53,717 nt of DNA, taken from IMG/VR virus record IMGVR_UViG_3300042997_001874, positions 1 through 53,717 of that record; one strand, 5' to 3'. The stretch comes from a virus. Its lineage: Duplodnaviria; Caudoviricetes. Shown here piece after piece: positions 1 through 53,717 of the stretch (position 1 is its first letter; the number at the start of each line of letters is the position of its first letter). The notes beneath the pieces were generated by a model. That model ran no database searches, was not told where the DNA came from, and saw nothing but the letters and a program-made list of their open reading frames with translations. The position numbers and the translations under genes were made by a program.

Positions 1-2
1 CT

Positions 3-206
3 TATTCAAGAGCATGGTTTTATATCTCTAAAGTGGATTTAAAGCGCAGAGTAGACGTAGATGCTTTATTTACATTTATGGATAAAGATTTATTACACAC
101 AACTAAAATGGCGATTCGTTATTTTGAGGGCGTGGAAGAGTACGAGAAATGTGCTCATATTAAACAAATTCAAGATATTGTTGAAAAAATGTTGGATAAA
201 ACGTGA
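3..206 (+). CDS. Partial (5'-truncated) hypothetical protein with a UVR-like helical motif
   Basis: Hand translation gives an open frame YSRAWFYISK...AIRYFEGVEEYEKCAHIKQIQDIVEKMLDKT* ending TGA at 204-206. EEYEKCAxI resembles the UvrB/C (UVR) motif. Not in the ORF track. Confidence 0.6.
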   Translation, partial: YSRAWFYISKVDLKRRVDVDALFTFMDKDLLHTTKMAIRYFEGVEEYEKCAHIKQIQDIVEKMLDKT

Positions 207-254
207 TTCTATATCACTCTATCATTATATTAATATATAACTAAAAATTCGATT

Positions 255-428
255 ATGCGAAATCCAGACTTGGCGATGCAAAAACTAGAAAAACTTAATG
301 GTAAATTGACGACCATGAAAGTTATGATTACACGCCCCACCACAACTACCGATCAATACCAACACCTCATTGCTGAAGCAGAAGAAGTAGTTGAAGATCT
401 TAAGATGATGGTTCAACGTCAAAACTAA
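255..428 (+). CDS. Small hypothetical protein (57 aa)
   Basis: ATG 255 to TAA 428, MRNPDLAMQKLEKLNGKL...MMVQRQN. It fills the gap before the HD gene and is below the ORF-track cutoff. Confidence 0.65.
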   Translation: MRNPDLAMQKLEKLNGKLTTMKVMITRPTTTTDQYQHLIAEAEEVVEDLKMMVQRQN

Positions 429-442
429 TTTAAATTAAAGTT

Positions 443-1219
443 ATGAATCTTACTGCTGAACAAATCCAAAACAATTGGAACGTATTTTTGGGTATTATTG
501 AGGAACATATTTCCTCACCCCGTAAAGAAAAACTACTTGAATTCTATGATCAATATGCTGAGCGCGTTATGCTCATGCCGGCTGCCCATAAAAAAGAATA
601 TCATAACGCTTTTCCTGGAGGGTATGTAGAACACGTTATTCGTGTTGTACGTTGTGCTCTAAAACAACACCAATTATGGGCTGATGAGGATGCTGACATA
701 TCAGGATATACTGTTGAAGAACTAGTATTTGCTGCTATTAATCACGATTTGGGTAAAATGGGAGACGATCAACACGAATCCTATATCCCACAAACTGATC
801 AATGGCGTAAAGATAAGCTAGGAGAAGACTATATGTTCAACACTAAACTCGCATTTGCTTCGGTTCCAGACCGTGGTTTGTTCATGCTCCAATCACATGG
901 TATCCAGTATACGTTTAATGAGATGTTAGCTATTCAAACACACGATGGTTTGTATGATGAGGCAAACAAGAAATATCTTATGACTTATATGCCAGAGCAA
1001 AAACCACGTACTTGCCTCCCATTTGTTCTTCACTTTGCTGATATGATGGCTGCTCGTATTGAGTTTGAGCGTGAATGGTTACCTAAACTACAGGGCAATA
1101 AATCTGTTAAGGATACCTCTAATAAAGAAACCCGCAGGTTTGTTCCGGCTGCTGCCAAACAAAAAGCACTTGGTTCTGTTAGAAGTAAGGGGTTAAAAAA
1201 TCTATTAGATAGCCTATGA
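443..1219 (+). CDS. HD-domain phosphohydrolase (YhaM/Cbf1-like HD subfamily)
   Basis: YHNAFPGGYVEH ... NHDLGK ... HDG ... LHFAD match the H...HD...D metal-binding pattern. Confidence 0.8.
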   Translation: MNLTAEQIQNNWNVFLGIIEEHISSPRKEKLLEFYDQYAERVMLMPAAHKKEYHNAFPGGYVEHVIRVVRCALKQHQLWADEDADISGYTVEELVFAAINHDLGKMGDDQHESYIPQTDQWRKDKLGEDYMFNTKLAFASVPDRGLFMLQSHGIQYTFNEMLAIQTHDGLYDEANKKYLMTYMPEQKPRTCLPFVLHFADMMAARIEFEREWLPKLQGNKSVKDTSNKETRRFVPAAAKQKALGSVRSKGLKNLLDSL

Positions 1220-1509
1220 TCTATATTATATCTATTTTATCTATACTGGTCGTGGTCCTGGGATTCACGACCTTTAACCTTTTACGCAAGGTTGAACAAG
1301 GTGAGGATGAACTAAAACGAAGGCAAGACGCTATTATATCCTACCAGGAATATATTAATGGTTTAGGTAGTACAGTAGAGTTTATGAATAAACGAATTAA
1401 AGAAATTGATGCTAAGGGTACTTTTAATAGTGATGATGAAGTAGGTTTTTTCTTCGAGCGACTTAAAATGTTAAACGATATGCTAAGACCATACGATGTT
1501 AAATTATGA
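1216..1509 (+). CDS. Membrane-anchored coiled-coil hypothetical protein
   Basis: Hydrophobic N-terminus MIYIISILSILVVVLGF followed by a heptad-rich region; ATGA overlap with the upstream gene. Confidence 0.6.
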   Translation: MIYIISILSILVVVLGFTTFNLLRKVEQGEDELKRRQDAIISYQEYINGLGSTVEFMNKRIKEIDAKGTFNSDDEVGFFFERLKMLNDMLRPYDVKL

Positions 1510-2228
1510 TTGAAATAGTAGTTAAAAAGAAAAAAGGTATACAATATTTTACTCAAGAAACAGAAGATGCTATTGTAAGATATAATAAGTCAACTGACCC
1601 TGTAGAAAGAGAAAGAATATATCACAGATACATTCACTACGCGTTTTTTAAGTTAACTGAAAATATTATTCATACTTTTAAATTCTACTATACTGAGGTA
1701 GAAAATATTGAAGATCTCCAACACGAGATAATTACCTTTCTTCTTTCTAAGATGCACCTATACGATCAAACTAAAGGATCTAAGGCATACTCTTATTTTG
1801 GAACTATTGTTAAAAGATATTTAATCATATCCAATACGCGAAACTACAAACGTAGAATCGATAAAGCCCCAGTAGAAGGGGTAGAAGAGGACGAACGCCA
1901 TTCATACCAGATAGATGAGATGACGGCAAGTGATCCTCACCAAGATAAATTATCTATATTTATAGACTTATACACAGAATATTGTACCGAAAATATCTTT
2001 GAATTGTTCGCTAAAGACGAGGATGCTCAAATAGCTGATGCTATTTTGGAGTTATTCCGTAAAAGAGAAGATATAGATATATTCAATAAAAAGGCACTTT
2101 ACATATATATAAGAGAGCAGGTAGATGCCAAAACCCCCAAAATTACTAAAATAGCTAACCAGCTATACGATATATTCAAACACAACTATATATTTTATTT
2201 AGAACACGGTTATGTAAACTTTAAATAA
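1506..2228 (+). CDS. gp55: Phage RNA polymerase sigma factor, gp55-like (late transcription)
   Basis: Sigma region-2-like EDLQHEIITFLLSKMHLYDQTKGSKAYSYFGTIVKRY (compare FDPxKxxNxFxYFTxI in gp55/sigma70 region 2). Size and T4-like context fit. Confidence 0.65.
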   Translation: MIEIVVKKKKGIQYFTQETEDAIVRYNKSTDPVERERIYHRYIHYAFFKLTENIIHTFKFYYTEVENIEDLQHEIITFLLSKMHLYDQTKGSKAYSYFGTIVKRYLIISNTRNYKRRIDKAPVEGVEEDERHSYQIDEMTASDPHQDKLSIFIDLYTEYCTENIFELFAKDEDAQIADAILELFRKREDIDIFNKKALYIYIREQVDAKTPKITKIANQLYDIFKHNYIFYLEHGYVNFK

Positions 2229-2233
2229 CCCAG

Positions 2234-2241
2234 TATTTATA
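2234..2241 (+). promoter_or_regulatory. Putative late promoter TATTTATA
   Basis: Recurrent intergenic octamer, 3 nt before ATG 2245. Confidence 0.6.
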
Positions 2242-2244
2242 ACT

Positions 2245-2580
2245 ATGAGCCAGTTTGATAAAATAGTATTCGGTAAGAAAAAATTCTCTGATCTTCTAGA
2301 AGAGATTTACGATAACCAAAAGAAAAAAGATAAGCAGGTAACTGCCCTTGTTAAAGAACTTCAACCTATGATCGCGGAGATAGGTGATGCTACCCTAATT
2401 GTTCCATTAATTAAAGAATATATGGAGATTGGGGTTAAAAACGATGATCTTTTAATCAAAATGGCTGCTTTAGCACAACGTGCTATGAACAGCGAAGCAA
2501 CTGATGCTGGGTTAGGTATCTCAGATGAGGAAAAACAACAATTGCTTGATGAAATAAACAAGTTTAAATCTGAGGAGTAA
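2245..2580 (+). CDS. Hypothetical helical protein
   Basis: 111-aa ORF after TATTTATA; TAATG overlap with the next gene. Confidence 0.6.
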   Translation: MSQFDKIVFGKKKFSDLLEEIYDNQKKKDKQVTALVKELQPMIAEIGDATLIVPLIKEYMEIGVKNDDLLIKMAALAQRAMNSEATDAGLGISDEEKQQLLDEINKFKSEE

Positions 2581-3836
2581 TGGGTTACAAATATGGGCAA
2601 GAAGGTAGTAATGATATTGTAAATAACCCTAATAATAGTTACGAGACTAATTTAGGATTAAGGGTTAATAATTTAATTACTGTAGGAAGAGTTGTAGATA
2701 TTATTCTAGATAGTTCCCACAAAGATTATCCTATATATGGGGAGGCAGGTATAGGGCTTATAAAGTATCAATTAATTGATGCTGTCCCTACTGAGGTAGG
2801 TACTTTAAGTGCAGTAGCTATACCTTTATTTTCTAATATAAAGACCTACCCACTTATTAATGAGATAGTGTATATGATTTCTTTACCTACTATCTTAACA
2901 CAAGTGCAATTTGGGGCTAATACTTTATATTATTTTCCCCCTATAAATGTTTTTAATAATAATTATTTAAATGCTTTACCTTCAGCTCTAAACCCCAATA
3001 CTACCTCCTCTCCTTCAGAACAAAAAACATATCAAGAAGTAGATTTAGGTAGTAACTTAATTATTACTAATACTACTCAAAGTATTAATTTAGGAAAAAC
3101 ATTTCCTATTATAGATAATATCCATCCCCTAAAAGCTTTTGAGGGAGATGTTATATATGAAGGTAGATTTGGTCATAGTACAAGATATGGCTCAACTGTA
3201 AGTGGTTCCTCTAATAACTGGTCTTCAACCGGCTCTAATGGTGACCCTATCACTATTATTAGAAACGGACAGGGGCAAGTGGATACCCCATTCAATTGGG
3301 ATAGAATAACAGAAGATATTAATAGGGATGATTCTTCTATATATTTTACTTCTACTCAAAATATTCCTATTAATGTATCAAGTATTAATGATTACTTTAG
3401 CTACCCCAATGGTCAACAACCAATTACCCCTAACCAATATGCTGGGAAGCAAATAATTCTTAATTCAGGGCGTTTGGTATTTAATACCACTCAAGACCAT
3501 TTACTTTTAAGCTCAGCAAAATCAATTAATTTAAACGCGGTTGAATCCATAAATGTTGATACAACAGGTCCTGTAGTATTGCAGGCAGGTGAGGTATATC
3601 TTGGTTCTAAAAGCGCTACTGAGCCTGTTTTATTAGGTAATGCTACTGTAGATCTTTTATTTCAATTATTAGAAAATTTAGCTACTTTAACTGCTAATCT
3701 AGCAACCCAGGTAGGTGTACCCCCAGGTGCCCCCCTAGAACCTACTAGAACTGTAGCTACTTTAGTTAATAATAATATAAATGATTTATTATTAAATCTT
3801 AATGGATTAAAATCAAACTCTGTTAAAACTGTATAA
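2580..3836 (+). CDS. Putative baseplate hub/central spike protein (gp5/gpV-like, no lysozyme domain evident)
   Basis: OB-fold-like N-terminus (GRVVDII...YPLINEIV), EGDVIYEGRFGHS, beta-rich C-terminus (QIILNSGRLVFN, EPVLLGN); lies upstream of gp25/gp6. Confidence 0.55.
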   Translation: MGYKYGQEGSNDIVNNPNNSYETNLGLRVNNLITVGRVVDIILDSSHKDYPIYGEAGIGLIKYQLIDAVPTEVGTLSAVAIPLFSNIKTYPLINEIVYMISLPTILTQVQFGANTLYYFPPINVFNNNYLNALPSALNPNTTSSPSEQKTYQEVDLGSNLIITNTTQSINLGKTFPIIDNIHPLKAFEGDVIYEGRFGHSTRYGSTVSGSSNNWSSTGSNGDPITIIRNGQGQVDTPFNWDRITEDINRDDSSIYFTSTQNIPINVSSINDYFSYPNGQQPITPNQYAGKQIILNSGRLVFNTTQDHLLLSSAKSINLNAVESINVDTTGPVVLQAGEVYLGSKSATEPVLLGNATVDLLFQLLENLATLTANLATQVGVPPGAPLEPTRTVATLVNNNINDLLLNLNGLKSNSVKTV

Positions 3837-4819
3837 TGGCTACTCCTAGACAAATAGAAGAACAAAGACTACAAAGAGCTGCTGATAGAAGAGCAGCCCA
3901 ACAGAGTATTGAATTGACTCAAATAGATCCTTCTTTAATCCAGTCTAACACCCCAGATAATTTAAAACCTCAAGGTACTGGGAATTTAGGTAAAAAATTT
4001 TTAGATTTAGGTAAAAAAACTCTTAAACTAATTTTACCTAAACTTACTTCTTTAGCTTCAGAATTTGCATTAGATCAATTTAATCAAATTAAAGACCAAG
4101 CTACTAGTCCTGAAGCTATAGCTCAATTAAAGACTCAATTTTGCCCTAGTCCTCAAAGACTACAACAATTAGTTGAAATGAGAAATAATATAGTAGGGCA
4201 ATTAAATACTATAGGGAATCAAGTTAATACTTTAAATAACAGTGTAACTAGCTTACAAAGTTTAATTAATACCTTACAAAATATTATATCAATCGAACAA
4301 TTAGCTAAACTAGCAACTTCAGCTATTTCAAAAGCAATTCCATTTGGCCTTCCAGGAGCAATTCCTGCTTTATTAAGTGATTTAGAAACTATCGATGATG
4401 AAGTTATACCAATTGTAGATAAAAATGCTTCTATACTTAGTGGTATTTCTTTACCATTTAGTATTTTATCATCTATTATTAATAAAATAGTTAAAGCTTT
4501 ACAATCTTTAGATTCTTTAATTAGTTTATGTTTAGAAGATAGTGGGCTTAATCTTCAACTAGATTCTATATCTGAAACTATACAAATTGTATCTAATGAA
4601 GTTGATAAAGCAACAACTAATGATGGATCTTATAAAGGGTTTACTTTTTCAGTAGAAGAAGTACCTTTTAGTCCTACTGTTACTCGTAGAAGGGCTTTAG
4701 CTCTTAACCAGTCAGGAATTAGTTTACTCCAAACTGAACTTTCGTTTACAACAAACAACCAAACATTAATTAATGAACTTAAGCTAATAATTGACAGAGA
4801 TAATTTAAAATCTTTTTAA
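3836..4819 (+). CDS. Hypothetical helical/coiled-coil protein, probably baseplate-associated
   Basis: 327-aa ORF translationally coupled to the spike gene. Confidence 0.5.
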   Translation: MATPRQIEEQRLQRAADRRAAQQSIELTQIDPSLIQSNTPDNLKPQGTGNLGKKFLDLGKKTLKLILPKLTSLASEFALDQFNQIKDQATSPEAIAQLKTQFCPSPQRLQQLVEMRNNIVGQLNTIGNQVNTLNNSVTSLQSLINTLQNIISIEQLAKLATSAISKAIPFGLPGAIPALLSDLETIDDEVIPIVDKNASILSGISLPFSILSSIINKIVKALQSLDSLISLCLEDSGLNLQLDSISETIQIVSNEVDKATTNDGSYKGFTFSVEEVPFSPTVTRRRALALNQSGISLLQTELSFTTNNQTLINELKLIIDRDNLKSF

Positions 4820-4825
4820 TTTTAA

Positions 4826-4833
4826 TATTTATA
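4826..4833 (+). promoter_or_regulatory. Putative late promoter TATTTATA
   Basis: Recurrent octamer, 4 nt before ATG 4838. Confidence 0.6.
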
Positions 4834-4837
4834 ACAG

Positions 4838-5251
4838 ATGAAACCCAGCGAACTAAAATCATTTATTAAAGAAGCAGTTAGAGAAGCTATCCAAGAGGAA
4901 CTAAAAGATATCCTTTTGGAAGCAGTCCGTGCTCCTAAATCACCAATTCAGGAAACTTATCAAGGAACCCCCATTGGAGTTGGGGGAACGGGAGTTACTA
5001 ATACAACACTATCCTCTAATGGAACTACTTCATTAACCTCACAAAAATCAGCTACCGAAAAAAGAGCTATGATGGAAAGTATTATGGGAGATATGCGAAG
5101 AGGACAAGATACTCTTAACTTTACTACTCAAAATATAGCAGCTAATACTCTACAAATAACCCCGGGTATGAATACCTCAGGAGATGGGTCAAAATTACCA
5201 GAGGGTAATGTTGGTTTAGATATGATTATGGGATTAATGGGCAAGAAATAA
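4838..5251 (+). CDS. Hypothetical protein with an MKxSELKxxIKE leader
   Basis: N-terminus MKPSELKSFIKEAVREAIQEE is shared with ORFs 22974 and 38030. Confidence 0.55.
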   Translation: MKPSELKSFIKEAVREAIQEELKDILLEAVRAPKSPIQETYQGTPIGVGGTGVTNTTLSSNGTTSLTSQKSATEKRAMMESIMGDMRRGQDTLNFTTQNIAANTLQITPGMNTSGDGSKLPEGNVGLDMIMGLMGKK

Positions 5252-5652
5252 TGGCAACCCAAATTATTCCTGCACTAAATCCAATAGATAGAAGTAAAAG
5301 AAATGCTATAGGATTTACTTTACCTTTTTATAATGCACAACCCTTTACTTCAAACTATACAACCCAACAAGCCCTTAAGAATAATATCATCAATTATATG
5401 ATGACTAATAAAGGAGAACGTTGTTTAAATCCTAATTTTGGGGCTGATTTAAGAAGGCAAGTATTTGAAGCTATGCAACTAGGAGAAACAACAGGTTTAA
5501 CTGATCTTATTTCAACTCTTCTAACTAACCAATTCCCCCAGATCAATGTAATTAGTGTTACTTCAGATCCTGACCCTAGTCAAAACTATGTAAATATCCA
5601 AATAGCATATAGTTTTCAAAGTCAAGTGGAGGTACTTAATGCTAGTATATAA
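5251..5652 (+). CDS. gp25: Baseplate wedge subunit, gp25/GPW family
   Basis: ALKNNIINYMMTNKGERCLNPNFGADL matches the gp25 signature (T.KGER...P.FG); directly precedes gp6. Confidence 0.85.
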   Translation: MATQIIPALNPIDRSKRNAIGFTLPFYNAQPFTSNYTTQQALKNNIINYMMTNKGERCLNPNFGADLRRQVFEAMQLGETTGLTDLISTLLTNQFPQINVISVTSDPDPSQNYVNIQIAYSFQSQVEVLNASI

Positions 5653-5657
5653 TTAAA

Positions 5658-7502
5658 ATGGCTATTAAAAGAAATTTAACATACTTAAATAAAGACTTTA
5701 CTGAGTTTAGGAGTAGTTTAATTAACTATTCTCAAACTTATTTTCCTACTACTTACAATGACTTCAGCCCATCATCCCCAGGTATGATGTTAATTGAAAT
5801 GGCTTCGTATGTGGGTGATGTAATGTCTTTTTACTTAGATAATCAATATCAAGAAACTTTTTTACAATATGCTCGCCAAGCAAATAATGTATTTGATTTA
5901 GCTTATATGTTTGGATATAAACCTAAAGTAACAGGTGTGGCAATGGCTGATATTGATTTTTTTCAAAGAGTACCAGCCTCAGGTAGTACTTTTGCTCCTG
6001 ATTTTAGATATGCCTTAATAGTATCCGCTAATTCTTCTATTCAATCTAGCCTAAATAATAATACAAGTTTTTTAGTAGAAGATCCCGTAGATTTTACAGT
6101 TTCCTCTTCGGGTGATCCAACTGAGATTACAATATATGCTACTGCGGCTGGTAATCCCTCAGAATATCTTTTAAAGAAACCCCGTAAAGCCATCTCAGCA
6201 ACAGTTAATACTACAACTTTTACATTTACTACTCCTCAAGAGTTTGCTACCGTAAATCTTATAGATAACGATATTATAGGTATTTTAGATATAGTAGATT
6301 CGGATGGTAATGAATGGTATGAAGTAGATTATTTAGCTCAGGAAATGATCTATAAATCTATTAAAAATGCTAACCCAAATGATCCTAATTATTATACAGA
6401 TGGCTCAAATACTCCATTCTTACTTCAATTAGAACAAGTTCAAAGAAGATTTGTAACCCGTGTTATAAATGAAACTACTACCCAATTACAATTTGGTGCA
6501 GGCACAACAGCTGATACCGACGAAGAAATTGTACCTAATTCAAATAATGTAGGTTTAGGTTTACCATTTGAAAAAGATAAGTTAACAGCCGCATATTCAC
6601 CAACAAACTTTATATTTAATAACACTTATGGTATTGCCCCTTCAAGTACTACTTTAACTGTAAGATATCTAACAGGTGGTGGAATTAGTGCTAATGTTCA
6701 AGCTAATACTTTAACAACATTTAATGGTACTTTAAACTTCACTACCTATAATCTATCAGGGGCTCAACAATACTTTGATTCATTTGCAGTAAATAATCCT
6801 AAAGCAGCTTCAGGAGGGCAGGATGGGGATACGCTAGAGGAAATAAGACAAAATGCTTCCTCAAATTTTGCTACCCAGCTCCGTAACGTAACTCAAGATG
6901 ATTATTTAGTTAGAGCATTAGCTATGCCCTCAAAATTCGGAGTTGTTTCTAAAGCCTATATTGAACCTACTAAATTACAGAATGTAGGACAAGGTGAAAT
7001 AAATACTACTTTAGATTTATATGTTCTTTCTTCAAATAATTTAAATCAGTTAACTACTGGTTCAGCAGCCTTAAAACAGAATCTATCTACTTATTTATCT
7101 CAATATAGAATCATAGGTGATACAATTAGTATTAAAGATGCTTTTATTGTAAATATTGGGGTTGAGTTTGATATTATTACTTTACCCGAATATGTTAATA
7201 ATGAGGTATTAACTAACTGTATTTCGGAGCTACAAGCATACTTTGCAATTAGTGAATGGCAAATAAATGAACCTATTATTTTAAGAGAATTATATATATT
7301 ACTTGATAGAATAGAGGGGGTTCAAACAGTTAAAAACATAACTATCTTAAATAAAGCAGGTGTTGGTAATGGTTATTCTCAATTTGCCTACGATGTTCAA
7401 GGAGCTAATATAGGAGAAGTAATTTACCCCTCAATTGATCCTATGATCTTTGAAGTAAAATACCCTCAAAGTGATATTCGTGGTAGGGTAGTACCTTTAT
7501 AA
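5658..7502 (+). CDS. gp6: Baseplate wedge subunit gp6 / baseplate J-like
   Basis: KDFTEFRSSLINY, NDFSPSSPGMMLIEMASYVGDVMSFYLD, LAYMFGYKP, ASGGQDGDTLEEIR, RNVTQDDY. Confidence 0.88.
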   Translation: MAIKRNLTYLNKDFTEFRSSLINYSQTYFPTTYNDFSPSSPGMMLIEMASYVGDVMSFYLDNQYQETFLQYARQANNVFDLAYMFGYKPKVTGVAMADIDFFQRVPASGSTFAPDFRYALIVSANSSIQSSLNNNTSFLVEDPVDFTVSSSGDPTEITIYATAAGNPSEYLLKKPRKAISATVNTTTFTFTTPQEFATVNLIDNDIIGILDIVDSDGNEWYEVDYLAQEMIYKSIKNANPNDPNYYTDGSNTPFLLQLEQVQRRFVTRVINETTTQLQFGAGTTADTDEEIVPNSNNVGLGLPFEKDKLTAAYSPTNFIFNNTYGIAPSSTTLTVRYLTGGGISANVQANTLTTFNGTLNFTTYNLSGAQQYFDSFAVNNPKAASGGQDGDTLEEIRQNASSNFATQLRNVTQDDYLVRALAMPSKFGVVSKAYIEPTKLQNVGQGEINTTLDLYVLSSNNLNQLTTGSAALKQNLSTYLSQYRIIGDTISIKDAFIVNIGVEFDIITLPEYVNNEVLTNCISELQAYFAISEWQINEPIILRELYILLDRIEGVQTVKNITILNKAGVGNGYSQFAYDVQGANIGEVIYPSIDPMIFEVKYPQSDIRGRVVPL

Positions 7503-7512
7503 TTAAAAAACC

Positions 7513-8640
7513 ATGGCAGTATATAAAATCTTTCCTACCCAAGACGCAACAATTTACTCAGCTTATCCTAACCAAAATACAGGATTAGATGAGATACTAG
7601 ACGCGTCTACAAACTTTTTAACAGGTAGTGTTCAAACAAATGGTGACTTACCTCAAACCTCTCGTTTTTTAATCCAGTTTGCGGATAGTGATATAGCTTA
7701 TGTTACTCAAAGTTTAATTAAAAACAGACCTTGGGATGCTTATTTAAAAATATTTGTAGCTAATTCTACTTATTTACAAACCAATACTAAAATATTAGCT
7801 AATGCTGTATCTGGTTCTTGGAATATGGGAACTGGTAAATACATGGATAGTCCTGAAGTACAAAATGGGGTTTCGTGGATTTGGAAAACCTATTCAGGTA
7901 GTAATGCCTGGTTAACCTCTAGCTATGGGGCTGGTTCTACGGGTTCTTATAGCCCTAATAACACACCAGGTGGAGGTGTTTGGTGGATCGCTGATTCTGC
8001 TAGTCAAACCTTTTCTTATAGATCTGATCTTGATTTAAATTTTGATGTTACAGATATAGTAGAATATTGGACAGGGAGTAATCCGGTTTGGGGTAATAAT
8101 GGATTTATTGTTAGACAAGACCCATCTCAAGAGTTTGTGGGTAATATTAACCAACAAATTACTTTAAAATATTTCTCAGTAGATACCCACACTATCTATC
8201 CTCCATGTCTAGAATTTAAATGGAAAGACTTTAGTTTCAGTACTGGTTCTTTAACTCAAATTACTGGGTCAAATCCATATGTTTCTTTAGCTAATAATCC
8301 CGGATTTTTCTATAGTGAAAGTATTCAAAGATTTAGATTAAATGTTCGTCCTGAGTTTCCCGCTCGTTCATTTCAAACATCTTCTATCTACACAGCAAAT
8401 TATTTTCTACCTTCAGGCTCTTCATATTGGGCTATTAAAGATTTAGATACAAATGAATATATAGTAGATTTTGATCCAATTTATACTTTAATCAGTACAG
8501 ATGCCTCAGGTAGTTTTTTTGATGTCTATATGAATGGGCTTCAACCTGAAAGGTATTATCAGATACTTATCCAAAGCACTATATCAGGGAATACTATAGT
8601 GTTTGATGATGATTATTATTTTAAAGTTATTAACGGATAA
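7513..8640 (+). CDS. Putative virion structural (baseplate/tail) protein, beta-rich
   Basis: Location in the baseplate operon; QDATIYS...SRFLIQF...FDVTDIV...NNGFIV layout resembles DNRLRE/CBM-like beta domains. Confidence 0.5.
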   Translation: MAVYKIFPTQDATIYSAYPNQNTGLDEILDASTNFLTGSVQTNGDLPQTSRFLIQFADSDIAYVTQSLIKNRPWDAYLKIFVANSTYLQTNTKILANAVSGSWNMGTGKYMDSPEVQNGVSWIWKTYSGSNAWLTSSYGAGSTGSYSPNNTPGGGVWWIADSASQTFSYRSDLDLNFDVTDIVEYWTGSNPVWGNNGFIVRQDPSQEFVGNINQQITLKYFSVDTHTIYPPCLEFKWKDFSFSTGSLTQITGSNPYVSLANNPGFFYSESIQRFRLNVRPEFPARSFQTSSIYTANYFLPSGSSYWAIKDLDTNEYIVDFDPIYTLISTDASGSFFDVYMNGLQPERYYQILIQSTISGNTIVFDDDYYFKVING

Positions 8641-9011
8641 TGGATCAACAGGTTAATTTAAATAAACAAGTATTTGAAAAGAGACAGTATGATAAAACTA
8701 TTAATACATCTTTTACTCAGTTAGTATCTACTACTTTAGAACCAACAGGTTCTGCTCTTCCCTCAGTTGATCAATTTTTTGATTTTTACAATCAATTATT
8801 TTTTGATATACCTAAATTTGGAGAAATAAATTCTCATGAGTACCTTATTAAGACTAGCCAAGAATACATTGGTGCTACAGCTGTCATAACAGATGAATTA
8901 CAAGCCTTAATTAACGAAGTAACAGAATTAAGGCAATCTAATTTAGAATTAAATCAATTAGTACTAAATCTACAATCTAGTGTTGGTGCTATTAGTAATA
9001 TACAAATATGA
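8640..9011 (+). CDS. Hypothetical protein with a C-terminal coiled coil
   Basis: 123-aa ORF coupled to genes on both sides. Confidence 0.55.
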   Translation: MDQQVNLNKQVFEKRQYDKTINTSFTQLVSTTLEPTGSALPSVDQFFDFYNQLFFDIPKFGEINSHEYLIKTSQEYIGATAVITDELQALINEVTELRQSNLELNQLVLNLQSSVGAISNIQI

Positions 9012-12000
9012 GTGAATTAGTAAACATAACTCAAGTTAATGCGGTAGATTTTACCTATCAGGATTATTCATTACAAGATGAAACACTAATTTCTTCATTT
9101 GATGTTAGTTCTAGTTTTAAACAAAACGAGGATGTTGTTGAATTTTTCTTGTATGACTATAACTCTAATATTGTATTTTTAGATTACAATTTTACAGACT
9201 ATAGGGTAATAGACAATATTCTTACAATTAATCCCGAACAAGATGTTTTAAATTACGTTGGAGAAGATGGATTATATTACCTTACATACAACTTTTTATC
9301 TAATAGGCTTAATTCCTCAGTTAGTGATTCTTATTACATTAGGGAAATTTCAACAGATAGGACTGAATTAAGATTAGATTCAAATATTATTAGTAATTTA
9401 GATATAATAGCTAGTACTAATCTTTTTATTGATGAGATAAGGATTGCCCAATATAAGTTAGACTTTTATCTTAATTTTGGGGCCAATAATTTAGTTATAG
9501 CTAATAATATTTTATTAGACACTTCATTAATTGATGATCCTACAGTACTTATTAAACTTTACGAACCTTTACCTCAACAGTTTGGTTTAAAGGATGAATG
9601 TTGGGTTACTGTTGAAATTTCATCACCCCTAGCTTATGAAGCTACTTATGAAAATATAATTGAGTTTCAGGAGGACATTATTCAATTAAAAGGCCCTAAT
9701 GTTAATTTAAATATTAACGATCAAATTAATAACTCAACTGATTATTTAAGTCAAAATAATCTTAAAACTTCAGTTACCTCTAGTTACCAATACCAATTAA
9801 ATTCATATTTAGCTGGTAGGGGGTTAGAAATTAATGTAGATTATAATGATTTTAATAATTTTATATTTTTCTCTTCTGCTCAAAGACGTGTTGAGAATTT
9901 TTATTATAAACTACAATTAATTGAAGAATATCAGGTTAGCAGTAGTTTCTCAGGTGTTACCCCATCTAATACTTTTGCTTCATCTAGCCAAGATGTGTGG
10001 CAGTTAAAAATACAAGATATTTTAGATAATTTTGATCATTACGAATATTTTTTATATTATGAATCAGGTTCAGGGGCTTGGCCAAAAACCAATCCTGTAA
10101 CTGGTCCTCCCTACATAAATGTAGCTACTAACTCAACAACCGGATCGGCTTGGCTTAACGAATATTTAACTTCGGGTTCAGAGTATGATAATAATAATGA
10201 TAATTATCTTTATAACTCTATCCCTACTTATATAAGTCAGGATATTCAAAACGAGCCCTTAGAGCTGTTTGTAGATATGCTTGCTCAAAGCTTTGATGAC
10301 ACTTGGATTTATCTAAATGATGTTACCAATAAGTGGGATGCTGATAACCGTATCAATTATGGTGTCTCTAAAGATATAGTAGCAGATATTATTAGAGATT
10401 TAGGTGTTAAAATATATCAAAACAATTTTAGCGTAGCTAACTTATATGAAGCTTTTTTAGGATTTAATCCTTCAGGAAGTTATACATTCCCATATGATGC
10501 TACTGGGTCTCTTCCTGTTACTGCTGGGTCTGGTTTAGAATATGTTACTAATTATATTACCTCTTCTACCGATGCTGTTCCCCTAGATGACGTAAATAAA
10601 AGAATATATAAAAGAATTTATCATAATTTACCTTATTTACTTAAAACTAAGGGCACATTAACCGGTCTTAATGCTTTAATAGGACTTTATGGTATTCCTA
10701 ATACTATTTTAAGAGTAAATGAATTTGGTGGTAAAGATAAACTTAACGTAAATGATTGGGATTACTGGCAGAGAATATTTAATTATAGTTTAGATACAAG
10801 TACTGCAGCTAGTGCAGTTTCCTCTAGTTGGGCTTTAAATAGTGCTTGGGGTTCACCCAACAATGTCCCTGCTTCTTTACAATTTAGATTTAAACTGCCT
10901 TCTTCTGGTTCAACCGGAGCTGTTAATTTAGCGGTATCTAGACCTTCTCAAAGTCTTTGGTCTTTAGATAATGGTGCTAAAGTAGCTGTAGTTTTAGAAT
11001 ACACAGGATCGGGGTTTGCTTCTAGTTCATATTCAGGATCAATTACAGACCCGTATTATCAATACGGTACTCTAAAATTCACCGCGGATAGTGGTTCTAA
11101 CTCAGCAAGCGTTTATCTACCGTTTTTTAACGGAGATTGGTGGTCAGTAATGGTTACTCGTACTGGTTCAACCTTTAATTTATATGCTGCCGATAGCATA
11201 TATGATGGATTTGATGGGGCTGAGATTGGATATATAGCTTCTTCTTCCTTTACTAGTACTGCTAGTATAGCTAATTGGACCGGGAGTACTGTTTCATATT
11301 TTAGTGCCCCCTCTAATTCTATTAGTTTAGGAGCCAAAACTTATACTAAATTTACAGGTTCATACCAAGAAATAAGATATTATACAGTACCTCTAAACGT
11401 TGGTCCTTTCCAAGACTATGTAATGAATCCTCAATCAACAGAGGGTAATGGTGTAAACACTGCTCCTGATCAATTAGCATTTAGAGCTTCTTTAGGAGGT
11501 GAATTATATACTAGTTCAATTTCAATTCATCCTAAAGTAACGGGGTCATGGGTTGCAACTTCATCTTTTGCTTCTAATAGTAATTTCTTTATTAGTAGTA
11601 GTACTTCATTTGTAGTAAATAGAGGATATACTTTTTATGATCAACCTATAGCGGGTATTAGAAATGCTATATCTAATAAAGTTAAAACAGAGGATATTAT
11701 TTTACCCACAGGTGATACCTTATCGGCTTTTAGGTCAATTCAACAAACATCTCCCTTAAGTGGTAGCTACACCTCAAATGTTAACTATCTTGAAGTAGCA
11801 TTTTCTCCACAAAACGAGATAAACGAGGATATAATGGATCAAATAGGTTTTTTAAACCTAGGCGAATATATTGGCGACCCCCGACAAGTATCATCTTCAG
11901 CAGTTTCTTACCCAGACTTAGATGTTTTAAGAAATACATACTTTGAAAAGTATAAAAGTAATTATGATATCAATGATTACATAAGACTTATTAAATATTT

Positions 12001-14254
12001 TGATAATTCTTTATTTAAGATGATCAAGGATTTTGTCCCAGCTAGAGCAGGTTTAGCTTCGGGTATTGTTATTAAACAACATCTACTTGAAAGAAACAAA
12101 TACCCAGTACCCCAACTAACTCCTTCTGCCTCAATTGCTTTTGTTGGTAGTGGTTCTACCAATATTCCATATATTGTTGAAGACCAAACTCTTACTGGCT
12201 CTATTGATATGGCCTTTATAACGGGTAGTACAGGTGGTACTTTTAATCAGTTTAATGGTTTAACTAATAATTGGCAAGTAACCCAAAGTTGGACTGGGTT
12301 TACTCCTAGTCCCTTGGGTAATGTATACTTTACTCAATCAAACCAAGAAGAATTTTTTAATGGTGAGTTAAGCGGTTCGGATTTATTAGTAGAAAATGGT
12401 GAGTTAAATGAAGCTAACGTTTATAAAAATCCAAGTACAGTAAATGTTCAATTTGATGTTGAAGTATATACTGCTAACCAAGATCTTTCTACAAATACTA
12501 CTTCAGAAAATGCTTTTTTAGCTTTACAACCAGGTAGTGGAGAATTGTTTATTTATAATTTATATGATACTGTATTAGTACCTAATACTACCTATGGTAA
12601 TAAATGGATGTTAGTTAATAAACAAGATATTAATGGTTTAGATGTTACTACAAGTCTACAAGAAGTTTCTGTTATAACATTTACTACTTCAGTTAGTGGT
12701 GCTAAAACTTTTAACATAATATCTATTTCTGAAAGAGCTAATTATTTTATATTCCTATTATCTCCAGACGGGGTTAATACAGTCGTTTCCACCCAGGGTG
12801 AAAGTGCTGGTACTTTAGTAACAGTATTGGAACCATTCAATTCTATATTTTTTTATAATTCAGACGATAATCCCCTATTTAATAACGCACTTTTAGCTAA
12901 AGAAAGTACTCACTTTTTTGGTGTAGATTATAGTAATGGTGCTTTAATTCCCACTAACCAACAAGCTATTTTAAGTGGATCGGCGGTTCCAGCTGATGTA
13001 CAACAATATAACTGGTATTTAAAGCGTAGCACTTTACCACGCTATGATGGTTCTAGGCTATTTGCTCAAAACTATAATACTTGGAGTTTAGGAGACCAAT
13101 CATATGGTGAAGACCCTGTTATAAATTATAATGGAAATGTTGCCTTTGATGTTAATTTTGTAGGGGGTACTTATCCTGAGATGATTTTAGGTACCGCTCT
13201 TAATATTATTAGAGCCAATATCTTTACTTCAGTTTCTCAGAGTGTTATAATTGATCAGAACAACCCAGTACCATTTAATTTTATGATTGACCAATACTTA
13301 GGTTTTAGTCAATCCTCTCAAATTTTCTCAAATGATATGTCTCCTATTAAGGATAACAATATTCAAACTGTGAATGGTACTATAGGATGGCCTGGTAATT
13401 CTACTTATTTTATACCAGCTCAACAGAAATTTGGTGCAGGTTCCCCTTATAATTTTAGTGGTTCATGGGTTGATAGCACTAGAGGTGGTTTAGTATTTTA
13501 TGGTTCAGGATTCACTCCTGATGCAAATGCTCCTTTTATTTTAAAACAACAAGTAGTAGATGATGATGATAGATATGCTACTGGTTCTAATTTTGTTGCT
13601 ATAGCTTCGGCTTCATTTGAAATTAGTCAAAGTTTAAATGCTGGGGATAGATGGTATGTAACTTTATATACCCAATCAAACTATCCACTTCAAACGTTTG
13701 TTGAAGCAACTGAAACTGATCCTTTATTTCCGTTCAATAGTGGTTCAAACTATGACCATAGTGAAGAATTTAGTTTAGCTTCTCAAGGTGTTTATGAAAT
13801 TTATAATATAAACCTATTCCCTTCGGGTAGTGGTGGTTTTGGTAATGGTATGATAGGTGGTACTACAGCAAGTGTTTGGCAATTCAAAACTGGGTCGGGC
13901 TATCAGGTTCCAGAAACCAGGCCTTTAGGAATAGATGGACAGGGTAATGTTTCTACGGCAAAAAGTTTAGGAGCATTAGTATGGAAAGCTAACCCATTCC
14001 CCCAGCCTGTAATCTTTGAATACCGTTCAGATTATTTCCCTTCAGGAATTGGTGAACAAGGTGGATATGTCATTCCAGATGACTTTAGCAATGATTTAAA
14101 AGGATCACTATTTGCTTTACAAACTAGGGGGGTAGTCCCAAGTGTTAATTCCTCGGGGCAAGTAGTTAATACTGTTCCTACCTTAACCCAAGGTGGTAGT
14201 GGAAATCAAAATCCACCTGTTACTAATCCTAAACCTGTTCGTCGCGCATTCTAA
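9008..14254 (+). CDS. Large baseplate wedge/tail structural protein (gp7-like position)
   Basis: 1748 aa, S/T/G/N-rich; HNLPYLLKTKGT...LIGLYGIP resembles the tail-I/gp7-type wedge motif; lies downstream of gp6. Confidence 0.6.
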   Translation: MSELVNITQVNAVDFTYQDYSLQDETLISSFDVSSSFKQNEDVVEFFLYDYNSNIVFLDYNFTDYRVIDNILTINPEQDVLNYVGEDGLYYLTYNFLSNRLNSSVSDSYYIREISTDRTELRLDSNIISNLDIIASTNLFIDEIRIAQYKLDFYLNFGANNLVIANNILLDTSLIDDPTVLIKLYEPLPQQFGLKDECWVTVEISSPLAYEATYENIIEFQEDIIQLKGPNVNLNINDQINNSTDYLSQNNLKTSVTSSYQYQLNSYLAGRGLEINVDYNDFNNFIFFSSAQRRVENFYYKLQLIEEYQVSSSFSGVTPSNTFASSSQDVWQLKIQDILDNFDHYEYFLYYESGSGAWPKTNPVTGPPYINVATNSTTGSAWLNEYLTSGSEYDNNNDNYLYNSIPTYISQDIQNEPLELFVDMLAQSFDDTWIYLNDVTNKWDADNRINYGVSKDIVADIIRDLGVKIYQNNFSVANLYEAFLGFNPSGSYTFPYDATGSLPVTAGSGLEYVTNYITSSTDAVPLDDVNKRIYKRIYHNLPYLLKTKGTLTGLNALIGLYGIPNTILRVNEFGGKDKLNVNDWDYWQRIFNYSLDTSTAASAVSSSWALNSAWGSPNNVPASLQFRFKLPSSGSTGAVNLAVSRPSQSLWSLDNGAKVAVVLEYTGSGFASSSYSGSITDPYYQYGTLKFTADSGSNSASVYLPFFNGDWWSVMVTRTGSTFNLYAADSIYDGFDGAEIGYIASSSFTSTASIANWTGSTVSYFSAPSNSISLGAKTYTKFTGSYQEIRYYTVPLNVGPFQDYVMNPQSTEGNGVNTAPDQLAFRASLGGELYTSSISIHPKVTGSWVATSSFASNSNFFISSSTSFVVNRGYTFYDQPIAGIRNAISNKVKTEDIILPTGDTLSAFRSIQQTSPLSGSYTSNVNYLEVAFSPQNEINEDIMDQIGFLNLGEYIGDPRQVSSSAVSYPDLDVLRNTYFEKYKSNYDINDYIRLIKYFDNSLFKMIKDFVPARAGLASGIVIKQHLLERNKYPVPQLTPSASIAFVGSGSTNIPYIVEDQTLTGSIDMAFITGSTGGTFNQFNGLTNNWQVTQSWTGFTPSPLGNVYFTQSNQEEFFNGELSGSDLLVENGELNEANVYKNPSTVNVQFDVEVYTANQDLSTNTTSENAFLALQPGSGELFIYNLYDTVLVPNTTYGNKWMLVNKQDINGLDVTTSLQEVSVITFTTSVSGAKTFNIISISERANYFIFLLSPDGVNTVVSTQGESAGTLVTVLEPFNSIFFYNSDDNPLFNNALLAKESTHFFGVDYSNGALIPTNQQAILSGSAVPADVQQYNWYLKRSTLPRYDGSRLFAQNYNTWSLGDQSYGEDPVINYNGNVAFDVNFVGGTYPEMILGTALNIIRANIFTSVSQSVIIDQNNPVPFNFMIDQYLGFSQSSQIFSNDMSPIKDNNIQTVNGTIGWPGNSTYFIPAQQKFGAGSPYNFSGSWVDSTRGGLVFYGSGFTPDANAPFILKQQVVDDDDRYATGSNFVAIASASFEISQSLNAGDRWYVTLYTQSNYPLQTFVEATETDPLFPFNSGSNYDHSEEFSLASQGVYEIYNINLFPSGSGGFGNGMIGGTTASVWQFKTGSGYQVPETRPLGIDGQGNVSTAKSLGALVWKANPFPQPVIFEYRSDYFPSGIGEQGGYVIPDDFSNDLKGSLFALQTRGVVPSVNSSGQVVNTVPTLTQGGSGNQNPPVTNPKPVRRAF

Positions 14255-14352
14255 TTTTTTAATTTAAACTTGCCTCCCCAAGAAAAAATCATTACCTATA
14301 CGGATACTACTTAATATGCTTTTAAAATAAAATAACCACAAGTAATTAAGGG

Positions 14353-14378
14353 TAAGGTAAAAAATATATATTACCTTA
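14353..14378. repeat. Perfect 8-bp inverted repeat TAAGGTAA-N10-TTACCTTA in an intergenic region
   Basis: Read directly at 14353-14360 and 14371-14378. Confidence 0.6.
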
Positions 14379-14399
14379 TAAAAAATTAAAACTATAACA

Positions 14400-14407
14400 T
14401 ATTTATA
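14400..14407 (+). promoter_or_regulatory. Putative late promoter TATTTATA
   Basis: Recurrent octamer upstream of ATG 14428. Confidence 0.6.
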
Positions 14408-14427
14408 ATAAAATCTAGATTAAACAA

Positions 14428-15090
14428 ATGGGATATTTAAATAACTCAATAGTAACTGTTGATGCCATTTTAACCACTAAAGGCCGCCAATTACTAGCAC
14501 AGAATGATGGATCATTCAGAATTACTCAGTTTGCTTTAGCAGACGACGAAGTAGATTATACTTTATATAATCCTACTCAACCTTCAGGTTCTGCTTACTA
14601 TGGTGAAGCAATCCAAAACATGCCTTTGCTTGAAGCTTTTCCGCTTGAAACCCAAGTAATGAAATATAAATTAGTTACTTTACCTCGTGGTACAGCTAAA
14701 ATGCCTATCTTAGATCTAGGATATTCAGCTATTGTAATTAAGCAGGGAGCTAATTTAGCAATTACACCTCAAACACTCAACTATACTGGAGGTAACCAGG
14801 TTGAAACCGCTGGTTATACATTTACTATCTCAGACGTTAGATTGTTCTCAACATTTGAGGCAGTTGGTATTAATACCCCAACAGTCCAAGCATTAAACGT
14901 AACAAATGCTACAACAACATTAGGTACTTCAGTATCCAGAACAGTAGTAGGTACTACATTAAACATGAGAGCAACTACCATTAATACTTTATTTGGTTCA
15001 AATACTCAATTACAAGCCACTCTAACAGTTGAAGGTAGAGATTCGGGAGCACGTATCACTATTCCAGTAACAGTAACTAAAGTATCTTAA
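14428..15090 (+). CDS. Virion structural protein (baseplate/tail-fibre attachment type)
   Basis: DAILTTKGRQLLA...ITQFALADDEVDY resembles the N-terminal LTxxGRxxLA motif of tail-collar/wedge proteins. Confidence 0.55.
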   Translation: MGYLNNSIVTVDAILTTKGRQLLAQNDGSFRITQFALADDEVDYTLYNPTQPSGSAYYGEAIQNMPLLEAFPLETQVMKYKLVTLPRGTAKMPILDLGYSAIVIKQGANLAITPQTLNYTGGNQVETAGYTFTISDVRLFSTFEAVGINTPTVQALNVTNATTTLGTSVSRTVVGTTLNMRATTINTLFGSNTQLQATLTVEGRDSGARITIPVTVTKVS

Positions 15091-15092
15091 TT

Positions 15093-16121
15093 ATGTCATT
15101 TAAAAGATTAGACGCAGACGATTTTGTAATATCAACCGATTCCATTACCTCGGGTATGTGGGTTGGTGATGTTAACACACTAACAACTTTTTTTACTTCC
15201 TCTACTCAAGCCGCTGGTGCTTCAGGTGATTACTACCTAAACGTTTACTCTTCATCAGCAGCTACTGATATTCAATTTGCTATTGCGTATGCTAATGAGT
15301 ATGGTAGTGGATCTCTAGCTTATAATTCAGCAGTTGATGGTTATTCTCCATCAGGAACAATTTATGGTCAATACCAAAATCTTGTATTAGGAGATGTAGG
15401 TGAAGACTTTATATTTGGTAATATTACTAGTTCAGATTTCTTTGCTCTTTCAATTGAAAGAAGCAGATTTAAAGAAACTATTCTTCCAGGTTCCCTAACT
15501 TTAAAGGTAGCAGGTAGTACTAGAACACTTTCTTTAACAGATGATAGTGCTTATACCTCAACTATAACATTTACAGAAGCTGGTAGAGTATTTAACATCA
15601 TTTCAGGATCAGCAGGTACTAAAAACACCTCAGTAAACTCTTCAGGTTTTACCTCAGCATCAGGTTCATATGGTTGGTTATTACCTGATATTGGAACTAT
15701 CCTATTAAATAATGCGGCTTTATCCGCTCCAAGTGCTTCAGGTGGTGCTGGTTTTATATCCAGTGGTTCAGTTTCAGCTTCTCTTACACCTAACGTTACC
15801 CCAATGGCTTCATTATATTTAGCTATTTCGGGTTCAACTGCTAAAACATTCACTTTAAATTCTCAAGAATCTGTAACATCGGATTTTATATTTGTAAGAC
15901 CTAGAAGCTCAGAATTTAACTATTCAGAAAATCCATCATTTGTAACAGGTTCAACGGGTGAGGTATTATATAGCTCATTCATTAATAACCCACAAGTATA
16001 TATTACAACAATAGGTATGTACAATGATGCGAACGAATTATTAGCTGTGGCTAAGTTATCAAGACCCCTACTTAAAGACTTCACAAAAGAAGCTCTAATC
16101 CGCGTTAAGCTAGACTTCTAA
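15093..16121 (+). CDS. Virion structural protein (tail-collar/baseplate-like C-terminal domain)
   Basis: C-terminal EFNYSENPS...YITTIGMYNDANELLAVAKLSRP. Confidence 0.55.
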   Translation: MSFKRLDADDFVISTDSITSGMWVGDVNTLTTFFTSSTQAAGASGDYYLNVYSSSAATDIQFAIAYANEYGSGSLAYNSAVDGYSPSGTIYGQYQNLVLGDVGEDFIFGNITSSDFFALSIERSRFKETILPGSLTLKVAGSTRTLSLTDDSAYTSTITFTEAGRVFNIISGSAGTKNTSVNSSGFTSASGSYGWLLPDIGTILLNNAALSAPSASGGAGFISSGSVSASLTPNVTPMASLYLAISGSTAKTFTLNSQESVTSDFIFVRPRSSEFNYSENPSFVTGSTGEVLYSSFINNPQVYITTIGMYNDANELLAVAKLSRPLLKDFTKEALIRVKLDF

Positions 16122-16124
16122 TGA

Positions 16125-17375
16125 ATGAATGCCTACAAACAGTTTTTAACCTCTGATTTAATAGTATCCCCATTTGGGGTAAACAAGAGATTCTCTTTCA
16201 AACAGAGTGAATGGGGGAATAATGTTCAAATCGATAGATTTTTAGGTACTAGTGGTTCATTTTTAACTAACCAAACCACAACCGGTACTTTATCTACCGA
16301 ATACCAAGTACTAGTTTATAACTCAGTTAAAGAACTTTACTATTCAAACTTTTTAACACAAAGTTATGGAGATTCTCCTCAGGTAGGGTATATTGTACCT
16401 GGTGCTAATCCTGAAGGAGATGTATTAGTGGGTTCTTCTGATTCAACAGGCAGGTATTTTAATTATCTCCAATCAACTCTTACCGCCTCAAGGCATTTTC
16501 CAACGGGTTCAGGGGCTGAGGTAGCTGTTGTTTCTGTATCTTCTAAATTGTTTGGTAATTATATTCAACCCTATTCTTTTATATTTGATTATTCATCTAG
16601 TTTTAAAGCATATGATGACGGAGAAGGTAATCTTTACAACTCCGCTAGTTTTGCTTGGACACAAAGTGTAGGTATATTTAATCAAACCATAACCGCCTCT
16701 GCAAATTCAATAGTTAATCCCGGTGAAATTGATTTTGTTTCCCCCATTACCATACCCTCAGGTTATACTTTTGTATCAGCATCTTGGGCTAATGGGGATG
16801 TTGATACCCCTTTTAACGAAATATCAACAACTTTTGTACCGGTTATAAGTGCTAGTCAGGGTATATCAGTTAGTAGTAATAAATTATCTTCAGATCAGAG
16901 TATTATAGATTTTCAAGATAACGGAACAACATTCCCTTCAGATATTTATTTATATTTTGAATCTGGGTCGCTAGTCACAACTAGTGGAAGTATACCAGCT
17001 AACCAAAATGTGGGTAATATAATTTATACACATGGAATGGCGATTTTTACAAATCAAAATTTACCATTAAATAATATAACTACTTTAGTTAATACGACAT
17101 GCTCGTTTTCTTCTTCGCTTACAATTTACGAAACACAATACAAGTGTACTATTAGAGAAAACGAATTTAATTTTAGTTTAAATCCATCTTTACTTTCAGG
17201 TTCAAGTGACGGGACTGTTTATGGTTATGTAACAAGTTCATATTTTAACCCATTTGTTACTACTGTGGGATTATATGATGAGGCACAAAATCTATTAGCA
17301 GTAGGAAAATTGGCACAACCTCTCCCTACCTCCCCAACTACGGACACTACGATTTTAATTAATTTAGACCGATAA
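16125..17375 (+). CDS. Virion structural protein, C-terminal paralogue of 15093..16121
   Basis: C-terminal EFNFSLNPS...FVTTVGLYDEAQNLLAVGKLAQP. Confidence 0.55.
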   Translation: MNAYKQFLTSDLIVSPFGVNKRFSFKQSEWGNNVQIDRFLGTSGSFLTNQTTTGTLSTEYQVLVYNSVKELYYSNFLTQSYGDSPQVGYIVPGANPEGDVLVGSSDSTGRYFNYLQSTLTASRHFPTGSGAEVAVVSVSSKLFGNYIQPYSFIFDYSSSFKAYDDGEGNLYNSASFAWTQSVGIFNQTITASANSIVNPGEIDFVSPITIPSGYTFVSASWANGDVDTPFNEISTTFVPVISASQGISVSSNKLSSDQSIIDFQDNGTTFPSDIYLYFESGSLVTTSGSIPANQNVGNIIYTHGMAIFTNQNLPLNNITTLVNTTCSFSSSLTIYETQYKCTIRENEFNFSLNPSLLSGSSDGTVYGYVTSSYFNPFVTTVGLYDEAQNLLAVGKLAQPLPTSPTTDTTILINLDR

Positions 17376-17380
17376 ATTAT

Positions 17381-17824
17381 ATGTGGTTATATCAAGGTAA
17401 AGAGATTCTTTCTCTAGAGGATCTCCCCCAAAACACTTACGGTTTTATTTATATATCGATTCACCAACCCACAGGTAAATCCTATATTGGTAAAAAATCG
17501 TTATTTCATAATGTAAGAAAAAAACTTACTAAAAAACAACTTGTTGAACAAACCGGAAGGGGTAGAAAATCAACCACCGAAATTGTTCAAAAGGAAAGCG
17601 ATTGGAAATCATATTACGGCTCAGCTAAACCCATTTTAGACTTAATAAAAGAAGGCAAACAAGAAGAATTCACTCGTGAGATTTTACAGTTGGTTACCAA
17701 CAAGAAGTTATTAACTTACTACGAGTGCAAGTATTTATTTATGTTGGGAGTCATAGAACAACAAGACGGATATTTTAACGATAACATTCTCGGCAAGTTC
17801 TTCAGAAAAGACTTTACTGGGTGA
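17381..17824 (+). CDS. GIY-YIG endonuclease (single-domain, T4 EndoII/Seg-like)
   Basis: YGFIYI...SYIGKK, WKSYYGS, conserved E (YYECK) and N (YFNDNI). Confidence 0.75.
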   Translation: MWLYQGKEILSLEDLPQNTYGFIYISIHQPTGKSYIGKKSLFHNVRKKLTKKQLVEQTGRGRKSTTEIVQKESDWKSYYGSAKPILDLIKEGKQEEFTREILQLVTNKKLLTYYECKYLFMLGVIEQQDGYFNDNILGKFFRKDFTG

Positions 17825-17830
17825 TTAATA

Positions 17831-17838
17831 TATTTATA
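17831..17838 (+). promoter_or_regulatory. Putative late promoter TATTTATA
   Basis: Recurrent octamer upstream of ATG 17855. Confidence 0.6.
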
Positions 17839-17854
17839 ATAAATAATTTCTAAT

Positions 17855-20395
17855 ATGGAAAAACAAATTTTAAGTGAAGAGTTCATTCGCATGCAAAGGC
17901 TTGCGGGGATTGAAATTCAAGCACAAGAACCCATATTAGAAGAAATTTTACTAGAAGCTTTTATTGAAATTTACTGTTTAAAAAATAATTTATTATTAGA
18001 AAGTCTTGACGAATCTCTAATAGGTAAATTAAAAGATAAAATTAAGAAACTTAATATAAAACCTACAATAGGTCTTGTTGCCTCTATGTTAAAAGGGTTA
18101 AAAAATGCTTTAACTGATGAGGGGTACCAAAAAATTATAAAAATAGTTAAAGATTATGATGGACCTAAAAATATATCTCAAATAAAAGATTATCTTATAA
18201 AAAATCTTGATATACCTAAGGAAAAATTAGACGAAAAAATATTTACAAATAAAAAAGGAAATCCTAATACTTTATCAAGATCAATACTTTTTAATTTAAT
18301 ATTTATTATTCTTTTTAATTTAACTTCTAGTTCATTCTTATCCCAAGCTCAATCCAGCATGGATAAATTTGATGCTCCTATAGAAAAAGAAATTTCAGTA
18401 AAAGATGCTACTGAATTAGAATTAGGTGATTCTACTATAAATGCTCTTGAAAAAATAAGTGATGAAGTTAATACACCAATAGGGGGAGATACCGGAGGAG
18501 ATACCGGGGGAGATATCGGAAATAATTCAGTAACTGTTGATGACACTGGAAATGTTATTAAAGTGGGTTTTGATACAGGAGAATTTGAAATTGGAGATGT
18601 AGATAAAGTTGCTAAAAAAGTAGCTGATGAAATTATAAAAAAAGCTGGAGGTAAAACAATTGTAAAAATTGATTTAGAAGTAGAAGGTCTGATATCAAAT
18701 ACACCTGGAGAAGGAGATAATAATCCTAATGGGCCTGATAAAACGGGATTAGCTGAAAAACGCTTAGAAGTTGCTAAAAAAATAGCTGATGAAGTAAAGC
18801 TAGAGCTTGAAAAAAAATATTCTGGGATTAAAGTTAGCATTAAGGATGGAGGTACTAATGTAAATAATACTGGGGAAGAAGTAGAAGTAGGTTCTAAAGA
18901 AGCAAAAGATAAGGAAGCAGCATCTTTTACTATTTTAGATATAGAAACAGAAAAAGAAACAACAATAGATACACCCGATAGTCCTTTAACTTATTTTAGA
19001 AGACCTAAAGATTTAATGCCTGATGGTAACAAATATTATACTATATTAGGATATTTCTTACCATTAATTACAAATGATAAACAACCTTCAAAAGAATTTA
19101 TGAAAATTCTTAATATGAAAGAAGGAGATGTTATTAATGATAGTTTTATTAATAAAAAAATTGAGGAACTTCGTACTCAATATCCCGAAGGTAGTCCTAA
19201 AGTTAAAGAAGCAAAAAAAGCAATACAAATTTTATCTTGGGCACAAAAAGTTAAAAAGAATCCTAAATCTATTGGAGAATTTATAAAAAATTTAGATCCA
19301 AAAATTAATATTCCTTGGGAAAAACGTGTACTTCTTAGACCTGGTGAAAAAGGCAAAGCTGCATTTACTGGGGGTTCTAAAACCACTCAAACTCCGACTC
19401 CGGGATCTCAAGCTCAGGATAGGCTAAGGACAGGCGGCCGGAGTACTCCTAATCCTACACCCAATGATTTACGTGATTTAGGTGAGATTAGGTTAGCTAA
19501 TATATATGAAAATTTACTTTTTGAAGCACAAGCATCAGAATGGAAATCTCTCCCAGATTATAATGAATCTACTGCTAAAAGCAATTTAGGTGAACTAGTT
19601 CCTTTATATGTTTATATTTGGGATATAGGAGATAACGGAGCAATAAAATATGTATCTGGTATAAATGATGATGGTAGTCAAGCTAAAAATGTCCCCTATA
19701 AATTAAGTTGGGAAAAATTTACAACTAAATACCCAGTCCTTGATAAAAAAACAAATGATTATCTTTTTAATGTAAAACCTTCAGAAGATCCTAAAAAACA
19801 AGGTGAACCTAGTAAGTCTAGCAGTAAATCAGATAATATTCCTGTTAAGTTTGATAAAGAAACAGATAAAACAAAGAATACATCTGAAACTAATAGGATA
19901 ATTACGGCTATTAATAATAATTCTAGTATTAAAACGGCTCTAAGTAAAATAGATAATGTAGAAGAATTTAAACAGTTAATCTTAATTTTACTTTTAGATA
20001 AACTTCCAGTATACAAGGATAATAGACCGGCTCTAAGAACAGCACTTTCAAAAATACAAGCTAGAATTCAACTTCGTAATCAAAAGGGACAATTTATTAA
20101 ACTTCAAGAAGAGGATGCTTCTGATGTAATTAGGCTTGAAGATCTATTAGATGATTCTGCTGCAACTCAATTAAGAAATGAGCTTAAAAATATTAATACA
20201 GAAGAAGAAATAATACAAATAATTGTAAGAGCTATTATTCCTTATTTGAACCCTAATTTAAAAAATAGTACCCAAAGCTTAAAACAAGCCATTATTAGAG
20301 CTCAGGCGGATTTTGATAAAATGTCAAAGTCTTCGGGTGATATAGATTTAAAAGAGCTTTTTGTGAAAGCACTTAGGGAATCATCAAGTCGGTAA
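17855..20395 (+). CDS. Large hypothetical protein with a scaffold-like N-terminal motif, one TM segment and a possible OmpA-like domain
   Basis: FIRMQRLAGI at the N-terminus; ILFNLIFIILFNL hydrophobic stretch; FDTG...VEGLIS...LAEKR resembles OmpA C-terminal motifs. Confidence 0.5.
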   Translation: MEKQILSEEFIRMQRLAGIEIQAQEPILEEILLEAFIEIYCLKNNLLLESLDESLIGKLKDKIKKLNIKPTIGLVASMLKGLKNALTDEGYQKIIKIVKDYDGPKNISQIKDYLIKNLDIPKEKLDEKIFTNKKGNPNTLSRSILFNLIFIILFNLTSSSFLSQAQSSMDKFDAPIEKEISVKDATELELGDSTINALEKISDEVNTPIGGDTGGDTGGDIGNNSVTVDDTGNVIKVGFDTGEFEIGDVDKVAKKVADEIIKKAGGKTIVKIDLEVEGLISNTPGEGDNNPNGPDKTGLAEKRLEVAKKIADEVKLELEKKYSGIKVSIKDGGTNVNNTGEEVEVGSKEAKDKEAASFTILDIETEKETTIDTPDSPLTYFRRPKDLMPDGNKYYTILGYFLPLITNDKQPSKEFMKILNMKEGDVINDSFINKKIEELRTQYPEGSPKVKEAKKAIQILSWAQKVKKNPKSIGEFIKNLDPKINIPWEKRVLLRPGEKGKAAFTGGSKTTQTPTPGSQAQDRLRTGGRSTPNPTPNDLRDLGEIRLANIYENLLFEAQASEWKSLPDYNESTAKSNLGELVPLYVYIWDIGDNGAIKYVSGINDDGSQAKNVPYKLSWEKFTTKYPVLDKKTNDYLFNVKPSEDPKKQGEPSKSSSKSDNIPVKFDKETDKTKNTSETNRIITAINNNSSIKTALSKIDNVEEFKQLILILLLDKLPVYKDNRPALRTALSKIQARIQLRNQKGQFIKLQEEDASDVIRLEDLLDDSAATQLRNELKNINTEEEIIQIIVRAIIPYLNPNLKNSTQSLKQAIIRAQADFDKMSKSSGDIDLKELFVKALRESSSR

Positions 20396-20411
20396 GTTTT
20401 TTAAAAAAGAC

Positions 20412-20440
20412 TTTGCTGCGTAAGATATTGTTCGTATCTT
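20412..20440 (+). promoter_or_regulatory. Putative host-RNAP (early/middle) promoter TTTG-N19-TATCTT
   Basis: Resembles the Bacteroidota -33 TTTG / -7 TAnnTTTG layout; the same arrangement occurs at 35399-35428; precedes primase. Confidence 0.45.
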
Positions 20441-20447
20441 ACACCAT

Positions 20448-21380
20448 ATGGTAAACCAGCTGGTTGTAAACGTAATAAATTCCGTAATAGGATCAGGTAA
20501 ACCCACCGCTAGGGGCAATATGGCTCATACCTGTCCATTTTGTCACCATTCAAAACCTAAGCTCGAGATTAATTTTGATGAGAATGCTACCTACTATCAA
20601 AAGTGGCATTGTTGGGTTTGTGATAAGAAAGGTTCTAAATTAATGAGCTTATTTAAAGCTATTGACGCACCACAAGACAAGATAGATGAGCTACGATCAT
20701 TGGTGGGAGCCTCTCGAATGGTCACCACCTCAGAAAACTCCAATAAAGTAGAATTACCAAAAGAATTTAAACCTCTATCGGAGATTACCGAAAAGGATAT
20801 AGTAGGAAGACACGCACTTGCTTATTTAAAGAAACGAGGCATTTCTAAACACGATATACTCAAATACAATATTGGTTATTGTGAGGGCGGTGCCTACAAC
20901 AAAATGATCGTTATACCATCGTATAGTAGCGAAGCTAAACTAAACTATTTCGTGGCCCGTAATTTTGATTCTAACTCACCAGTTAAGTACAAAAACCCGC
21001 CAATAAACAAAAATATTGTACCGTTTGAGCTATTTGTAAACTGGTCTTCTCCACTTGTTTTGTGTGAGGGACCGTTTGATGCTTTAGCGATTAAGAGAAA
21101 TGCTATTCCACTATTGGGAAAGCATATACAAGATAATTTAATGAAACAAATCGTAACCTCTGTTGTAAAACAGATCTACATTGCTTTAGATAAAGACGCA
21201 ATGAAGGATGCCTTACGGTTTGCCGAATTATTGTTAAACGAGGGTAAAGAGGTTTACCTTGTTGATTTGGATGAAAAAGATCCAAGCGAAATGGGTTTTG
21301 AAAATTTTACAAACCTTATCCAAAACACTTATCCGTTAACCACCTATGGTTTAATGTCCAAGAAAATCGAACTTATATGA
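20448..21380 (+). CDS. DNA primase (zinc-binding domain plus TOPRIM)
   Basis: CPFCHH...WHCWVC zinc finger; YLKKRGI, LCEGPFDALAI, IALDKDA, KDPSE. Confidence 0.88.
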   Translation: MVNQLVVNVINSVIGSGKPTARGNMAHTCPFCHHSKPKLEINFDENATYYQKWHCWVCDKKGSKLMSLFKAIDAPQDKIDELRSLVGASRMVTTSENSNKVELPKEFKPLSEITEKDIVGRHALAYLKKRGISKHDILKYNIGYCEGGAYNKMIVIPSYSSEAKLNYFVARNFDSNSPVKYKNPPINKNIVPFELFVNWSSPLVLCEGPFDALAIKRNAIPLLGKHIQDNLMKQIVTSVVKQIYIALDKDAMKDALRFAELLLNEGKEVYLVDLDEKDPSEMGFENFTNLIQNTYPLTTYGLMSKKIELI

Positions 21381-22150
21381 GTAAAAGAAACATCAAACAA
21401 TCTTACAATAGAATCCTAGAGATTTCAGAAGACGCTAAACAAATTACAATGCCAGATTCGCGCTATTACAGGCGCAATGGAGAGTATTATCCTTCTATTA
21501 CTTATGTTTTATCGGTTTATCCAAAGGGTAAATTCTTTGAAGATTGGTTAAAAAAAGTAGGATATTCCTCGGAATACATTGTTAAAAAAGCAGGTGAAGA
21601 AGGTACAGCTACCCACGAACTAATCGAGGACTATCTAAACGGTAAAGAACTCAATTTCCTAAACGAATGGGGTAATCCTCAACATAATCCAGATGTATGG
21701 CAGATGTTTCTTCGTTTTGTTGATTTTTGGGAGACATATAAACCTAAATTGATCGAGACCGAAGTTCATTTATTCTCTGATGTATATAAAATTGCTGGGA
21801 CTTGTGATATGGTTTGCGAAATAGATGGTGAATTATGGGTTATCGATTTTAAAACCTCTAATAACCTACAAACAACGTACGATCTTCAAACAGCCGCCTA
21901 CGCTACGTGTTATGAGGAATGCTACGGTAAGCGAGTTGACCGCACAGCTATTTTATGGCTTAAATCATCTAAGCGTGGTGGTAAAACCGGATCTATGCAA
22001 GGTAAGGGGTGGGAAATTTATGAATCTAAACGCACTACAGAGGAAAACATGGATATATTCTCTACAGTTAAGAAATTGTTTGATTTAGAGAATCCAAACC
22101 ACAGCCCTATCTTTACAGAATTCCAGACTGTAGTTAAGAGAAACCTCTGA
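21377..22150 (+). CDS. PD-(D/E)XK exonuclease (Cas4/RecB-like phage exonuclease)
   Basis: YPSITYVL, GTATHELIE, AGTCDMV...IDFKTS, QTAAY. Confidence 0.82.
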   Translation: MSKRNIKQSYNRILEISEDAKQITMPDSRYYRRNGEYYPSITYVLSVYPKGKFFEDWLKKVGYSSEYIVKKAGEEGTATHELIEDYLNGKELNFLNEWGNPQHNPDVWQMFLRFVDFWETYKPKLIETEVHLFSDVYKIAGTCDMVCEIDGELWVIDFKTSNNLQTTYDLQTAAYATCYEECYGKRVDRTAILWLKSSKRGGKTGSMQGKGWEIYESKRTTEENMDIFSTVKKLFDLENPNHSPIFTEFQTVVKRNL

Positions 22151-22158
22151 TATTTATA
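22151..22158 (+). promoter_or_regulatory. Putative late promoter TATTTATA
   Basis: Recurrent octamer upstream of ATG 22174. Confidence 0.6.
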
Positions 22159-22173
22159 CGTAAACACGCGTGT

Positions 22174-22977
22174 ATGATCTCACTGATCCAATTACTTAAG
22201 GAGGTACAGGGCGCCCCCAAAGCTATTATTTTAGCTGGGGCACCGGGTGCTGGTAAATCATCTGTTATAGATGATATTATCAGTGACCTTGGATTGAAGG
22301 TAATGAACATTGATGATTTCTTTATTAAAAACCTTCGCGACGCAGGCATTTCACTTGATTTGAAAAAAGCAGATGCTGAAGGTAGAAGTGGGGCAGCTAA
22401 AGCAATGGCCGCCGCTCAAAAAGATTATCAAGCATCTCTAGCTCAAGAGATTGGCTCTAAAGGAAACATCGTAATCGATGGTACAGCCGCCTCATACAAT
22501 AAAACAGAACAACTAAAAAATACTTTAGAGGCAGCAGGCTATGATGTGATGATGGTATTTGTTTATTCCTCGTTAGAGAAATCACTTGAAAAAAACGAAG
22601 ATAGATTTGAGCGTTCAGCAGGTAAAGATAGAAGTTTAATGCCAGCTATTGTAATGCAAACATGGGCTAATGTAACTAAAAACTTTATCCCATACCTTAA
22701 TTTATTTAGCAATAATTTCGTAGCAACTACAAAAGACAAAGATCCATTTAGTAAAAAAAGTTTAGAAGACATTATAGACCGCTATATTGATCCATACCGT
22801 CCTACTGACACTAAAGAAAAATCAGAAAAAGAAATAGCTAAATCTAGAGCTGATAAAGAAAACCTTGAACAAGAGATCATATCGCTACGCGATAAACAAA
22901 ACGTTCAGGACATTATACAACAAACCGTTTCTATTCCAGAAGCACAAACAAAAATCAAACAATTCCTTAACTCATGA
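22174..22977 (+). CDS. Zeta-toxin/AAA_33-like P-loop kinase with an N-terminal leader
   Basis: PKAIILAGAPGAGKSS, NIDD, NIVIDGT, GYDVMMVFV, EKNEDR; leader MISLIQLLKE. Confidence 0.72.
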   Translation: MISLIQLLKEVQGAPKAIILAGAPGAGKSSVIDDIISDLGLKVMNIDDFFIKNLRDAGISLDLKKADAEGRSGAAKAMAAAQKDYQASLAQEIGSKGNIVIDGTAASYNKTEQLKNTLEAAGYDVMMVFVYSSLEKSLEKNEDRFERSAGKDRSLMPAIVMQTWANVTKNFIPYLNLFSNNFVATTKDKDPFSKKSLEDIIDRYIDPYRPTDTKEKSEKEIAKSRADKENLEQEIISLRDKQNVQDIIQQTVSIPEAQTKIKQFLNS

Positions 22978-23330
22978 AAACATCTGAATTAAAATATATT
23001 ATTAAAGAAGCTCTTGAAGCATCACAAATGGAAATGATAGAACCAATTGATGAGATTGGTACTTTCATGATCGTAAAAAAACCTAAAAAAGGTATGGCTA
23101 TGGAAGATATGATGCAAGAAGTATCTATTTATGATTCAATCATGAAAGAAGAAATCATCATGGCTACTACAAATAAATCAGCTGCTCGTAAGCGCGCTAA
23201 AGAAGCCCTTAAAGAATACGAGATGCAGAAAAATACTCTTAAAAAAGAAATGGAAGAGTACAGAGCAGCTAAAAAAGCTATTGAAGAAAAGAAAACTAAA
23301 GCAAAAGAGCTTATTAATAAGCTTAGATAA
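22974..23330 (+). CDS. Hypothetical basic coiled-coil protein with an MKTSELKYIIKE leader
   Basis: ORF track; shared leader. Confidence 0.55.
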   Translation: MKTSELKYIIKEALEASQMEMIEPIDEIGTFMIVKKPKKGMAMEDMMQEVSIYDSIMKEEIIMATTNKSAARKRAKEALKEYEMQKNTLKKEMEEYRAAKKAIEEKKTKAKELINKLR

Positions 23331-23331
23331 A

Positions 23332-26300
23332 TTGGACGAGTTAACTAAGTTTCTGGTTAGGGAGCTAATAGACGGGCAATCCGTCACAGCTATCTATGGT
23401 GGGGGGTTCAAACCTCCCACTAAAGGTCACTTTGACTTAGTTAAAACAGCTTTAAAAGATTTTAAAGACATAGATAAATTTATAATCTATGTTGGAAGTG
23501 GTGTTCGAGACGGAATCGAGCAAGAACAATCTTTACAAGTATGGGATATTTACAAGGAATTACTTCCATCCAAAGTTCAAATAGAACCATCAGCTACCCC
23601 TATTGGCGATATAATGCGCTATGCTAAAAACCACCCAGACGAAAAAGTATATTTTGTAATTGGTTATCGTGAGGGTAGAGAGGATGATTTAGATGATATC
23701 AAAAACCGCACTAAAGGGGTAGAAGAAAAATACCCTAATTTAGAGGTTCGAGTAATCAAAACCCCATCGGGTGATATGAGCGGAACAAATGCTCGTAAAG
23801 CACTTAAAAAAGGAGATAAAGAACAATTCTTTACTTATTTACCTACTGAAGTACCAGCTAACGAGAAAGAAGATATCTACAATATTTTAGAACCTACTGT
23901 TTTTAAAGAAGGGTCTTGCGGTTACGATATAGACGCTAAAACCGGTAAACAATTAGCTACACCTGGTGGTTTAGAGGAAGCAGATCCTAAAAAAGGAACA
24001 GGTAAAAAACCAAAAGGATCATCTCGTAGATTATACACTGATGAAAATCCAAGCGATACAGTTAAAGTAAAATTCTCTACTAAACAGGATATTATAGATA
24101 CATTTTCTAAAGCATCTTTTAAGTCAAAGCCACACGCTCGCAAATCTCAGGTAATTAACTTAATTCACCAACGTGTTAGAGCAGCTTACGAGAGAGCAAA
24201 AGACCCTGAAGTTAAAAAACGTTTAAAAACTGCTTTAGATTATGCCGAACAGAAAAAAGAAGCATCTAAAGAAAAAACACAACGTTTAAAAAAAGAAAAC
24301 GTAGCACCTAATCACGATGGTAAATCAGCTCCATTCGGTTCAGGATATAAAACAGTAAAAGAAAGAACAGCATCTGGTAATCCACCCCGCTACAGAGCTA
24401 TTGAAAAAAGAGGAGATAAATACTACTATATTCAAGACAACCCATTTGCTCCTGGTATTAGACAAGAATTTGGTCCCTATAAAACAAAGGAACAGGCTAA
24501 GAAAAAAATGGGAACATTCCCACCATCTCAAAACTATAGAGATATAACAGAAAACACTATCCCCTCAATCGATATACTCGAAAAAATAGCCGAGTTAACT
24601 AATTACATGCGTGGGAAAGGGTACAATATTGATCCAGTCCCCAGCATTAAGCTAGTAGGTGATGATGTGGATAATGCTGAGAAATTCCTGGGTAGAACCG
24701 CGTACTATGATAATGACAATAAGTCTATCACCCTATACACTTACGGGCGTCATCCCAAAGATATTGTGCGTTCTTTCGCGCATGAGATGATTCACCATAT
24801 CCAAAACCTGGAGGGTAGATTAGGAGATGTATCCACTACAAACACTTTAGAGGATGATCATATCAATGATCTTGAAAAAGAAGCTAATCTAAAAGGTACA
24901 ATGACATTCCGTAACTGGACTGATAGTATTGAAGAAGATGGTCAAAAAACATCCAATAAAAATATGGATGATTATAAAAAACAAAATAATCCAAGTGGTA
25001 AAGTAAAAGATCCTTTTGGTTTAAATCAATATGCTCGTGAGTTAGCTCAAGGTTTAGAAGAAGAACAAGTAAACGAAGGTCGATACGATAAACTCACTAA
25101 CGAACTTTCTAGTTTTGCTTTCGAGTTAATGAAAGACGGATATGATGTTGGTAAAAAAGTAGTAGACGAGTTATTTGTAGTAGGACCAGCAGACGAGGAA
25201 GTAGATTTTGTCTCTGATGAGTTTGAATTTGACTTTGTAGTTCAAGCAATCTATACAGACGACACTTACAAAGTAGGTGGAGGTGCTAACGCAGGATTTG
25301 ATGCTAAAAGGAAAAGAATTCAACCTCTCCTTACCGTTAGATTTGAAATCCCAAAAGATATAGATTGGCAGACAGTCTCATTTGATCTAAAGGACGTTAT
25401 AAGACACGAGCTTGAACACCTAACACAAGATGGTGAAAATCTAAAAGGTGGAACAGATAGTGATGATCCTAGGTTAGTAAGACCTAGCAAATATATGGAA
25501 GATGATGAATTCATCAGAAATCTAATTGATGTAGATTTGCTCCCTAAGTCAGACTATTTTAAATTAGAAAAAGAAGTAGATGCGATGCTTCAAGGTCTTT
25601 ACTTTAAGGCTAAAAAATCTCGTAAACCTTATTTAGAGGTTATAGATGATTACTTAGATAAACAACCAGTTAACCCTCAAGAAAGAAAAGAAATTCTTGA
25701 TTTATGGGCTAAAAGAGCAAAAGCTTTAAGTTTACCTTCCTTTACCAGTGCCTACGTAAAAGAGTCCTCATACCTTTACGATACGGGTGTTAAAAAAATG
25801 GATAAGGAAATGGGAGAGAAGAAATATGTGATATTTTGTGACATGGACGGTGTGTTAGTAGATTTTGATAAAGGGTATAAAGATTTAACCGGTTTATCTA
25901 CTAAACAAGCCGACGCTCAAGGTAAAAGTGAATTTTGGAAGTTATTTGGAAAAAGTTTAAAAGAAAAAAACATATCCGATAAATCATATTGGGCTAGTCT
26001 AGATTGGATGCCCGATGGAAAACAACTTTGGGACTATATTAAAGGATATAACCCATATGTTTTAACCGCCCCTTCTGTTAATTTTGATATCCCATTTGAA
26101 GATCGTTATAAGTTAGAAAACAATGAATCAATGCAAGGTAAAACCGAGTGGGTTCAACGTTTACCTAATATGCGTAAATTATATTTCCGTTCTGCTGGTA
26201 GAAAAGCCGACTTTGCAGGTCCCGATAAAATTTTAATTGACGATAGAAAAGATACTATCGATTCATGGAATGCTAATGGTGGTATAGGTATACTTCACAC

Positions 26301-26346
26301 ATCGGCTGCTAACACAATCAAACAGTTACAAGATTTAGGTTTATGA
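23332..26346 (+). CDS. Multidomain (poly)protein: HIGH-type nucleotidyltransferase, basic domains, two HExxH zincin domains, HAD 5'(3')-nucleotidase-like
   Basis: YGGGFKPPTKGH and MSGTNAR (cytidylyltransferase-like); HEMIH at 24781; HELEH at 25405; FCDMDGVLVDF at about 25840 and ILIDDR. The start is probably TTG 23332, just after the upstream stop (the track gives 23281). Confidence 0.72.
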   Translation: MDELTKFLVRELIDGQSVTAIYGGGFKPPTKGHFDLVKTALKDFKDIDKFIIYVGSGVRDGIEQEQSLQVWDIYKELLPSKVQIEPSATPIGDIMRYAKNHPDEKVYFVIGYREGREDDLDDIKNRTKGVEEKYPNLEVRVIKTPSGDMSGTNARKALKKGDKEQFFTYLPTEVPANEKEDIYNILEPTVFKEGSCGYDIDAKTGKQLATPGGLEEADPKKGTGKKPKGSSRRLYTDENPSDTVKVKFSTKQDIIDTFSKASFKSKPHARKSQVINLIHQRVRAAYERAKDPEVKKRLKTALDYAEQKKEASKEKTQRLKKENVAPNHDGKSAPFGSGYKTVKERTASGNPPRYRAIEKRGDKYYYIQDNPFAPGIRQEFGPYKTKEQAKKKMGTFPPSQNYRDITENTIPSIDILEKIAELTNYMRGKGYNIDPVPSIKLVGDDVDNAEKFLGRTAYYDNDNKSITLYTYGRHPKDIVRSFAHEMIHHIQNLEGRLGDVSTTNTLEDDHINDLEKEANLKGTMTFRNWTDSIEEDGQKTSNKNMDDYKKQNNPSGKVKDPFGLNQYARELAQGLEEEQVNEGRYDKLTNELSSFAFELMKDGYDVGKKVVDELFVVGPADEEVDFVSDEFEFDFVVQAIYTDDTYKVGGGANAGFDAKRKRIQPLLTVRFEIPKDIDWQTVSFDLKDVIRHELEHLTQDGENLKGGTDSDDPRLVRPSKYMEDDEFIRNLIDVDLLPKSDYFKLEKEVDAMLQGLYFKAKKSRKPYLEVIDDYLDKQPVNPQERKEILDLWAKRAKALSLPSFTSAYVKESSYLYDTGVKKMDKEMGEKKYVIFCDMDGVLVDFDKGYKDLTGLSTKQADAQGKSEFWKLFGKSLKEKNISDKSYWASLDWMPDGKQLWDYIKGYNPYVLTAPSVNFDIPFEDRYKLENNESMQGKTEWVQRLPNMRKLYFRSAGRKADFAGPDKILIDDRKDTIDSWNANGGIGILHTSAANTIKQLQDLGL

Positions 26347-26924
26347 GTAAAGAAAATGTTCTGAAAAAACAATTTGTAGAAAAAGACGTTAACAGATTAA
26401 GAAATTTAGTAAAAGGAAAATATGCAGATAAATCCTCAACTTCAGTCGGTTTTACAAAAGAACAAGAAGGTCCACATATCGAAGGAGATATATGGGATCA
26501 AGAAGATAAGACGTGGACTATTAAGGACGGCATTAAACAAAATGTTACAAAACTTGATAAAGCGCGTGAAGCGGTTAATTTCCCGATTTTTTGCCCTTCC
26601 TGTAAGAAAACAATGAAACCCCATTTGGATAAGAAGTGGTTTAATATGTACAAACGCTGTTTTAACTGTCAAATAGATTTTGAAGCAGCTATCCGTAGAG
26701 AAGGACTTTGGGAAGAATACGAAAAAACAATATATAATTCAGATATCGAAGGTATTATAGAAACGTTTGAGCTATGGATGAACGAGGAAATCAAACACAA
26801 TGCTATCCAATCGTATATCACGGAAGCAGGTGACGTAGAAAAATGGACAGGTTCAGTTAAAAACAAACTACTTGAGTCAAAAGAGGAAACTATTAAGTAT
26901 TTACAGAGTCTAAAGAAAGACTAA
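26343..26924 (+). CDS. Hypothetical protein with a C4 zinc finger
   Basis: FCPSC ... RCFNC. Confidence 0.6.
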   Translation: MSKENVLKKQFVEKDVNRLRNLVKGKYADKSSTSVGFTKEQEGPHIEGDIWDQEDKTWTIKDGIKQNVTKLDKAREAVNFPIFCPSCKKTMKPHLDKKWFNMYKRCFNCQIDFEAAIRREGLWEEYEKTIYNSDIEGIIETFELWMNEEIKHNAIQSYITEAGDVEKWTGSVKNKLLESKEETIKYLQSLKKD

Positions 26925-26932
26925 TATTTATA
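26925..26932 (+). promoter_or_regulatory. Putative late promoter TATTTATA
   Basis: Recurrent octamer upstream of ATG 26955. Confidence 0.6.
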
Positions 26933-26954
26933 AACACACTTAATATAAAAAGAT

Positions 26955-27410
26955 ATGGGATTTGATGTATCCAAATGGAATAAACAACGATACCTAGCAG
27001 AAGCTGGGGAGGAACTTCAAAATCCTATAGCTAAGGCTATAAATAATGCCCTACCAGAAAATCTAGGATATAAAGAGTTTGCTAAAGCTGTAGCTAGGGT
27101 TTTAAAGGACGAATACGGTTCTCAAAACTTTAAATCCTTTATGAACGTATTACATGATGAGTTAGGTATGGAACCTTTAAACGAGGAAGCTGAAGAGTCT
27201 ACTTTAGAGAAAATAGCTTCTGAACTTAAACCAAAATATCCAGAACTTAGATTTGACCCAACATCAAATAGAATTGATGTTTTTGGAGACGAAAACGATA
27301 AAGTTACATTTGCTAATGCTGAACGAGAAACTAAGTTTGAAGATGGGTATAGAATGTTTGACGTTGAAGATGATGATAGAGGTTATATGGTTAGAATTGT
27401 AAAAAGATAA
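26955..27410 (+). CDS. Hypothetical protein with an FD...YLAE leader
   Basis: MGFDVSKWNKQRYLAE resembles the leaders at 29350 and 29730. Confidence 0.55.
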   Translation: MGFDVSKWNKQRYLAEAGEELQNPIAKAINNALPENLGYKEFAKAVARVLKDEYGSQNFKSFMNVLHDELGMEPLNEEAEESTLEKIASELKPKYPELRFDPTSNRIDVFGDENDKVTFANAERETKFEDGYRMFDVEDDDRGYMVRIVKR

Positions 27411-27413
27411 ATA

Positions 27414-28115
27414 ATGGAAGACCTAAAAAAAGTACAAGAATTCTTTGCTAAACCTATGGGTGAAGGGTATTATGAATTTGATATAGAAGATGATGGACCA
27501 GATTACAATAGTATATCTTCTTTAGAAGATGAATTACGTAGACTTATACGTTTTTCTAACCAATTTGGAAGTAAAGGAGCAGATGCTAAAATTGAACAAT
27601 TAAAACAAAGAATTGCTCAATTAAAAAATCAAATTAATGAAGAACAAGAAGATCCAACAGACATTATTGCAATGGATGTTCCTTTATTCCTTCGTATGTT
27701 AGAGTACGCAAGAGAGGATGCTGAACAGGATATTGACCTACATAAGGTAACAGAACGCGCTATCGAGGCCGTTAAGCTAAGAGGTCTTTTATCAATGGAA
27801 GATTACCAAGATATTGTAGGTGAACCCATTGAGGAAATGACTGGTTATTCAAAATACCTAGCCACCCCAGAAAACCCAAAAGGTAAAACCCAAGGTTTAA
27901 CACAGGATGTTATGGATAAAATCTTGTTAAAGATTGCCACAATGGGAGACGATGATAGAGAGGAAACTATTCGTTTAGGTGAAGGTGTTATTTACGAAGA
28001 ACTTTGCCCAAAAGGTAAAGCATACATCAAAAAAAGACAAGCAGCAGGAGAAAAATCATCTGCTTATCTTTCAGGTCGTGCTGTTAAGGTTTGTAAAGGG
28101 CAGATGAAGGGGTGA
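27414..28115 (+). CDS. Mosaic hypothetical protein (several short modules)
   Basis: Segments separated by INEE, IEE and YEE; MDVPLFLRMLEYAREDA module; basic Cys-containing C-terminal module. Confidence 0.55.
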   Translation: MEDLKKVQEFFAKPMGEGYYEFDIEDDGPDYNSISSLEDELRRLIRFSNQFGSKGADAKIEQLKQRIAQLKNQINEEQEDPTDIIAMDVPLFLRMLEYAREDAEQDIDLHKVTERAIEAVKLRGLLSMEDYQDIVGEPIEEMTGYSKYLATPENPKGKTQGLTQDVMDKILLKIATMGDDDREETIRLGEGVIYEELCPKGKAYIKKRQAAGEKSSAYLSGRAVKVCKGQMKG

Positions 28116-28390
28116 CAAACGAACGTCTACAAGAGATAATTACAGAATCGCTACGCGACTGGTTCAAAAAAGAGAACTGGGTGCGTATAGATACTGCGGG
28201 TAACATAACCGGTCCTTGTGGTACAATGAAACCAGGTAAAGCAACAACACGTTGTTTACCAAAATCAAAAGCACTAAGTTTAACTAAAGCAGAAAGAGCA
28301 GCCACATCGCGAAAAAAAGTAGCAGGAAGCAAGAAAGGTAAACAGTTTGTTAAAAACACCCCCAAAGCAAAGGTACGCCTTAACAAATAA
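28112..28390 (+). CDS. Small basic hypothetical protein
   Basis: GTG start overlapping the upstream TGA; SLRDWFKKENWVRI...RCLPKSKA. Confidence 0.55.
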   Translation: MTNERLQEIITESLRDWFKKENWVRIDTAGNITGPCGTMKPGKATTRCLPKSKALSLTKAERAATSRKKVAGSKKGKQFVKNTPKAKVRLNK

Positions 28391-28395
28391 ATACA

Positions 28396-28403
28396 TATTT
28401 ATA
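28396..28403 (+). promoter_or_regulatory. Putative late promoter TATTTATA
   Basis: Recurrent octamer upstream of ATG 28417. Confidence 0.6.
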
Positions 28404-28416
28404 ACAAATTATCACT

Positions 28417-29145
28417 ATGGACTTATCATCAATTGAAAAAATTATCCGTAAACAAGTTCCAAACGCTCAAGATAGCGAAGTGGAACTATATTTAGATTCT
28501 GTAGACCGTGTCCTATCACGTGGAGGCGACTACAGCGATATGTCTGAGGATGATGTAGTAGAAGATTTTGAATACTATATTCAATCCAGAATGGATGAGA
28601 TAAAAAAACCAACAACAAAAATGAAAAGAAACGAATTAAAAGAAATGATCAAATCTGCTTTCATGGCTGAAAATTCTATGGATGACGATGCTGCCTTACA
28701 AGGCATGTATGGCGGCGATAATGTGTATGAAGCTGAAGAAAAAGAAGAAAGCCTAGACGATATTCTAGCTCGCATTATAGGTACTAAAGCAGATCCATAC
28801 ATGGCTGAAGACTTGAGCGAAGCTGAAGAAGAAGCAGATATTAAAATTGATGCCGAAGAAGAAGTTGAAGACGAAGGTGGCGAAGAAGAAAAACCAGCAA
28901 ATGATTCAATCGTAGTAGATAAAAGAATTGTTTCTTTATCTTCACTTCCAAGTGATACAAGAAAAATCCTTGACTCCCTAGAGACTCTAAGAGCACAAGC
29001 AGAAGAGTTTGGCGATCAAAAATTCATCACTCAGGTTGGTAACACAATTACCTTCTTCACTCGCGACTTCGTTGTTGCAGGTGATGAGCCAACAAAAGCA
29101 AAAGTAGACGAGATCGCATTCCCAATGTGGAATAAAATTAAATAA
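28417..29145 (+). CDS. Acidic hypothetical protein (possible prohead-core associated)
   Basis: Glu/Asp-rich; internal MKRNELKEMIK leader-like segment. Confidence 0.55.
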   Translation: MDLSSIEKIIRKQVPNAQDSEVELYLDSVDRVLSRGGDYSDMSEDDVVEDFEYYIQSRMDEIKKPTTKMKRNELKEMIKSAFMAENSMDDDAALQGMYGGDNVYEAEEKEESLDDILARIIGTKADPYMAEDLSEAEEEADIKIDAEEEVEDEGGEEEKPANDSIVVDKRIVSLSSLPSDTRKILDSLETLRAQAEEFGDQKFITQVGNTITFFTRDFVVAGDEPTKAKVDEIAFPMWNKIK

Positions 29146-29164
29146 AACTAAATAAATAAAAGAT

Positions 29165-29338
29165 ATGACATCACAAGAACTACACGACAAAATGGTAACA
29201 GTTTTAGAAACTCTAACCATCGAGCACCACAAAACAGCTAAAGCAGCACACGGACGTGCTCGTAAAATAGCAGGTGAACTTAAAAAACTAGCAACAGAAT
29301 ACCGCAAGGCATCTACTGCAGAAGACAAAGCAAAATAA
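29165..29338 (+). CDS. Histone H1-like (Hc1-family) small DNA-binding protein, 57 aa
   Basis: Hand translation MTSQELHDKMVTVLETLTIEHHKTAKAAHGRARKIAGELKKLATEYRKASTAEDKAK*. KAAxxRARKxxxELxKLxxExRK is the Hc1-family core. Missed by the ORF track. Confidence 0.7.
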   Translation: MTSQELHDKMVTVLETLTIEHHKTAKAAHGRARKIAGELKKLATEYRKASTAEDKAK

Positions 29339-29341
29339 AAT

Positions 29342-29783
29342 AAAATAAAATGAGCAATTTTGACCTTAAAAAATACCTCGCCGAAGGTAAACTATTAAAA
29401 GAAAATGAAGGGTTTAATGTTGATCTTTATTATGATAAAGATGAAGATCTAGTTGATTTAGATGCTGCTTTTAAGGCTGCACCTAATATATCTTATAATC
29501 AAGTATTAGACATTTTTAAGAGTTATGAAGATGAAGAGATATTAAATGATTTTAAATCTGAATTTCCTGAAGGAAAAGATATTAGTAAAGAAGATTATTT
29601 TGAATTCTCAGAGAGATATATAGATGATATGAGTGAAACTAGTTTTATAAAGGCTAATTGGATAGGCGTATCTGATGATACAGTTTATGAAAAAGCTGGA
29701 TTAGTTTAAATATTAAATTAAAAAATAAAATGAGCAATTTTGATCTTAGAAAATATTTAGCTGAAGGTAAACTATTAAAAGAA
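29342..29783 (+). repeat. Imperfect direct repeat of about 62 bp (29342-29403 and 29722-29783) covering the start context and an 18-codon leader
   Basis: aaaataaaATGAGCAATTTTGAyCTTArAAAATAyyTmGCyGAAGGTAAACTATTAAAAGAA; 6 mismatches in 54 coding nt. Confidence 0.85.
29350..29709 (+). CDS. Acidic hypothetical protein with an MSNFDLKKYLAEGKLLKE leader
   Basis: First 18 codons are near-identical to ORF 29730. Confidence 0.6.
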   Translation: MSNFDLKKYLAEGKLLKENEGFNVDLYYDKDEDLVDLDAAFKAAPNISYNQVLDIFKSYEDEEILNDFKSEFPEGKDISKEDYFEFSERYIDDMSETSFIKANWIGVSDDTVYEKAGLV

Positions 29784-30089
29784 GCAATAATAGTAGACAC
29801 TGCTATAATGGTAGATCCAAATAATGCTCTTATGTCTAATGCTTCAGATGAAGAAATAGATTATATAAAGGCTAATCTCACTAATGTTTCTAAAATGCCA
29901 GTTGATGATTTTCAAGAAAAATATGATAAGTATATGCTTAAATTTTACGATGAAGGCGATTCATTAGATACTCAAGTTAAAGCTTTGCAAATTCATATTG
30001 ATAAAGGTATTTTAAATAGAGAAGAAGCAATAGAAGCCCTTGCAACGTTACAAGGACAAGATGTAGAAGAATTTGAAGATATATTCTAA
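29730..30089 (+). CDS. Acidic hypothetical protein with an MSNFDLRKYLAEGKLLKE leader
   Basis: Shares the leader with ORF 29350 but the body is unrelated. Confidence 0.6.
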   Translation: MSNFDLRKYLAEGKLLKEAIIVDTAIMVDPNNALMSNASDEEIDYIKANLTNVSKMPVDDFQEKYDKYMLKFYDEGDSLDTQVKALQIHIDKGILNREEAIEALATLQGQDVEEFEDIF

Positions 30090-30099
30090 ATAAAATAAA

Positions 30100-30765
30100 A
30101 TGGCAAAACTTTCCTCAGCTGAACTAGCTAAACGCGAAGACGTTATCATGAAGATGAAAAAAAATAAGCGTGGGCTTGTTAAACGTTATGGTTCAGATGC
30201 AGAAAAAGTAATGTATGGTCGCGCTACCAATATAGCAAAAAAAGTAACAGAAACACAAATGGAACAATCAAATCTAAAAGAGCTAGTAAGAGCAGCTTTA
30301 ATGCAAGAAAAAGCAGGCTTCTCTAAAGAATTCGATAGCGATCCTGCCTTAAAAGGTGGTCAAAAGAATTTACCTGATGGCCTACAAAAAGCCATCATCT
30401 CTAAAGCTAAACCAGCTAACGAGGATCTTGATCTAGGACACGAAGACGACGAACCACACATGCTTAAAAGCGATTTATACCATATTGGAAAATACGCTAT
30501 GAATCTTTACCAAATGGTAGATCAGTTTGAGGGTAAAGGTGAAGTTGATTTTCCACATTGGTGGCAATCTAAAATCATCAAGGCAAAAGAAATGATGTCT
30601 AGTGCTAAGCACTACCTTGATTTCGAATTAAAAGAACCAGAAATCGATGCTGCTGTAGATGTTATTGATGCTTCAGATGCTTTAAATAGCACTGGTATAG
30701 AGATAAACGAAAAAAGAACGGAAACATTAGCTGAAAGAATAGCTAAACAATTAAAAGCTAGATAA
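30100..30765 (+). CDS. Mosaic hypothetical protein
   Basis: Basic N-terminal module; internal SNLKELVRAALMQE; DLGHEDDEPHM...FPHWWQSKI module. Confidence 0.55.
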   Translation: MAKLSSAELAKREDVIMKMKKNKRGLVKRYGSDAEKVMYGRATNIAKKVTETQMEQSNLKELVRAALMQEKAGFSKEFDSDPALKGGQKNLPDGLQKAIISKAKPANEDLDLGHEDDEPHMLKSDLYHIGKYAMNLYQMVDQFEGKGEVDFPHWWQSKIIKAKEMMSSAKHYLDFELKEPEIDAAVDVIDASDALNSTGIEINEKRTETLAERIAKQLKAR

Positions 30766-31235
30766 TGACTCGTGAAGATCTTGTAGCAAAAATTAAAACG
30801 TTAGCTAAGGATGTCTATAAAGGCAGACTTAAGGCTGACGTTGCTGCTGCCGAGTACGATGAACTAACCAAATTTCCAGAACTCAAAAAAGTTATAGTCG
30901 ATTTACTTACAGCAGATTTCGACTACTTTTTAGCCTCAATTGATTGGGTTGCTCCTCGTCCTACTACTTTCCGTATTAATTTAAAAAACGGACAAGATTT
31001 CTATCTTATTTATACACCTAAAACTTTTATTGCTCAAATAGAAGGTAAAAAATACTATCTACTTAACCTAAACGAGGAAGAATCGGCTTGTGAATCTATA
31101 GCTCGTATATTACGTTACGGAGGTAAAACAGAAGCATCTACTGAAGGAACAGAAACAGGAACAGAAACAGAAACCTCAATAGAAGAACCAGTAGCTGAAC
31201 CAGTAGCTGAACCAGTAGCTGAACCAGTAGCATAA
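30765..31235 (+). CDS. Hypothetical protein with a C-terminal TE/EPVA repeat tail
   Basis: ORF track; TAATG overlaps on both sides. Confidence 0.55.
   Translation: MTREDLVAKIKTLAKDVYKGRLKADVAAAEYDELTKFPELKKVIVDLLTADFDYFLASIDWVAPRPTTFRINLKNGQDFYLIYTPKTFIAQIEGKKYYLLNLNEEESACESIARILRYGGKTEASTEGTETGTETETSIEEPVAEPVAEPVAEPVA
31185..31232 (+). repeat. Tandem 12-bp repeat GAACCAGTAGCT x4 (EPVA)
   Basis: Read directly; the last copy ends GCA. Confidence 0.85.
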
Positions 31236-32209
31236 TGGATAATTTGGATAAATTTATCAAAAGTGTAGCTTGGAAATTCCCAAAAGGATATCCTGACATG
31301 AACGATTCAAAAGATAAAGCTATGTTATTTGAACTAGCTGAAAATTTTATGGGTGAAATTATCATCAACGAGGCACAAGCAGATTATGATATCAGAATTC
31401 GTAAAGCTTTAAATTTAAAAGAAGGCGAAAAAATTCCAACTTGTAATACTCCCTTAAGTTTAGGTGATGATTTTAACTTAGGTGGAGAAGACGAAAAAAT
31501 TTGGGTACAATTATATTCAACTCTCCCACTAAAAAAAGATAGCGAAATTCCAACAGCAGGAGCTGGTAAAGGAGAAATTGCTACTTACTGGGCGTTTGAA
31601 TATAATGTCAATAGACATAACGTTACAGACTCTAGAAAAGGAGAAGACCCGGATTTAACCATTGATGGTATTGGGTGCGAAATCAAATCATACGAGACAT
31701 CCAATATCACATTAGGTAAATTTGCCGGCGATAAAGAAAACGTTGCTTTGTTAAACAAAGTATTTGGCATCTTAACTCTATTTAGTGAATTTGACGAAAA
31801 CTCCCAAATCACAGTTAACCCAGGTAACTTTAAAGCAATGGATATAGTCCCAGCATTCGATATAATGTCTAGTTTTGAAAAAAACAAGTCACTAAGAGAT
31901 ATAGATATGTTTGAGCCCCTATATAAAAGTATTGATTCGCTATATAATAAATTAGATATATCACCTGAAGCTACTGCTAAAGAAGGTGCTGCTAAACTTT
32001 TAAAAAGAGTACTATCTAACAAACTCTACAAAAAACCTAGAATGGGTAAAGATATAGGGTATATCTTAAACGTAAGTGAAAAAGGAAAAGGTAAATTTTA
32101 TCTTATGAATGATGCTGTAGTAGATGCTATAGATGTCGAAAGAATCTTAAGTGGGGTTTATGTCTCATCTTCAGAACTAGGTATGAACTTTAAGAATTTA
32201 TTTTTATAG
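31235..32209 (+). CDS. Putative PD-(D/E)XK restriction-like nuclease with an N-terminal leader
   Basis: GKGEIA...DPDLTIDGIGCEIKSY gives an E...PD...ExK arrangement; the N-terminal segment ends IIINE. Confidence 0.5.
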   Translation: MDNLDKFIKSVAWKFPKGYPDMNDSKDKAMLFELAENFMGEIIINEAQADYDIRIRKALNLKEGEKIPTCNTPLSLGDDFNLGGEDEKIWVQLYSTLPLKKDSEIPTAGAGKGEIATYWAFEYNVNRHNVTDSRKGEDPDLTIDGIGCEIKSYETSNITLGKFAGDKENVALLNKVFGILTLFSEFDENSQITVNPGNFKAMDIVPAFDIMSSFEKNKSLRDIDMFEPLYKSIDSLYNKLDISPEATAKEGAAKLLKRVLSNKLYKKPRMGKDIGYILNVSEKGKGKFYLMNDAVVDAIDVERILSGVYVSSSELGMNFKNLFL

Positions 32210-32211
32210 AT

Positions 32212-32823
32212 ATGTGTGACTGCGGCTGCAATACTTGCGATACTAAAAAACCAGTGATGCTAAACGAAAGTGTAGCACCAAGAGCAATCCTTTCCGAGGG
32301 GTTGAAATATCACTTAGATAACGCACGACCTCTTACAGAGCACATATATCGTGCAGGCTCGGAAAGCTATTTCAATTTATGGGCAGAAGCACGCGCTTTA
32401 TACAGCCGTAACATCATTGAGGTACAAGGAGATGATTTAGAGATACTAACTGAAACTGATCTAGGTCATTTTGGTATGTATGAGGATAAAAAAGTTCCTT
32501 TAGATTTTATCTTCGAGGAGGTAGAAGTAAACGAGGCAGATAAAAAGAAAAAAGACCCTCCAATTGGTAAACCAAAGCGTGGTGGCTCTAAAAAATTCTA
32601 TGTCTACGTAAGAAAACCAGGTGGTGGAACTAAAAAAATATCATTTGGTGATACAACAGGTCTATCAGCTAAGATAAACAATCCACAAGCACGTAAAGCA
32701 TTTTCAGCACGTCATGATTGTCCTAATAAAAAAGATAGAACAAAGGCTTCATACTGGAGCTGCCGTTTACCACGTTATGCTAAACTTTTAGGTTTGAAGT
32801 CTAACTTCTCAGGATTCTGGTGA
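32212..32823 (+). CDS. Hypothetical protein with a Cys-rich N-terminus and a basic C-terminal domain
   Basis: MCDCGCNTC; KKFYVYV...SFGD...ARKAFSARHDC...YWSC. Confidence 0.55.
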   Translation: MCDCGCNTCDTKKPVMLNESVAPRAILSEGLKYHLDNARPLTEHIYRAGSESYFNLWAEARALYSRNIIEVQGDDLEILTETDLGHFGMYEDKKVPLDFIFEEVEVNEADKKKKDPPIGKPKRGGSKKFYVYVRKPGGGTKKISFGDTTGLSAKINNPQARKAFSARHDCPNKKDRTKASYWSCRLPRYAKLLGLKSNFSGFW

Positions 32824-32837
32824 TAAAATAAAATAAA

Positions 32838-33164
32838 ATGATTAAACTACTCCAACTACTAACCGAAGCAAAAAAAACAAAAGAAACTTTTGAAGAATTT
32901 GCTACCACACGTGCAGCAGGAGCTGCTAAAATAGCATCAACTGCAGAAGAAAAAGGTGGTTTAGCAATGTTAACTTACAATCACTTTTATGTTAAGGCTC
33001 CATACTACAAAAAAGCCATAAACGGAAAATTTGATAAAGAGGCAGCTAAAAAAGAATTTGCTGAAATCCTAAAGAGCATATCCCTAGATATGAACCAAAA
33101 CGAGTTTCAAAGACAGGTAGGTAAAATGGAGGTATTAGGTGAACTTCTTATAAGAGAAAACTAA
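32838..33164 (+). CDS. Hypothetical protein with an MIKLLQLLTE leader
   Basis: Shared leader. Confidence 0.55.
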   Translation: MIKLLQLLTEAKKTKETFEEFATTRAAGAAKIASTAEEKGGLAMLTYNHFYVKAPYYKKAINGKFDKEAAKKEFAEILKSISLDMNQNEFQRQVGKMEVLGELLIREN

Positions 33165-33787
33165 TGCTTAACGCAAACATCCCTAGCTTTAAAGCGCTAG
33201 TTCGTAAATCATATTTTACAAAAAACCAAGAAGATCATAACGAATTCTATAATGTATACGTTTTTGGTCTTCAATCATGCGCTGGAACTATATTAACATT
33301 TCATGTTATGACAGATAACGGGATGATTCGTTCTCGTGTTCCACTTTCCGAAATTTATACAGAAATCCCAACAAACGACATTCCATTTAATTTTAAACAG
33401 TTATGGGATTGTTTTAGTGAAAACGTAGCTATTATAGAATATAGCTTTTTAGCATATCATAGAGCACAAATTGTTTTAAGAGACGGAAATAAAGTTTGGG
33501 GCACCTATATGTTTACAGTAGATTGGTTCAATAATCCATATAGCGATGAACCAACAGATTACAAATGTGGTCATATATTCGAATCAGACGAAGGGTATTT
33601 AATGTGTATGCCCAATAATAGAATATTCTGGAAAGACTCAAACTGGGTAACCAAACCACTCCCAGAGAATCTAAAGCAATATAAGGTAGATACAGAACTT
33701 CCAAGCGTGGAAAACCAATCAGATAGATGGGTTACCGAAGATGGAGATTCTTTTTATTACGATATGAATGAAACTTCTATAAAATGA
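33164..33787 (+). CDS. Hypothetical phage protein
   Basis: 207-aa ORF coupled on both sides; YMFTVDW, MPNNRI. Confidence 0.55.
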   Translation: MLNANIPSFKALVRKSYFTKNQEDHNEFYNVYVFGLQSCAGTILTFHVMTDNGMIRSRVPLSEIYTEIPTNDIPFNFKQLWDCFSENVAIIEYSFLAYHRAQIVLRDGNKVWGTYMFTVDWFNNPYSDEPTDYKCGHIFESDEGYLMCMPNNRIFWKDSNWVTKPLPENLKQYKVDTELPSVENQSDRWVTEDGDSFYYDMNETSIK

Positions 33788-34299
33788 TTAAACTATCAGA
33801 CATATTAAAAGAAACATACTTGGGTAGAGGAGAACAAGGTAAAGTATATGCTATAGGTAAAGATAAAATTAAAAAACAAAGTAATTTTTTAGATGGTTTC
33901 ACTCAAGATGAATTATATTTTTATAATCAATTTAATAAACATCTTGATATATTTCCTAAAATATATGAATTAACTAAATCATATGTTATTATGGATAGAT
34001 TATATGACATGCCTGATCTTAGTAATGTTTTAAACTATTTAGAACAAATTAACGTGTGGCGAGATAAAGATCCTATGACAATGATTTATTATTTATTAAA
34101 AAATAATGATTCATCTGAAATAGATACATTATTAAATAAAACAAAAAATAATAAATCTGTATATAATTCTCTTTTAAAATATATTAAATTTACTCAAGAT
34201 GTATTAAATGTATTTCCTAATAAATCTATTGATTTTCATACAGGTAATATTGGAGTTGATAATAATGGAGATCTTAAAATTTTTGATTTAGCAATATAA
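33784..34299 (+). CDS. Minimal protein-kinase-like (ePK/APH fold) enzyme with an MIKLSDILKE leader
   Basis: Gly loop LGRGEQGKVY, IKK lysine, catalytic loop DFHTGNI, LKIFD. Confidence 0.72.
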   Translation: MIKLSDILKETYLGRGEQGKVYAIGKDKIKKQSNFLDGFTQDELYFYNQFNKHLDIFPKIYELTKSYVIMDRLYDMPDLSNVLNYLEQINVWRDKDPMTMIYYLLKNNDSSEIDTLLNKTKNNKSVYNSLLKYIKFTQDVLNVFPNKSIDFHTGNIGVDNNGDLKIFDLAI

Positions 34300-34319
34300 A
34301 AATATGATTAACCTATAAC

Positions 34320-34580
34320 ATGACCCCATACACTGATCTAGAGATTACAGACCAATACATCATTAGGGAGTTCAACGAGAACATAGACCCGATTGAGCTA
34401 TTATGGCATCGGGACGATGAAGATCGTACTATAGAGATTTTAGAGGGAATAAATTGGATGGTTCAATTAGATAACCAATTGCCAGCTTTACTAAACTCTC
34501 ATATATTTATACCACGAGGTATGTGGCACCGAACCATTAAAGGGGAGGGACCACTTAAAATTAAAATATATAAAGAATAA
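34320..34580 (+). CDS. Small cupin-fold protein
   Basis: WHRD..DRTIE and FIPRGMWHRTIKG cupin motifs. Confidence 0.65.
   Translation: MTPYTDLEITDQYIIREFNENIDPIELLWHRDDEDRTIEILEGINWMVQLDNQLPALLNSHIFIPRGMWHRTIKGEGPLKIKIYKE
34504..34511 (+). promoter_or_regulatory. Putative late promoter TATTTATA (inside the cupin gene, serving ORF 34580)
   Basis: Recurrent octamer 68 nt upstream of ATG 34580. Confidence 0.4.
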
Positions 34581-35323
34581 TGGCTAACTACGTAACAACA
34601 GGATATGTTTTTTGGTACCCCACTCAATCATTAGCCGGGGGTCTAGCAGGTGTAGTTAATGATCCTGATCGTACTTATTTTATTGGTGCACCTGGAGGAG
34701 CCCCTTGTACTAAATTCTGGAGAATTTCAGGATCTAATGGTGATATAGGAGTAACTATTATAGACCAGGGCTTAACATGGGCTACAGGCTCATCTGCCCC
34801 TACAACTGACCCCAACACAGCTAGAGCTATAAATGGACAAGATGCATATAGTGCTAGTTTAGGGGGCCAACCAGTTCAAACTGTATTATATAATCCATCT
34901 TTTAATGGAAATTTAGCTGGAGAAGGACCCACAATTTTACCTTCATTTTTTATTGATGGTGGTAATTATGATTTTGGTGTAGGAGGAGGTATTATATTAT
35001 TAACAGGATCATTTATAGGAAGTCCTGAAAAAGGAATGAAAGAAGTAAGATGGTATTGGACAGCCGAAGATGATCCAAGCGATTCAGGAGCTTATACTCC
35101 CATAATTTATACCGACCCAGGAGACCAAGCTGATTTTTTAATTAGAAATTTTGGGGCAACTGATAATAGTGCGGGAGGAGAAGAAAAATTAGCAGGAGCA
35201 GTAGCCAGTATAGGTGGTATATTTTTAGCACCTAAAGATCTAGGTGGTGGGGATTTTATTTTAGATATTCCCTCTAATTTTAAACCTGGAGGAGCTTTTC
35301 CTATATATAAATTTGTTACATAA
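34580..35323 (+). CDS. Gly-rich hypothetical protein, possibly a virion decoration/structural protein
   Basis: G/T/S/aromatic-rich beta-type composition with SGS/TGS motifs. Confidence 0.45.
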   Translation: MANYVTTGYVFWYPTQSLAGGLAGVVNDPDRTYFIGAPGGAPCTKFWRISGSNGDIGVTIIDQGLTWATGSSAPTTDPNTARAINGQDAYSASLGGQPVQTVLYNPSFNGNLAGEGPTILPSFFIDGGNYDFGVGGGIILLTGSFIGSPEKGMKEVRWYWTAEDDPSDSGAYTPIIYTDPGDQADFLIRNFGATDNSAGGEEKLAGAVASIGGIFLAPKDLGGGDFILDIPSNFKPGGAFPIYKFVT

Positions 35324-35380
35324 ACTGAAAATTTACTATTTAGACTGATTCATAGCCAGTCGCTTATTAAAAATTTTGAC

Positions 35381-35420
35381 AGCTGTGGCGTCACCAAATT
35401 TGGAGATGTCACAGCTTTTT
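35381..35420 (+). terminator. Intrinsic terminator overlapping a downstream promoter
   Basis: AGCTGTGGCGTC...GATGTCACAGCT stem (two G-U pairs) followed by a T-run. Confidence 0.7.
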
Positions 35421-35428
35421 ATTATCTT
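35399..35428 (+). promoter_or_regulatory. Putative host-RNAP promoter TTTG-N20-TATCTT
   Basis: Same layout as 20412-20440; precedes the oxidoreductase. Confidence 0.45.
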
Positions 35429-35448
35429 AACGCGTAACAAATAAAAAT

Positions 35449-36819
35449 ATGAAGGAAAAGAAAATCGTAATTGTAGGTGCAGGTGTAGCAGGAGTTAATG
35501 CTGCAACCAAACTGGTTGATAGCGGGTATCCTGGTGAACTAATCACAATCATTGATATGGGTAAAGACCCATATAACCGTTTACCCGAAGAGGTAATGAC
35601 TGGATTTTTAGGTGCCGGAGGATGGTCAGATGGTAAACTAACCTACCACACAGCCATTGGTGGTCAGTTATCTAAGTATTGTGGTGAGGAAAAAGCAATG
35701 GAATTGATGGATCAAGTTATCACTAATTTCAAGCGTTTCCACCCTAAACCAGAAGAAGTACAATGCTCAAATCCAGATACAGAACCCGAATTTATTAAAC
35801 CATATTTTGGTTTGCGTTTGTTTCCAGTTTGGCACGTAGGTACAGATTATCTATCTGAAATTGCTAAAAACTGGTATGATTATTTAGTGTCTAAAGGTGT
35901 AGAGTTTAAATGGGAAACCAAGGTAACCAGTATTAACTTCAGACACAACGAGGTTGTAATGCATTCGGTTAAACCCGAATTTGCAACTATGGATAATGAT
36001 GGGGTATTTTATGATGAACTTATCTTTGGTGTAGGTAAATCAGGTATTGATTTTGCTCAACAATTGGCTAACCAATATGAACTACCAGATGAACCTAAAT
36101 CAGTTCAAATTGGAGTACGTTTTGAGGCACCACAAAAACACTTTCAAAAACTAATTGATATTTCATATGATTTTAAGTTGTATAGAAAATTTGACGATAA
36201 AGGTGTTTCACTTCGCTCATTCTGTACAAACAATAATGCTGCGTACGTTGCTGTAGAGGAAACATATGGTGACCACAGCTATAATGGTCACGCTAAAAAA
36301 GATCCAAAATATCTAAACGGGATGACCAATTTTGGCATCTTGATGGAAATCAATGGCATTGAAGATCCATTTACTTGGTCACGTGATGTAGTAAATAAGC
36401 TTCAGTTTAATGGTACTGGTTTATATTATTCACCAACTCGAGTTCCATCTACCACAGCAGAAGGAAACAATGTTACAGCTTTCCAAATCGATAATTTAAG
36501 TGGAGTAGAACATGTAATGGGTGAATATTGGAACTATATTATGGACTTTATCGAGGATATGAAAAAAGTATTCCCTACATTAAAAGACGATTGGGGTATT
36601 TACGTTCCCGAGGTAAAATATCTTTCACCTGAACCACTTGTAAACTACCGCAACTTGTCTCTAACCAAGTTCCCCAATGTACACTTTGTAGGAGATGCAT
36701 TATCAGCTAGAGGTATAACAGTTTCAGGAGCTCAGGCAATATACGTTGCCGAGGACGTTCTTTCTTATTACCTTCGCGATACCGAATATCCGGAATTTAT
36801 TAGCCATTATGTAGCATGA
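35449..36819 (+). CDS. NAD(P)/FAD-dependent oxidoreductase (uncharacterised FAD-dependent dehydrogenase family)
   Basis: IVIVGAGVAG, GFLGAGGWSDGKL, IGVRFE, RSFCTN, NFGIL, PEVKY, FVGD. Confidence 0.82.
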   Translation: MKEKKIVIVGAGVAGVNAATKLVDSGYPGELITIIDMGKDPYNRLPEEVMTGFLGAGGWSDGKLTYHTAIGGQLSKYCGEEKAMELMDQVITNFKRFHPKPEEVQCSNPDTEPEFIKPYFGLRLFPVWHVGTDYLSEIAKNWYDYLVSKGVEFKWETKVTSINFRHNEVVMHSVKPEFATMDNDGVFYDELIFGVGKSGIDFAQQLANQYELPDEPKSVQIGVRFEAPQKHFQKLIDISYDFKLYRKFDDKGVSLRSFCTNNNAAYVAVEETYGDHSYNGHAKKDPKYLNGMTNFGILMEINGIEDPFTWSRDVVNKLQFNGTGLYYSPTRVPSTTAEGNNVTAFQIDNLSGVEHVMGEYWNYIMDFIEDMKKVFPTLKDDWGIYVPEVKYLSPEPLVNYRNLSLTKFPNVHFVGDALSARGITVSGAQAIYVAEDVLSYYLRDTEYPEFISHYVA

Positions 36820-37088
36820 AAAAACAAACAATTTACGAAGAACGCCGAATGAGATCTAAAGGAGCATATCATCACTTCTTTAAAGAAAGTGGCAGCACCT
36901 CTTGGAAATACCACAACTGGGAAGGTCCAGCAATTCAACCTATTGAAGGCGAGCAAACCGAACATAAAAAAGAATACTATCTATATGGCAAACATATGAT
37001 TTTGGAACAATGGGAAGAAGCTCGTAAAAATAGAGAAGGTTTACCTTGGTATAAGAACGCTTCAATGAAAGGAACAACACGATTCTAA
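36816..37088 (+). CDS. Hypothetical protein
   Basis: HNWEGPAI...EYYLYG motif; ATGA overlap. Confidence 0.55.
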   Translation: MKKQTIYEERRMRSKGAYHHFFKESGSTSWKYHNWEGPAIQPIEGEQTEHKKEYYLYGKHMILEQWEEARKNREGLPWYKNASMKGTTRF

Positions 37089-37471
37089 TGGGACATAAGT
37101 ATCAACCAGTACCCCGTAAAGGGGATATTTACAAAAAAGCTTGGGGACACGAACTTTGGATCGCAAACCACGAAGCATATTGTGGTAAACTCCTTGTATT
37201 TGAAAAAGATAAAAAATTCTCAATGCACTACCACTTGATTAAAGAAGAATCGTGGTACGTTTCTGAGGGCGAATTTGAATATAGCTGGATTGATACTGAA
37301 AAAGCCTCCATTCACTCAACTTTGATTCGTAAGGGAGACGTCGTAGATTTAGAGGTCGGACAACCACATCAACTAAAGGCACTTACTGAAGGTGCTACAA
37401 TTTTTGAGGTATCCACCAAACACTACGAGGAAGACAGTTACAGAGTAATACCAGGATCATCACAATTATGA
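37088..37471 (+). CDS. Cupin-domain protein (sugar isomerase/epimerase-like)
   Basis: KAWGHELW, YCGKLL, SMHYHxxKxESW, PHQL, EVST. Confidence 0.75.
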   Translation: MGHKYQPVPRKGDIYKKAWGHELWIANHEAYCGKLLVFEKDKKFSMHYHLIKEESWYVSEGEFEYSWIDTEKASIHSTLIRKGDVVDLEVGQPHQLKALTEGATIFEVSTKHYEEDSYRVIPGSSQL

Positions 37472-37998
37472 AAATAGGATTATGTGGAACAATGAGTGTA
37501 GGTAAAACCACACTTGTAAACGCACTTAAGGAATTACCAGAGTTCAAAAACTATACGTTTAGAACTGAACGTTCAAAATATTTAATGGAGCAAGGTATTC
37601 CCTTAAACACGGATTCTACACTTAAGGGTCAAACAGTATTTTTAGCTGAACGAGCTATGGAGCTTATGCAAGAAAATATCATTACAGACCGTACCATAAT
37701 TGATGTAATGGCTTTTGCTCGTGCTTCTAAGTCAATGGATCCCGTTGAAAAATATGATTTTGAGCAACTAGCTATGTTGTTAATTAAAGACTATGACTAT
37801 ATTTTTTATATAAACCCAGAAGGAGTAGATATAGAAGATAATGGCATACGTGAAACAGATACTGAATATCGTAAGCTAATTGATTTTATAATTGTTAACT
37901 ATCTTAAATCAAGACGTTCTCTTATTAAAAATTATGGTATATTGGAAGGTCCTACTGAAGAGCGTATTAAACAGCTTAAATTTCAATTAGGTTTGTGA
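37468..37998 (+). CDS. NadR/AAA_28-like P-loop nucleoside/nucleotide kinase
   Basis: MKIGLCGTMSVGKTTL, ITDRTIID, YDYIFYI, EDNGIR. Confidence 0.7.
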   Translation: MKIGLCGTMSVGKTTLVNALKELPEFKNYTFRTERSKYLMEQGIPLNTDSTLKGQTVFLAERAMELMQENIITDRTIIDVMAFARASKSMDPVEKYDFEQLAMLLIKDYDYIFYINPEGVDIEDNGIRETDTEYRKLIDFIIVNYLKSRRSLIKNYGILEGPTEERIKQLKFQLGL

Positions 37999-38006
37999 TA
38001 TTTATA
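37999..38006 (+). promoter_or_regulatory. Putative late promoter TATTTATA
   Basis: Recurrent octamer upstream of ATG 38030. Confidence 0.6.
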
Positions 38007-38029
38007 AGAAAACTATAATATATTTGAAG

Positions 38030-38785
38030 ATGAGAATATCTGAATTAAAAAAAGCCATCCGCGAAATGATCGTAAGCGAGTTAAACGAAGAGGAAAGGAT
38101 TGTTAAAAAAGGAACCCCAATGCCAACAGATGTACAAGTCGGTGATACTTTAGCAGTAGTTAAAGCAGACGAGGCACTTAATGAAATGGCTAAAATCGCA
38201 GGCGATCTAAAAGCAGCAATCGAAAAAGTAATCGAAAAAAATAAAGACGCTGAAAAGAAAGACGTTCGTAAGGCTATTAAAACAGACAACGAAGTTCAAG
38301 CTGCACTAGGACCTGATGATGATTTATTCGATAACCAACTTAACAAATTTATCGATCTAGTAAGAGGCGAAAGAGAAGTTGGACAACGCGGACGTAAAGC
38401 AGATCCAAACAAACCAGCTAAAGAGCCTAAAGAACCAGGAAGGCGTGGTCGCCCCAAATCAGCAAATCTTGCTGCCAAGAAAAAAGACGAGAAGGTAAAA
38501 ACATTCTCAATGACTAAAAAATATTATTCTGATAGCGAAGACCAAGACGGACCATCCGATTTGGAACTACGTAAACTAGCTGGTTCAGGTGGTAAACTTG
38601 AAAAAGGTAAAACAGCTCAACTCCGTGCTCAAGAAAAAACTAAATTAGTTAAAGCATTCCTAAAGGATATGAGAGATGCTGGGGTAGTAGATAATGCTAA
38701 CCGTGTCTTAGATAAAGACAAGTACGCTACAGAGTGGTCAAAAGCCAAAATCGAAATCGAAGATAAGGTATCTAAGCTTAAATAA
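38030..38785 (+). CDS. Basic protein with a leader and AT-hook-like motifs (putative DNA-binding head protein)
   Basis: MRISELKKAIRE...ELNE leader; QRGRK and GRRGRPK. ATG 38030 is preferred over TTG 38024. Confidence 0.55.
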   Translation: MRISELKKAIREMIVSELNEEERIVKKGTPMPTDVQVGDTLAVVKADEALNEMAKIAGDLKAAIEKVIEKNKDAEKKDVRKAIKTDNEVQAALGPDDDLFDNQLNKFIDLVRGEREVGQRGRKADPNKPAKEPKEPGRRGRPKSANLAAKKKDEKVKTFSMTKKYYSDSEDQDGPSDLELRKLAGSGGKLEKGKTAQLRAQEKTKLVKAFLKDMRDAGVVDNANRVLDKDKYATEWSKAKIEIEDKVSKLK

Positions 38786-39360
38786 TGAAATATTTTAAAA
38801 ATATTCAATCACTACTTATAGTAGTGTTGATAGTTGTGATTTTTTTAATGAGAAGTTGTTCAGGTAAGGGTACACCTACTGAACCACAGATCATTAGAGA
38901 TACTATTGTTGAATCTATTATGATTGAAAAGCAATACCCTGTATATGTACCTAAAGTAAAGTATATCACCCAAGTAGATATTGATACATTTAGTACCCCA
39001 ATCGATACATCAGCTATCTTATCGGACTATTATGCTATCAAAACCTACGAGGACAAACAAGTATTAGATAGTTTAAACTTAACTATTATCGACACTATAT
39101 CTCAAAATCAAATTAAAAGCAGAAAAATTAGTTATACTTTTACTTACCCTCAAACTACCATTAGAGAAACTATTATTCTAAATAAAAGAGAATTATATTT
39201 TGGAATTGGAGCAACTGGAAACCAAGACCAATTACAATATTTAGGTGGAGAAGTGGTTTTTAGAAATAAAAAAAGACAGGCGTACGGCTTGGGAGTTGGT
39301 GTTGATCAAAATCTAGTTCCAGTAATCTCTGCTCGTATGTACTGGAAACTAGGAAAATGA
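38785..39360 (+). CDS. Membrane-anchored/lipoprotein-like protein (possible spanin-type lysis component)
   Basis: Basic N-terminus, hydrophobic core, then RSC; beta-strand-rich C-terminus. Confidence 0.4.
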   Translation: MKYFKNIQSLLIVVLIVVIFLMRSCSGKGTPTEPQIIRDTIVESIMIEKQYPVYVPKVKYITQVDIDTFSTPIDTSAILSDYYAIKTYEDKQVLDSLNLTIIDTISQNQIKSRKISYTFTYPQTTIRETIILNKRELYFGIGATGNQDQLQYLGGEVVFRNKKRQAYGLGVGVDQNLVPVISARMYWKLGK

Positions 39361-40922
39361 GTGATCAGGATTTAAGAAAAATAATACAACAGGAATACGT
39401 AAAATGCGCCCAAGATCCGGCTCACTTTCTACGCAAATACTGTTATATTCAACACCCCCAACGTGGCCGTGTTGTCTTCAATCTATTTCCATTCCAAGGT
39501 AAGGTACTTAACCTTTGGAAAGAAAACCCATATTCGGTTGTACTTAAATCTCGCCAGTTAGGTATTTCAACTTTAGCGGCCGGATATTCTTTATGGATGA
39601 TGACTTTCCATAAAGACAAAAACATACTTTGTTTAGCTACAAAACAGGAAACAGCTAAAAACATGGTAACCAAGGTAAAATTCATGTATGAAAACCTACC
39701 TTCATGGCTTAAAGTACCATCAGACGAAAATAACAAATTAACATTAAGATTAAATAACGGTTCTCAAATCAAAGCAGTATCGGCAGCAGGTGATGCTGGT
39801 CGATCAGAAGCAGTATCTTTGCTTATAGTGGATGAGGCCGCGTTTATCGAAAACATCGGAGAAATATGGGCATCAGCACAACAAACACTAGCAACGGGTG
39901 GTGGAGCAATAGTACTCTCAACCCCCTATGGAACTGGAAACTGGTTCCACCAGCAATGGGTAAGAGCGGAAGCAGCAGAGAACGACTTCTTACCTATCAA
40001 GTTACCTTGGTACGTACACCCGGAGAGGGACGAGGCGTGGAGGAAACGACAAGATGAACTTCTAGGTGATCCTAGAATGGCAGCACAGGAATGTGACTGT
40101 GATTTTAGTACCTCGGGAGAAACGGTATTCTATCCCGAATGGATCGAATTTATAGCCCAAACTACCGTTAAAGAACCGGTTGAAAGACGCGGGGCAGACA
40201 AGAACCTATGGGTTTGGCAACCTGCTGATTATTCGCGAGATTACATGGTTGTAGCCGACGTGGCTAGGGGTGATGGTAGAGACTTTTCGGCCGCTCACGT
40301 GCTCGATATTGAAACAAACACCCAAGTTGCCGAATACAAGGGACAATTATCGCCAAAAGAATTCGGACATTTTCTAGTAGGACTAGCCGCCGAATACAAT
40401 AATGCTCTATTGGTAGTAGAGAACGCCTCAATAGGTTGGGCAACAATAGAAACTGTTATAGAACGCGGCTATCAAAACTTCTACCAGTCACCCAAGAGTG
40501 ACTTAGTGACAGCTGATTCGTATTTTAACCGATATGAATTTGGTAATAATTTAACCCCTGGTTTTACAATGTCGCTAAAAACCAGACCACTTGTGGTAAA
40601 CAAGTTTAGAGAATATATTGGCGATCGTTCTGTAACAATTCACTCAAAACGTTTACTAGAGGAAATGAAAGTATTCATTTGGAAAAACGGTAGACCAGAG
40701 GCACAAAGCGGATACAACGATGATTTAGTAATGTCGTTTGGTATTGGAATGCTTTTAAGAGACACATCACTTAAATTCCAGCAACACGGTTTAGACATGA
40801 CCCGAGCTGCTTTAAACGGGATGACAAAAACACACGGAGGAGCATATTCAGGCAACGCTGTCCAAAATCCATATACACAAAAAATAGGCAATCAGCAGGA
40901 AGATCTCCGTTGGCTCCTTTGA
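39357..40922 (+). CDS. gp17: Terminase large subunit
   Basis: LFPFQ, LKSRQLGIST (Walker A), LIVDEAAF (Walker B), STPYG, VVADVARG, NDDLVMS. Confidence 0.95.
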   Translation: MSDQDLRKIIQQEYVKCAQDPAHFLRKYCYIQHPQRGRVVFNLFPFQGKVLNLWKENPYSVVLKSRQLGISTLAAGYSLWMMTFHKDKNILCLATKQETAKNMVTKVKFMYENLPSWLKVPSDENNKLTLRLNNGSQIKAVSAAGDAGRSEAVSLLIVDEAAFIENIGEIWASAQQTLATGGGAIVLSTPYGTGNWFHQQWVRAEAAENDFLPIKLPWYVHPERDEAWRKRQDELLGDPRMAAQECDCDFSTSGETVFYPEWIEFIAQTTVKEPVERRGADKNLWVWQPADYSRDYMVVADVARGDGRDFSAAHVLDIETNTQVAEYKGQLSPKEFGHFLVGLAAEYNNALLVVENASIGWATIETVIERGYQNFYQSPKSDLVTADSYFNRYEFGNNLTPGFTMSLKTRPLVVNKFREYIGDRSVTIHSKRLLEEMKVFIWKNGRPEAQSGYNDDLVMSFGIGMLLRDTSLKFQQHGLDMTRAALNGMTKTHGGAYSGNAVQNPYTQKIGNQQEDLRWLL

Positions 40923-40930
40923 TATTTATA
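40923..40930 (+). promoter_or_regulatory. Putative late promoter TATTTATA
   Basis: Recurrent octamer upstream of the portal gene. Confidence 0.6.
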
Positions 40931-40946
40931 ATAATAAAACACACAA

Positions 40947-42836
40947 ATGGCTGATACTAGTTTATTTTCCCGATTAAGAAGACTCTTTTCAACTGATGTA
41001 ATCATCAGAAACGAGGGTGGAAGTCAGCTAAAAGTAGTTGATACGGATCATATCCAAACCAGTGGTGAATTCCAAACAAATTCTCTAGTAGATAGGTTTG
41101 GAAAAATCTACACTAACCCAGCCTCTACATCTCTTTTAGGTTCACAATTCAACATACAATATCAGTATCTAAGAACTTATCTTTATAGTGATTACGATGT
41201 AATGGATACCGATGCTATTGTAGCTTCTGCCCTTGATATTATCTCGGATGAATGTACTTTAAAGAACGATATGGGAGAGGTACTTCAAATTAGAAGTAGC
41301 GACGATGATATTCAAAAAATCCTTTATAATCTATTTTACGATGTACTTAACATTGAGTTTAATCTATGGTCTTGGGTTCGTCAAATGTGTAAATACGGTG
41401 ATTTTTTCTTAAAGCTAGAGATCGCAGAAAAATTTGGTGTATATAACGTAATTCCTTATACAGCATACCATATTCAAAGACGCGAAAACTTTGACATGGA
41501 AAACCCAGCAAAAGTTCAATTCCTTTATTCTCCCGATGGATACTATACGGGTGGTTCAGGTTACTATGCTACTCCAAATACTAAACCATCTGAAAATCAG
41601 ATTGTATTTGATAACTACGAGGTAGCTCACTTCCGCTTATTAACGGATGTAAATTATCTTCCCTATGGTCGTTCATATCTTGAACCAGGACGTCGCTTAT
41701 TTAAGCAATATGTGTTGATGGAGGATGCTATGTTGATCCACCGTATTGCTCGTGCCCCAGAAAAACGTATTTTCTATATCAACGTAGGTAATATTCCACC
41801 ACAAGAGGTTGATGCATTTATGCAAAAAACTATCAACACAATGAAGAAAACTCCATTGATGGATGAAAAAACAGGTGAATATAACTTAAAGTACAACATG
41901 CAGAATCTACTTGAGGATTTCTACATCCCAGTAAGAGGCAATGACACTGCAACTAAAATAGACACTACAAAAGGTCTAGAATACAATGGTATCGAGGACG
42001 TAGCTTACCTAAGAGATAAACTATTTGCTGCCCTTAAGGTACCTAAAGCGTTCATGGGCTATGAAAAAGACTTAACTGGTAAGGCTACGTTAGCGGCTGA
42101 AGATATTCGTTTTGCTCGCACCATTGACCGCATTCAACGAATCCTATTATCTGAGCTATACAAGATTGCTTTAGTACACTTGTACTCACAGGGATATGAT
42201 GGTGAGCAATTAACAAACTTTGAACTTAAGTTAACTACTCCATCAATCATTGCAGAGCAAGAAAAAGTTGCTCTACTAAAAGAAAAAGTAGCCCTAGCTA
42301 AAGAAATGTTGGATACTAAAATCATCCCATCAGATTGGATTTATGATAACGTATTCCAATTCAGTCAGGACCAATACGATGAATACCGAGATTTAATTAT
42401 CCAAGACCAAAAACGCGCATTCCGTAACCAACAAATAGCTGAAGAAGGTAATGACCCGATCGAAACTGGCCGTTCATACGGAACACCACACGATCTAGCT
42501 TCTTTATATGGTAGAGAAAGATACGCTGATAATTCAGTACCAGATGGGTACGATGAAAAAGCTGAATTAGGTCGCCCTAAAGAAAAAGCATCTAATATAG
42601 ACACTCAGGATAACCCATTGGGTAGAGATCGTTTAGGTAAAAAAGATATGAAAAAAGACGACCAAGAAGGTACAGGTAGAACTCAATTTAAAGGTGGTTC
42701 ACCATTAGCGCTAGAAGGTACTAAACTTGAACTATCTAAAAATAGAACATTATTGGAAGGTCTTCACAAAAAACTAGTATTCCAAAGCGATAAAGCTAAA
42801 GAATCGTTATTAGATGAGTCTAATCTGACTGATTAA
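40947..42836 (+). CDS. gp20: Portal protein (T4 gp20-like)
   Basis: PYGRSYLE, LMEDAMLIHRIARAPEKRIFYINVGN, LEDFYIPVRG, LFAALKVP, EDIRFAR. Confidence 0.95.
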   Translation: MADTSLFSRLRRLFSTDVIIRNEGGSQLKVVDTDHIQTSGEFQTNSLVDRFGKIYTNPASTSLLGSQFNIQYQYLRTYLYSDYDVMDTDAIVASALDIISDECTLKNDMGEVLQIRSSDDDIQKILYNLFYDVLNIEFNLWSWVRQMCKYGDFFLKLEIAEKFGVYNVIPYTAYHIQRRENFDMENPAKVQFLYSPDGYYTGGSGYYATPNTKPSENQIVFDNYEVAHFRLLTDVNYLPYGRSYLEPGRRLFKQYVLMEDAMLIHRIARAPEKRIFYINVGNIPPQEVDAFMQKTINTMKKTPLMDEKTGEYNLKYNMQNLLEDFYIPVRGNDTATKIDTTKGLEYNGIEDVAYLRDKLFAALKVPKAFMGYEKDLTGKATLAAEDIRFARTIDRIQRILLSELYKIALVHLYSQGYDGEQLTNFELKLTTPSIIAEQEKVALLKEKVALAKEMLDTKIIPSDWIYDNVFQFSQDQYDEYRDLIIQDQKRAFRNQQIAEEGNDPIETGRSYGTPHDLASLYGRERYADNSVPDGYDEKAELGRPKEKASNIDTQDNPLGRDRLGKKDMKKDDQEGTGRTQFKGGSPLALEGTKLELSKNRTLLEGLHKKLVFQSDKAKESLLDESNLTD

Positions 42837-42847
42837 ATATCTCAATA

Positions 42848-42855
42848 TATTTATA
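42848..42855 (+). promoter_or_regulatory. Putative late promoter TATTTATA
   Basis: Recurrent octamer upstream of ATG 42872. Confidence 0.6.
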
Positions 42856-42871
42856 ATAAATCCTAATAGGA

Positions 42872-43738
42872 ATGAATATCAAACACTCGAAATATAAAAA
42901 TACGGGCATTCTATTTGAATTGCTGGTACGCCAAGTAACAGCTGACACCCTTAACGGTGATCAATCTCCCGCATTAAATATTATTAAGAAATTTTTTGTT
43001 AAAAGCGAATTAGGTAAAGAACTCAAATTATATGAGACTTTAACTAAAAGTAAAAAAATAAACGAATCTCGTTCTAATTTACTTATCCAAACTCTATTAG
43101 AGTCATCTAAAAAGCTTAACAAGAAAACGCTTAAAAGAGAAAAATATAATCTTATTAACGAGATTAAAAAACACTATAATTTAGATGAGTTTTTTAAGAC
43201 AAAACTTCCTAACTATAAAACACAAGCTGCTTTTTATACACTAGTTGAAGCACAAAGCTCAATAGAGATGATCAGTCCTGATCAAATTGTAGCTAATAAG
43301 TATAGTATTTTAGAGCACTTAACACTGGGACCAGTTAACCCAGAAAAAGTAAAAGACGAGGTTTTACAAGAATTCCAAACATACGATAAGGACATAAGAA
43401 TGTTAACCTATAAAATTTTATTAGAGAAATTTAACGGTAAATATTCAGATTTACACGAATCACAAAAAGAGGTACTTAAAGAATTTATCACATCAGTTGA
43501 TTCAACCCCCAAGCTAAGAACATTCTACAATAATAGAATCCAGCAACTTAAAGAAGAGTTAGCTATTATTAGCAATACTATAGCAGATAAAGCTGTTCAA
43601 ATTAAGTTAAACGAGGTGTTACCTCTTATAGTTGAGATAGAAAAAAATCAACCCATCAGAAACGAAAATATAGTTGATTTACTCCAATACTGCGAACTCG
43701 TAGAAGAACTTAAATCAGCTCATGGGTCCTCTATTTAA
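42872..43738 (+). CDS. Hypothetical head-module protein (possible prohead core component)
   Basis: Lies between portal and protease; helical; KHSKYKNTGILFELLVRQ. Confidence 0.55.
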   Translation: MNIKHSKYKNTGILFELLVRQVTADTLNGDQSPALNIIKKFFVKSELGKELKLYETLTKSKKINESRSNLLIQTLLESSKKLNKKTLKREKYNLINEIKKHYNLDEFFKTKLPNYKTQAAFYTLVEAQSSIEMISPDQIVANKYSILEHLTLGPVNPEKVKDEVLQEFQTYDKDIRMLTYKILLEKFNGKYSDLHESQKEVLKEFITSVDSTPKLRTFYNNRIQQLKEELAIISNTIADKAVQIKLNEVLPLIVEIEKNQPIRNENIVDLLQYCELVEELKSAHGSSI

Positions 43739-44297
43739 CAAAATTCGGGAAATAGTTAGAGGTAGAAAGTTTATTCTTACCCCTACACCCGGAGGCGAAG
43801 AAAACGAATCAGACGTAACATATGTTCCTGATTTTGAAATTCTTTTAGCAGACATTAATCGCGCTTTAGAAACTCTTAGAGCAATTGCTACTGATCCCCA
43901 GGTAATAAATGACCCTAAATTTGGAGAAATATATAACCAATTTAGAGTTTTAAGAAATAATCTTAGAACCCACATGCGCACCAAATACCCTTCAGAATAC
44001 CAAAAGATTAAAGGTATGTTTGAAATGAGTGGTACTGGTGGTGGTGCCGGAGCCGGATCATTCTCTCCTGGAACTGGTGGTCAATATGCTACCCCATTTG
44101 CTTTTAAAAAGATGGGAAAACAAGAATTACCTGAAGCCTCCCTAGGTGCATCATTAGGTAAGGGACCCAAAGCAGGTCCTAAAGGAGTAACAAATAACTA
44201 CTATACTAAAAACTTTAAGTATAAACTGGTTAATCCCGTAAAATTAGCGGCCCAATCTAAGGCAGTAGATACTAAATACCTCTGGGGAAAACCTTAA
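43722..44297 (+). CDS. Hypothetical head-module protein
   Basis: ORF track; Gly-rich segment after MFE. Confidence 0.5.
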   Translation: MGPLFNKIREIVRGRKFILTPTPGGEENESDVTYVPDFEILLADINRALETLRAIATDPQVINDPKFGEIYNQFRVLRNNLRTHMRTKYPSEYQKIKGMFEMSGTGGGAGAGSFSPGTGGQYATPFAFKKMGKQELPEASLGASLGKGPKAGPKGVTNNYYTKNFKYKLVNPVKLAAQSKAVDTKYLWGKP

Positions 44298-44305
44298 TAT
44301 TTATA
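44298..44305 (+). promoter_or_regulatory. Putative late promoter TATTTATA
   Basis: Recurrent octamer 3 nt before ATG 44309. Confidence 0.6.
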
Positions 44306-44308
44306 GGT

Positions 44309-44557
44309 ATGTATAAGTATAAACTAAAGACTAGAATCAACGAAGCGGATCCTAAAAGAATAGAGTTCCAAAATCAACGCATTGATGCTTTCAAAGCTAT
44401 TGAATCTAGATTAAACAGTTTATATCCAGCAATTGATAGAGCAAAAGACGAAACAATAGCATTCTATAAAGAAAAACCAGAATCCTTTGCTGTGGTAAAA
44501 CCTACAGATCTAATTATGGATTATTTAAACGACATCGAAAAATTATTAAATCAATAA
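44309..44557 (+). CDS. Small hypothetical protein with a leader ending RINE
   Basis: MYKYKLKTRINE-A. Confidence 0.55.
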   Translation: MYKYKLKTRINEADPKRIEFQNQRIDAFKAIESRLNSLYPAIDRAKDETIAFYKEKPESFAVVKPTDLIMDYLNDIEKLLNQ

Positions 44558-44560
44558 AAT

Positions 44561-44824
44561 ATGGCAAATACTGCTTTTAATACAAACGGAACTATTTCTA
44601 CTACTAGTGTTACTGGCTCATTTGCTGGTTTTACTGTAGTATCAGGTTCAGCAACTTTTACAGGTCTTAAAGATTATTCAAATAATAATGTATCTACAGG
44701 CAGTATAGCTCTATGGACAGCACTCCCAGTAGGTACTACAGTACCACTATATATAACAAGTGCTTCTTTATCATCAGGAGCTGTAGTATTTTACCCAGTT
44801 TCAACTGTAATCCCACAACAATAA
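44561..44824 (+). CDS. Small S/T/G-rich beta protein, possible capsid decoration
   Basis: 87 aa, three [S/T]GS motifs, almost no charged residues. Confidence 0.45.
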   Translation: MANTAFNTNGTISTTSVTGSFAGFTVVSGSATFTGLKDYSNNNVSTGSIALWTALPVGTTVPLYITSASLSSGAVVFYPVSTVIPQQ

Positions 44825-44825
44825 T

Positions 44826-45500
44826 ATGAAAACCCTACAAGAACAATTCAATCTAATCCAGGAAGGAAAAGGACATAAAGATATGTTCTTAAAATCCGCT
44901 CGTAGATTATTCCCAGAATATTTAACAAACTATGCCTCCTATAATGAGGTTACTACCATTTTAAAGCAAAGAGGTGTTTTAAGTGAAATAATTGTAGGTG
45001 GTGGTATTGTTACTCAACGCACTTTTGATCCATTTAAGGCATTTGATGCATACGTAAACGAAGAATACACAGTAGCTGGTGGCGTTGGTAAAACATATGC
45101 TGCCCAACAATTAAACCCAGTTTCTGCTCCTAAATCCCAAGGTGCTCAAACTACTAAATCGGTAGAAAAGAATCTATCTAAAGAGGTAGCAGATCGCCAG
45201 GAAATGGCTGGCTATGATTATAGTAATGAAAAAAATATTGACAACGTATATGGTCAAGAATTTTTAGAGGGATACTACGCGGAGATGAAAGATCCTAAAA
45301 ATGTTGATAAAACAATAGATGAATTAAAAGACATTGTTAGAAAAAATTTAGTTAAAAATTCTTCATACTATGTAGAGAATGCCGCATTTGGTATTAAAGG
45401 GATTGGTTATACAAAATCAGCACCTGGTTTAGGTGAAGGAGAACCCGCTAAAGGCAAATACAAAGCCAGCGGATATGGTGATTTACCTAAGAAAAAATAA
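44826..45500 (+). CDS. Hypothetical head-module protein
   Basis: MKTLQEQFNLIQE leader, reminiscent of the T4 internal-protein targeting sequence MKTYQEFIAE. Confidence 0.55.
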   Translation: MKTLQEQFNLIQEGKGHKDMFLKSARRLFPEYLTNYASYNEVTTILKQRGVLSEIIVGGGIVTQRTFDPFKAFDAYVNEEYTVAGGVGKTYAAQQLNPVSAPKSQGAQTTKSVEKNLSKEVADRQEMAGYDYSNEKNIDNVYGQEFLEGYYAEMKDPKNVDKTIDELKDIVRKNLVKNSSYYVENAAFGIKGIGYTKSAPGLGEGEPAKGKYKASGYGDLPKKK

Positions 45501-46108
45501 TGAAACAAGTATTAATTGAAACCCAAGCGTTTCAGGTTAATCCTGTTCAATTAACTGAAGGTACTAAATCTCCAGCAGGCAACCCCATTGTAGAAGGTAT
45601 TTTAGCTACGGCTGAAGTTAAAAACGGAAACGGCCGTTACTACAAAAAAGATCTATGGCAACGCGAAATAGATAGATACATGGAAGTTGTTAAAGAAAAC
45701 AGAGCAACAGGTGAGCTAGACCATCCAGACTCCTCTATCATCAATCTTAAAAACGTATCTCATATTATCCGAAGTATCTTTTGGGATGGAGACCACGTAG
45801 TAGGAAAGATAGAAATACTACCAACTGTTTCAGGTAATATTTTAAAAGCATTAATTGAAAATAATGTTCAAGTAGGTGTTTCTTCTCGCGGTATGGGTTC
45901 TTTAAAACAAATGAGTGAAGGTACACTAGAGGTACAAGACGACTTTGAACTTCTATGTTGGGATTTTGTTTCTACACCTTCCAATCCAGGTTCATATATG
46001 CACTTAGTGCGCGAAGGAAAAGAATACAACACAAGTAACCATTACAGTAAAGCAAGTGGAATTTTAACAGAAATTCTATGCGCTAAGGGCACCTGCCCTA
46101 TTATATAA
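45500..46108 (+). CDS. gp21: Prohead core protease (T4 gp21-like)
   Basis: KNGNGRYY, GELDHP, NVSH, GVSSRGMGS, WDFVSTPS. Confidence 0.95.
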   Translation: MKQVLIETQAFQVNPVQLTEGTKSPAGNPIVEGILATAEVKNGNGRYYKKDLWQREIDRYMEVVKENRATGELDHPDSSIINLKNVSHIIRSIFWDGDHVVGKIEILPTVSGNILKALIENNVQVGVSSRGMGSLKQMSEGTLEVQDDFELLCWDFVSTPSNPGSYMHLVREGKEYNTSNHYSKASGILTEILCAKGTCPII

Positions 46109-46133
46109 ATTTCCCTAGGGCGCTACCTTGGGT

Positions 46134-46159
46134 GGGGAAACGCAAGTTTCCCCTTTTTT
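46134..46159 (+). terminator. Intrinsic terminator
   Basis: GGGGAAAC-GCAA-GTTTCCCC followed by TTTTTT. Confidence 0.88.
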
Positions 46160-46179
46160 ATCTTTGAATAATCCATACA

Positions 46180-46187
46180 TATGTATA
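46180..46187 (+). promoter_or_regulatory. Variant late promoter TATGTATA for the scaffold-capsid operon
   Basis: One mismatch to TATTTATA; lies just after the terminator. Confidence 0.45.
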
Positions 46188-46289
46188 GACATAATATGCT
46201 ATCCTTATATAGCATTTACAAATATATAAATTCCGATTACGGTTGAATAAATAACCGTACCCCCCAAATCAAATTTTGTGGATAAAACA

Positions 46290-47513
46290 ATGGCGAATAG
46301 AAACCTATTGAAAGAAGCTATTGCTGATGCTAAATCTGTTAAAGAAGCAGCCATCGCAAATGCTAAAGCCGCTCTTGAGGAAGCTTTTACACCATACCTA
46401 AAGGAAAAATTTTCTGCCAAATTAGCAGAAATGGAAACCGAAGAAGGTATGTATTATGAAGACGACAAAGAGATGGAAGAAAACTACAGCGAAGGAGAAG
46501 TAGAAGAAATGTCAAACTATACCGAAGAAAAACGTACTGAAAAGATGCGTGAAAAACCTGAAGTAGAAGAGATGGATCTTGACGAACTTTTAGCTGAACT
46601 CGATGAGGAAATGAGTAAAGAAAAAGAAATGGAAGAAACTTTAAACGAAGCTGAAGAAGAAACCGAAGAGGAAGAATCTGAAGAAGTTGAAGGTGAAGAG
46701 GACGATGAAATCGACCTTGAAGACATGACTGAAGACGAGCTTAAAGACTTAATCGAAGACGTAATCGCAGACATGGTTAGAGCTGGTGAGCTCGAAGCCG
46801 GTGAAAAATTCGAAGACGAAGAAGACGACGAAGACGACGAAGAAATCGATTTTGAAGAAGAAGACGAAGAAGAAATAGTATCTGAAAGAAAGCACTACGG
46901 TGGTAGTAAAGAGAATATTCCTTCTGCTAAGCGTGGTAAAATTAAAAAAGACACCGCTGAAGAAGAAGGCATTGCTGACTATGAAAGATCTAAGAAAAAG
47001 ATGGACGAAGGAGTAATAGATAAGTTAAAAGATCTTTACACTGATAAAGAATTACTTTCTAAAATCATTACTATTGACGGTGAAAAAGTATCTATTCAAG
47101 ATCTTATTAATTTAGTAAAATCAGGAGCTCCGGCTCGTGAAGGTATGAATAGAACTGAAGACGAAATGGATGAAATGAAGAAAGAAATTGAAGAATTAGC
47201 TTCAACACTTTCTGAAACTAAACTTTTAAACGCTAAACTTCTTTATACTAACAAAATCTTCAGAGCTAAGAATTTAAACGAAACACAAAAAGTAAAGGTA
47301 TTGGAAGCTTTTGATAAAGCTGCTTCCGTAAGAGATGCTAAACTTATCTACGAGACATTAACCACAGTTAAGGAAACTAAAACTGCTGTTACTGAATCAA
47401 TGAGAGGTATGGCCTCAAAAGCGGCAGGTATGGCTCCAGAAAAGAAACCAATCCTTGAGGTAAACGATCAATTCGCTAGATGGCAAATCTTAGCGGGTAT
47501 CAAAAGAAATTAA
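46290..47513 (+). CDS. Prohead scaffold/core protein (gp22-like)
   Basis: Very acidic coiled-coil protein between the protease and major capsid genes; LLKEAIADAK, LLNAKLLYTNK. ATG 46290 is preferred over GTG 46278. Confidence 0.8.
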   Translation: MANRNLLKEAIADAKSVKEAAIANAKAALEEAFTPYLKEKFSAKLAEMETEEGMYYEDDKEMEENYSEGEVEEMSNYTEEKRTEKMREKPEVEEMDLDELLAELDEEMSKEKEMEETLNEAEEETEEEESEEVEGEEDDEIDLEDMTEDELKDLIEDVIADMVRAGELEAGEKFEDEEDDEDDEEIDFEEEDEEEIVSERKHYGGSKENIPSAKRGKIKKDTAEEEGIADYERSKKKMDEGVIDKLKDLYTDKELLSKIITIDGEKVSIQDLINLVKSGAPAREGMNRTEDEMDEMKKEIEELASTLSETKLLNAKLLYTNKIFRAKNLNETQKVKVLEAFDKAASVRDAKLIYETLTTVKETKTAVTESMRGMASKAAGMAPEKKPILEVNDQFARWQILAGIKRN

Positions 47514-47537
47514 TAAACAAAAAACCCCTGTAATAAT

Positions 47538-49304
47538 ATGTCACAAGTACAACAATTACTCGAGTCTGCAGCTTCCGGTTGGAAGAATATGCAGTCTGAC
47601 GCGGCTAAATTAGCTGCAAAATGGGATAGGACAGGTTTACTTGAAGGACTCCGTACGGAGACCGACAAGAACAACATGTCTTTAATCCTAGAAAACCAAG
47701 CCAAGCAACTAGTAGTAGAGCAATCTTCTGTAGGTGGTGGTTCAGGTTTCGGTAACTTCACAGTCGGCACAGGTGCCGAATGGGCTGGTATCGCTCTTCC
47801 ATTAGTACGTAAGGTATTCGGTCAAATCGCTGCTAAAGAATTCGTTTCTGTACAGCCTATGAACCTACCTTCCGGTCTTGTATTCTTTTTAGACTTCCAA
47901 TACGGAACTACTAAGAATCCATTCTCTACTGGAAAATCACTCTATGGTAACACTGGTTCAGCTAATGGTAACTACCCATTCTCTACAAACCCTAATAACT
48001 TAGGTGAGAATAACAACGGTGGTCTATACGGTGCTGGAAGGTTTACCTATTCAACTAACCAATTCTCATCTTCATTACTAGGTCTTATATCTGGTTCGTC
48101 TGCAGCTCCTGCAAATGCTTCCACTGGTAGTCTTACAACCGCTACTTGGGCAGAATTAAATTTTGATTCAGATATGTCAGCCTCTATTGTTGGTGGTACA
48201 GTACTGAAAGCTACTATTTCTGCTTCTGCATTATCTAGCTACGATGCTGATGCTGTAAGAGGATTTGTATTAGTATCAGGTTCAGCTACAACTGAGACTG
48301 GAGTAAATGGTTTAACTGTAGCTACTGCATTACCACAATTTACTACTTTAGATTACACTAACCAAAGAATTTCTTTCTTCTTTACTGCTTCCGCAGCTGT
48401 TATTGCAGCAACCGGTTCTTACACTGCGTTTTACAATAAGGCAACTACAATGAGCCCATACAACGTAGGTGATTTCGAAGCTGGAAACGCATTCGCTGCT
48501 CCCAACGCTGAAAGCTCAACTGAAATTGTAATTCCAGAAATCAACATCCAACTTCAGTCACAAGCAATTGTTGCTAAGACTAAGAAGTTAAAGGCTGTTT
48601 GGACTCCAGAATTCGCCCAAGATCTTAATGCCTACCAGGCACTTGACGCAGAAGCTGAAGTAACAAACATCATGAGCGAGTACATTTCTCTTGAAATCGA
48701 CCTTGAAATTCTTGACATGTTGATCGAAGACGCAGCTGCTGGTACTGAGTACTGGACTGTATTGAACAACGGTGTTTACAATCCTAGTAATACTAACGGA
48801 TTTGATTTCCCAACTTCAAGTACAATGACCGGTTACTACAATACTCAAGGCCAGTGGTTCCAAACCCTTGGTACTAAGATGCAGAAACTTTCTAACAAGA
48901 TTCACCAGTTAACCCTTCGTGGTGGTGCAAACTTCTTAGTATGTTCCCCAACTGTAGCTACAGTAATTGAATCAATCCCAGGATTCGCTTCAAACTCTGA
49001 TGGCTCTGCAGACAAAATGGAATACGCGTTTGGTGTACAGAAAGCTGGTCAATTGAACAGCCGCTATACAGTTTACAAGAATCCTTACATGACTGAAAAC
49101 ACGATCCTTATGGGATTCCGTGGTACTCAGTTCTTGGAGGCCGGTGCTGTATTTGCTCCTTACATTCCTTTGATCATGACTCCTCTTATCTACGATCCCG
49201 ATACCTTCACTCCAAGAAAAGGTCTCTTGACTCGCTACGCTAAGAAGATGCTACGTCCCGAATTTTATGGTAAAATCTTCGTTTCTGGTCTTAACAGCCT
49301 CTAA
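47538..49304 (+). CDS. gp23: Major capsid protein (T4 gp23-like)
   Basis: LENQ, PLVRKVF, VSVQPMNLPSGLVFFLDF, KLKAVWTPEFAQDL, EIDLEIL, APYIPL, TPRKGLLTRY. Confidence 0.95.
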   Translation: MSQVQQLLESAASGWKNMQSDAAKLAAKWDRTGLLEGLRTETDKNNMSLILENQAKQLVVEQSSVGGGSGFGNFTVGTGAEWAGIALPLVRKVFGQIAAKEFVSVQPMNLPSGLVFFLDFQYGTTKNPFSTGKSLYGNTGSANGNYPFSTNPNNLGENNNGGLYGAGRFTYSTNQFSSSLLGLISGSSAAPANASTGSLTTATWAELNFDSDMSASIVGGTVLKATISASALSSYDADAVRGFVLVSGSATTETGVNGLTVATALPQFTTLDYTNQRISFFFTASAAVIAATGSYTAFYNKATTMSPYNVGDFEAGNAFAAPNAESSTEIVIPEINIQLQSQAIVAKTKKLKAVWTPEFAQDLNAYQALDAEAEVTNIMSEYISLEIDLEILDMLIEDAAAGTEYWTVLNNGVYNPSNTNGFDFPTSSTMTGYYNTQGQWFQTLGTKMQKLSNKIHQLTLRGGANFLVCSPTVATVIESIPGFASNSDGSADKMEYAFGVQKAGQLNSRYTVYKNPYMTENTILMGFRGTQFLEAGAVFAPYIPLIMTPLIYDPDTFTPRKGLLTRYAKKMLRPEFYGKIFVSGLNSL

Positions 49305-49330
49305 ACTAGAATAACCTAAAGTTAAATATT

Positions 49331-49360
49331 GAGCCCCGCGAAAGCGGGGCTCTCTTATTT
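49331..49360 (+). terminator. Intrinsic terminator after the capsid gene
   Basis: GAGCCCCGC-GAAA-GCGGGGCTC followed by TCTTATTT. Confidence 0.85.
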
Positions 49361-49362
49361 AA

Positions 49363-49370
49363 TATTTATA
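49363..49370 (+). promoter_or_regulatory. Putative late promoter TATTTATA
   Basis: Recurrent octamer upstream of phoH. Confidence 0.6.
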
Positions 49371-49405
49371 CACGGTAATTATTTATTTAACTTATTAATT
49401 AATAT

Positions 49406-50137
49406 ATGGCTTCACACCATCACGAAGATTCAATCTTCCAGGAAAAACGCAAACCCAAAACACCAATCAAATTTAAAACAGAACTAAATTTAGAACAAAA
49501 AGAAGCCAAAGCAAAAATATTACAACACACAGTTACGTTATTAGCCGGTTCAGCTGGCTCAGGTAAAACATTTTTAGCGTGTCAAATAGCACTAGAGAAG
49601 CTATTTATGAAAGAAGCTGAAAAAATAATCATTACAAGACCTACCGTATCAAAAGAGGAAATAGGATTTCTACCAGGTGATCTACGCGAAAAAATGGATC
49701 CGTGGGTCCAACCCATATACCAAAACATGTATGCTCTATATGATAAGGTTAAAGTAGAACAATTTATACAAGCAGGCCAAATTGAAATAGTACCTTTATC
49801 ATTTATGCGAGGTCGCACTTTTTTAGATTCAATAGTGATAGTGGACGAGGCACAAAACGTAACACACGAGCAAATGGAAATGATTGTAACACGATTAGGT
49901 TTACGCAGTAAAATGATCATTTGTGGAGACGATAACCAAGTGGATTTAAAATCCAAGCGCGAATCCGGTTTTAGGTTTTTATATACGGGTGCTAAAAAGA
50001 TAAAAGATCTTTGCGCTATATCCCTTAAAACAAATCATCGCCACCCAATCGTAGAAGATCTCGTTTCATATTATGAAGAGGCAGCATACCAAGGTATATC
50101 ATTGGGCACATCTGGTTCAAACGGAAGGAAGAGTTAA
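49406..50137 (+). CDS. phoH: PhoH-family ATPase
   Basis: GSAGSGKT, ITRP, GFLPGDLREKMDPW, FMRGRTF, DEAQN, RHPIV. Confidence 0.93.
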   Translation: MASHHHEDSIFQEKRKPKTPIKFKTELNLEQKEAKAKILQHTVTLLAGSAGSGKTFLACQIALEKLFMKEAEKIIITRPTVSKEEIGFLPGDLREKMDPWVQPIYQNMYALYDKVKVEQFIQAGQIEIVPLSFMRGRTFLDSIVIVDEAQNVTHEQMEMIVTRLGLRSKMIICGDDNQVDLKSKRESGFRFLYTGAKKIKDLCAISLKTNHRHPIVEDLVSYYEEAAYQGISLGTSGSNGRKS

Positions 50138-50148
50138 ACCTTCTTACA

Positions 50149-50156
50149 TATTTATA
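50149..50156 (+). promoter_or_regulatory. Putative late promoter TATTTATA
   Basis: Recurrent octamer upstream of the neck gene. Confidence 0.6.
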
Positions 50157-50166
50157 ACGAAAACGT

Positions 50167-51381
50167 ATGGCAAACATTCCAATTTGGCCTGGGTCCTCTT
50201 CATTTGCTGCCGTATCAGCCTCATTTTATAATACTCCATCAACAGGTAGTTCACCTACTTCATTTGGGTTTTATGATAATGACTCTGCTTTTAAAACAGA
50301 CGCAAATAAGGTAGCTAATTTTTGTTCTAGGCGTTTAGGATATCCTATTGAAAACGTAGAACTACAGGATTTAAACTTTTGGACTGCCTTTGAGGAAGCA
50401 ACAACTATCTATGGTAACGAATTATATGCTTACCAAATTAGAGAAAACATGCTTAACTTGGAGGGTTTACCTATATCTACCCCCACATTAAACAATACTC
50501 AAATTACCCCTAATATGGGTAATATTATCCGTATCTCAGAACAATATGGAGAGACAGCCGGGGTAGGAGGAAATACCAATTGGTATTCAGGTTCGGTTAT
50601 TTTAACTGGCTCAGTTCAGGATTATGATTTAGATGTTTGGGCCCAACAAAATGGCATTTCAGGAAGTAATTTAGAGATCCAAAACGTATTTTACCACGGT
50701 GTTCCCGCTTCAGCTACCTACTACTATGGAGGTGCTGTAGGTTTAGGATCAGGATTTGGTGGTTTCTTTGGCGCTTTAGGTGGTGTAGCAGGTGCGGGTG
50801 GTATAGGTTATTTACAGAACCCCCTAGCATACAACGTAGCGGCAATTCAGCAAGTAGAATTAGCGGATGAAATTCTTTTATCTGGTTATAGTTTTCAACT
50901 TATAAACAATAAGCTAAGAATATTCCCTTGCCCCACAGAAGGTGATACAGGAACTAATTACTATTTCCAATACCTACTTAAAAGCGAACGTTTAGGGAAT
51001 TCATTAGTTTCCGGAAGTGGAGTTAGCGGTAGTGGATTAATCACTAACGTCTCAAACGCTCCATATGGCAACCCAGTTTATTCTCAAATAAATTCAATAG
51101 GGCGTTCCTGGATTTTTGAATATACTTTAGCACTTTCAAAAGAAATGTTAGGGTATGTTCGCAACAAATATTCACAAATTCCGATTCCGGGTGCTGAAGT
51201 TACTTTAAACGGGGATACTTTAACCTCATCTGCAGCTACTGATAAAGAGGCTTTAATAACAAGGTTAAGAGAATATTTCAATGAAACCTCTCGCCAATCC
51301 ATGCTTGAAAGAAGATCATTAGAAGCAGATTTTTCTCAAACTGAACTGAATAAAAGCCCAATGACAATCTTCATAGGATGA
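50167..51381 (+). CDS. gp13: Neck/head-tail adaptor protein (gp13-like)
   Basis: RRLGYPIENVEL, WIFEYTLALSKEMLGYVRNKY, IPGAEVTLNG. Confidence 0.8.
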   Translation: MANIPIWPGSSSFAAVSASFYNTPSTGSSPTSFGFYDNDSAFKTDANKVANFCSRRLGYPIENVELQDLNFWTAFEEATTIYGNELYAYQIRENMLNLEGLPISTPTLNNTQITPNMGNIIRISEQYGETAGVGGNTNWYSGSVILTGSVQDYDLDVWAQQNGISGSNLEIQNVFYHGVPASATYYYGGAVGLGSGFGGFFGALGGVAGAGGIGYLQNPLAYNVAAIQQVELADEILLSGYSFQLINNKLRIFPCPTEGDTGTNYYFQYLLKSERLGNSLVSGSGVSGSGLITNVSNAPYGNPVYSQINSIGRSWIFEYTLALSKEMLGYVRNKYSQIPIPGAEVTLNGDTLTSSAATDKEALITRLREYFNETSRQSMLERRSLEADFSQTELNKSPMTIFIG

Positions 51382-51719
51382 TAAAGTTTGCTGATATATT
51401 AACTGAGATATTAAACACCTACGAGGTAGATGTTATAATAAAATCTAATAAAAACCAAAATATTAGCGATATATTGGATCAAATCCGTGCTCTAAGAAAG
51501 ATCACCACGGTACGAAATATAACCCCACCAGACTATCCACAAAAAGAGAATATTGAATACACTCGTATTAATATTAAATTTTTAAGCAAAACAGGTAAAC
51601 CAGAAGAAGATATAAAAGAATTTGAACAAGAAATTCTTACCTCAGATCAGGACGATAACCTAAAAATACTAGGGGTTATAGGAGCTAATTTTGATATAAA
51701 TACTTTAAGACGTTTATAG
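51378..51719 (+). CDS. Hypothetical protein with an MIKFADILTE leader
   Basis: Shared leader; inserted between the neck genes. Confidence 0.55.
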   Translation: MIKFADILTEILNTYEVDVIIKSNKNQNISDILDQIRALRKITTVRNITPPDYPQKENIEYTRINIKFLSKTGKPEEDIKEFEQEILTSDQDDNLKILGVIGANFDINTLRRL

Positions 51720-52255
51720 TGGCTTTATTTGGGCAAGCAAGAGACATCTCAATGTTTAGATACGTTAACCGTGAGTTGATGCATAACATCATCTCGCAAC
51801 AGTGTGCTTTTTACCAATTGCAACTAAACGAAACAGCATTTAATATGTACGGGGAAGCTGCTGAAGATAAATACTATAATGGTCCTTTCCTTTTATACAC
51901 ATTAATAGATCTACCAGACCAAAATTTTCCAACAGGAGAAATGGGTGTAGATTTTGATTGGAAACCCACATTCAGATTTTTAAGAGACGATTTAACAACC
52001 GGTTCTTTAGGGTATTCTAATCTAACAGAAGACATTGTTCCCCAAGTAGGTGATATAATCTTCTATCAAGAATCATATTACGAGATCACCAACATAAACG
52101 AGGCACAATATTTTGTAGGTAAAAACCCAGATTACCCTAATAATCCTAATCCATTAGAAACAGATTTAGCAGAGTTTGGATATAATGTCTCCATTATATG
52201 CAGCACAATCTATGTTCCTGCTGATAAGGTCGGACTAAGTAAAGAAAGAACATAA
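51719..52255 (+). CDS. gp14: Neck/head-closure protein (gp14-like)
   Basis: NMYGEA, PQVGDIIFY..YYEI; position after gp13; GTG start in a TAGTG overlap. Confidence 0.65.
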   Translation: MALFGQARDISMFRYVNRELMHNIISQQCAFYQLQLNETAFNMYGEAAEDKYYNGPFLLYTLIDLPDQNFPTGEMGVDFDWKPTFRFLRDDLTTGSLGYSNLTEDIVPQVGDIIFYQESYYEITNINEAQYFVGKNPDYPNNPNPLETDLAEFGYNVSIICSTIYVPADKVGLSKERT

Positions 52256-53109
52256 TGCCACAATATAGAAAACCTACCCCTAAAACTCAGAAACAATTAT
52301 CTGAGGAACAGCACGTACCTACTTACCCTCAATACGGGAATCCTAATGCATCAGTTCCGGCAAGCAATAATAGGGGTACAAAAATTTCATGGGAAGGGGA
52401 TGATGCCAAACTTTTTTCTATTGGTATTAAAGACATAGATGAGGCTGTAATGTATTATATGAAAAGTATAATTAAACCTTACGTTCTACAAAATGGTGAA
52501 AGAATAGAAGTACCTGTTATTTATGGTTCTCCTGAAAGATGGAAATCAGTTCAACGCGATGGGTATTACAAGGATAAAAACGGGGCTATAATGCTTCCTT
52601 TAATTATATTTAAAAGAGATAGTATTGAAAAAGTTAGAAGTTTTGGTAATAAATTAGATGCTAATACACCTAACAATTACCAAATCTTTGAAAAAAAATA
52701 CACAGCTAGAAATGCTTATAATAGTTTTGATGTTTTAAATGGGATAAAACCACAAAAAGAATACTATGCTGTAGTTATACCTGATTTTGTTAATGTAACA
52801 TACTCTTGTATTGTGTCTACCTATTATATAGAACAACTAAATAAAATAGTTGAAGCTATCAATTATGCCTCTGACACATACTGGGGTGATCCCGACCGTT
52901 ATAAATTCCGTATTAGTATTAATACAATTCAAACTCCAACCGAATTAGTACAAGACAGTTTACGTTCAGTAAAAGCCAATTTTTCACTGACTTTATACGG
53001 GCAAATAGCTCCGGATGTACCACAAAAAGATTTATCAGCTATTAATAAGTTTTTTGATAAAACTAAAGCAATATTTTCTATAGAAACCGTATCTCAGTTA
53101 CCTAAATAA
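52255..53109 (+). CDS. gp15: Tail terminator/sheath stabiliser (gp15-like)
   Basis: IEVPVIYGSPERW, LPLIIFKR, PDFVNVTY; position after the neck genes. Confidence 0.65.
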   Translation: MPQYRKPTPKTQKQLSEEQHVPTYPQYGNPNASVPASNNRGTKISWEGDDAKLFSIGIKDIDEAVMYYMKSIIKPYVLQNGERIEVPVIYGSPERWKSVQRDGYYKDKNGAIMLPLIIFKRDSIEKVRSFGNKLDANTPNNYQIFEKKYTARNAYNSFDVLNGIKPQKEYYAVVIPDFVNVTYSCIVSTYYIEQLNKIVEAINYASDTYWGDPDRYKFRISINTIQTPTELVQDSLRSVKANFSLTLYGQIAPDVPQKDLSAINKFFDKTKAIFSIETVSQLPK

Positions 53110-53130
53110 GACATTCGCCTTATTTTTTAA

Positions 53131-53138
53131 TATTTATT
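53131..53138 (+). promoter_or_regulatory. Variant late promoter TATTTATT
   Basis: One mismatch to the octamer; upstream of ATG 53167. Confidence 0.45.
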
Positions 53139-53166
53139 ACAAACTGGAAGATATAAGTTTAGTTAC

Positions 53167-53717
53167 ATGGCTGAAAATAAAAGATATACTACTCAAAAGA
53201 AACAGAATTCAGGACAAGATAGTGTCATTAAGGATGATTTATATCTGTTCTCAATCCCTACTGGCTCTTCTGAAGATCTTACTTTAGTTTTAAATCCCCA
53301 ATCCAAACAAGTTAGATACGTAACAGGAGGAACAGGAGGAACAGGCACATCTGGTACATCCGGTTCTTCAGGGGGCGCTAATACATCTGGTACCTCTGGT
53401 GCAGCTGGTTCTTCAGGCAGTTCAGGTAGCAGTGGTATTTCAGGCTCTTCCGGCTCTTCAGGTACAAGTGCTTCAACAGGTCAATCTGGCAGCTCAGGTA
53501 GTTCAGGTTCTAGAGGTTTATCAACTTCTTCAGGTTCATCAGGTATTTCAGGTTCAGGTGGTTTAAGTACTTCTTCTGGCACCTCTGGTAGCTCTGGTAG
53601 TTCCGGCACTTCAGGTGTAGCAGGTCTTTCAGGTTTAAGTACTTCCTCAGGCTCAACTGGTTCATCTGGTTCTTCAGGCTTATCTGGTTCTACAGGTTCT
53701 AGTGGCTTATCAGCTTC
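53167..53717 (+). CDS. Partial (3'-truncated) Gly-Ser/Thr repeat fibre protein (collagen-like G-X-Y periodicity)
   Basis: Hand translation MAENKRYTTQ...VTGGTGGTGTSGTSGSSGG...GSSGSSGSSGISGSSG; the frame is open to the window end. Not in the ORF track. Confidence 0.75.
   Translation, partial: MAENKRYTTQKKQNSGQDSVIKDDLYLFSIPTGSSEDLTLVLNPQSKQVRYVTGGTGGTGTSGTSGSSGGANTSGTSGAAGSSGSSGSSGISGSSGSSGTSASTGQSGSSGSSGSRGLSTSSGSSGISGSGGLSTSSGTSGSSGSSGTSGVAGLSGLSTSSGSTGSSGSSGLSGSTGSSGLSA

Follow-up and report, generated by a model that had tools for sequence, protein, structure and literature searches.

What do short N-terminal peptides, shared between otherwise unrelated proteins of one phage and ending in a prohead protease motif, do for the proteins that carry them? 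The window, that is, the whole 53,717-nucleotide stretch analyzed here, is a contig (53.7 kb) from a water myophage of a distant T4 type ("far-T4") with a G+C content of ∼34%; the nearest isolates have Flavobacterium and Microcystis as hosts. A preliminary description made from the sequence had distinguished three leader families (A, B, and C) and proposed that they package effectors into the head. Every N-terminus that it quoted is present in the sequence at its coordinates. Genes are named below by their first nucleotide, and all features given lie on the + strand.

Putative Processing Sites in the Head Module

The window encodes a portal protein (gp20 type; 40947..42836; Pfam Portal_T4, 6.5e-70), a T4 gp21-type S77 prohead protease (45500..46108; Pfam Peptidase_S77, 1.3e-26; PHROG, 2.3e-56), a scaffold protein (46290..47513), and a gp23-type major capsid protein (47538..49304; Pfam Gp23, 6.8e-75). 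The protease begins MKQVLIE/T (the slash marks the putative cut) and has a second site, QLTE/G. This N-terminus is alignable in 79 of 80 loci; that of T4 gp21, read from the T4 record, is MNEPQLLIET. The scaffold begins MANRNLLKE/A and has an acidic middle region and a PILE/ site, directly after which comes the C-terminal tail VNDQFARWQILAGIKRN (47460-47510). In an alignment of 32 scaffold sequences (A1), residues I388, E390, Q394, R397, W398, L401, A402, and G403 are invariant. The N-terminal segment of the capsid protein has conserved xxE sites at E9, E36, E52, and E61, in columns that are invariant in 39 sequences.

The [IL]xE motifs that had been noticed at the N-termini of the protease, scaffold, and capsid proteins are conserved in relatives and extend to core proteins: across ∼80 related loci these N-termini keep Ile or Leu at P3 and Glu at P1, with P2 variable. 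Between the portal and protease genes are placed the head-module genes 43722, 44309, (44561), and 44826 (43722..45500). Three of their products (43722, 44309, and 44826) have a conserved N-terminal [IL]xE of their own, in the motifs KIRE, RINE, and MKTLQEQFNLIQE; MKTLQEQFNLIQE looks like the T4 capsid-targeting sequence (CTS), and the 44826-type N-terminus is alignable in 73 of 78 hits. The N-termini of 44826 and 44309, which had been listed beside the leaders, thus do carry the conserved motif, as head-module proteins.

Leader-bearing Genes of the Window

Leader HMMs assigned clear N-terminal leaders to 10 window genes, all on the + strand; as the seeds included the leaders of the window itself, this classification is partly circular. 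The earlier figure of 15 or more effectors is too high: the firm count is 10 genes and one probable (26955), besides the three head-module proteins with their own [IL]xE.

Leader A (MIKLxxLLxE) is carried by four genes. Gene 22174 (22174..22977; MISLIQLLKE; A model 0.0015; motif ATATTTATA, discussed below, at 22150) encodes a Zeta-toxin-like P-loop kinase, as had been proposed (Pfam Zeta_toxin, 4.6e-15; PDB 1gvn_B, 7e-4). The body of 32838 (32838..33164; MIKLLQLLTE) is predicted to be a four-helix bundle. In the AF2 model (mean pLDDT 91.5) this bundle is confident and the leader forms a separate helix (residues 2-13, pLDDT ∼66); no fold match was found for the predicted structure. For 33784 (33784..34299; MIKLSDILKE; A model 1e-4), earlier called a protein kinase, matches of that kind exist but are weak: its body has a slight likeness to a protein-kinase N-lobe (PHROG kinase, 9.3e-5; PDB TTK kinase, E 0.027). 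Gene 51378 (51378..51719; MIKFADILTE; A model 3e-4) comes after a neck/head-completion gene.

Leader B (MKxSELKxxIKE) is found on 4838 (4838..5251; MKPSELKSFIKE; B model i-E 5e-8), which has a body without known family and an exact ATATTTATA at 4825; on 22974 (22974..23330; MKTSELKYIIKE; B model 8e-6); and on 38030 (38030..38785; MRISELKKAIRE MIVSELNE; B model 1e-8; ATATTTATA at 37998), which adjoins the terminase gene on its upstream side. The B-like segments reported in 28112, 28417, and 30100 received no support from the leader models. Leader C (MSNFDLxKYLAEGKLLKE) opens 29350 (29350..29709; MSNFDLKKYLAEGKLLKE; C model 2.6e-12), with an acidic body, and 29730 (29730..30089; MSNFDLRKYLAEGKLLKE; C model 3.2e-14). 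The two leaders differ at five codons, four of them synonymously, and the bodies past the leader are weakly similar. Gene 26955 (26955..27410; MGFDVSKWNKQRYLAE; ATATTTATA at 26924), previously placed with leader C, is not matched by the C model and is a probable variant by its by-eye likeness to MENNFDIHKWQAKFLKE, a C variant that adjoins the protease in phage immuto. Leader D, absent from the preliminary description, occurs on one window gene, 17855 (17855..20395; MEKQILSEEFIRMQRLAGI...; D model 9.3e-9; ATATTTATA at 17830), a putative scaffold-tail mimic whose 846-aa product has no sequence match in Pfam, PHROG, or PDB.

The pI lies between 4.1 and 6.1 in 7 of the 11 window cargo bodies. T4 internal proteins are basic, and we count the acidity of these bodies against packaging of the CTS type.

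Leaders Are Confined to Protein N-termini

In an AT-rich genome, short N-termini rich in Lys, Glu, Ile, and Leu could look alike through chance or composition, and [IL]xE occurs in ∼9% of internal 7-residue windows. After prior removal of three doubtful small ORFs, however, 19 of 61 window N-termini had [IL]xE with Glu at residues 7-13, against 9.1% of the internal 7-residue windows of the same proteins. Among relatives (580 proteins, one representative per body cluster) the motif was enriched 2.19-fold at that position (113 seen, 51.6 expected), whereas the control motifs were not enriched ([IL]xD 0.80, VxE 0.96, [FMYW]xE 0.51, and [AGS]xE 0.77). An unbiased comparison of the 59 window proteins of at least 80 aa gave 12 N-terminal 10-mer pairs scoring at least 20 (BLOSUM62); 25 internal offsets gave a mean of 0.48 and a maximum of 2. 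The relative G003 had 81 similar N-terminal pairs against a mean of 2.3, and the distant relative G001, with 7 pairs against a mean of 5.8, had no shared leaders. Leader-model matches were N-terminal rather than internal in ratios of 64:5 (A), 78:16 (B), and 29:1 (C). The pair, leader-model, and control-motif tests refute the chance or composition reading, to which we assign a negligible probability. The original observation holds: the leaders are genuine and restricted to N-termini, and the models assign nine genes to families A, B, and C.

Applied to T4 as a control, the method recovered both ORFs starting MKTYQEFIAE; the N-terminus of T4 gp24, MAKINELLRE, is close to leader A. With P3-P1 left unconstrained, Glu occupied position 10 of leader A in 52 of 59 sequences and Asp in none, position 9 being free; in leader B, Glu was found in 35 of 40 and Asp in 1. 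Leader A keeps positions 4, 7, 8, and 10 and leaves 5, 6, and 9 free.

Late-type Motifs Upstream of Leader Genes

The exact late-type, promoter-like motif ATATTTATA occurs 14 times in the window, always on the + strand, against 3.7 expected, and none of 100 shuffles reached 14. The motifs span 4825..50156, with 1956 also among the listed sites (1956, 4825, 14399, 17830, 22150, 26924, 28395, 34503, 37998, 40922, 42847, 44297, 49362, and 50148), and 12 of the 14 lie just upstream of gene starts. The earlier characterization of the leader-bearing genes as mostly late-promoter genes holds for 4838, 17855, 22174, 26955, 28417, 38030, and 44309, each with the motif directly upstream, but not for the remaining leader genes, which sit further along co-directional gene strings. 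The motif was found no more than 45 nt upstream in 16 of 38 leader B genes and 7 of 13 leader D genes, as against 121 of 1,587 other genes. Leader A (3 of 59) and leader C (1 of 18) genes were at the background of 7.6%, which we count against the CTS-type reading. A D-leader gene of immuto that lies amid metabolic genes has its own copy of the motif.

Leaders Are Exchanged between Proteins in Related Phages

At ∼160 related IMG/VR loci, the same leaders occur on dozens of unrelated bodies. In a set of 1,788 ORFs drawn from the window, a locus of immuto, and 80 IMG/VR loci, leaders A, B, C, and D occurred on 20, 14, 13, and 3 unrelated body clusters, respectively; the ORFs were called crudely (first ATG, at least 45 aa), so that some starts are wrong. 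The leader models count 10 leader genes in the window and 12 in G003, and the cargo repertoire differs strongly among close relatives. A Pfam scan of 34 representative cargo bodies left 32 without any family. One leader-bearing protein is an Fe/Mn superoxide dismutase with a Pfam domain that begins at residue 31. Some cargo enzymes have obvious work in the cytoplasm, for instance this dismutase and the Zeta-like kinase, whose gene adjoins replication genes; we count this, too, against CTS-type targeting.

Orthologous bodies can carry different leaders. In 21 orthologs of 32838 (alignment A2), leader A is present in 19, a B-like leader in one, and leader C in one; Glu10 is invariant, and the swap junction falls directly after it, followed by an indel. 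Bodies that are 61-66% identical carry leader C, D, or B. With leaders on unrelated bodies, swaps after an invariant Glu, and a T4-type S77 protease in the genome, the system is modular, as had been suggested. Leaders with their Met are also found inside longer proteins, for example in orthologs of the core protein whose gene immediately precedes that of the protease; this fits the idea of cleavable junctions. Gene 32212 lacks leader B, whereas its 48%-identical ortholog in G003 has it. A leader missing from some orthologs is dispensable there, a further point against the CTS-type reading.

The leaders might have a role unrelated to the capsid, in oligomerization, other localization, or translation starts in a host without Shine-Dalgarno sites, and the terminal [IL]xE would then be incidental. 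Such a role would suit the AT-rich, helix-prone leader segments, the A and C genes without a late-type motif of their own, and the orthologs without a leader. However, conserved leader residues use differing codons (Ser TCN/AGY, Leu TTA/CTN, and Arg CGN/AGA), the DNA upstream of the leaders differs, and entropy jumps immediately past the Glu. Because synonymous codons vary, selection acts on the peptide; the switch between Ser codon families and the differing upstream DNA oppose an RNA- or DNA-level role. Also at odds with a capsid-unrelated role are the Glu that is hardly ever replaced by Asp although P2 is free, the leaders inside fusion proteins beside the protease gene, and the homology of leader D described below. 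We consider it quite improbable.

Leader D Resembles the Scaffold Tail

Judged by sequence, leader D is a copy of, and homologous to, the C-terminal tail of the scaffold. Outside the scaffolds, the best matches of a model built from scaffold C-termini alone were D leaders, in residues 2-20 (E 6e-4 to 0.03). A model built from nine D leaders gave 66 internal matches at i-E up to 1, and among the matches listed nearly all were scaffold C-termini. Scanning IMG/VR for RMQKLAGI returned 121 matches, of which 94 stood at the very C-terminal end of ORFs, for the most part in a scaffold-like context, 25 at the very N-terminal end, and 2 were unplaced. Scaffolds have a conserved [IV]xE site ahead of the tail; in 9 of 11 leaders, an [ILV]xE site comes after the motif. 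For leaders A, B, and C, no similarity to scaffold or capsid N-termini was detectable, so that what ties them to the capsid is analogy and their exchange with leader D.

A copied scaffold tail would also be expected if the leaders served assembly only, entering the prohead and being cut there, with bodies that are accessory core or scaffold parts rather than delivered effectors and that are degraded or driven out either before DNA packaging or in its course. Leader genes do lie within the head module of relatives (in locus L145, two D-leader genes lie between those for the protease and the scaffold; in G003, B-leader genes directly follow the capsid gene), and many bodies are acidic and without family, like fragments of an acidic scaffold. 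On the other hand, folded enzymes (the dismutase and the Zeta-like kinase) and a helical bundle predicted with confidence are found among the bodies, and the repertoire of bodies varies strongly among close relatives, unlike that of assembly parts. We regard this explanation as unlikely.

Alternatively, the propeptide could hold a protein inactive or active until the late protease cleaves it in the cytoplasm, with no packaging. According to PMC12991175, T4 gp21 expressed by itself cleaves a CD-NTase loop of the host at an LxE-type site and is thus able to process a protein in the cytoplasm; cleavage alone is thus no proof of packaging. The strong Glu preference at P1 is consistent with a protease-timed switch, and the Zeta-like kinase could plausibly be controlled in this way. 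The switch leaves unexplained, however, why leader D copies the scaffold tail, a sequence found at protein termini only, and why four different leaders are exchangeable on one body; in addition, the leader of 32838 is modeled as a separate helix, undocked from its body. We think it very unlikely.

Proposed Function of the Leaders

We favor, with a probability of about 0.6, the reading that the leaders are prohead-targeting propeptides of the T4 CTS type, removed by the prohead protease. The tags most likely bring cargo into the capsid, because they end in a protease motif and one copies the scaffold tail. Tagged proteins would be made along with the head proteins, and the leader would keep each of them in the assembling prohead, leader D perhaps by mimicking the C-terminal tail that may anchor the scaffold itself. 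The S77 (gp21-type) protease would cleave at the end of the leader, behind the Glu of its final [IL]xE, and the freed body, inside the head, would probably exit with the DNA. The binding and cleavage of the leaders, the packaging and ejection of the bodies, and any role as effectors are inferences; that such a role would concern host takeover or anti-defence, as first supposed, is a guess. A literature search found no virion proteome of a relative.

Relation to Known Systems

T4 gp21 removes the CTS from the internal proteins IPII and IPIII (MKTYQEFIAE), IPI, and Alt, as well as a 10-residue propeptide from gp24. The leaders resemble them in being short (10-20 residues), N-terminal, and terminated by [IL]xE, on otherwise unrelated proteins, in a genome with a gp21-type S77 protease. 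According to PMC9026906, CTS residues 4 and 7 function in targeting and residues 8 and 10 in processing, which Asp10 blocks; leader A keeps these same four positions. T-even internal proteins are diverse, with the CTS alone conserved (PMC3012670). Unlike the T4 system, the present one has at least four leader families side by side, exchanged on the same bodies; at least 10 tagged genes per genome rather than a handful; a leader that copies the scaffold C-terminal tail; and bodies that include enzymes and acidic proteins, with leaders also joining modules in longer proteins. The host lineage is distant, and at this length homology of the leaders to the T4 CTS is beyond reach.

C-terminal tails attach the scaffold (P22 scaffold, HSV UL26/UL26.5), and in herpesviruses the protease too, to the major capsid protein; at maturation these tails are cut off. 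Common features are a short terminal peptide present on the scaffold and on another procapsid-bound protein and a protease site between tail and body (PILE/tail in the scaffold; tail...ITE/body in the cargo). Unlike in those viruses, the tail has here moved to the N-terminus of many unrelated proteins, and its binding to the capsid protein is putative. Encapsulin cargo-loading peptides are likewise short and terminal and address diverse enzymes into an HK97-fold shell. They are usually C-terminal, bind the shell directly, and involve no protease removal and no virus, so that the resemblance is one of analogy only. For phage P1 DarB, the available text of PMC9024508 reports that the N-terminal 30 residues suffice to send a reporter into the capsid; unlike the leaders here, that signal is known for a single protein, and the same text describes no shared leader family and no protease-site logic.

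The gp245/gp175 protease of the giant phages SPN3US and phiKZ cuts N-terminal propeptides from ejection and head proteins after A/S/G-x-E. These propeptides are comparable to the leaders in that many head-internal proteins carry them and in that a protease related to gp21 cuts after Glu. Two paralogs, gp53 and gp54, have an identical 15-residue N-terminus, MANFVKSKLARESVE, with cleavage motifs (PMC5694885); its likeness to leader C (M-x-N-F...K...x-E at position 12) is by eye. Most giant-phage propeptides exceed 100 residues, and P3 is small there (A/S/G) rather than I/L as here. Sharing there is between paralogs, whereas here it is between unrelated bodies.

Leader Families in the Window and Its Relatives

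All long ORFs of the window lie on the + strand. Searches of Pfam and PHROG identified genes for gp25-type (5251) and gp6-type (5658) baseplate proteins, primase (20448), exonuclease (21377), T4-type large terminase (39357), and PhoH (49406), together with a head module comprising the gp20 portal (40947; Pfam 6.5e-70), an S77 prohead protease of the gp21 type (45500; Pfam Peptidase_S77 1.3e-26; PHROG head maturation protease 2.3e-56), and the gp23 capsid protein (47538; Pfam 6.8e-75), all on the + strand. The protease gene adjoins the scaffold and capsid genes. The capsid protein is 51.5% identical to that of the cultured relative immuto (Flavobacterium phage vB_FspM_immuto), 45% to that of Microcystis phage Mel-JY01, and 32% to that of Rhodothermus phage RM378, the closest isolates. 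The clade is common in IMG/VR, where gene 33164 (ferredoxin-like) is carried by 262 stretches and the protease gene by more than 583.

The preliminary description had reported that unrelated proteins of this genome share N-terminal leaders ending in the prohead-protease motif [IL]xE. This was borne out, and each quoted N-terminus was recovered from the window at its position. Leader models, seeded partly with the window's own leaders, assigned ten genes to four families: A (MIKLxxLLxE; genes 22174, 32838, 33784, and 51378), B (MKxSELKxxIKE; 4838, 22974, and 38030), C (MSNFDLxKYLAEGKLLKE; 29350 and 29730), and D (17855), the last of which was absent from the earlier list. Leaders are 10 (A), 12–20 (B), or 12–18 (C) residues long. 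Genes 28112, 28417, and 30100, put forward earlier as further carriers, gained no support from the models, and 26955 is a C variant by eye only and not a leader-model match. The models counted 12 leaders in G003, a syntenic relative of 113 kb. In immuto, the candidate genes for leaders A–D begin at 24569, 25061, 102294, 103366, 103806, 111675, 112261, 113188, 117631, 118632, 123355, and 125241. Their matches were mostly N-terminal, with N-terminal to internal ratios of 64:5 (A), 78:16 (B), and 29:1 (C).

Chance resemblance, as a rival explanation of the leaders, is refuted by the following controls. [IL]xE with its Glu at residues 7–13 was present in 19 of 61 N-termini of the window (three doubtful ORFs left out) versus 9.1% of internal windows. 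In related loci the motif was enriched 2.19-fold at these residues among 580 proteins, one representative per cluster of bodies (the protein part behind the leader). Neither Glu alone (0.98) nor the control motifs [IL]xD (0.80), VxE (0.96), [FMYW]xE (0.51), and [AGS]xE (0.77) were enriched in the same proteins. Pairwise comparison of N-terminal 10-mers gave 12 pairs scoring at least 20 in the window, whereas internal offsets averaged 0.48 pairs and never exceeded 2. The corresponding counts were 81 versus an internal mean of 2.3 in G003, 31 versus 4.1 in immuto, which has all four leader types, 26 versus 9.4 in T4, and 7 versus 5.8 in G001, a distant relative of 182 kb that likewise encodes the protease. 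The best T4 pair consisted of two ORFs starting MKTYQEFIAE. Several further top T4 pairs shared an N-terminus of the form NYxKIYNxLI, and these ORFs are presumably homing-endonuclease paralogs.

Modularity of the Leaders

The leader survey covered the window, one immuto locus, and 80 IMG/VR loci, with 1,788 ORFs called crudely from the first ATG (≥45 aa, overlapping ORFs removed). BLAST clustering of the sequence after residue 30 gave 847 body clusters, of which 20 bear leader A, 14 leader B, 13 leader C, and 3 leader D. A Pfam scan of 34 of the 42 representative bodies, the other eight being window genes scanned separately, left 32 without a family and identified one DUF6934 and one Fe/Mn superoxide dismutase. 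The superoxide dismutase domain starts at residue 31, preceded by leader A and then a basic linker, and all eight members of its cluster have leader A. One example is the phage-encoded protein at 700–1401 of related locus L005, also present in seven more loci, in which the linker is 20 residues long.

Orthologous bodies can bear different leaders. Of 21 orthologs of 32838, 19 have leader A, one has a B-like leader, and one has leader C; in their alignment the Glu is invariant and is followed by an indel ahead of the conserved body. Bodies that are 61–66% identical bear leader C (L040), leader D (L008), or leader B (immuto). The alignment of this body (L040, L008, L087, and others) contains two long hydrophobic stretches, and the protein may be membrane-active. 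Gene 32212 lacks leader B, and its 48%-identical ortholog in G003 has it. The window protein (32212–32823) is Cys-rich with a phrog_7595 C-terminal domain and is leaderless; the ortholog (L115, 9088–9924) has a 21-residue N-terminal extension that opens with the leader.

Two other origins of the leaders were considered. Whole-protein paralogy would explain a shared N-terminus by shared descent of the entire protein, and was rejected because the bodies are unrelated, falling in different BLAST clusters and Pfam families, and because orthologous bodies swap leaders. DNA-level repeats or mobile regulatory cassettes were rejected because the DNA ahead of the leaders is dissimilar and the same peptide is encoded by different codons. 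In G003, whose dominant leader family is B, eleven genes begin MKKSELRQ[LI]IKE or near variants behind dissimilar upstream DNA, with synonymous differences at Ser (TCA/TCT/AGC/AGT) and Leu (TTA/CTA/CTT), and synonymous variation is likewise found across loci. The leaders are modules selected as peptides.

Column entropy, with some positions fixed by the search pattern, rises from 0 at the Glu to 2.3–2.6 bits at the next residue. When the search pattern was relaxed to leave the last three leader residues free, position 10 of leader A was Glu in 52 of 59 cases and never Asp, position 8 was I/L in 52 of 59, and position 9 varied freely. Likewise relaxed patterns gave Glu in 35 of 40 B leaders (Asp in one), 13 of 17 C leaders, and 9 of 11 D leaders.

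The AF2 model of 32838 (mean pLDDT 91.5) places the leader in a separate helix (residues 2–13, pLDDT ∼66) ahead of a confident four-helix body (residues 18–107). A helix function unrelated to the head is a less likely alternative explanation of the leaders. A Foldseek search of the PDB with the 32838 model returned no match at E ≤0.001 and generic helical bundles only, and a PDB sequence search with 17855 gave no match.

Putative Cleavage Sites of Head Proteins and T4 Targeting Sequences

Across about 80 head modules, N-terminal sites of leader-like form are also conserved in the head proteins of the phage itself. With a slash at the presumed cut, these are MKQVLIE/T and QL[THVL]E/G in the protease, M-x-NRDLLKE/A in the scaffold, MSQVQQLLE/S in the capsid protein, MKTLQ..LI[QK]E/GKG in core protein 44826, and ..[IL]NE/ADP in 44309. 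T4 reads likewise: MNEPQLLIE/T in gp21, MLKE/QLIAE/A in gp22, MAKINELLRE/S in gp24, and MKTYQEFIAE/A in ipII and ipIII. The N-terminal segment of the capsid protein (47538–47720) has four conserved xxE sites (LLE-9, LLE-36, xLE-52, and VxE-61), and the maturation cut is likely at VxE-61 and not at a canonical [IL]xE.

According to the review PMC9026906, the T4 capsid targeting sequence (CTS) comprises residues 1–10 of IPIII, in which residues 4 and 7 serve targeting and residues 8 and 10 processing, with Asp-10 blocking processing; the review also places LIE-9 in gp21. In T4, Asp-10 leaves targeting intact. The T4 protease motif is given as [IL]-x-E in PMC12991175. Leader A keeps positions 2 and 3 as well as 4, 7, 8, and 10 (L4, I/L7, L8, E10) and varies at 5, 6, and 9, so that its conserved 4/7/8/10, hydrophobic at 4 and 7, coincide with the functional positions of IPIII, as a pattern match only. 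By eye 44826 (MKTLQEQFNLIQE) is like MKTYQEFIAE, and leader A is like MAKINELLRE of gp24; both stretches are too short for statistics. The leader models found no match in T4.

An origin of leaders A–C as copies of head-protein termini was unsupported: models of the scaffold and capsid-protein N-termini found no A, B, or C leader (best match 29730, i-E 6.4). A less likely alternative is that the leader-bearing proteins are accessory core proteins.

Relation of Leader D to the Scaffold Tail

The scaffold ends in PILE/VNDQFARWQxLAGIKK, with I388, E390, Q394, R397, W398, L401, A402, and G403 invariant in 32 sequences; the invariant Ile and Glu form a protease-type site between body and tail. A model built from these C termini only was run on 2,713 ORF translations plus the translated ORFs of G001, immuto, and T4. 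Outside the scaffolds, the best matches were D leaders at residues 2–20, for example MKPILNEQLARMQKLAGIITE (E 6e-4) and MKKQILSEQFRRMQKLAGIITE (E 0.011). The reverse model, built from nine D leaders, gave 66 internal (non-N-terminal) matches at i-E ≤1, and among the matches listed nearly all were scaffold C termini. Scanning IMG/VR DNA for RMQKLAGI with a degenerate pattern gave at least 121 matches. Among those listed, 119 of 121 were at a protein terminus, 94 at the extreme C terminus of an ORF, where the surroundings were mostly scaffold-like (ASKA-G...KP..[IV]xE), and 25 at the extreme N terminus followed by [IL]xE; two were of undetermined position. In leader D, [ILV]xE follows LAG in 9 of 11 cases. 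On these reciprocal matches, leader D qualifies as a homolog of the scaffold C-terminal tail, and it alone among the leaders does so. Complex prediction with the capsid-protein and D-leader alignments gave no answer, with scores of 0.00 in both runs, and speaks neither for nor against binding.

In phage P22 and the herpesviruses, the scaffold is held on the capsid protein by its C-terminal tail; in the herpesviruses the protease has the same tail, and a cut releases it. The scaffold tail and putative cut site described here follow the same logic.

The tail and the leaders also occur in other positions. An 82-aa protein of locus L024 (15245–15493) ends in a scaffold-like tail (..MKKMQYLAGIIK-stop), and the tail can therefore also end small non-scaffold proteins. 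Leaders that keep their Met are also embedded in longer proteins: leader A around residue 190 of 339–349-residue ORFs that end just ahead of the protease gene (L121, L122, L134, L135, and L143), and leader B inside proteins opening with leader D or C (L026, L035, and L025). A 444-aa ORF (L076, 1671–3005) contains two internal D motifs (about residues 228–244 and 256–277), each followed by I-x-E, and may represent either a polyprotein or a fusion of several genes.

A Putative Late-Promoter Motif and Timing

The exact motif ATATTTATA occurs 14 times in the window versus 3.7 expected. All copies are on the + strand, and 12 of the 14 immediately precede genes, among them the portal gene and the structural genes 14428, 42872, and 50167. 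From the genes behind it we infer a late promoter; read on the other strand the motif is close to the T4 late promoter TATAAATA. With one mismatch the count was at chance level (81 versus 77.6), and only the exact motif is informative. In immuto the motif occurs 30 times on the + and 15 times on the − strand, compared with 14 of 14 on the coding strand in the window; 24 of the 30 + strand copies have a gene start no more than 50 nt away, and an immuto D-leader gene that lies among nucleotide-metabolism genes has its own copy.

In the related loci, the share of genes with TATTTATA no more than 45 nt ahead of them was 16 of 38 for leader B and 7 of 13 for leader D, compared with 3 of 59 for A, 1 of 18 for C, and 121 of 1,587 for other genes. 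A scan of 21–40 kb for sigma-70 promoters and terminators was at chance level (69 versus 67.5 promoter-like and 11 versus 11.2 terminator-like sequences) and is therefore silent on operon limits.

A Proposed Capsid Cargo System

The leaders are most likely prohead-targeting propeptides cut after the Glu by the S77 protease, a proposal made on sequence grounds; the mechanism itself is already known from the T4 CTS. They would bring proteins into the assembling prohead, where the protease would then cut the leader off after the Glu. Leader D would enter by copying the scaffold anchor, and A, B, and C possibly through other contacts. We give a probability of roughly 45% to the reading that aquatic far-T4 phages have a multi-address capsid cargo system, in which interchangeable cleavable N-terminal tags, among them a transplanted scaffold anchoring tail, load almost any protein for delivery with the DNA. 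The cargo would include superoxide dismutase, Zeta-like kinases, and possible membrane-active proteins. Such a system would be frequent in environmental viromes, given more than 580 IMG/VR stretches with the protease of this clade and at least 120 RMQKLAGI matches. The interpretation in the preliminary description, that such leaders package effectors into the head for injection, stands in part: the leaders are modular, selected as peptides, and linked to the head, and packaging and an effector role are at the level of proposal.

Several observations count against a capsid address. The A and C leader genes are without their own late-type motif, some orthologs are leaderless, 7 of 11 cargo bodies in the window are acidic, leaders A–C are unlike head-protein termini, and G001 has the protease and no shared leaders. 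Some cargo enzymes have obvious cytoplasmic work, and T4 gp21 is able to cut a cytoplasmic host protein, as described in PMC12991175. A protease-timed switch, in which the cut would set the timing of the protein behind the leader, is an unlikely alternative.

The leaders share with the T4 CTS a position at the extreme N terminus, a length of about 10–20 residues, an [IL]xE end, an S77 protease, and the presence of one leader on unrelated proteins. Published work describes the internal proteins of T-even phages as diverse with only the CTS conserved (PMC3012670), propeptides of SPN3US and phiKZ as cut after A/S/G-x-E and gp53 and gp54 as having an identical 15-residue N terminus (PMC5694885), and P1 DarB as having an N-terminal packaging signal (PMC9024508). 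Different from the known systems are the several interchangeable leader families in one genome, the number of leaders, and the scaffold-tail copy, and also the internal junctions, the range of bodies, and the distant environmental clade. The proposed system would work like a viral counterpart of encapsulin cargo loading, by analogy only: the encapsulin cargo-loading peptide binds the shell directly and stays attached, with no protease and in a non-viral compartment, whereas the locus here is a tailed-phage head module with protease, portal, and terminase.

A limited check of the literature on "capsid targeting sequence", which is no proof of absence, returned work on T4, P1, SPN3US, P22, and T4 engineering or defence and, among the papers listed, none on this clade. 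Among the papers listed for virion mass spectrometry of T4-like phages, none dealt with superoxide dismutase or with this clade, and no virion proteomics of immuto was apparent in the titles and abstract openings of the listed papers naming it.

Should the tags act in the proposed way, the T4 CTS would be no peculiarity of T-even coliphages but the small end of a widespread, modular cargo loading in environmental phages, with a readable address code and, in scaffold-tail mimicry, a plausible receptor logic. The tags would predict from sequence which phage proteins are packaged and injected, making these candidate early-acting counter-defence or takeover factors. They would also explain the fast turnover of small late genes beside head modules and serve as natural tags with which foreign proteins could be brought into the capsids of phages that infect non-model hosts. 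The proposal is directly testable in immuto.

Genes Neighboring the Leader Genes

The tail/baseplate block and the D-leader gene 17855 are separated by a gene for a SegE-type GIY-YIG homing endonuclease (17381–17824; Pfam 1.5e-25). Midway through the cargo cluster, a 57-aa gene (29165–29338), itself without an A–D leader, matches chlamydial histone H1-like protein Hc1 (Pfam 5.7e-8), and its product could be a DNA-condensing protein.

The long ORF at 23281–26346 weakly resembles cytidylyltransferase-type nucleotidyltransferases at its N terminus (Pfam E 0.0086) and has a 5′-3′ deoxyribonucleotidase in its C-terminal part (PHROG 4e-25); a syntenic homolog in immuto is annotated as NMN adenylyltransferase (NadR). 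The start of the window ORF is uncertain, as the TTG at 23281 overlaps the preceding gene. Relatives start M-x-LGEYLVNLLLEE, which ends in [IL]xE yet falls outside every leader family.

Between the cargo cluster and the terminase gene lies a leaderless, metabolic-looking block (35449–37998) containing an FAD oxidoreductase gene, a cupin/cysteine-dioxygenase-like gene (PHROG 6e-35), and an AAA_28 kinase-like gene. A collagen-repeat, tail-fibre-like gene (53167–53715; Pfam Collagen 1.1e-12) runs off the contig end.

Follow-up and report, generated by a model that had tools for sequence, protein, structure and literature searches.

Organisation of the locus and domains of its product

The window, i.e. 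the whole 53,717-nucleotide stretch of DNA that was analysed, stems from a T4-like water phage and encodes several unrelated enzymes on one 115-kDa chain. The open reading frame (23332-26346, + strand) is continuous and genuine, and its product (1004 aa, 114.7 kDa) starts from TTG 23332, which comes after an upstream TAA (23328-23330); an equivalent start is found in most relatives (M-[ND]-x-L-T-K-F-L-V), and an alternative start at TTG 23281 gives a 1021-aa form. Replication genes rather than head genes surround it, with a primase, an exonuclease and a kinase preceding 23332-26346. Among metagenomic relatives, the family comprises 5891 clusters at 50% identity (E ≤ 0.001), and the Flavobacterium phage vB_FspM_immuto (gp088/gp087) is a cultured relative with a family member. 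We found neither a published description of this polyprotein family nor a virion proteome of any carrier phage. The chain consists of the following parts:

23332-23364, + strand: N-terminal leader, aa 1-11 (M/L-DELTKFLVRE), an amphipathic helix (2-13) before beta1, ending V-R-E at residues 9-11
23365-23910, + strand: HIGH-type (T-K-G-H) adenylyltransferase (NTase), PPAT/NaMNAT-like, aa 12-193, ending VFKE
23911-23979, + strand: optional 23-aa spacer peptide, aa 194-216 (GSCGYD...GGLEE), pLDDT < 50
23980-24297, + strand: basic helical 'LYTDENP' domain, aa 217-322, pI 10.2, helices 240-322, ending LKKE
24298-24363, + strand: mobile 22-aa peptide 'pep1', aa 323-344 (NVAPNHDGKSAPFGSGYKTVKE), pLDDT < 50
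24364-24552, + strand: optional 63-aa block, aa 345-407, with a small three-stranded beta domain (353-404; strands 353-360, 363-369 and 377-383), ending DITE
24553-24936, + strand: zincin 1, aa 408-535 (HEMIH 484-488), ending SIEE
24937-25077, + strand: linker, aa 536-582, with the conserved helix peptide 'pep2' (KDPFGLNQYARELAQGLEE) and EQVNE, pLDDT < 50 over 535-582, the main insertion hot spot
25078-25764, + strand: HExxH domain 2 ('zincin 2'), aa 583-811 (HELEH 692-696), ending YVKE
25765-26346, + strand: flexible pre-segment, aa 812-830 (ending MGE829), then a HAD 5'(3')-deoxyribonucleotidase-like domain (DMDGV 837-841) and the stop

An earlier note on this DNA, made from the letters alone, had read an NTase, a basic domain, two zincins and a HAD nucleotidase out of the chain. 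Fold comparison bore out the NTase (VIA: PPAT 4nah, Z 17.2, rmsd 2.3, 154 aligned; NaMNAT 3h05, Z 15.2; Foldseek E 3e-7), which has a (T/H)xGH motif, an ISST-like SGTxxR motif and a Rossmann-like fold, with G24, F26, K27, P28, P29, G32, H33, S150, G151, T152 and R155 nearly invariant. It is placed at superfamily level only, its family-model scores lying under the cut-offs (Pfam, 16.7 bits with a curated cut-off of 21; NCBIfam NaMNAT, 26.5 bits vs 112; NCBIfam PPAT, 24.6 vs 103). The HAD domain was likewise recovered, both by profiles (PHROG 2643, 5'-3' deoxyribonucleotidase, E 4e-25; PDB profile of mitochondrial 5'-nucleotidase, E 1.7e-4) and by fold (VIA: 3bwv, Z 13.8; human cdN, Z 12.2), and its DxDGV nucleophile and distal DD motif are represented by the near-invariant residues D837, D839, D970 and D971; Pfam NT5C gave no match in the window protein at E ≤ 1. 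The LYTDENP domain is helical and basic as described, found no family match in Pfam and NCBIfam profile searches, and is proposed to be DNA-binding-like. Its position differs between relatives.

The claim of two zincins stood for the first domain, at moderate Z, and for the second in its invariant HExEH motif. Zincin 1 matched Wss1 (Z 7.9, rmsd 4.2, 103 aligned), IrrE/PprI (7.7), SprT (7.3) and ArdC (6.5), all with Z < 8, and no Pfam metallopeptidase family at E ≤ 1. In a wide VIA search, 50 of 50 rows aligned to the zincin 1 region (three extending beyond it), and nearly all were zinc metallohydrolases. GRHPKD, HExxH and E-x-E-A are invariant in this domain, which occurs in most of 269 family proteins (by a loose HExxH regex), as a reduced 385-aa form in the relative G003 and in 3/3 contigs tested. 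For HExxH domain 2, R-H-E-x-E-H and a downstream Glu in a helix are invariant, and the order of secondary structure (beta sheet, HExxH helix, helical subdomain) fits zincins. No fold match covered it because zincin 1 filled the hit lists, and in an hhalign comparison of the two domains no more than 14 columns about the motif were matched (probability 5%). The domain is replaced or absent in the relatives P0025, P0036, P0093, P0099 and P0112.

Junction sites and module exchange among relatives

Seven [ILVF]-x-E sites had been claimed at the domain borders, and all of them were found at the following positions (residue numbers of the 1004-aa form):

23910: VFKE193, end of the NTase
23979: GLEE216, before the basic LYTDENP domain
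24363: TVKE344, junction site
24552: DITE407, before zincin 1
24936: SIEE535, end of zincin 1
25077: QVNE582, before HExxH domain 2
25764: YVKE811, end of HExxH domain 2

Further junctions that the earlier note did not list are GLEE577, MGE829, the N-terminal LVRE11 and LKKE322, which departs from the strict motif by a K at P3. AIE358 was rejected as a junction; it sits in a beta strand. The expectation of independent domains and disordered linkers agreed with the AlphaFold2 model (pTM 0.31), in which all seven sites fall in pLDDT < 50 linkers flanked by confidently modelled domains, and the six folded domains are predicted to fold independently on flexible joints. The pLDDT < 50 segments 191-239, 321-350, 406-411, 535-582 and 806-830 hold all junctions, and 707-719 forms an extra loop. 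Among the 16 [LIVFM]-x-E sites of the protein, a count that leaves out MDE at residue 3, 9 fall in the stretches with pLDDT < 50, which make up 181 of 1004 residues (binomial p 7e-4). Seven hydrophobic-x-E sites are located within folded domains and would therefore need protection from cleavage. Site conservation reached 0.82-1.0 for six of the seven noted sites and for E577, compared to 0.36-0.64 inside folded domains; for GLEE216 it was just 0.56 (25 aligned rows).

Comparing thousands of metagenomic relatives, a check that the earlier note had proposed, showed that domains are gained, lost, replaced and reordered exactly at x-x-E junctions, and instead of an invariant architecture we counted at least 47 regex-defined architectures among 269 proteins. 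Both Z1-Z2 and Z2-Z1 orders were found and the basic domain can stand anywhere, with the NTase always first and the HAD domain always last; modules inserted in relatives include an Fe/Mn SOD, GIY-YIG, DUF6934 and a Zeta-like kinase. In BLAST searches, 84 alignments from relatives stopped exactly at E193. The spacer (aa 194-216) is missing in relatives where GDPK.GTGKK directly follows VLKE, pep1 directly follows the NTase in 786-812-aa forms, and the 63-aa block is an exact E...E-bounded indel relative to 25 partner sequences. At linker 536-582, relatives carry 110-165-aa inserts (Zn-ribbon, DUF6934, 'NILANII' module), each bounded by x-x-E.

Tabulating the residues upstream of module starts, with contexts collapsed at < 40% identity over 20 aa, revealed Glu at P1 in 122 of 123 distinct contexts, compared to a background Glu frequency of 0.081, although the sequences are kin and the counts are not independent events. 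Glu preceded zincin 1 in 75/75 unique contexts, HExxH domain 2 in 94/96, the pre-HAD segment in 33/34, pep1 in 21/21, the Zn-ribbon module in 19/19, the 'VGEA' module in 17/17 and the 'NILANII' module in 10/10, and P3 was L, I or V in nearly all module-start contexts, pep1 excepted. The start of the basic domain was preceded by Glu in only 43 of 61 contexts, and many sequences have no Glu directly before pep2. Automated indel tests gave a much weaker signal than the motif tabulation, both by event (exact E..E placement in 43/340) and by cluster (112/375 vs 34 expected). Glu-terminated junctions are the exact points of module exchange.

Leaders, stand-alone modules and the head protease

Modules of the chain also occur as separate genes. 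Among the 120 shorter HAD homologues listed, 78 are stand-alone, and 73 of these have a 9-12-aa leader (MIKLxDILKE, MPNLLDLYE and similar) that ends hydrophobic-x-E at residues 7-16; the remaining 5/78 are without a leader. Stand-alone genes in L016 begin with MINLIQLLTE (SOD) and MIKLVDILKE (basic domain), and the Zeta-like kinase of the window (22174), which is an internal module in the relative P0190, begins MISLIQLLKE. At the level of sequence, the leaders of these stand-alone HAD, SOD, basic-domain and kinase genes resemble the T4 capsid-targeting sequence, described as an N-terminal stretch of ~10 aa that ends in Glu and loads even beta-galactosidase fusions (PMC8442874, PMC9026906). Residues 1-11 of the window protein are a candidate capsid-targeting and cleavage peptide: a hydrophobic-x-E site is present in the N-terminal extension of 88 of 108 unique family N-termini (~20 have no extension), with a conservation of 0.57 for the leader Glu site.

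A protease of the corresponding type is encoded further downstream, in agreement with the earlier assignment of this reading frame:

45500-46108, + strand: prohead protease, Peptidase_S77 (gp21 family); Pfam PF03420 E 1.3e-26, 93.7 bits vs a cut-off of 27; PHROG 207 E 2.3e-56

Of the polyprotein-carrying IMG/VR contigs tested, 5/5 encode a homologue, as does immuto. The junction consensus [LIV]-[NTK]-E matches the L/I-X-E motif given for gp21 cleavage (PMC9026906), and since all joints carry the cutting signal of a head-maturation protease, cleavage of the polyprotein into separate enzymes is probable. Sites of this kind are also found at the N-termini of the capsid protein, scaffold and protease of the window (e.g. 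QLTE/G, LILE/N, the slash marking the site). In addition, a module found ahead of HExxH domain 2 in relatives shows homology to part of the window reading frame 43722-44297 (E 2e-10), located between the portal and protease genes.

Proposed processing and delivery of the chain

We consider it probable, at roughly 60%, that the chain is a cargo polyprotein which is loaded into the capsid and which the prohead protease cuts. Regarding cleavage, prohead entry, protease identity, head retention, injection and physiological roles, we infer the following course. The adenylyltransferase, the basic domain, the small beta domain, the Wss1/SprT-like zincin, the second HExxH domain and the HAD domain are predicted to fold independently within one chain, connected by flexible linkers that each end [L/I/V]-x-Glu. 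The N-terminal leader, short conserved linker peptides or both would recruit the chain into the assembling prohead, where the gp21-family serine protease (Peptidase_S77, 45500-46108) would cleave the chain behind every junction Glu, in the manner of T4 gp21 at L/I-X-E. Small peptides would exit the head and the freed enzymes would remain inside, enter the host with the DNA and may immediately target nucleotide/NAD-type metabolism or host defences.

It is unlikely that the protein instead works uncleaved, as a 115-kDa multidomain enzyme of the plain polyvalent type whose junctions are relics of fused leaders or a linker or recombination convention. Such a reading is favoured by the location of the gene among replication and nucleotide-metabolism genes and by frequent fusion and fission of neighbouring genes, since junction motifs could thereby descend from leaders: phage immuto and G003 encode the HAD domain in a gene of its own, and the kinase stands alone in the window and is fused in P0190. 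However, the junctions are short (ILTE/N, EQVNE/G) and retain the Glu motif only, yet are the best-conserved hydrophobic-x-E sites (0.82-1.0), which points to selection on the motif itself. Free internal reordering of modules and the pTM of 0.31 further argue against a fixed multi-enzyme assembly, and the leaders of stand-alone genes would still need explaining.

Self-processing, in which one or both embedded HExxH domains would act on the junctions in the cytoplasm, either prior to packaging or once the chain is delivered, with the prohead protease uninvolved, appears quite improbable, despite the Wss1/SprT/ArdC-like fold (Z 6.5-7.9), invariant catalytic residues and wide distribution of zincin 1 and the autoproteolytic release by such metallopeptidase domains proposed for polyvalent proteins (PMC5512222). 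Glu at P1 together with Leu, Ile or Val at P3 is, in the literature consulted, a documented signature of gp21-family serine proteases. To our knowledge, it is not a signature of Wss1/SprT-type zincins. Moreover, leaders with the same motif occur on stand-alone genes without a zincin of their own, so that a trans-acting enzyme would be needed in any case, and some regex-defined architectures are without both HExxH motifs (NT-HAD, NT-basic-HAD, basic-HAD), although some of them may be fragments. There is very little probability that the prohead protease cuts a chain which mainly fills the prohead core or scaffold or supplies internal peptides, with fragments expelled or degraded in maturation. 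In favour of it, T4 core proteins gp22, gp67 and gp68 are described as cut to short fragments that leave the head (PMC5694885), and the protein whose gene lies between those of the portal and the protease has a homologue among the family modules. Against it, catalytic residues are (nearly) invariant across divergent relatives in the NTase, the HAD domain and both HExxH domains, which argues for working enzymes rather than filler.

A cargo polyprotein cut in the prohead would share features with several known systems. Like T4 IPI, IPII, IPIII and Alt, the family combines short N-terminal leaders ending hydrophobic-x-Glu with a genome-encoded gp21-family (Peptidase_S77) protease; T4 cargo is reported to be unrelated to head structure, to include the enzyme Alt and to use a leader portable between unrelated proteins (PMC9026906, PMC8442874, PMC3012670). 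In contrast, each T4 cargo protein has its own gene and is trimmed at its ends by one or two cuts, whereas members of the present family link up to a dozen modules in one precursor, from which cuts at internal junctions would free several mature proteins; the family also has no sequence similarity to T4 internal proteins. Large phage proteins with unrelated enzymatic domains and highly variable architectures have been described as polyvalent proteins by Iyer, Burroughs, Anand, de Souza and Aravind (2017; PMC5512222), including a zincin-like metallopeptidase of the ArdC/SprT kind and a proposed co-delivery with DNA and processing. In the relevant parts of that paper, autoproteolysis by the metallopeptidase is proposed and no prohead-protease motif at junctions is described. 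The polyvalent hallmark domains ART, MuF, DdrB-ParB and ArdC-N were not detected by Pfam in the window protein and six relatives, and the gene lies here in a replication context instead of beside head or conjugation genes. In the giant phages phiKZ, 201phi2-1 and SPN3US, ejection and inner-body proteins are processed by the prohead proteases of these phages; many head-internal proteins are likewise cleaved behind the Glu of a three-residue motif (S/A-X-E or A-X-E), in many cases more than once, and long propeptides serve as targeting signals of head-internal proteins in giant phages (PMC9026906, PMC5694885). According to these accounts, however, the multiple cuts strip propeptides from one mature protein instead of releasing several enzymes from one chain, and P3 is small (S/A/G) in giant phages vs L/I/V here.

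Were the joints to be cut in the prohead, tailed phages would possess a polyprotein strategy comparable to the one used by RNA viruses and retroviruses. In polyproteins of the Gag-Pol type, one product is loaded into the particle and the viral protease cuts linker sites to yield separate proteins. Virus realm, protease fold and cargo are all unrelated to those of the present family; the likeness is one of analogy only, and the modules here are accessory enzymes, not a replication or structural core. With a single gene and a single targeting event, a variable set of enzymes would reach the host at infection, before any phage gene expression, and the repertoire of injected phage proteins would widen to nucleotide- and NAD-type enzymes, superoxide dismutase and kinases. 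Cassette exchange would then explain how cargo evolves, and a natural leader-plus-joint grammar for packaging foreign proteins could serve engineering.

More tentatively, and at slightly less than even odds, aquatic T4-like phages of Bacteroidota may share a general cargo code, in which a small number of 9-12-residue leader classes and [LIV]-x-Glu joints mark enzymes for capsid loading, release by the head protease and injection. Under such a code, polyproteins would be evolvable cassettes whose modules are added, dropped or moved at the joints without a new targeting signal, and the phage head would be a programmable vehicle for enzyme cocktails, far beyond the T4 internal proteins in scale.

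The enzymes so marked would form a large, fast-changing set that includes adenylyltransferases, nucleotidases, superoxide dismutase, Zeta-like kinases, GIY-YIG nucleases and zincins.

Domains of the polyprotein and their predicted folds

The reading frame of the polyprotein is unbroken over 23281..26346 on the + strand. Translation likely begins at TTG 23332, immediately past the upstream stop codon; this is the gene caller's start and the same point is used by most relatives, giving a product of 1004 aa (114.7 kDa). Sequence libraries recognised only the two ends of this chain. The N-terminal domain gave a weak cytidylyltransferase-like match around T-K-G-H (Pfam 16.7 bits vs a cut-off of 21) and scored far under the cut-offs of the NCBIfam NaMNAT and PPAT models, and the C-terminal domain matched 5'-3' deoxyribonucleotidase (PHROG 2643, E 4e-25) and mitochondrial 5'-nucleotidase (PDB profile, E 1.7e-4). 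The basic domain and both HExxH domains went unmatched in Pfam, NCBIfam and the PDB sequence profile. A whole-chain AlphaFold2 model made from a 64-sequence alignment had a mean pLDDT of 73 and a pTM of 0.31, indicating domains that are folded confidently in a mutual arrangement that is not fixed.

Domains of the polyprotein (23332-26346, + strand), by residue
16-191: PPAT/NaMNAT-like adenylyltransferase (NTase); PPAT Z 17.2 (rmsd 2.3, 154 aligned), NaMNAT Z 15.2
217-322: basic helical domain, pI 10.2; AlphaFold2 model
353-404: small beta domain; AlphaFold2 model
405-537: zincin 1; structural search and invariant motifs
583-811: second HExxH domain; invariant motif and element order
831-1003: HAD deoxyribonucleotidase-like domain; Z 13.8 and 12.2

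Zincin 1 was additionally modelled in a separate 434-aa two-domain model. In a wide structural search with this model, all 50 matches listed aligned to the zincin 1 region (three extending further). Zinc metallohydrolases made up nearly all of them, led by Wss1 (Z 7.9), PprI/IrrE (7.7), SprT (7.3) and ArdC (6.5). Both its HExxH and a downstream E-x-E-A are invariant. In the second HExxH domain, R-H-E-x-E-H and a later Glu are invariant, and the predicted order of elements (sheet, motif helix, helical subdomain) is zincin-like. Foldseek with the two-domain model gave no match at E<=0.001, the low-probability matches (0.04-0.13) being DNA polymerase beta and kanamycin nucleotidyltransferase; because zincin 1 filled the match lists, the fold stays unconfirmed. 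Aligning the two domains with hhalign paired 14 columns only, around KD[IV][IV]R..HE..H..Q, at a probability of 5%.

No DNA near-identical to the window was found among cultured phages, and the only cultured relative is Flavobacterium phage vB_FspM_immuto, in which synteny is conserved. Its polyprotein homologue, gp088 (gp089 and gp088 together lie at 3263-6896 of contig L001), has an extra N-terminal module of ~290 aa with a GDLDI-type motif, which by eye resembles the preceding gene gp089 (GDIDLAL) and suggests that a duplicated nucleotidyltransferase, putatively polymerase-beta-like, precedes the HIGH-type one.

A modular chain with selected Glu joints

It is well shown that the polyprotein is a modular chain with selected Glu joints. 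The earlier note had proposed, from sequence alone, that its domains are joined at [ILVF]-x-E sites, and had named gain or loss of domains there among orthologues as a check. The seven sites it named (VFKE193, GLEE216, TVKE344, DITE407, SIEE535, QVNE582 and YVKE811) are present at those residues, and all fall within the segments of the whole-chain model with pLDDT<50 (191-239, 321-350, 406-411, 535-582, 707-719 and 806-830), as do three more junction sites, LKKE322, GLEE577 and MGE829. Altogether, 9/16 [LIVFM]-x-E sites of the polyprotein lie in the 18% of residues with low confidence (p 7e-4), the remaining seven being positioned in helices or strands. AIE358, suggested as a junction by 41 alignment starts at residue 359, was rejected since it is located in a beta-strand.

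Relatives were abundant: the 8000 scored candidates included 3578 matches at 90% clustering, and at E<=0.001 there were 5891 clusters with 50% identity. A BLAST map revealed sharply bounded modules that are gained, lost and replaced at x-x-E junctions; at every junction inspected, the upstream piece terminates in x-x-Glu. In most relatives the NTase (1-193) is followed directly by the linker peptide pep1 or by zincin 1, and a common 786-aa form is without residues 194-396. Relatives also carry inserts: past E193, a GIY-YIG domain or an unassigned module of 112 aa; between the basic domain and pep1, an Fe/Mn superoxide dismutase; and in the 535-582 linker, DUF6934, a Zn-ribbon or a 150-aa helical module. 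The second HExxH domain is swapped out or missing in five of the proteins listed. In regex-defined architectures the NTase is invariably first and the HAD domain invariably last, with both orders of zincin 1 and the second HExxH domain found in between and the basic domain positioned before, between or after them.

Tabulation of the residues before seven conserved module-start motifs in 269 proteins gave Glu at P1 in 94/96 (second HExxH domain), 75/75 (zincin 1), 19/19 (Zn-ribbon), 21/21 (pep1), 17/17 ('VGEA'), 33/34 (pre-HAD) and 10/10 ('NILANII') unique contexts. P3 was L/I/V in nearly all cases except pep1, and P2 was usually N/T/K. After collapsing, P1 was Glu in 122/123 distinct upstream contexts vs a background of 8.1%, counts that come from related sequences and are not independent events. 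The starts of the basic domain and of a second linker peptide, pep2, were left out of this count because of ambiguous regex offsets: the former was preceded by Glu in 43/61 contexts and by K in 15, and the residue directly before the latter (n=83) was K in 43, G in 13, N in 8, S in 6 and E in 5, Glu standing one position earlier in 45/83.

Alignment-based tests were less sharp. An exact-placement indel test on global pairwise alignments of 42 representatives found E...E in 43/340 events only, and was dropped because of 12-22-aa indels within domains and because near-identical junction tetrapeptides displace gaps. An HSP-chain insertion test with tolerance, counting a cluster when at least half its members showed E..E placement, gave 112/375 clusters vs 33.9 expected from shifted windows, a positive yet noisy result owing to imprecise insertion lengths. 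At internal BLAST alignment ends the last aligned residue was Glu at a frequency of 0.20 (901/4510 unique contexts) vs 0.081 in the background, with a hydrophobic residue at -2 in 0.30, a profile that supports the joint reading, though blurred.

The short linker peptides at 24298-24363 (..SAPFGSGYK..) and 24937-25062 (..KDPFGLNQYARELAQGLEE) are both highly conserved and mobile. They have P-F/Y-G in common and are found with differing neighbouring modules; docking motifs or protease exosites are both possibilities for them.

Leaders, the prohead protease and alternative readings

The strongest independent support for a cargo reading is provided by leaders on stand-alone modules. Phage immuto encodes, in order, a primase, an exonuclease, a hypothetical protein, a 907-aa "NMNAT" and a separate 199-aa nucleotidase that begins MKKVMGNLADLLLEE immediately ahead of its HAD core. 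Of the shorter HAD-module homologues that were listed (n=120, 58-97% identity), 73 stand alone behind a leader of 9-12 aa whose terminal hydrophobic-x-E lies at residues 7-16, and 5 stand alone without a leader; 37 had long N-termini (fused forms or fragments) and 5 had no DxDG motif. On the related contig L016, separate genes for the basic domain and for the superoxide dismutase start MIKLVDILKE and MINLIQLLTE, respectively, and the related contig G003 encodes a reduced 385-aa chain of NTase, Zn-ribbon and zincin 1 with a separate HAD gene and its own leader downstream. The kinase gene of the window (22174-22977) starts MISLIQLLKE, and in the 1547-aa relative P0190 a Glu joint stands before the corresponding kinase module. 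The same domains thus either carry a clip-off-type leader or sit behind a Glu joint. The N-terminus of the polyprotein itself, MDELTKFLVRE, is of the same leader type, kept in 88/108 unique N-termini.

A T4-type head module is encoded in the window, a phage contig of 53.7 kb.

Head genes of the window
Large terminase: member of the T4-type head module
Portal: PHROG 213
Prohead protease (45500-46108): PHROG 207, E 2.3e-56
Major capsid protein: PHROG 138

Its protease belongs to Peptidase_S77 (E 1.3e-26), the family of the T4 prohead protease gp21, and homologues were present in 5/5 tested IMG/VR contigs carrying the polyprotein and in immuto (45% identity). T4 gp21 itself works within the prohead. 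The junction consensus [LIV]-[NTK]-E agrees with L/I-X-E, the motif that gp21 cleaves after its Glu according to excerpts of PMC9026906, and such sites also occur at the N-termini of the capsid protein, the scaffold and the protease of the window. Cleavage of the polyprotein is likely, and from motif identity and leaders we infer the prohead as its probable place and the S77 protease as the probable enzyme.

We favour, at a probability of roughly 0.6, a capsid-loaded cargo chain cut by the prohead protease. The polyprotein would be loaded into the capsid as cargo and then cut by the S77 enzyme, and, by analogy, the released products might be injected into the host and act early. Counting against this, the gene is located among replication genes, most relatives contain zincin 1, and a search for a proteome of any carrier phage found none. 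An uncut multidomain enzyme, its joints being relics of leaders, would suit a place among replication genes and is rather unlikely given the leaders on stand-alone modules. Self-cutting by the zincins, akin to the autoproteolysis proposed for polyvalent proteins in excerpts of Iyer et al. 2017, is distinctly improbable, the joints bearing a gp21-type consensus. That the chain is cut and then expelled as core filler is very hard to credit.

For the favoured cargo chain, the closest known systems are T4 cargo, polyvalent proteins and giant-phage ejection proteins. The T4 capsid-targeting sequence, in excerpts of PMC8442874 and PMC9026906, is an N-terminal peptide of ~10 residues ending in Glu and removed by gp21, which resembles the stand-alone leaders and can load foreign proteins up to the size of beta-galactosidase; with Asp as its final residue, processing in T4 is blocked while targeting persists. 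Polyvalent proteins are likewise multi-domain, zincin-bearing and variable in design, but the same excerpts of Iyer et al. do not describe prohead-protease joints. Giant-phage ejection proteins are also cut many times after Glu, although in the parts of those accounts available the cuts remove propeptides; phrases on internal cleavage were sought in the available text of the SPN3US 2023 paper (PMC10052503) and none were found. Searching the literature for phage polyproteins cut by prohead proteases, we found no description of enzyme polyproteins with such joints.

Further leaders and shared modules

Four otherwise unrelated ORFs of the window, starting at 22174, 32838, 33784 and 51378, have a common leader M-I-[KS]-[LF]-x-x-[IL]-L-[KT]-E (MISLIQLLKE, MIKLLQLLTE, MIKLSDILKE and MIKFADILTE), the type found on stand-alone HAD, superoxide dismutase and basic-domain genes in relatives; their products are additional capsid-cargo candidates. 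Small proteins without a known family at ORF starts 4838, 22974 and 38024 carry leaders of a second class, M-K-x-S-E-L-K-x-x-I-[KR]-E (MKPSELKSFIKE, MKTSELKYIIKE and MKMRISELKKAIRE), and the gene for one of them is directly upstream of the polyprotein. On L016, three tandem small genes at 2032-2971 begin MKKSELKQLIKE or the close variants MKKSELRQLIKE and MKKSELKQLIRE.

An 846-aa ORF without a family match (17855-20395) begins ..EEFIRMQRLAGIE, resembling the C-terminal residues ..DQFARWQILAGIKRN of the scaffold protein (46278-47513), and an L016 gene begins with the similar leader MKPILNEQLARMQKLAGIITE. Tandem 119-aa paralogues at 29350-29709 and 29730-30089 have in common the N-terminus MSNFDL[KR]KYLAEGKLLKE, which contains two hydrophobic-x-E sites; a family search with the 29350-29709 protein gave no match.

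The upstream neighbour at 22174-22977 encodes a P-loop kinase of the Zeta-toxin family (Pfam PF06414, E 4.6e-15), which in P0190 is an internal module alongside Fe/Mn superoxide dismutase. A 191-aa protein encoded between portal and prohead protease (43722-44297) also has a module of ~67 aa in common with the P0190 polyprotein (36% identity, E 2e-10). This module terminates in ..RTKYP.[EQ]Y..IK, looks like the helical module that many relatives have ahead of their second HExxH domain and could be a prohead-core docking module.
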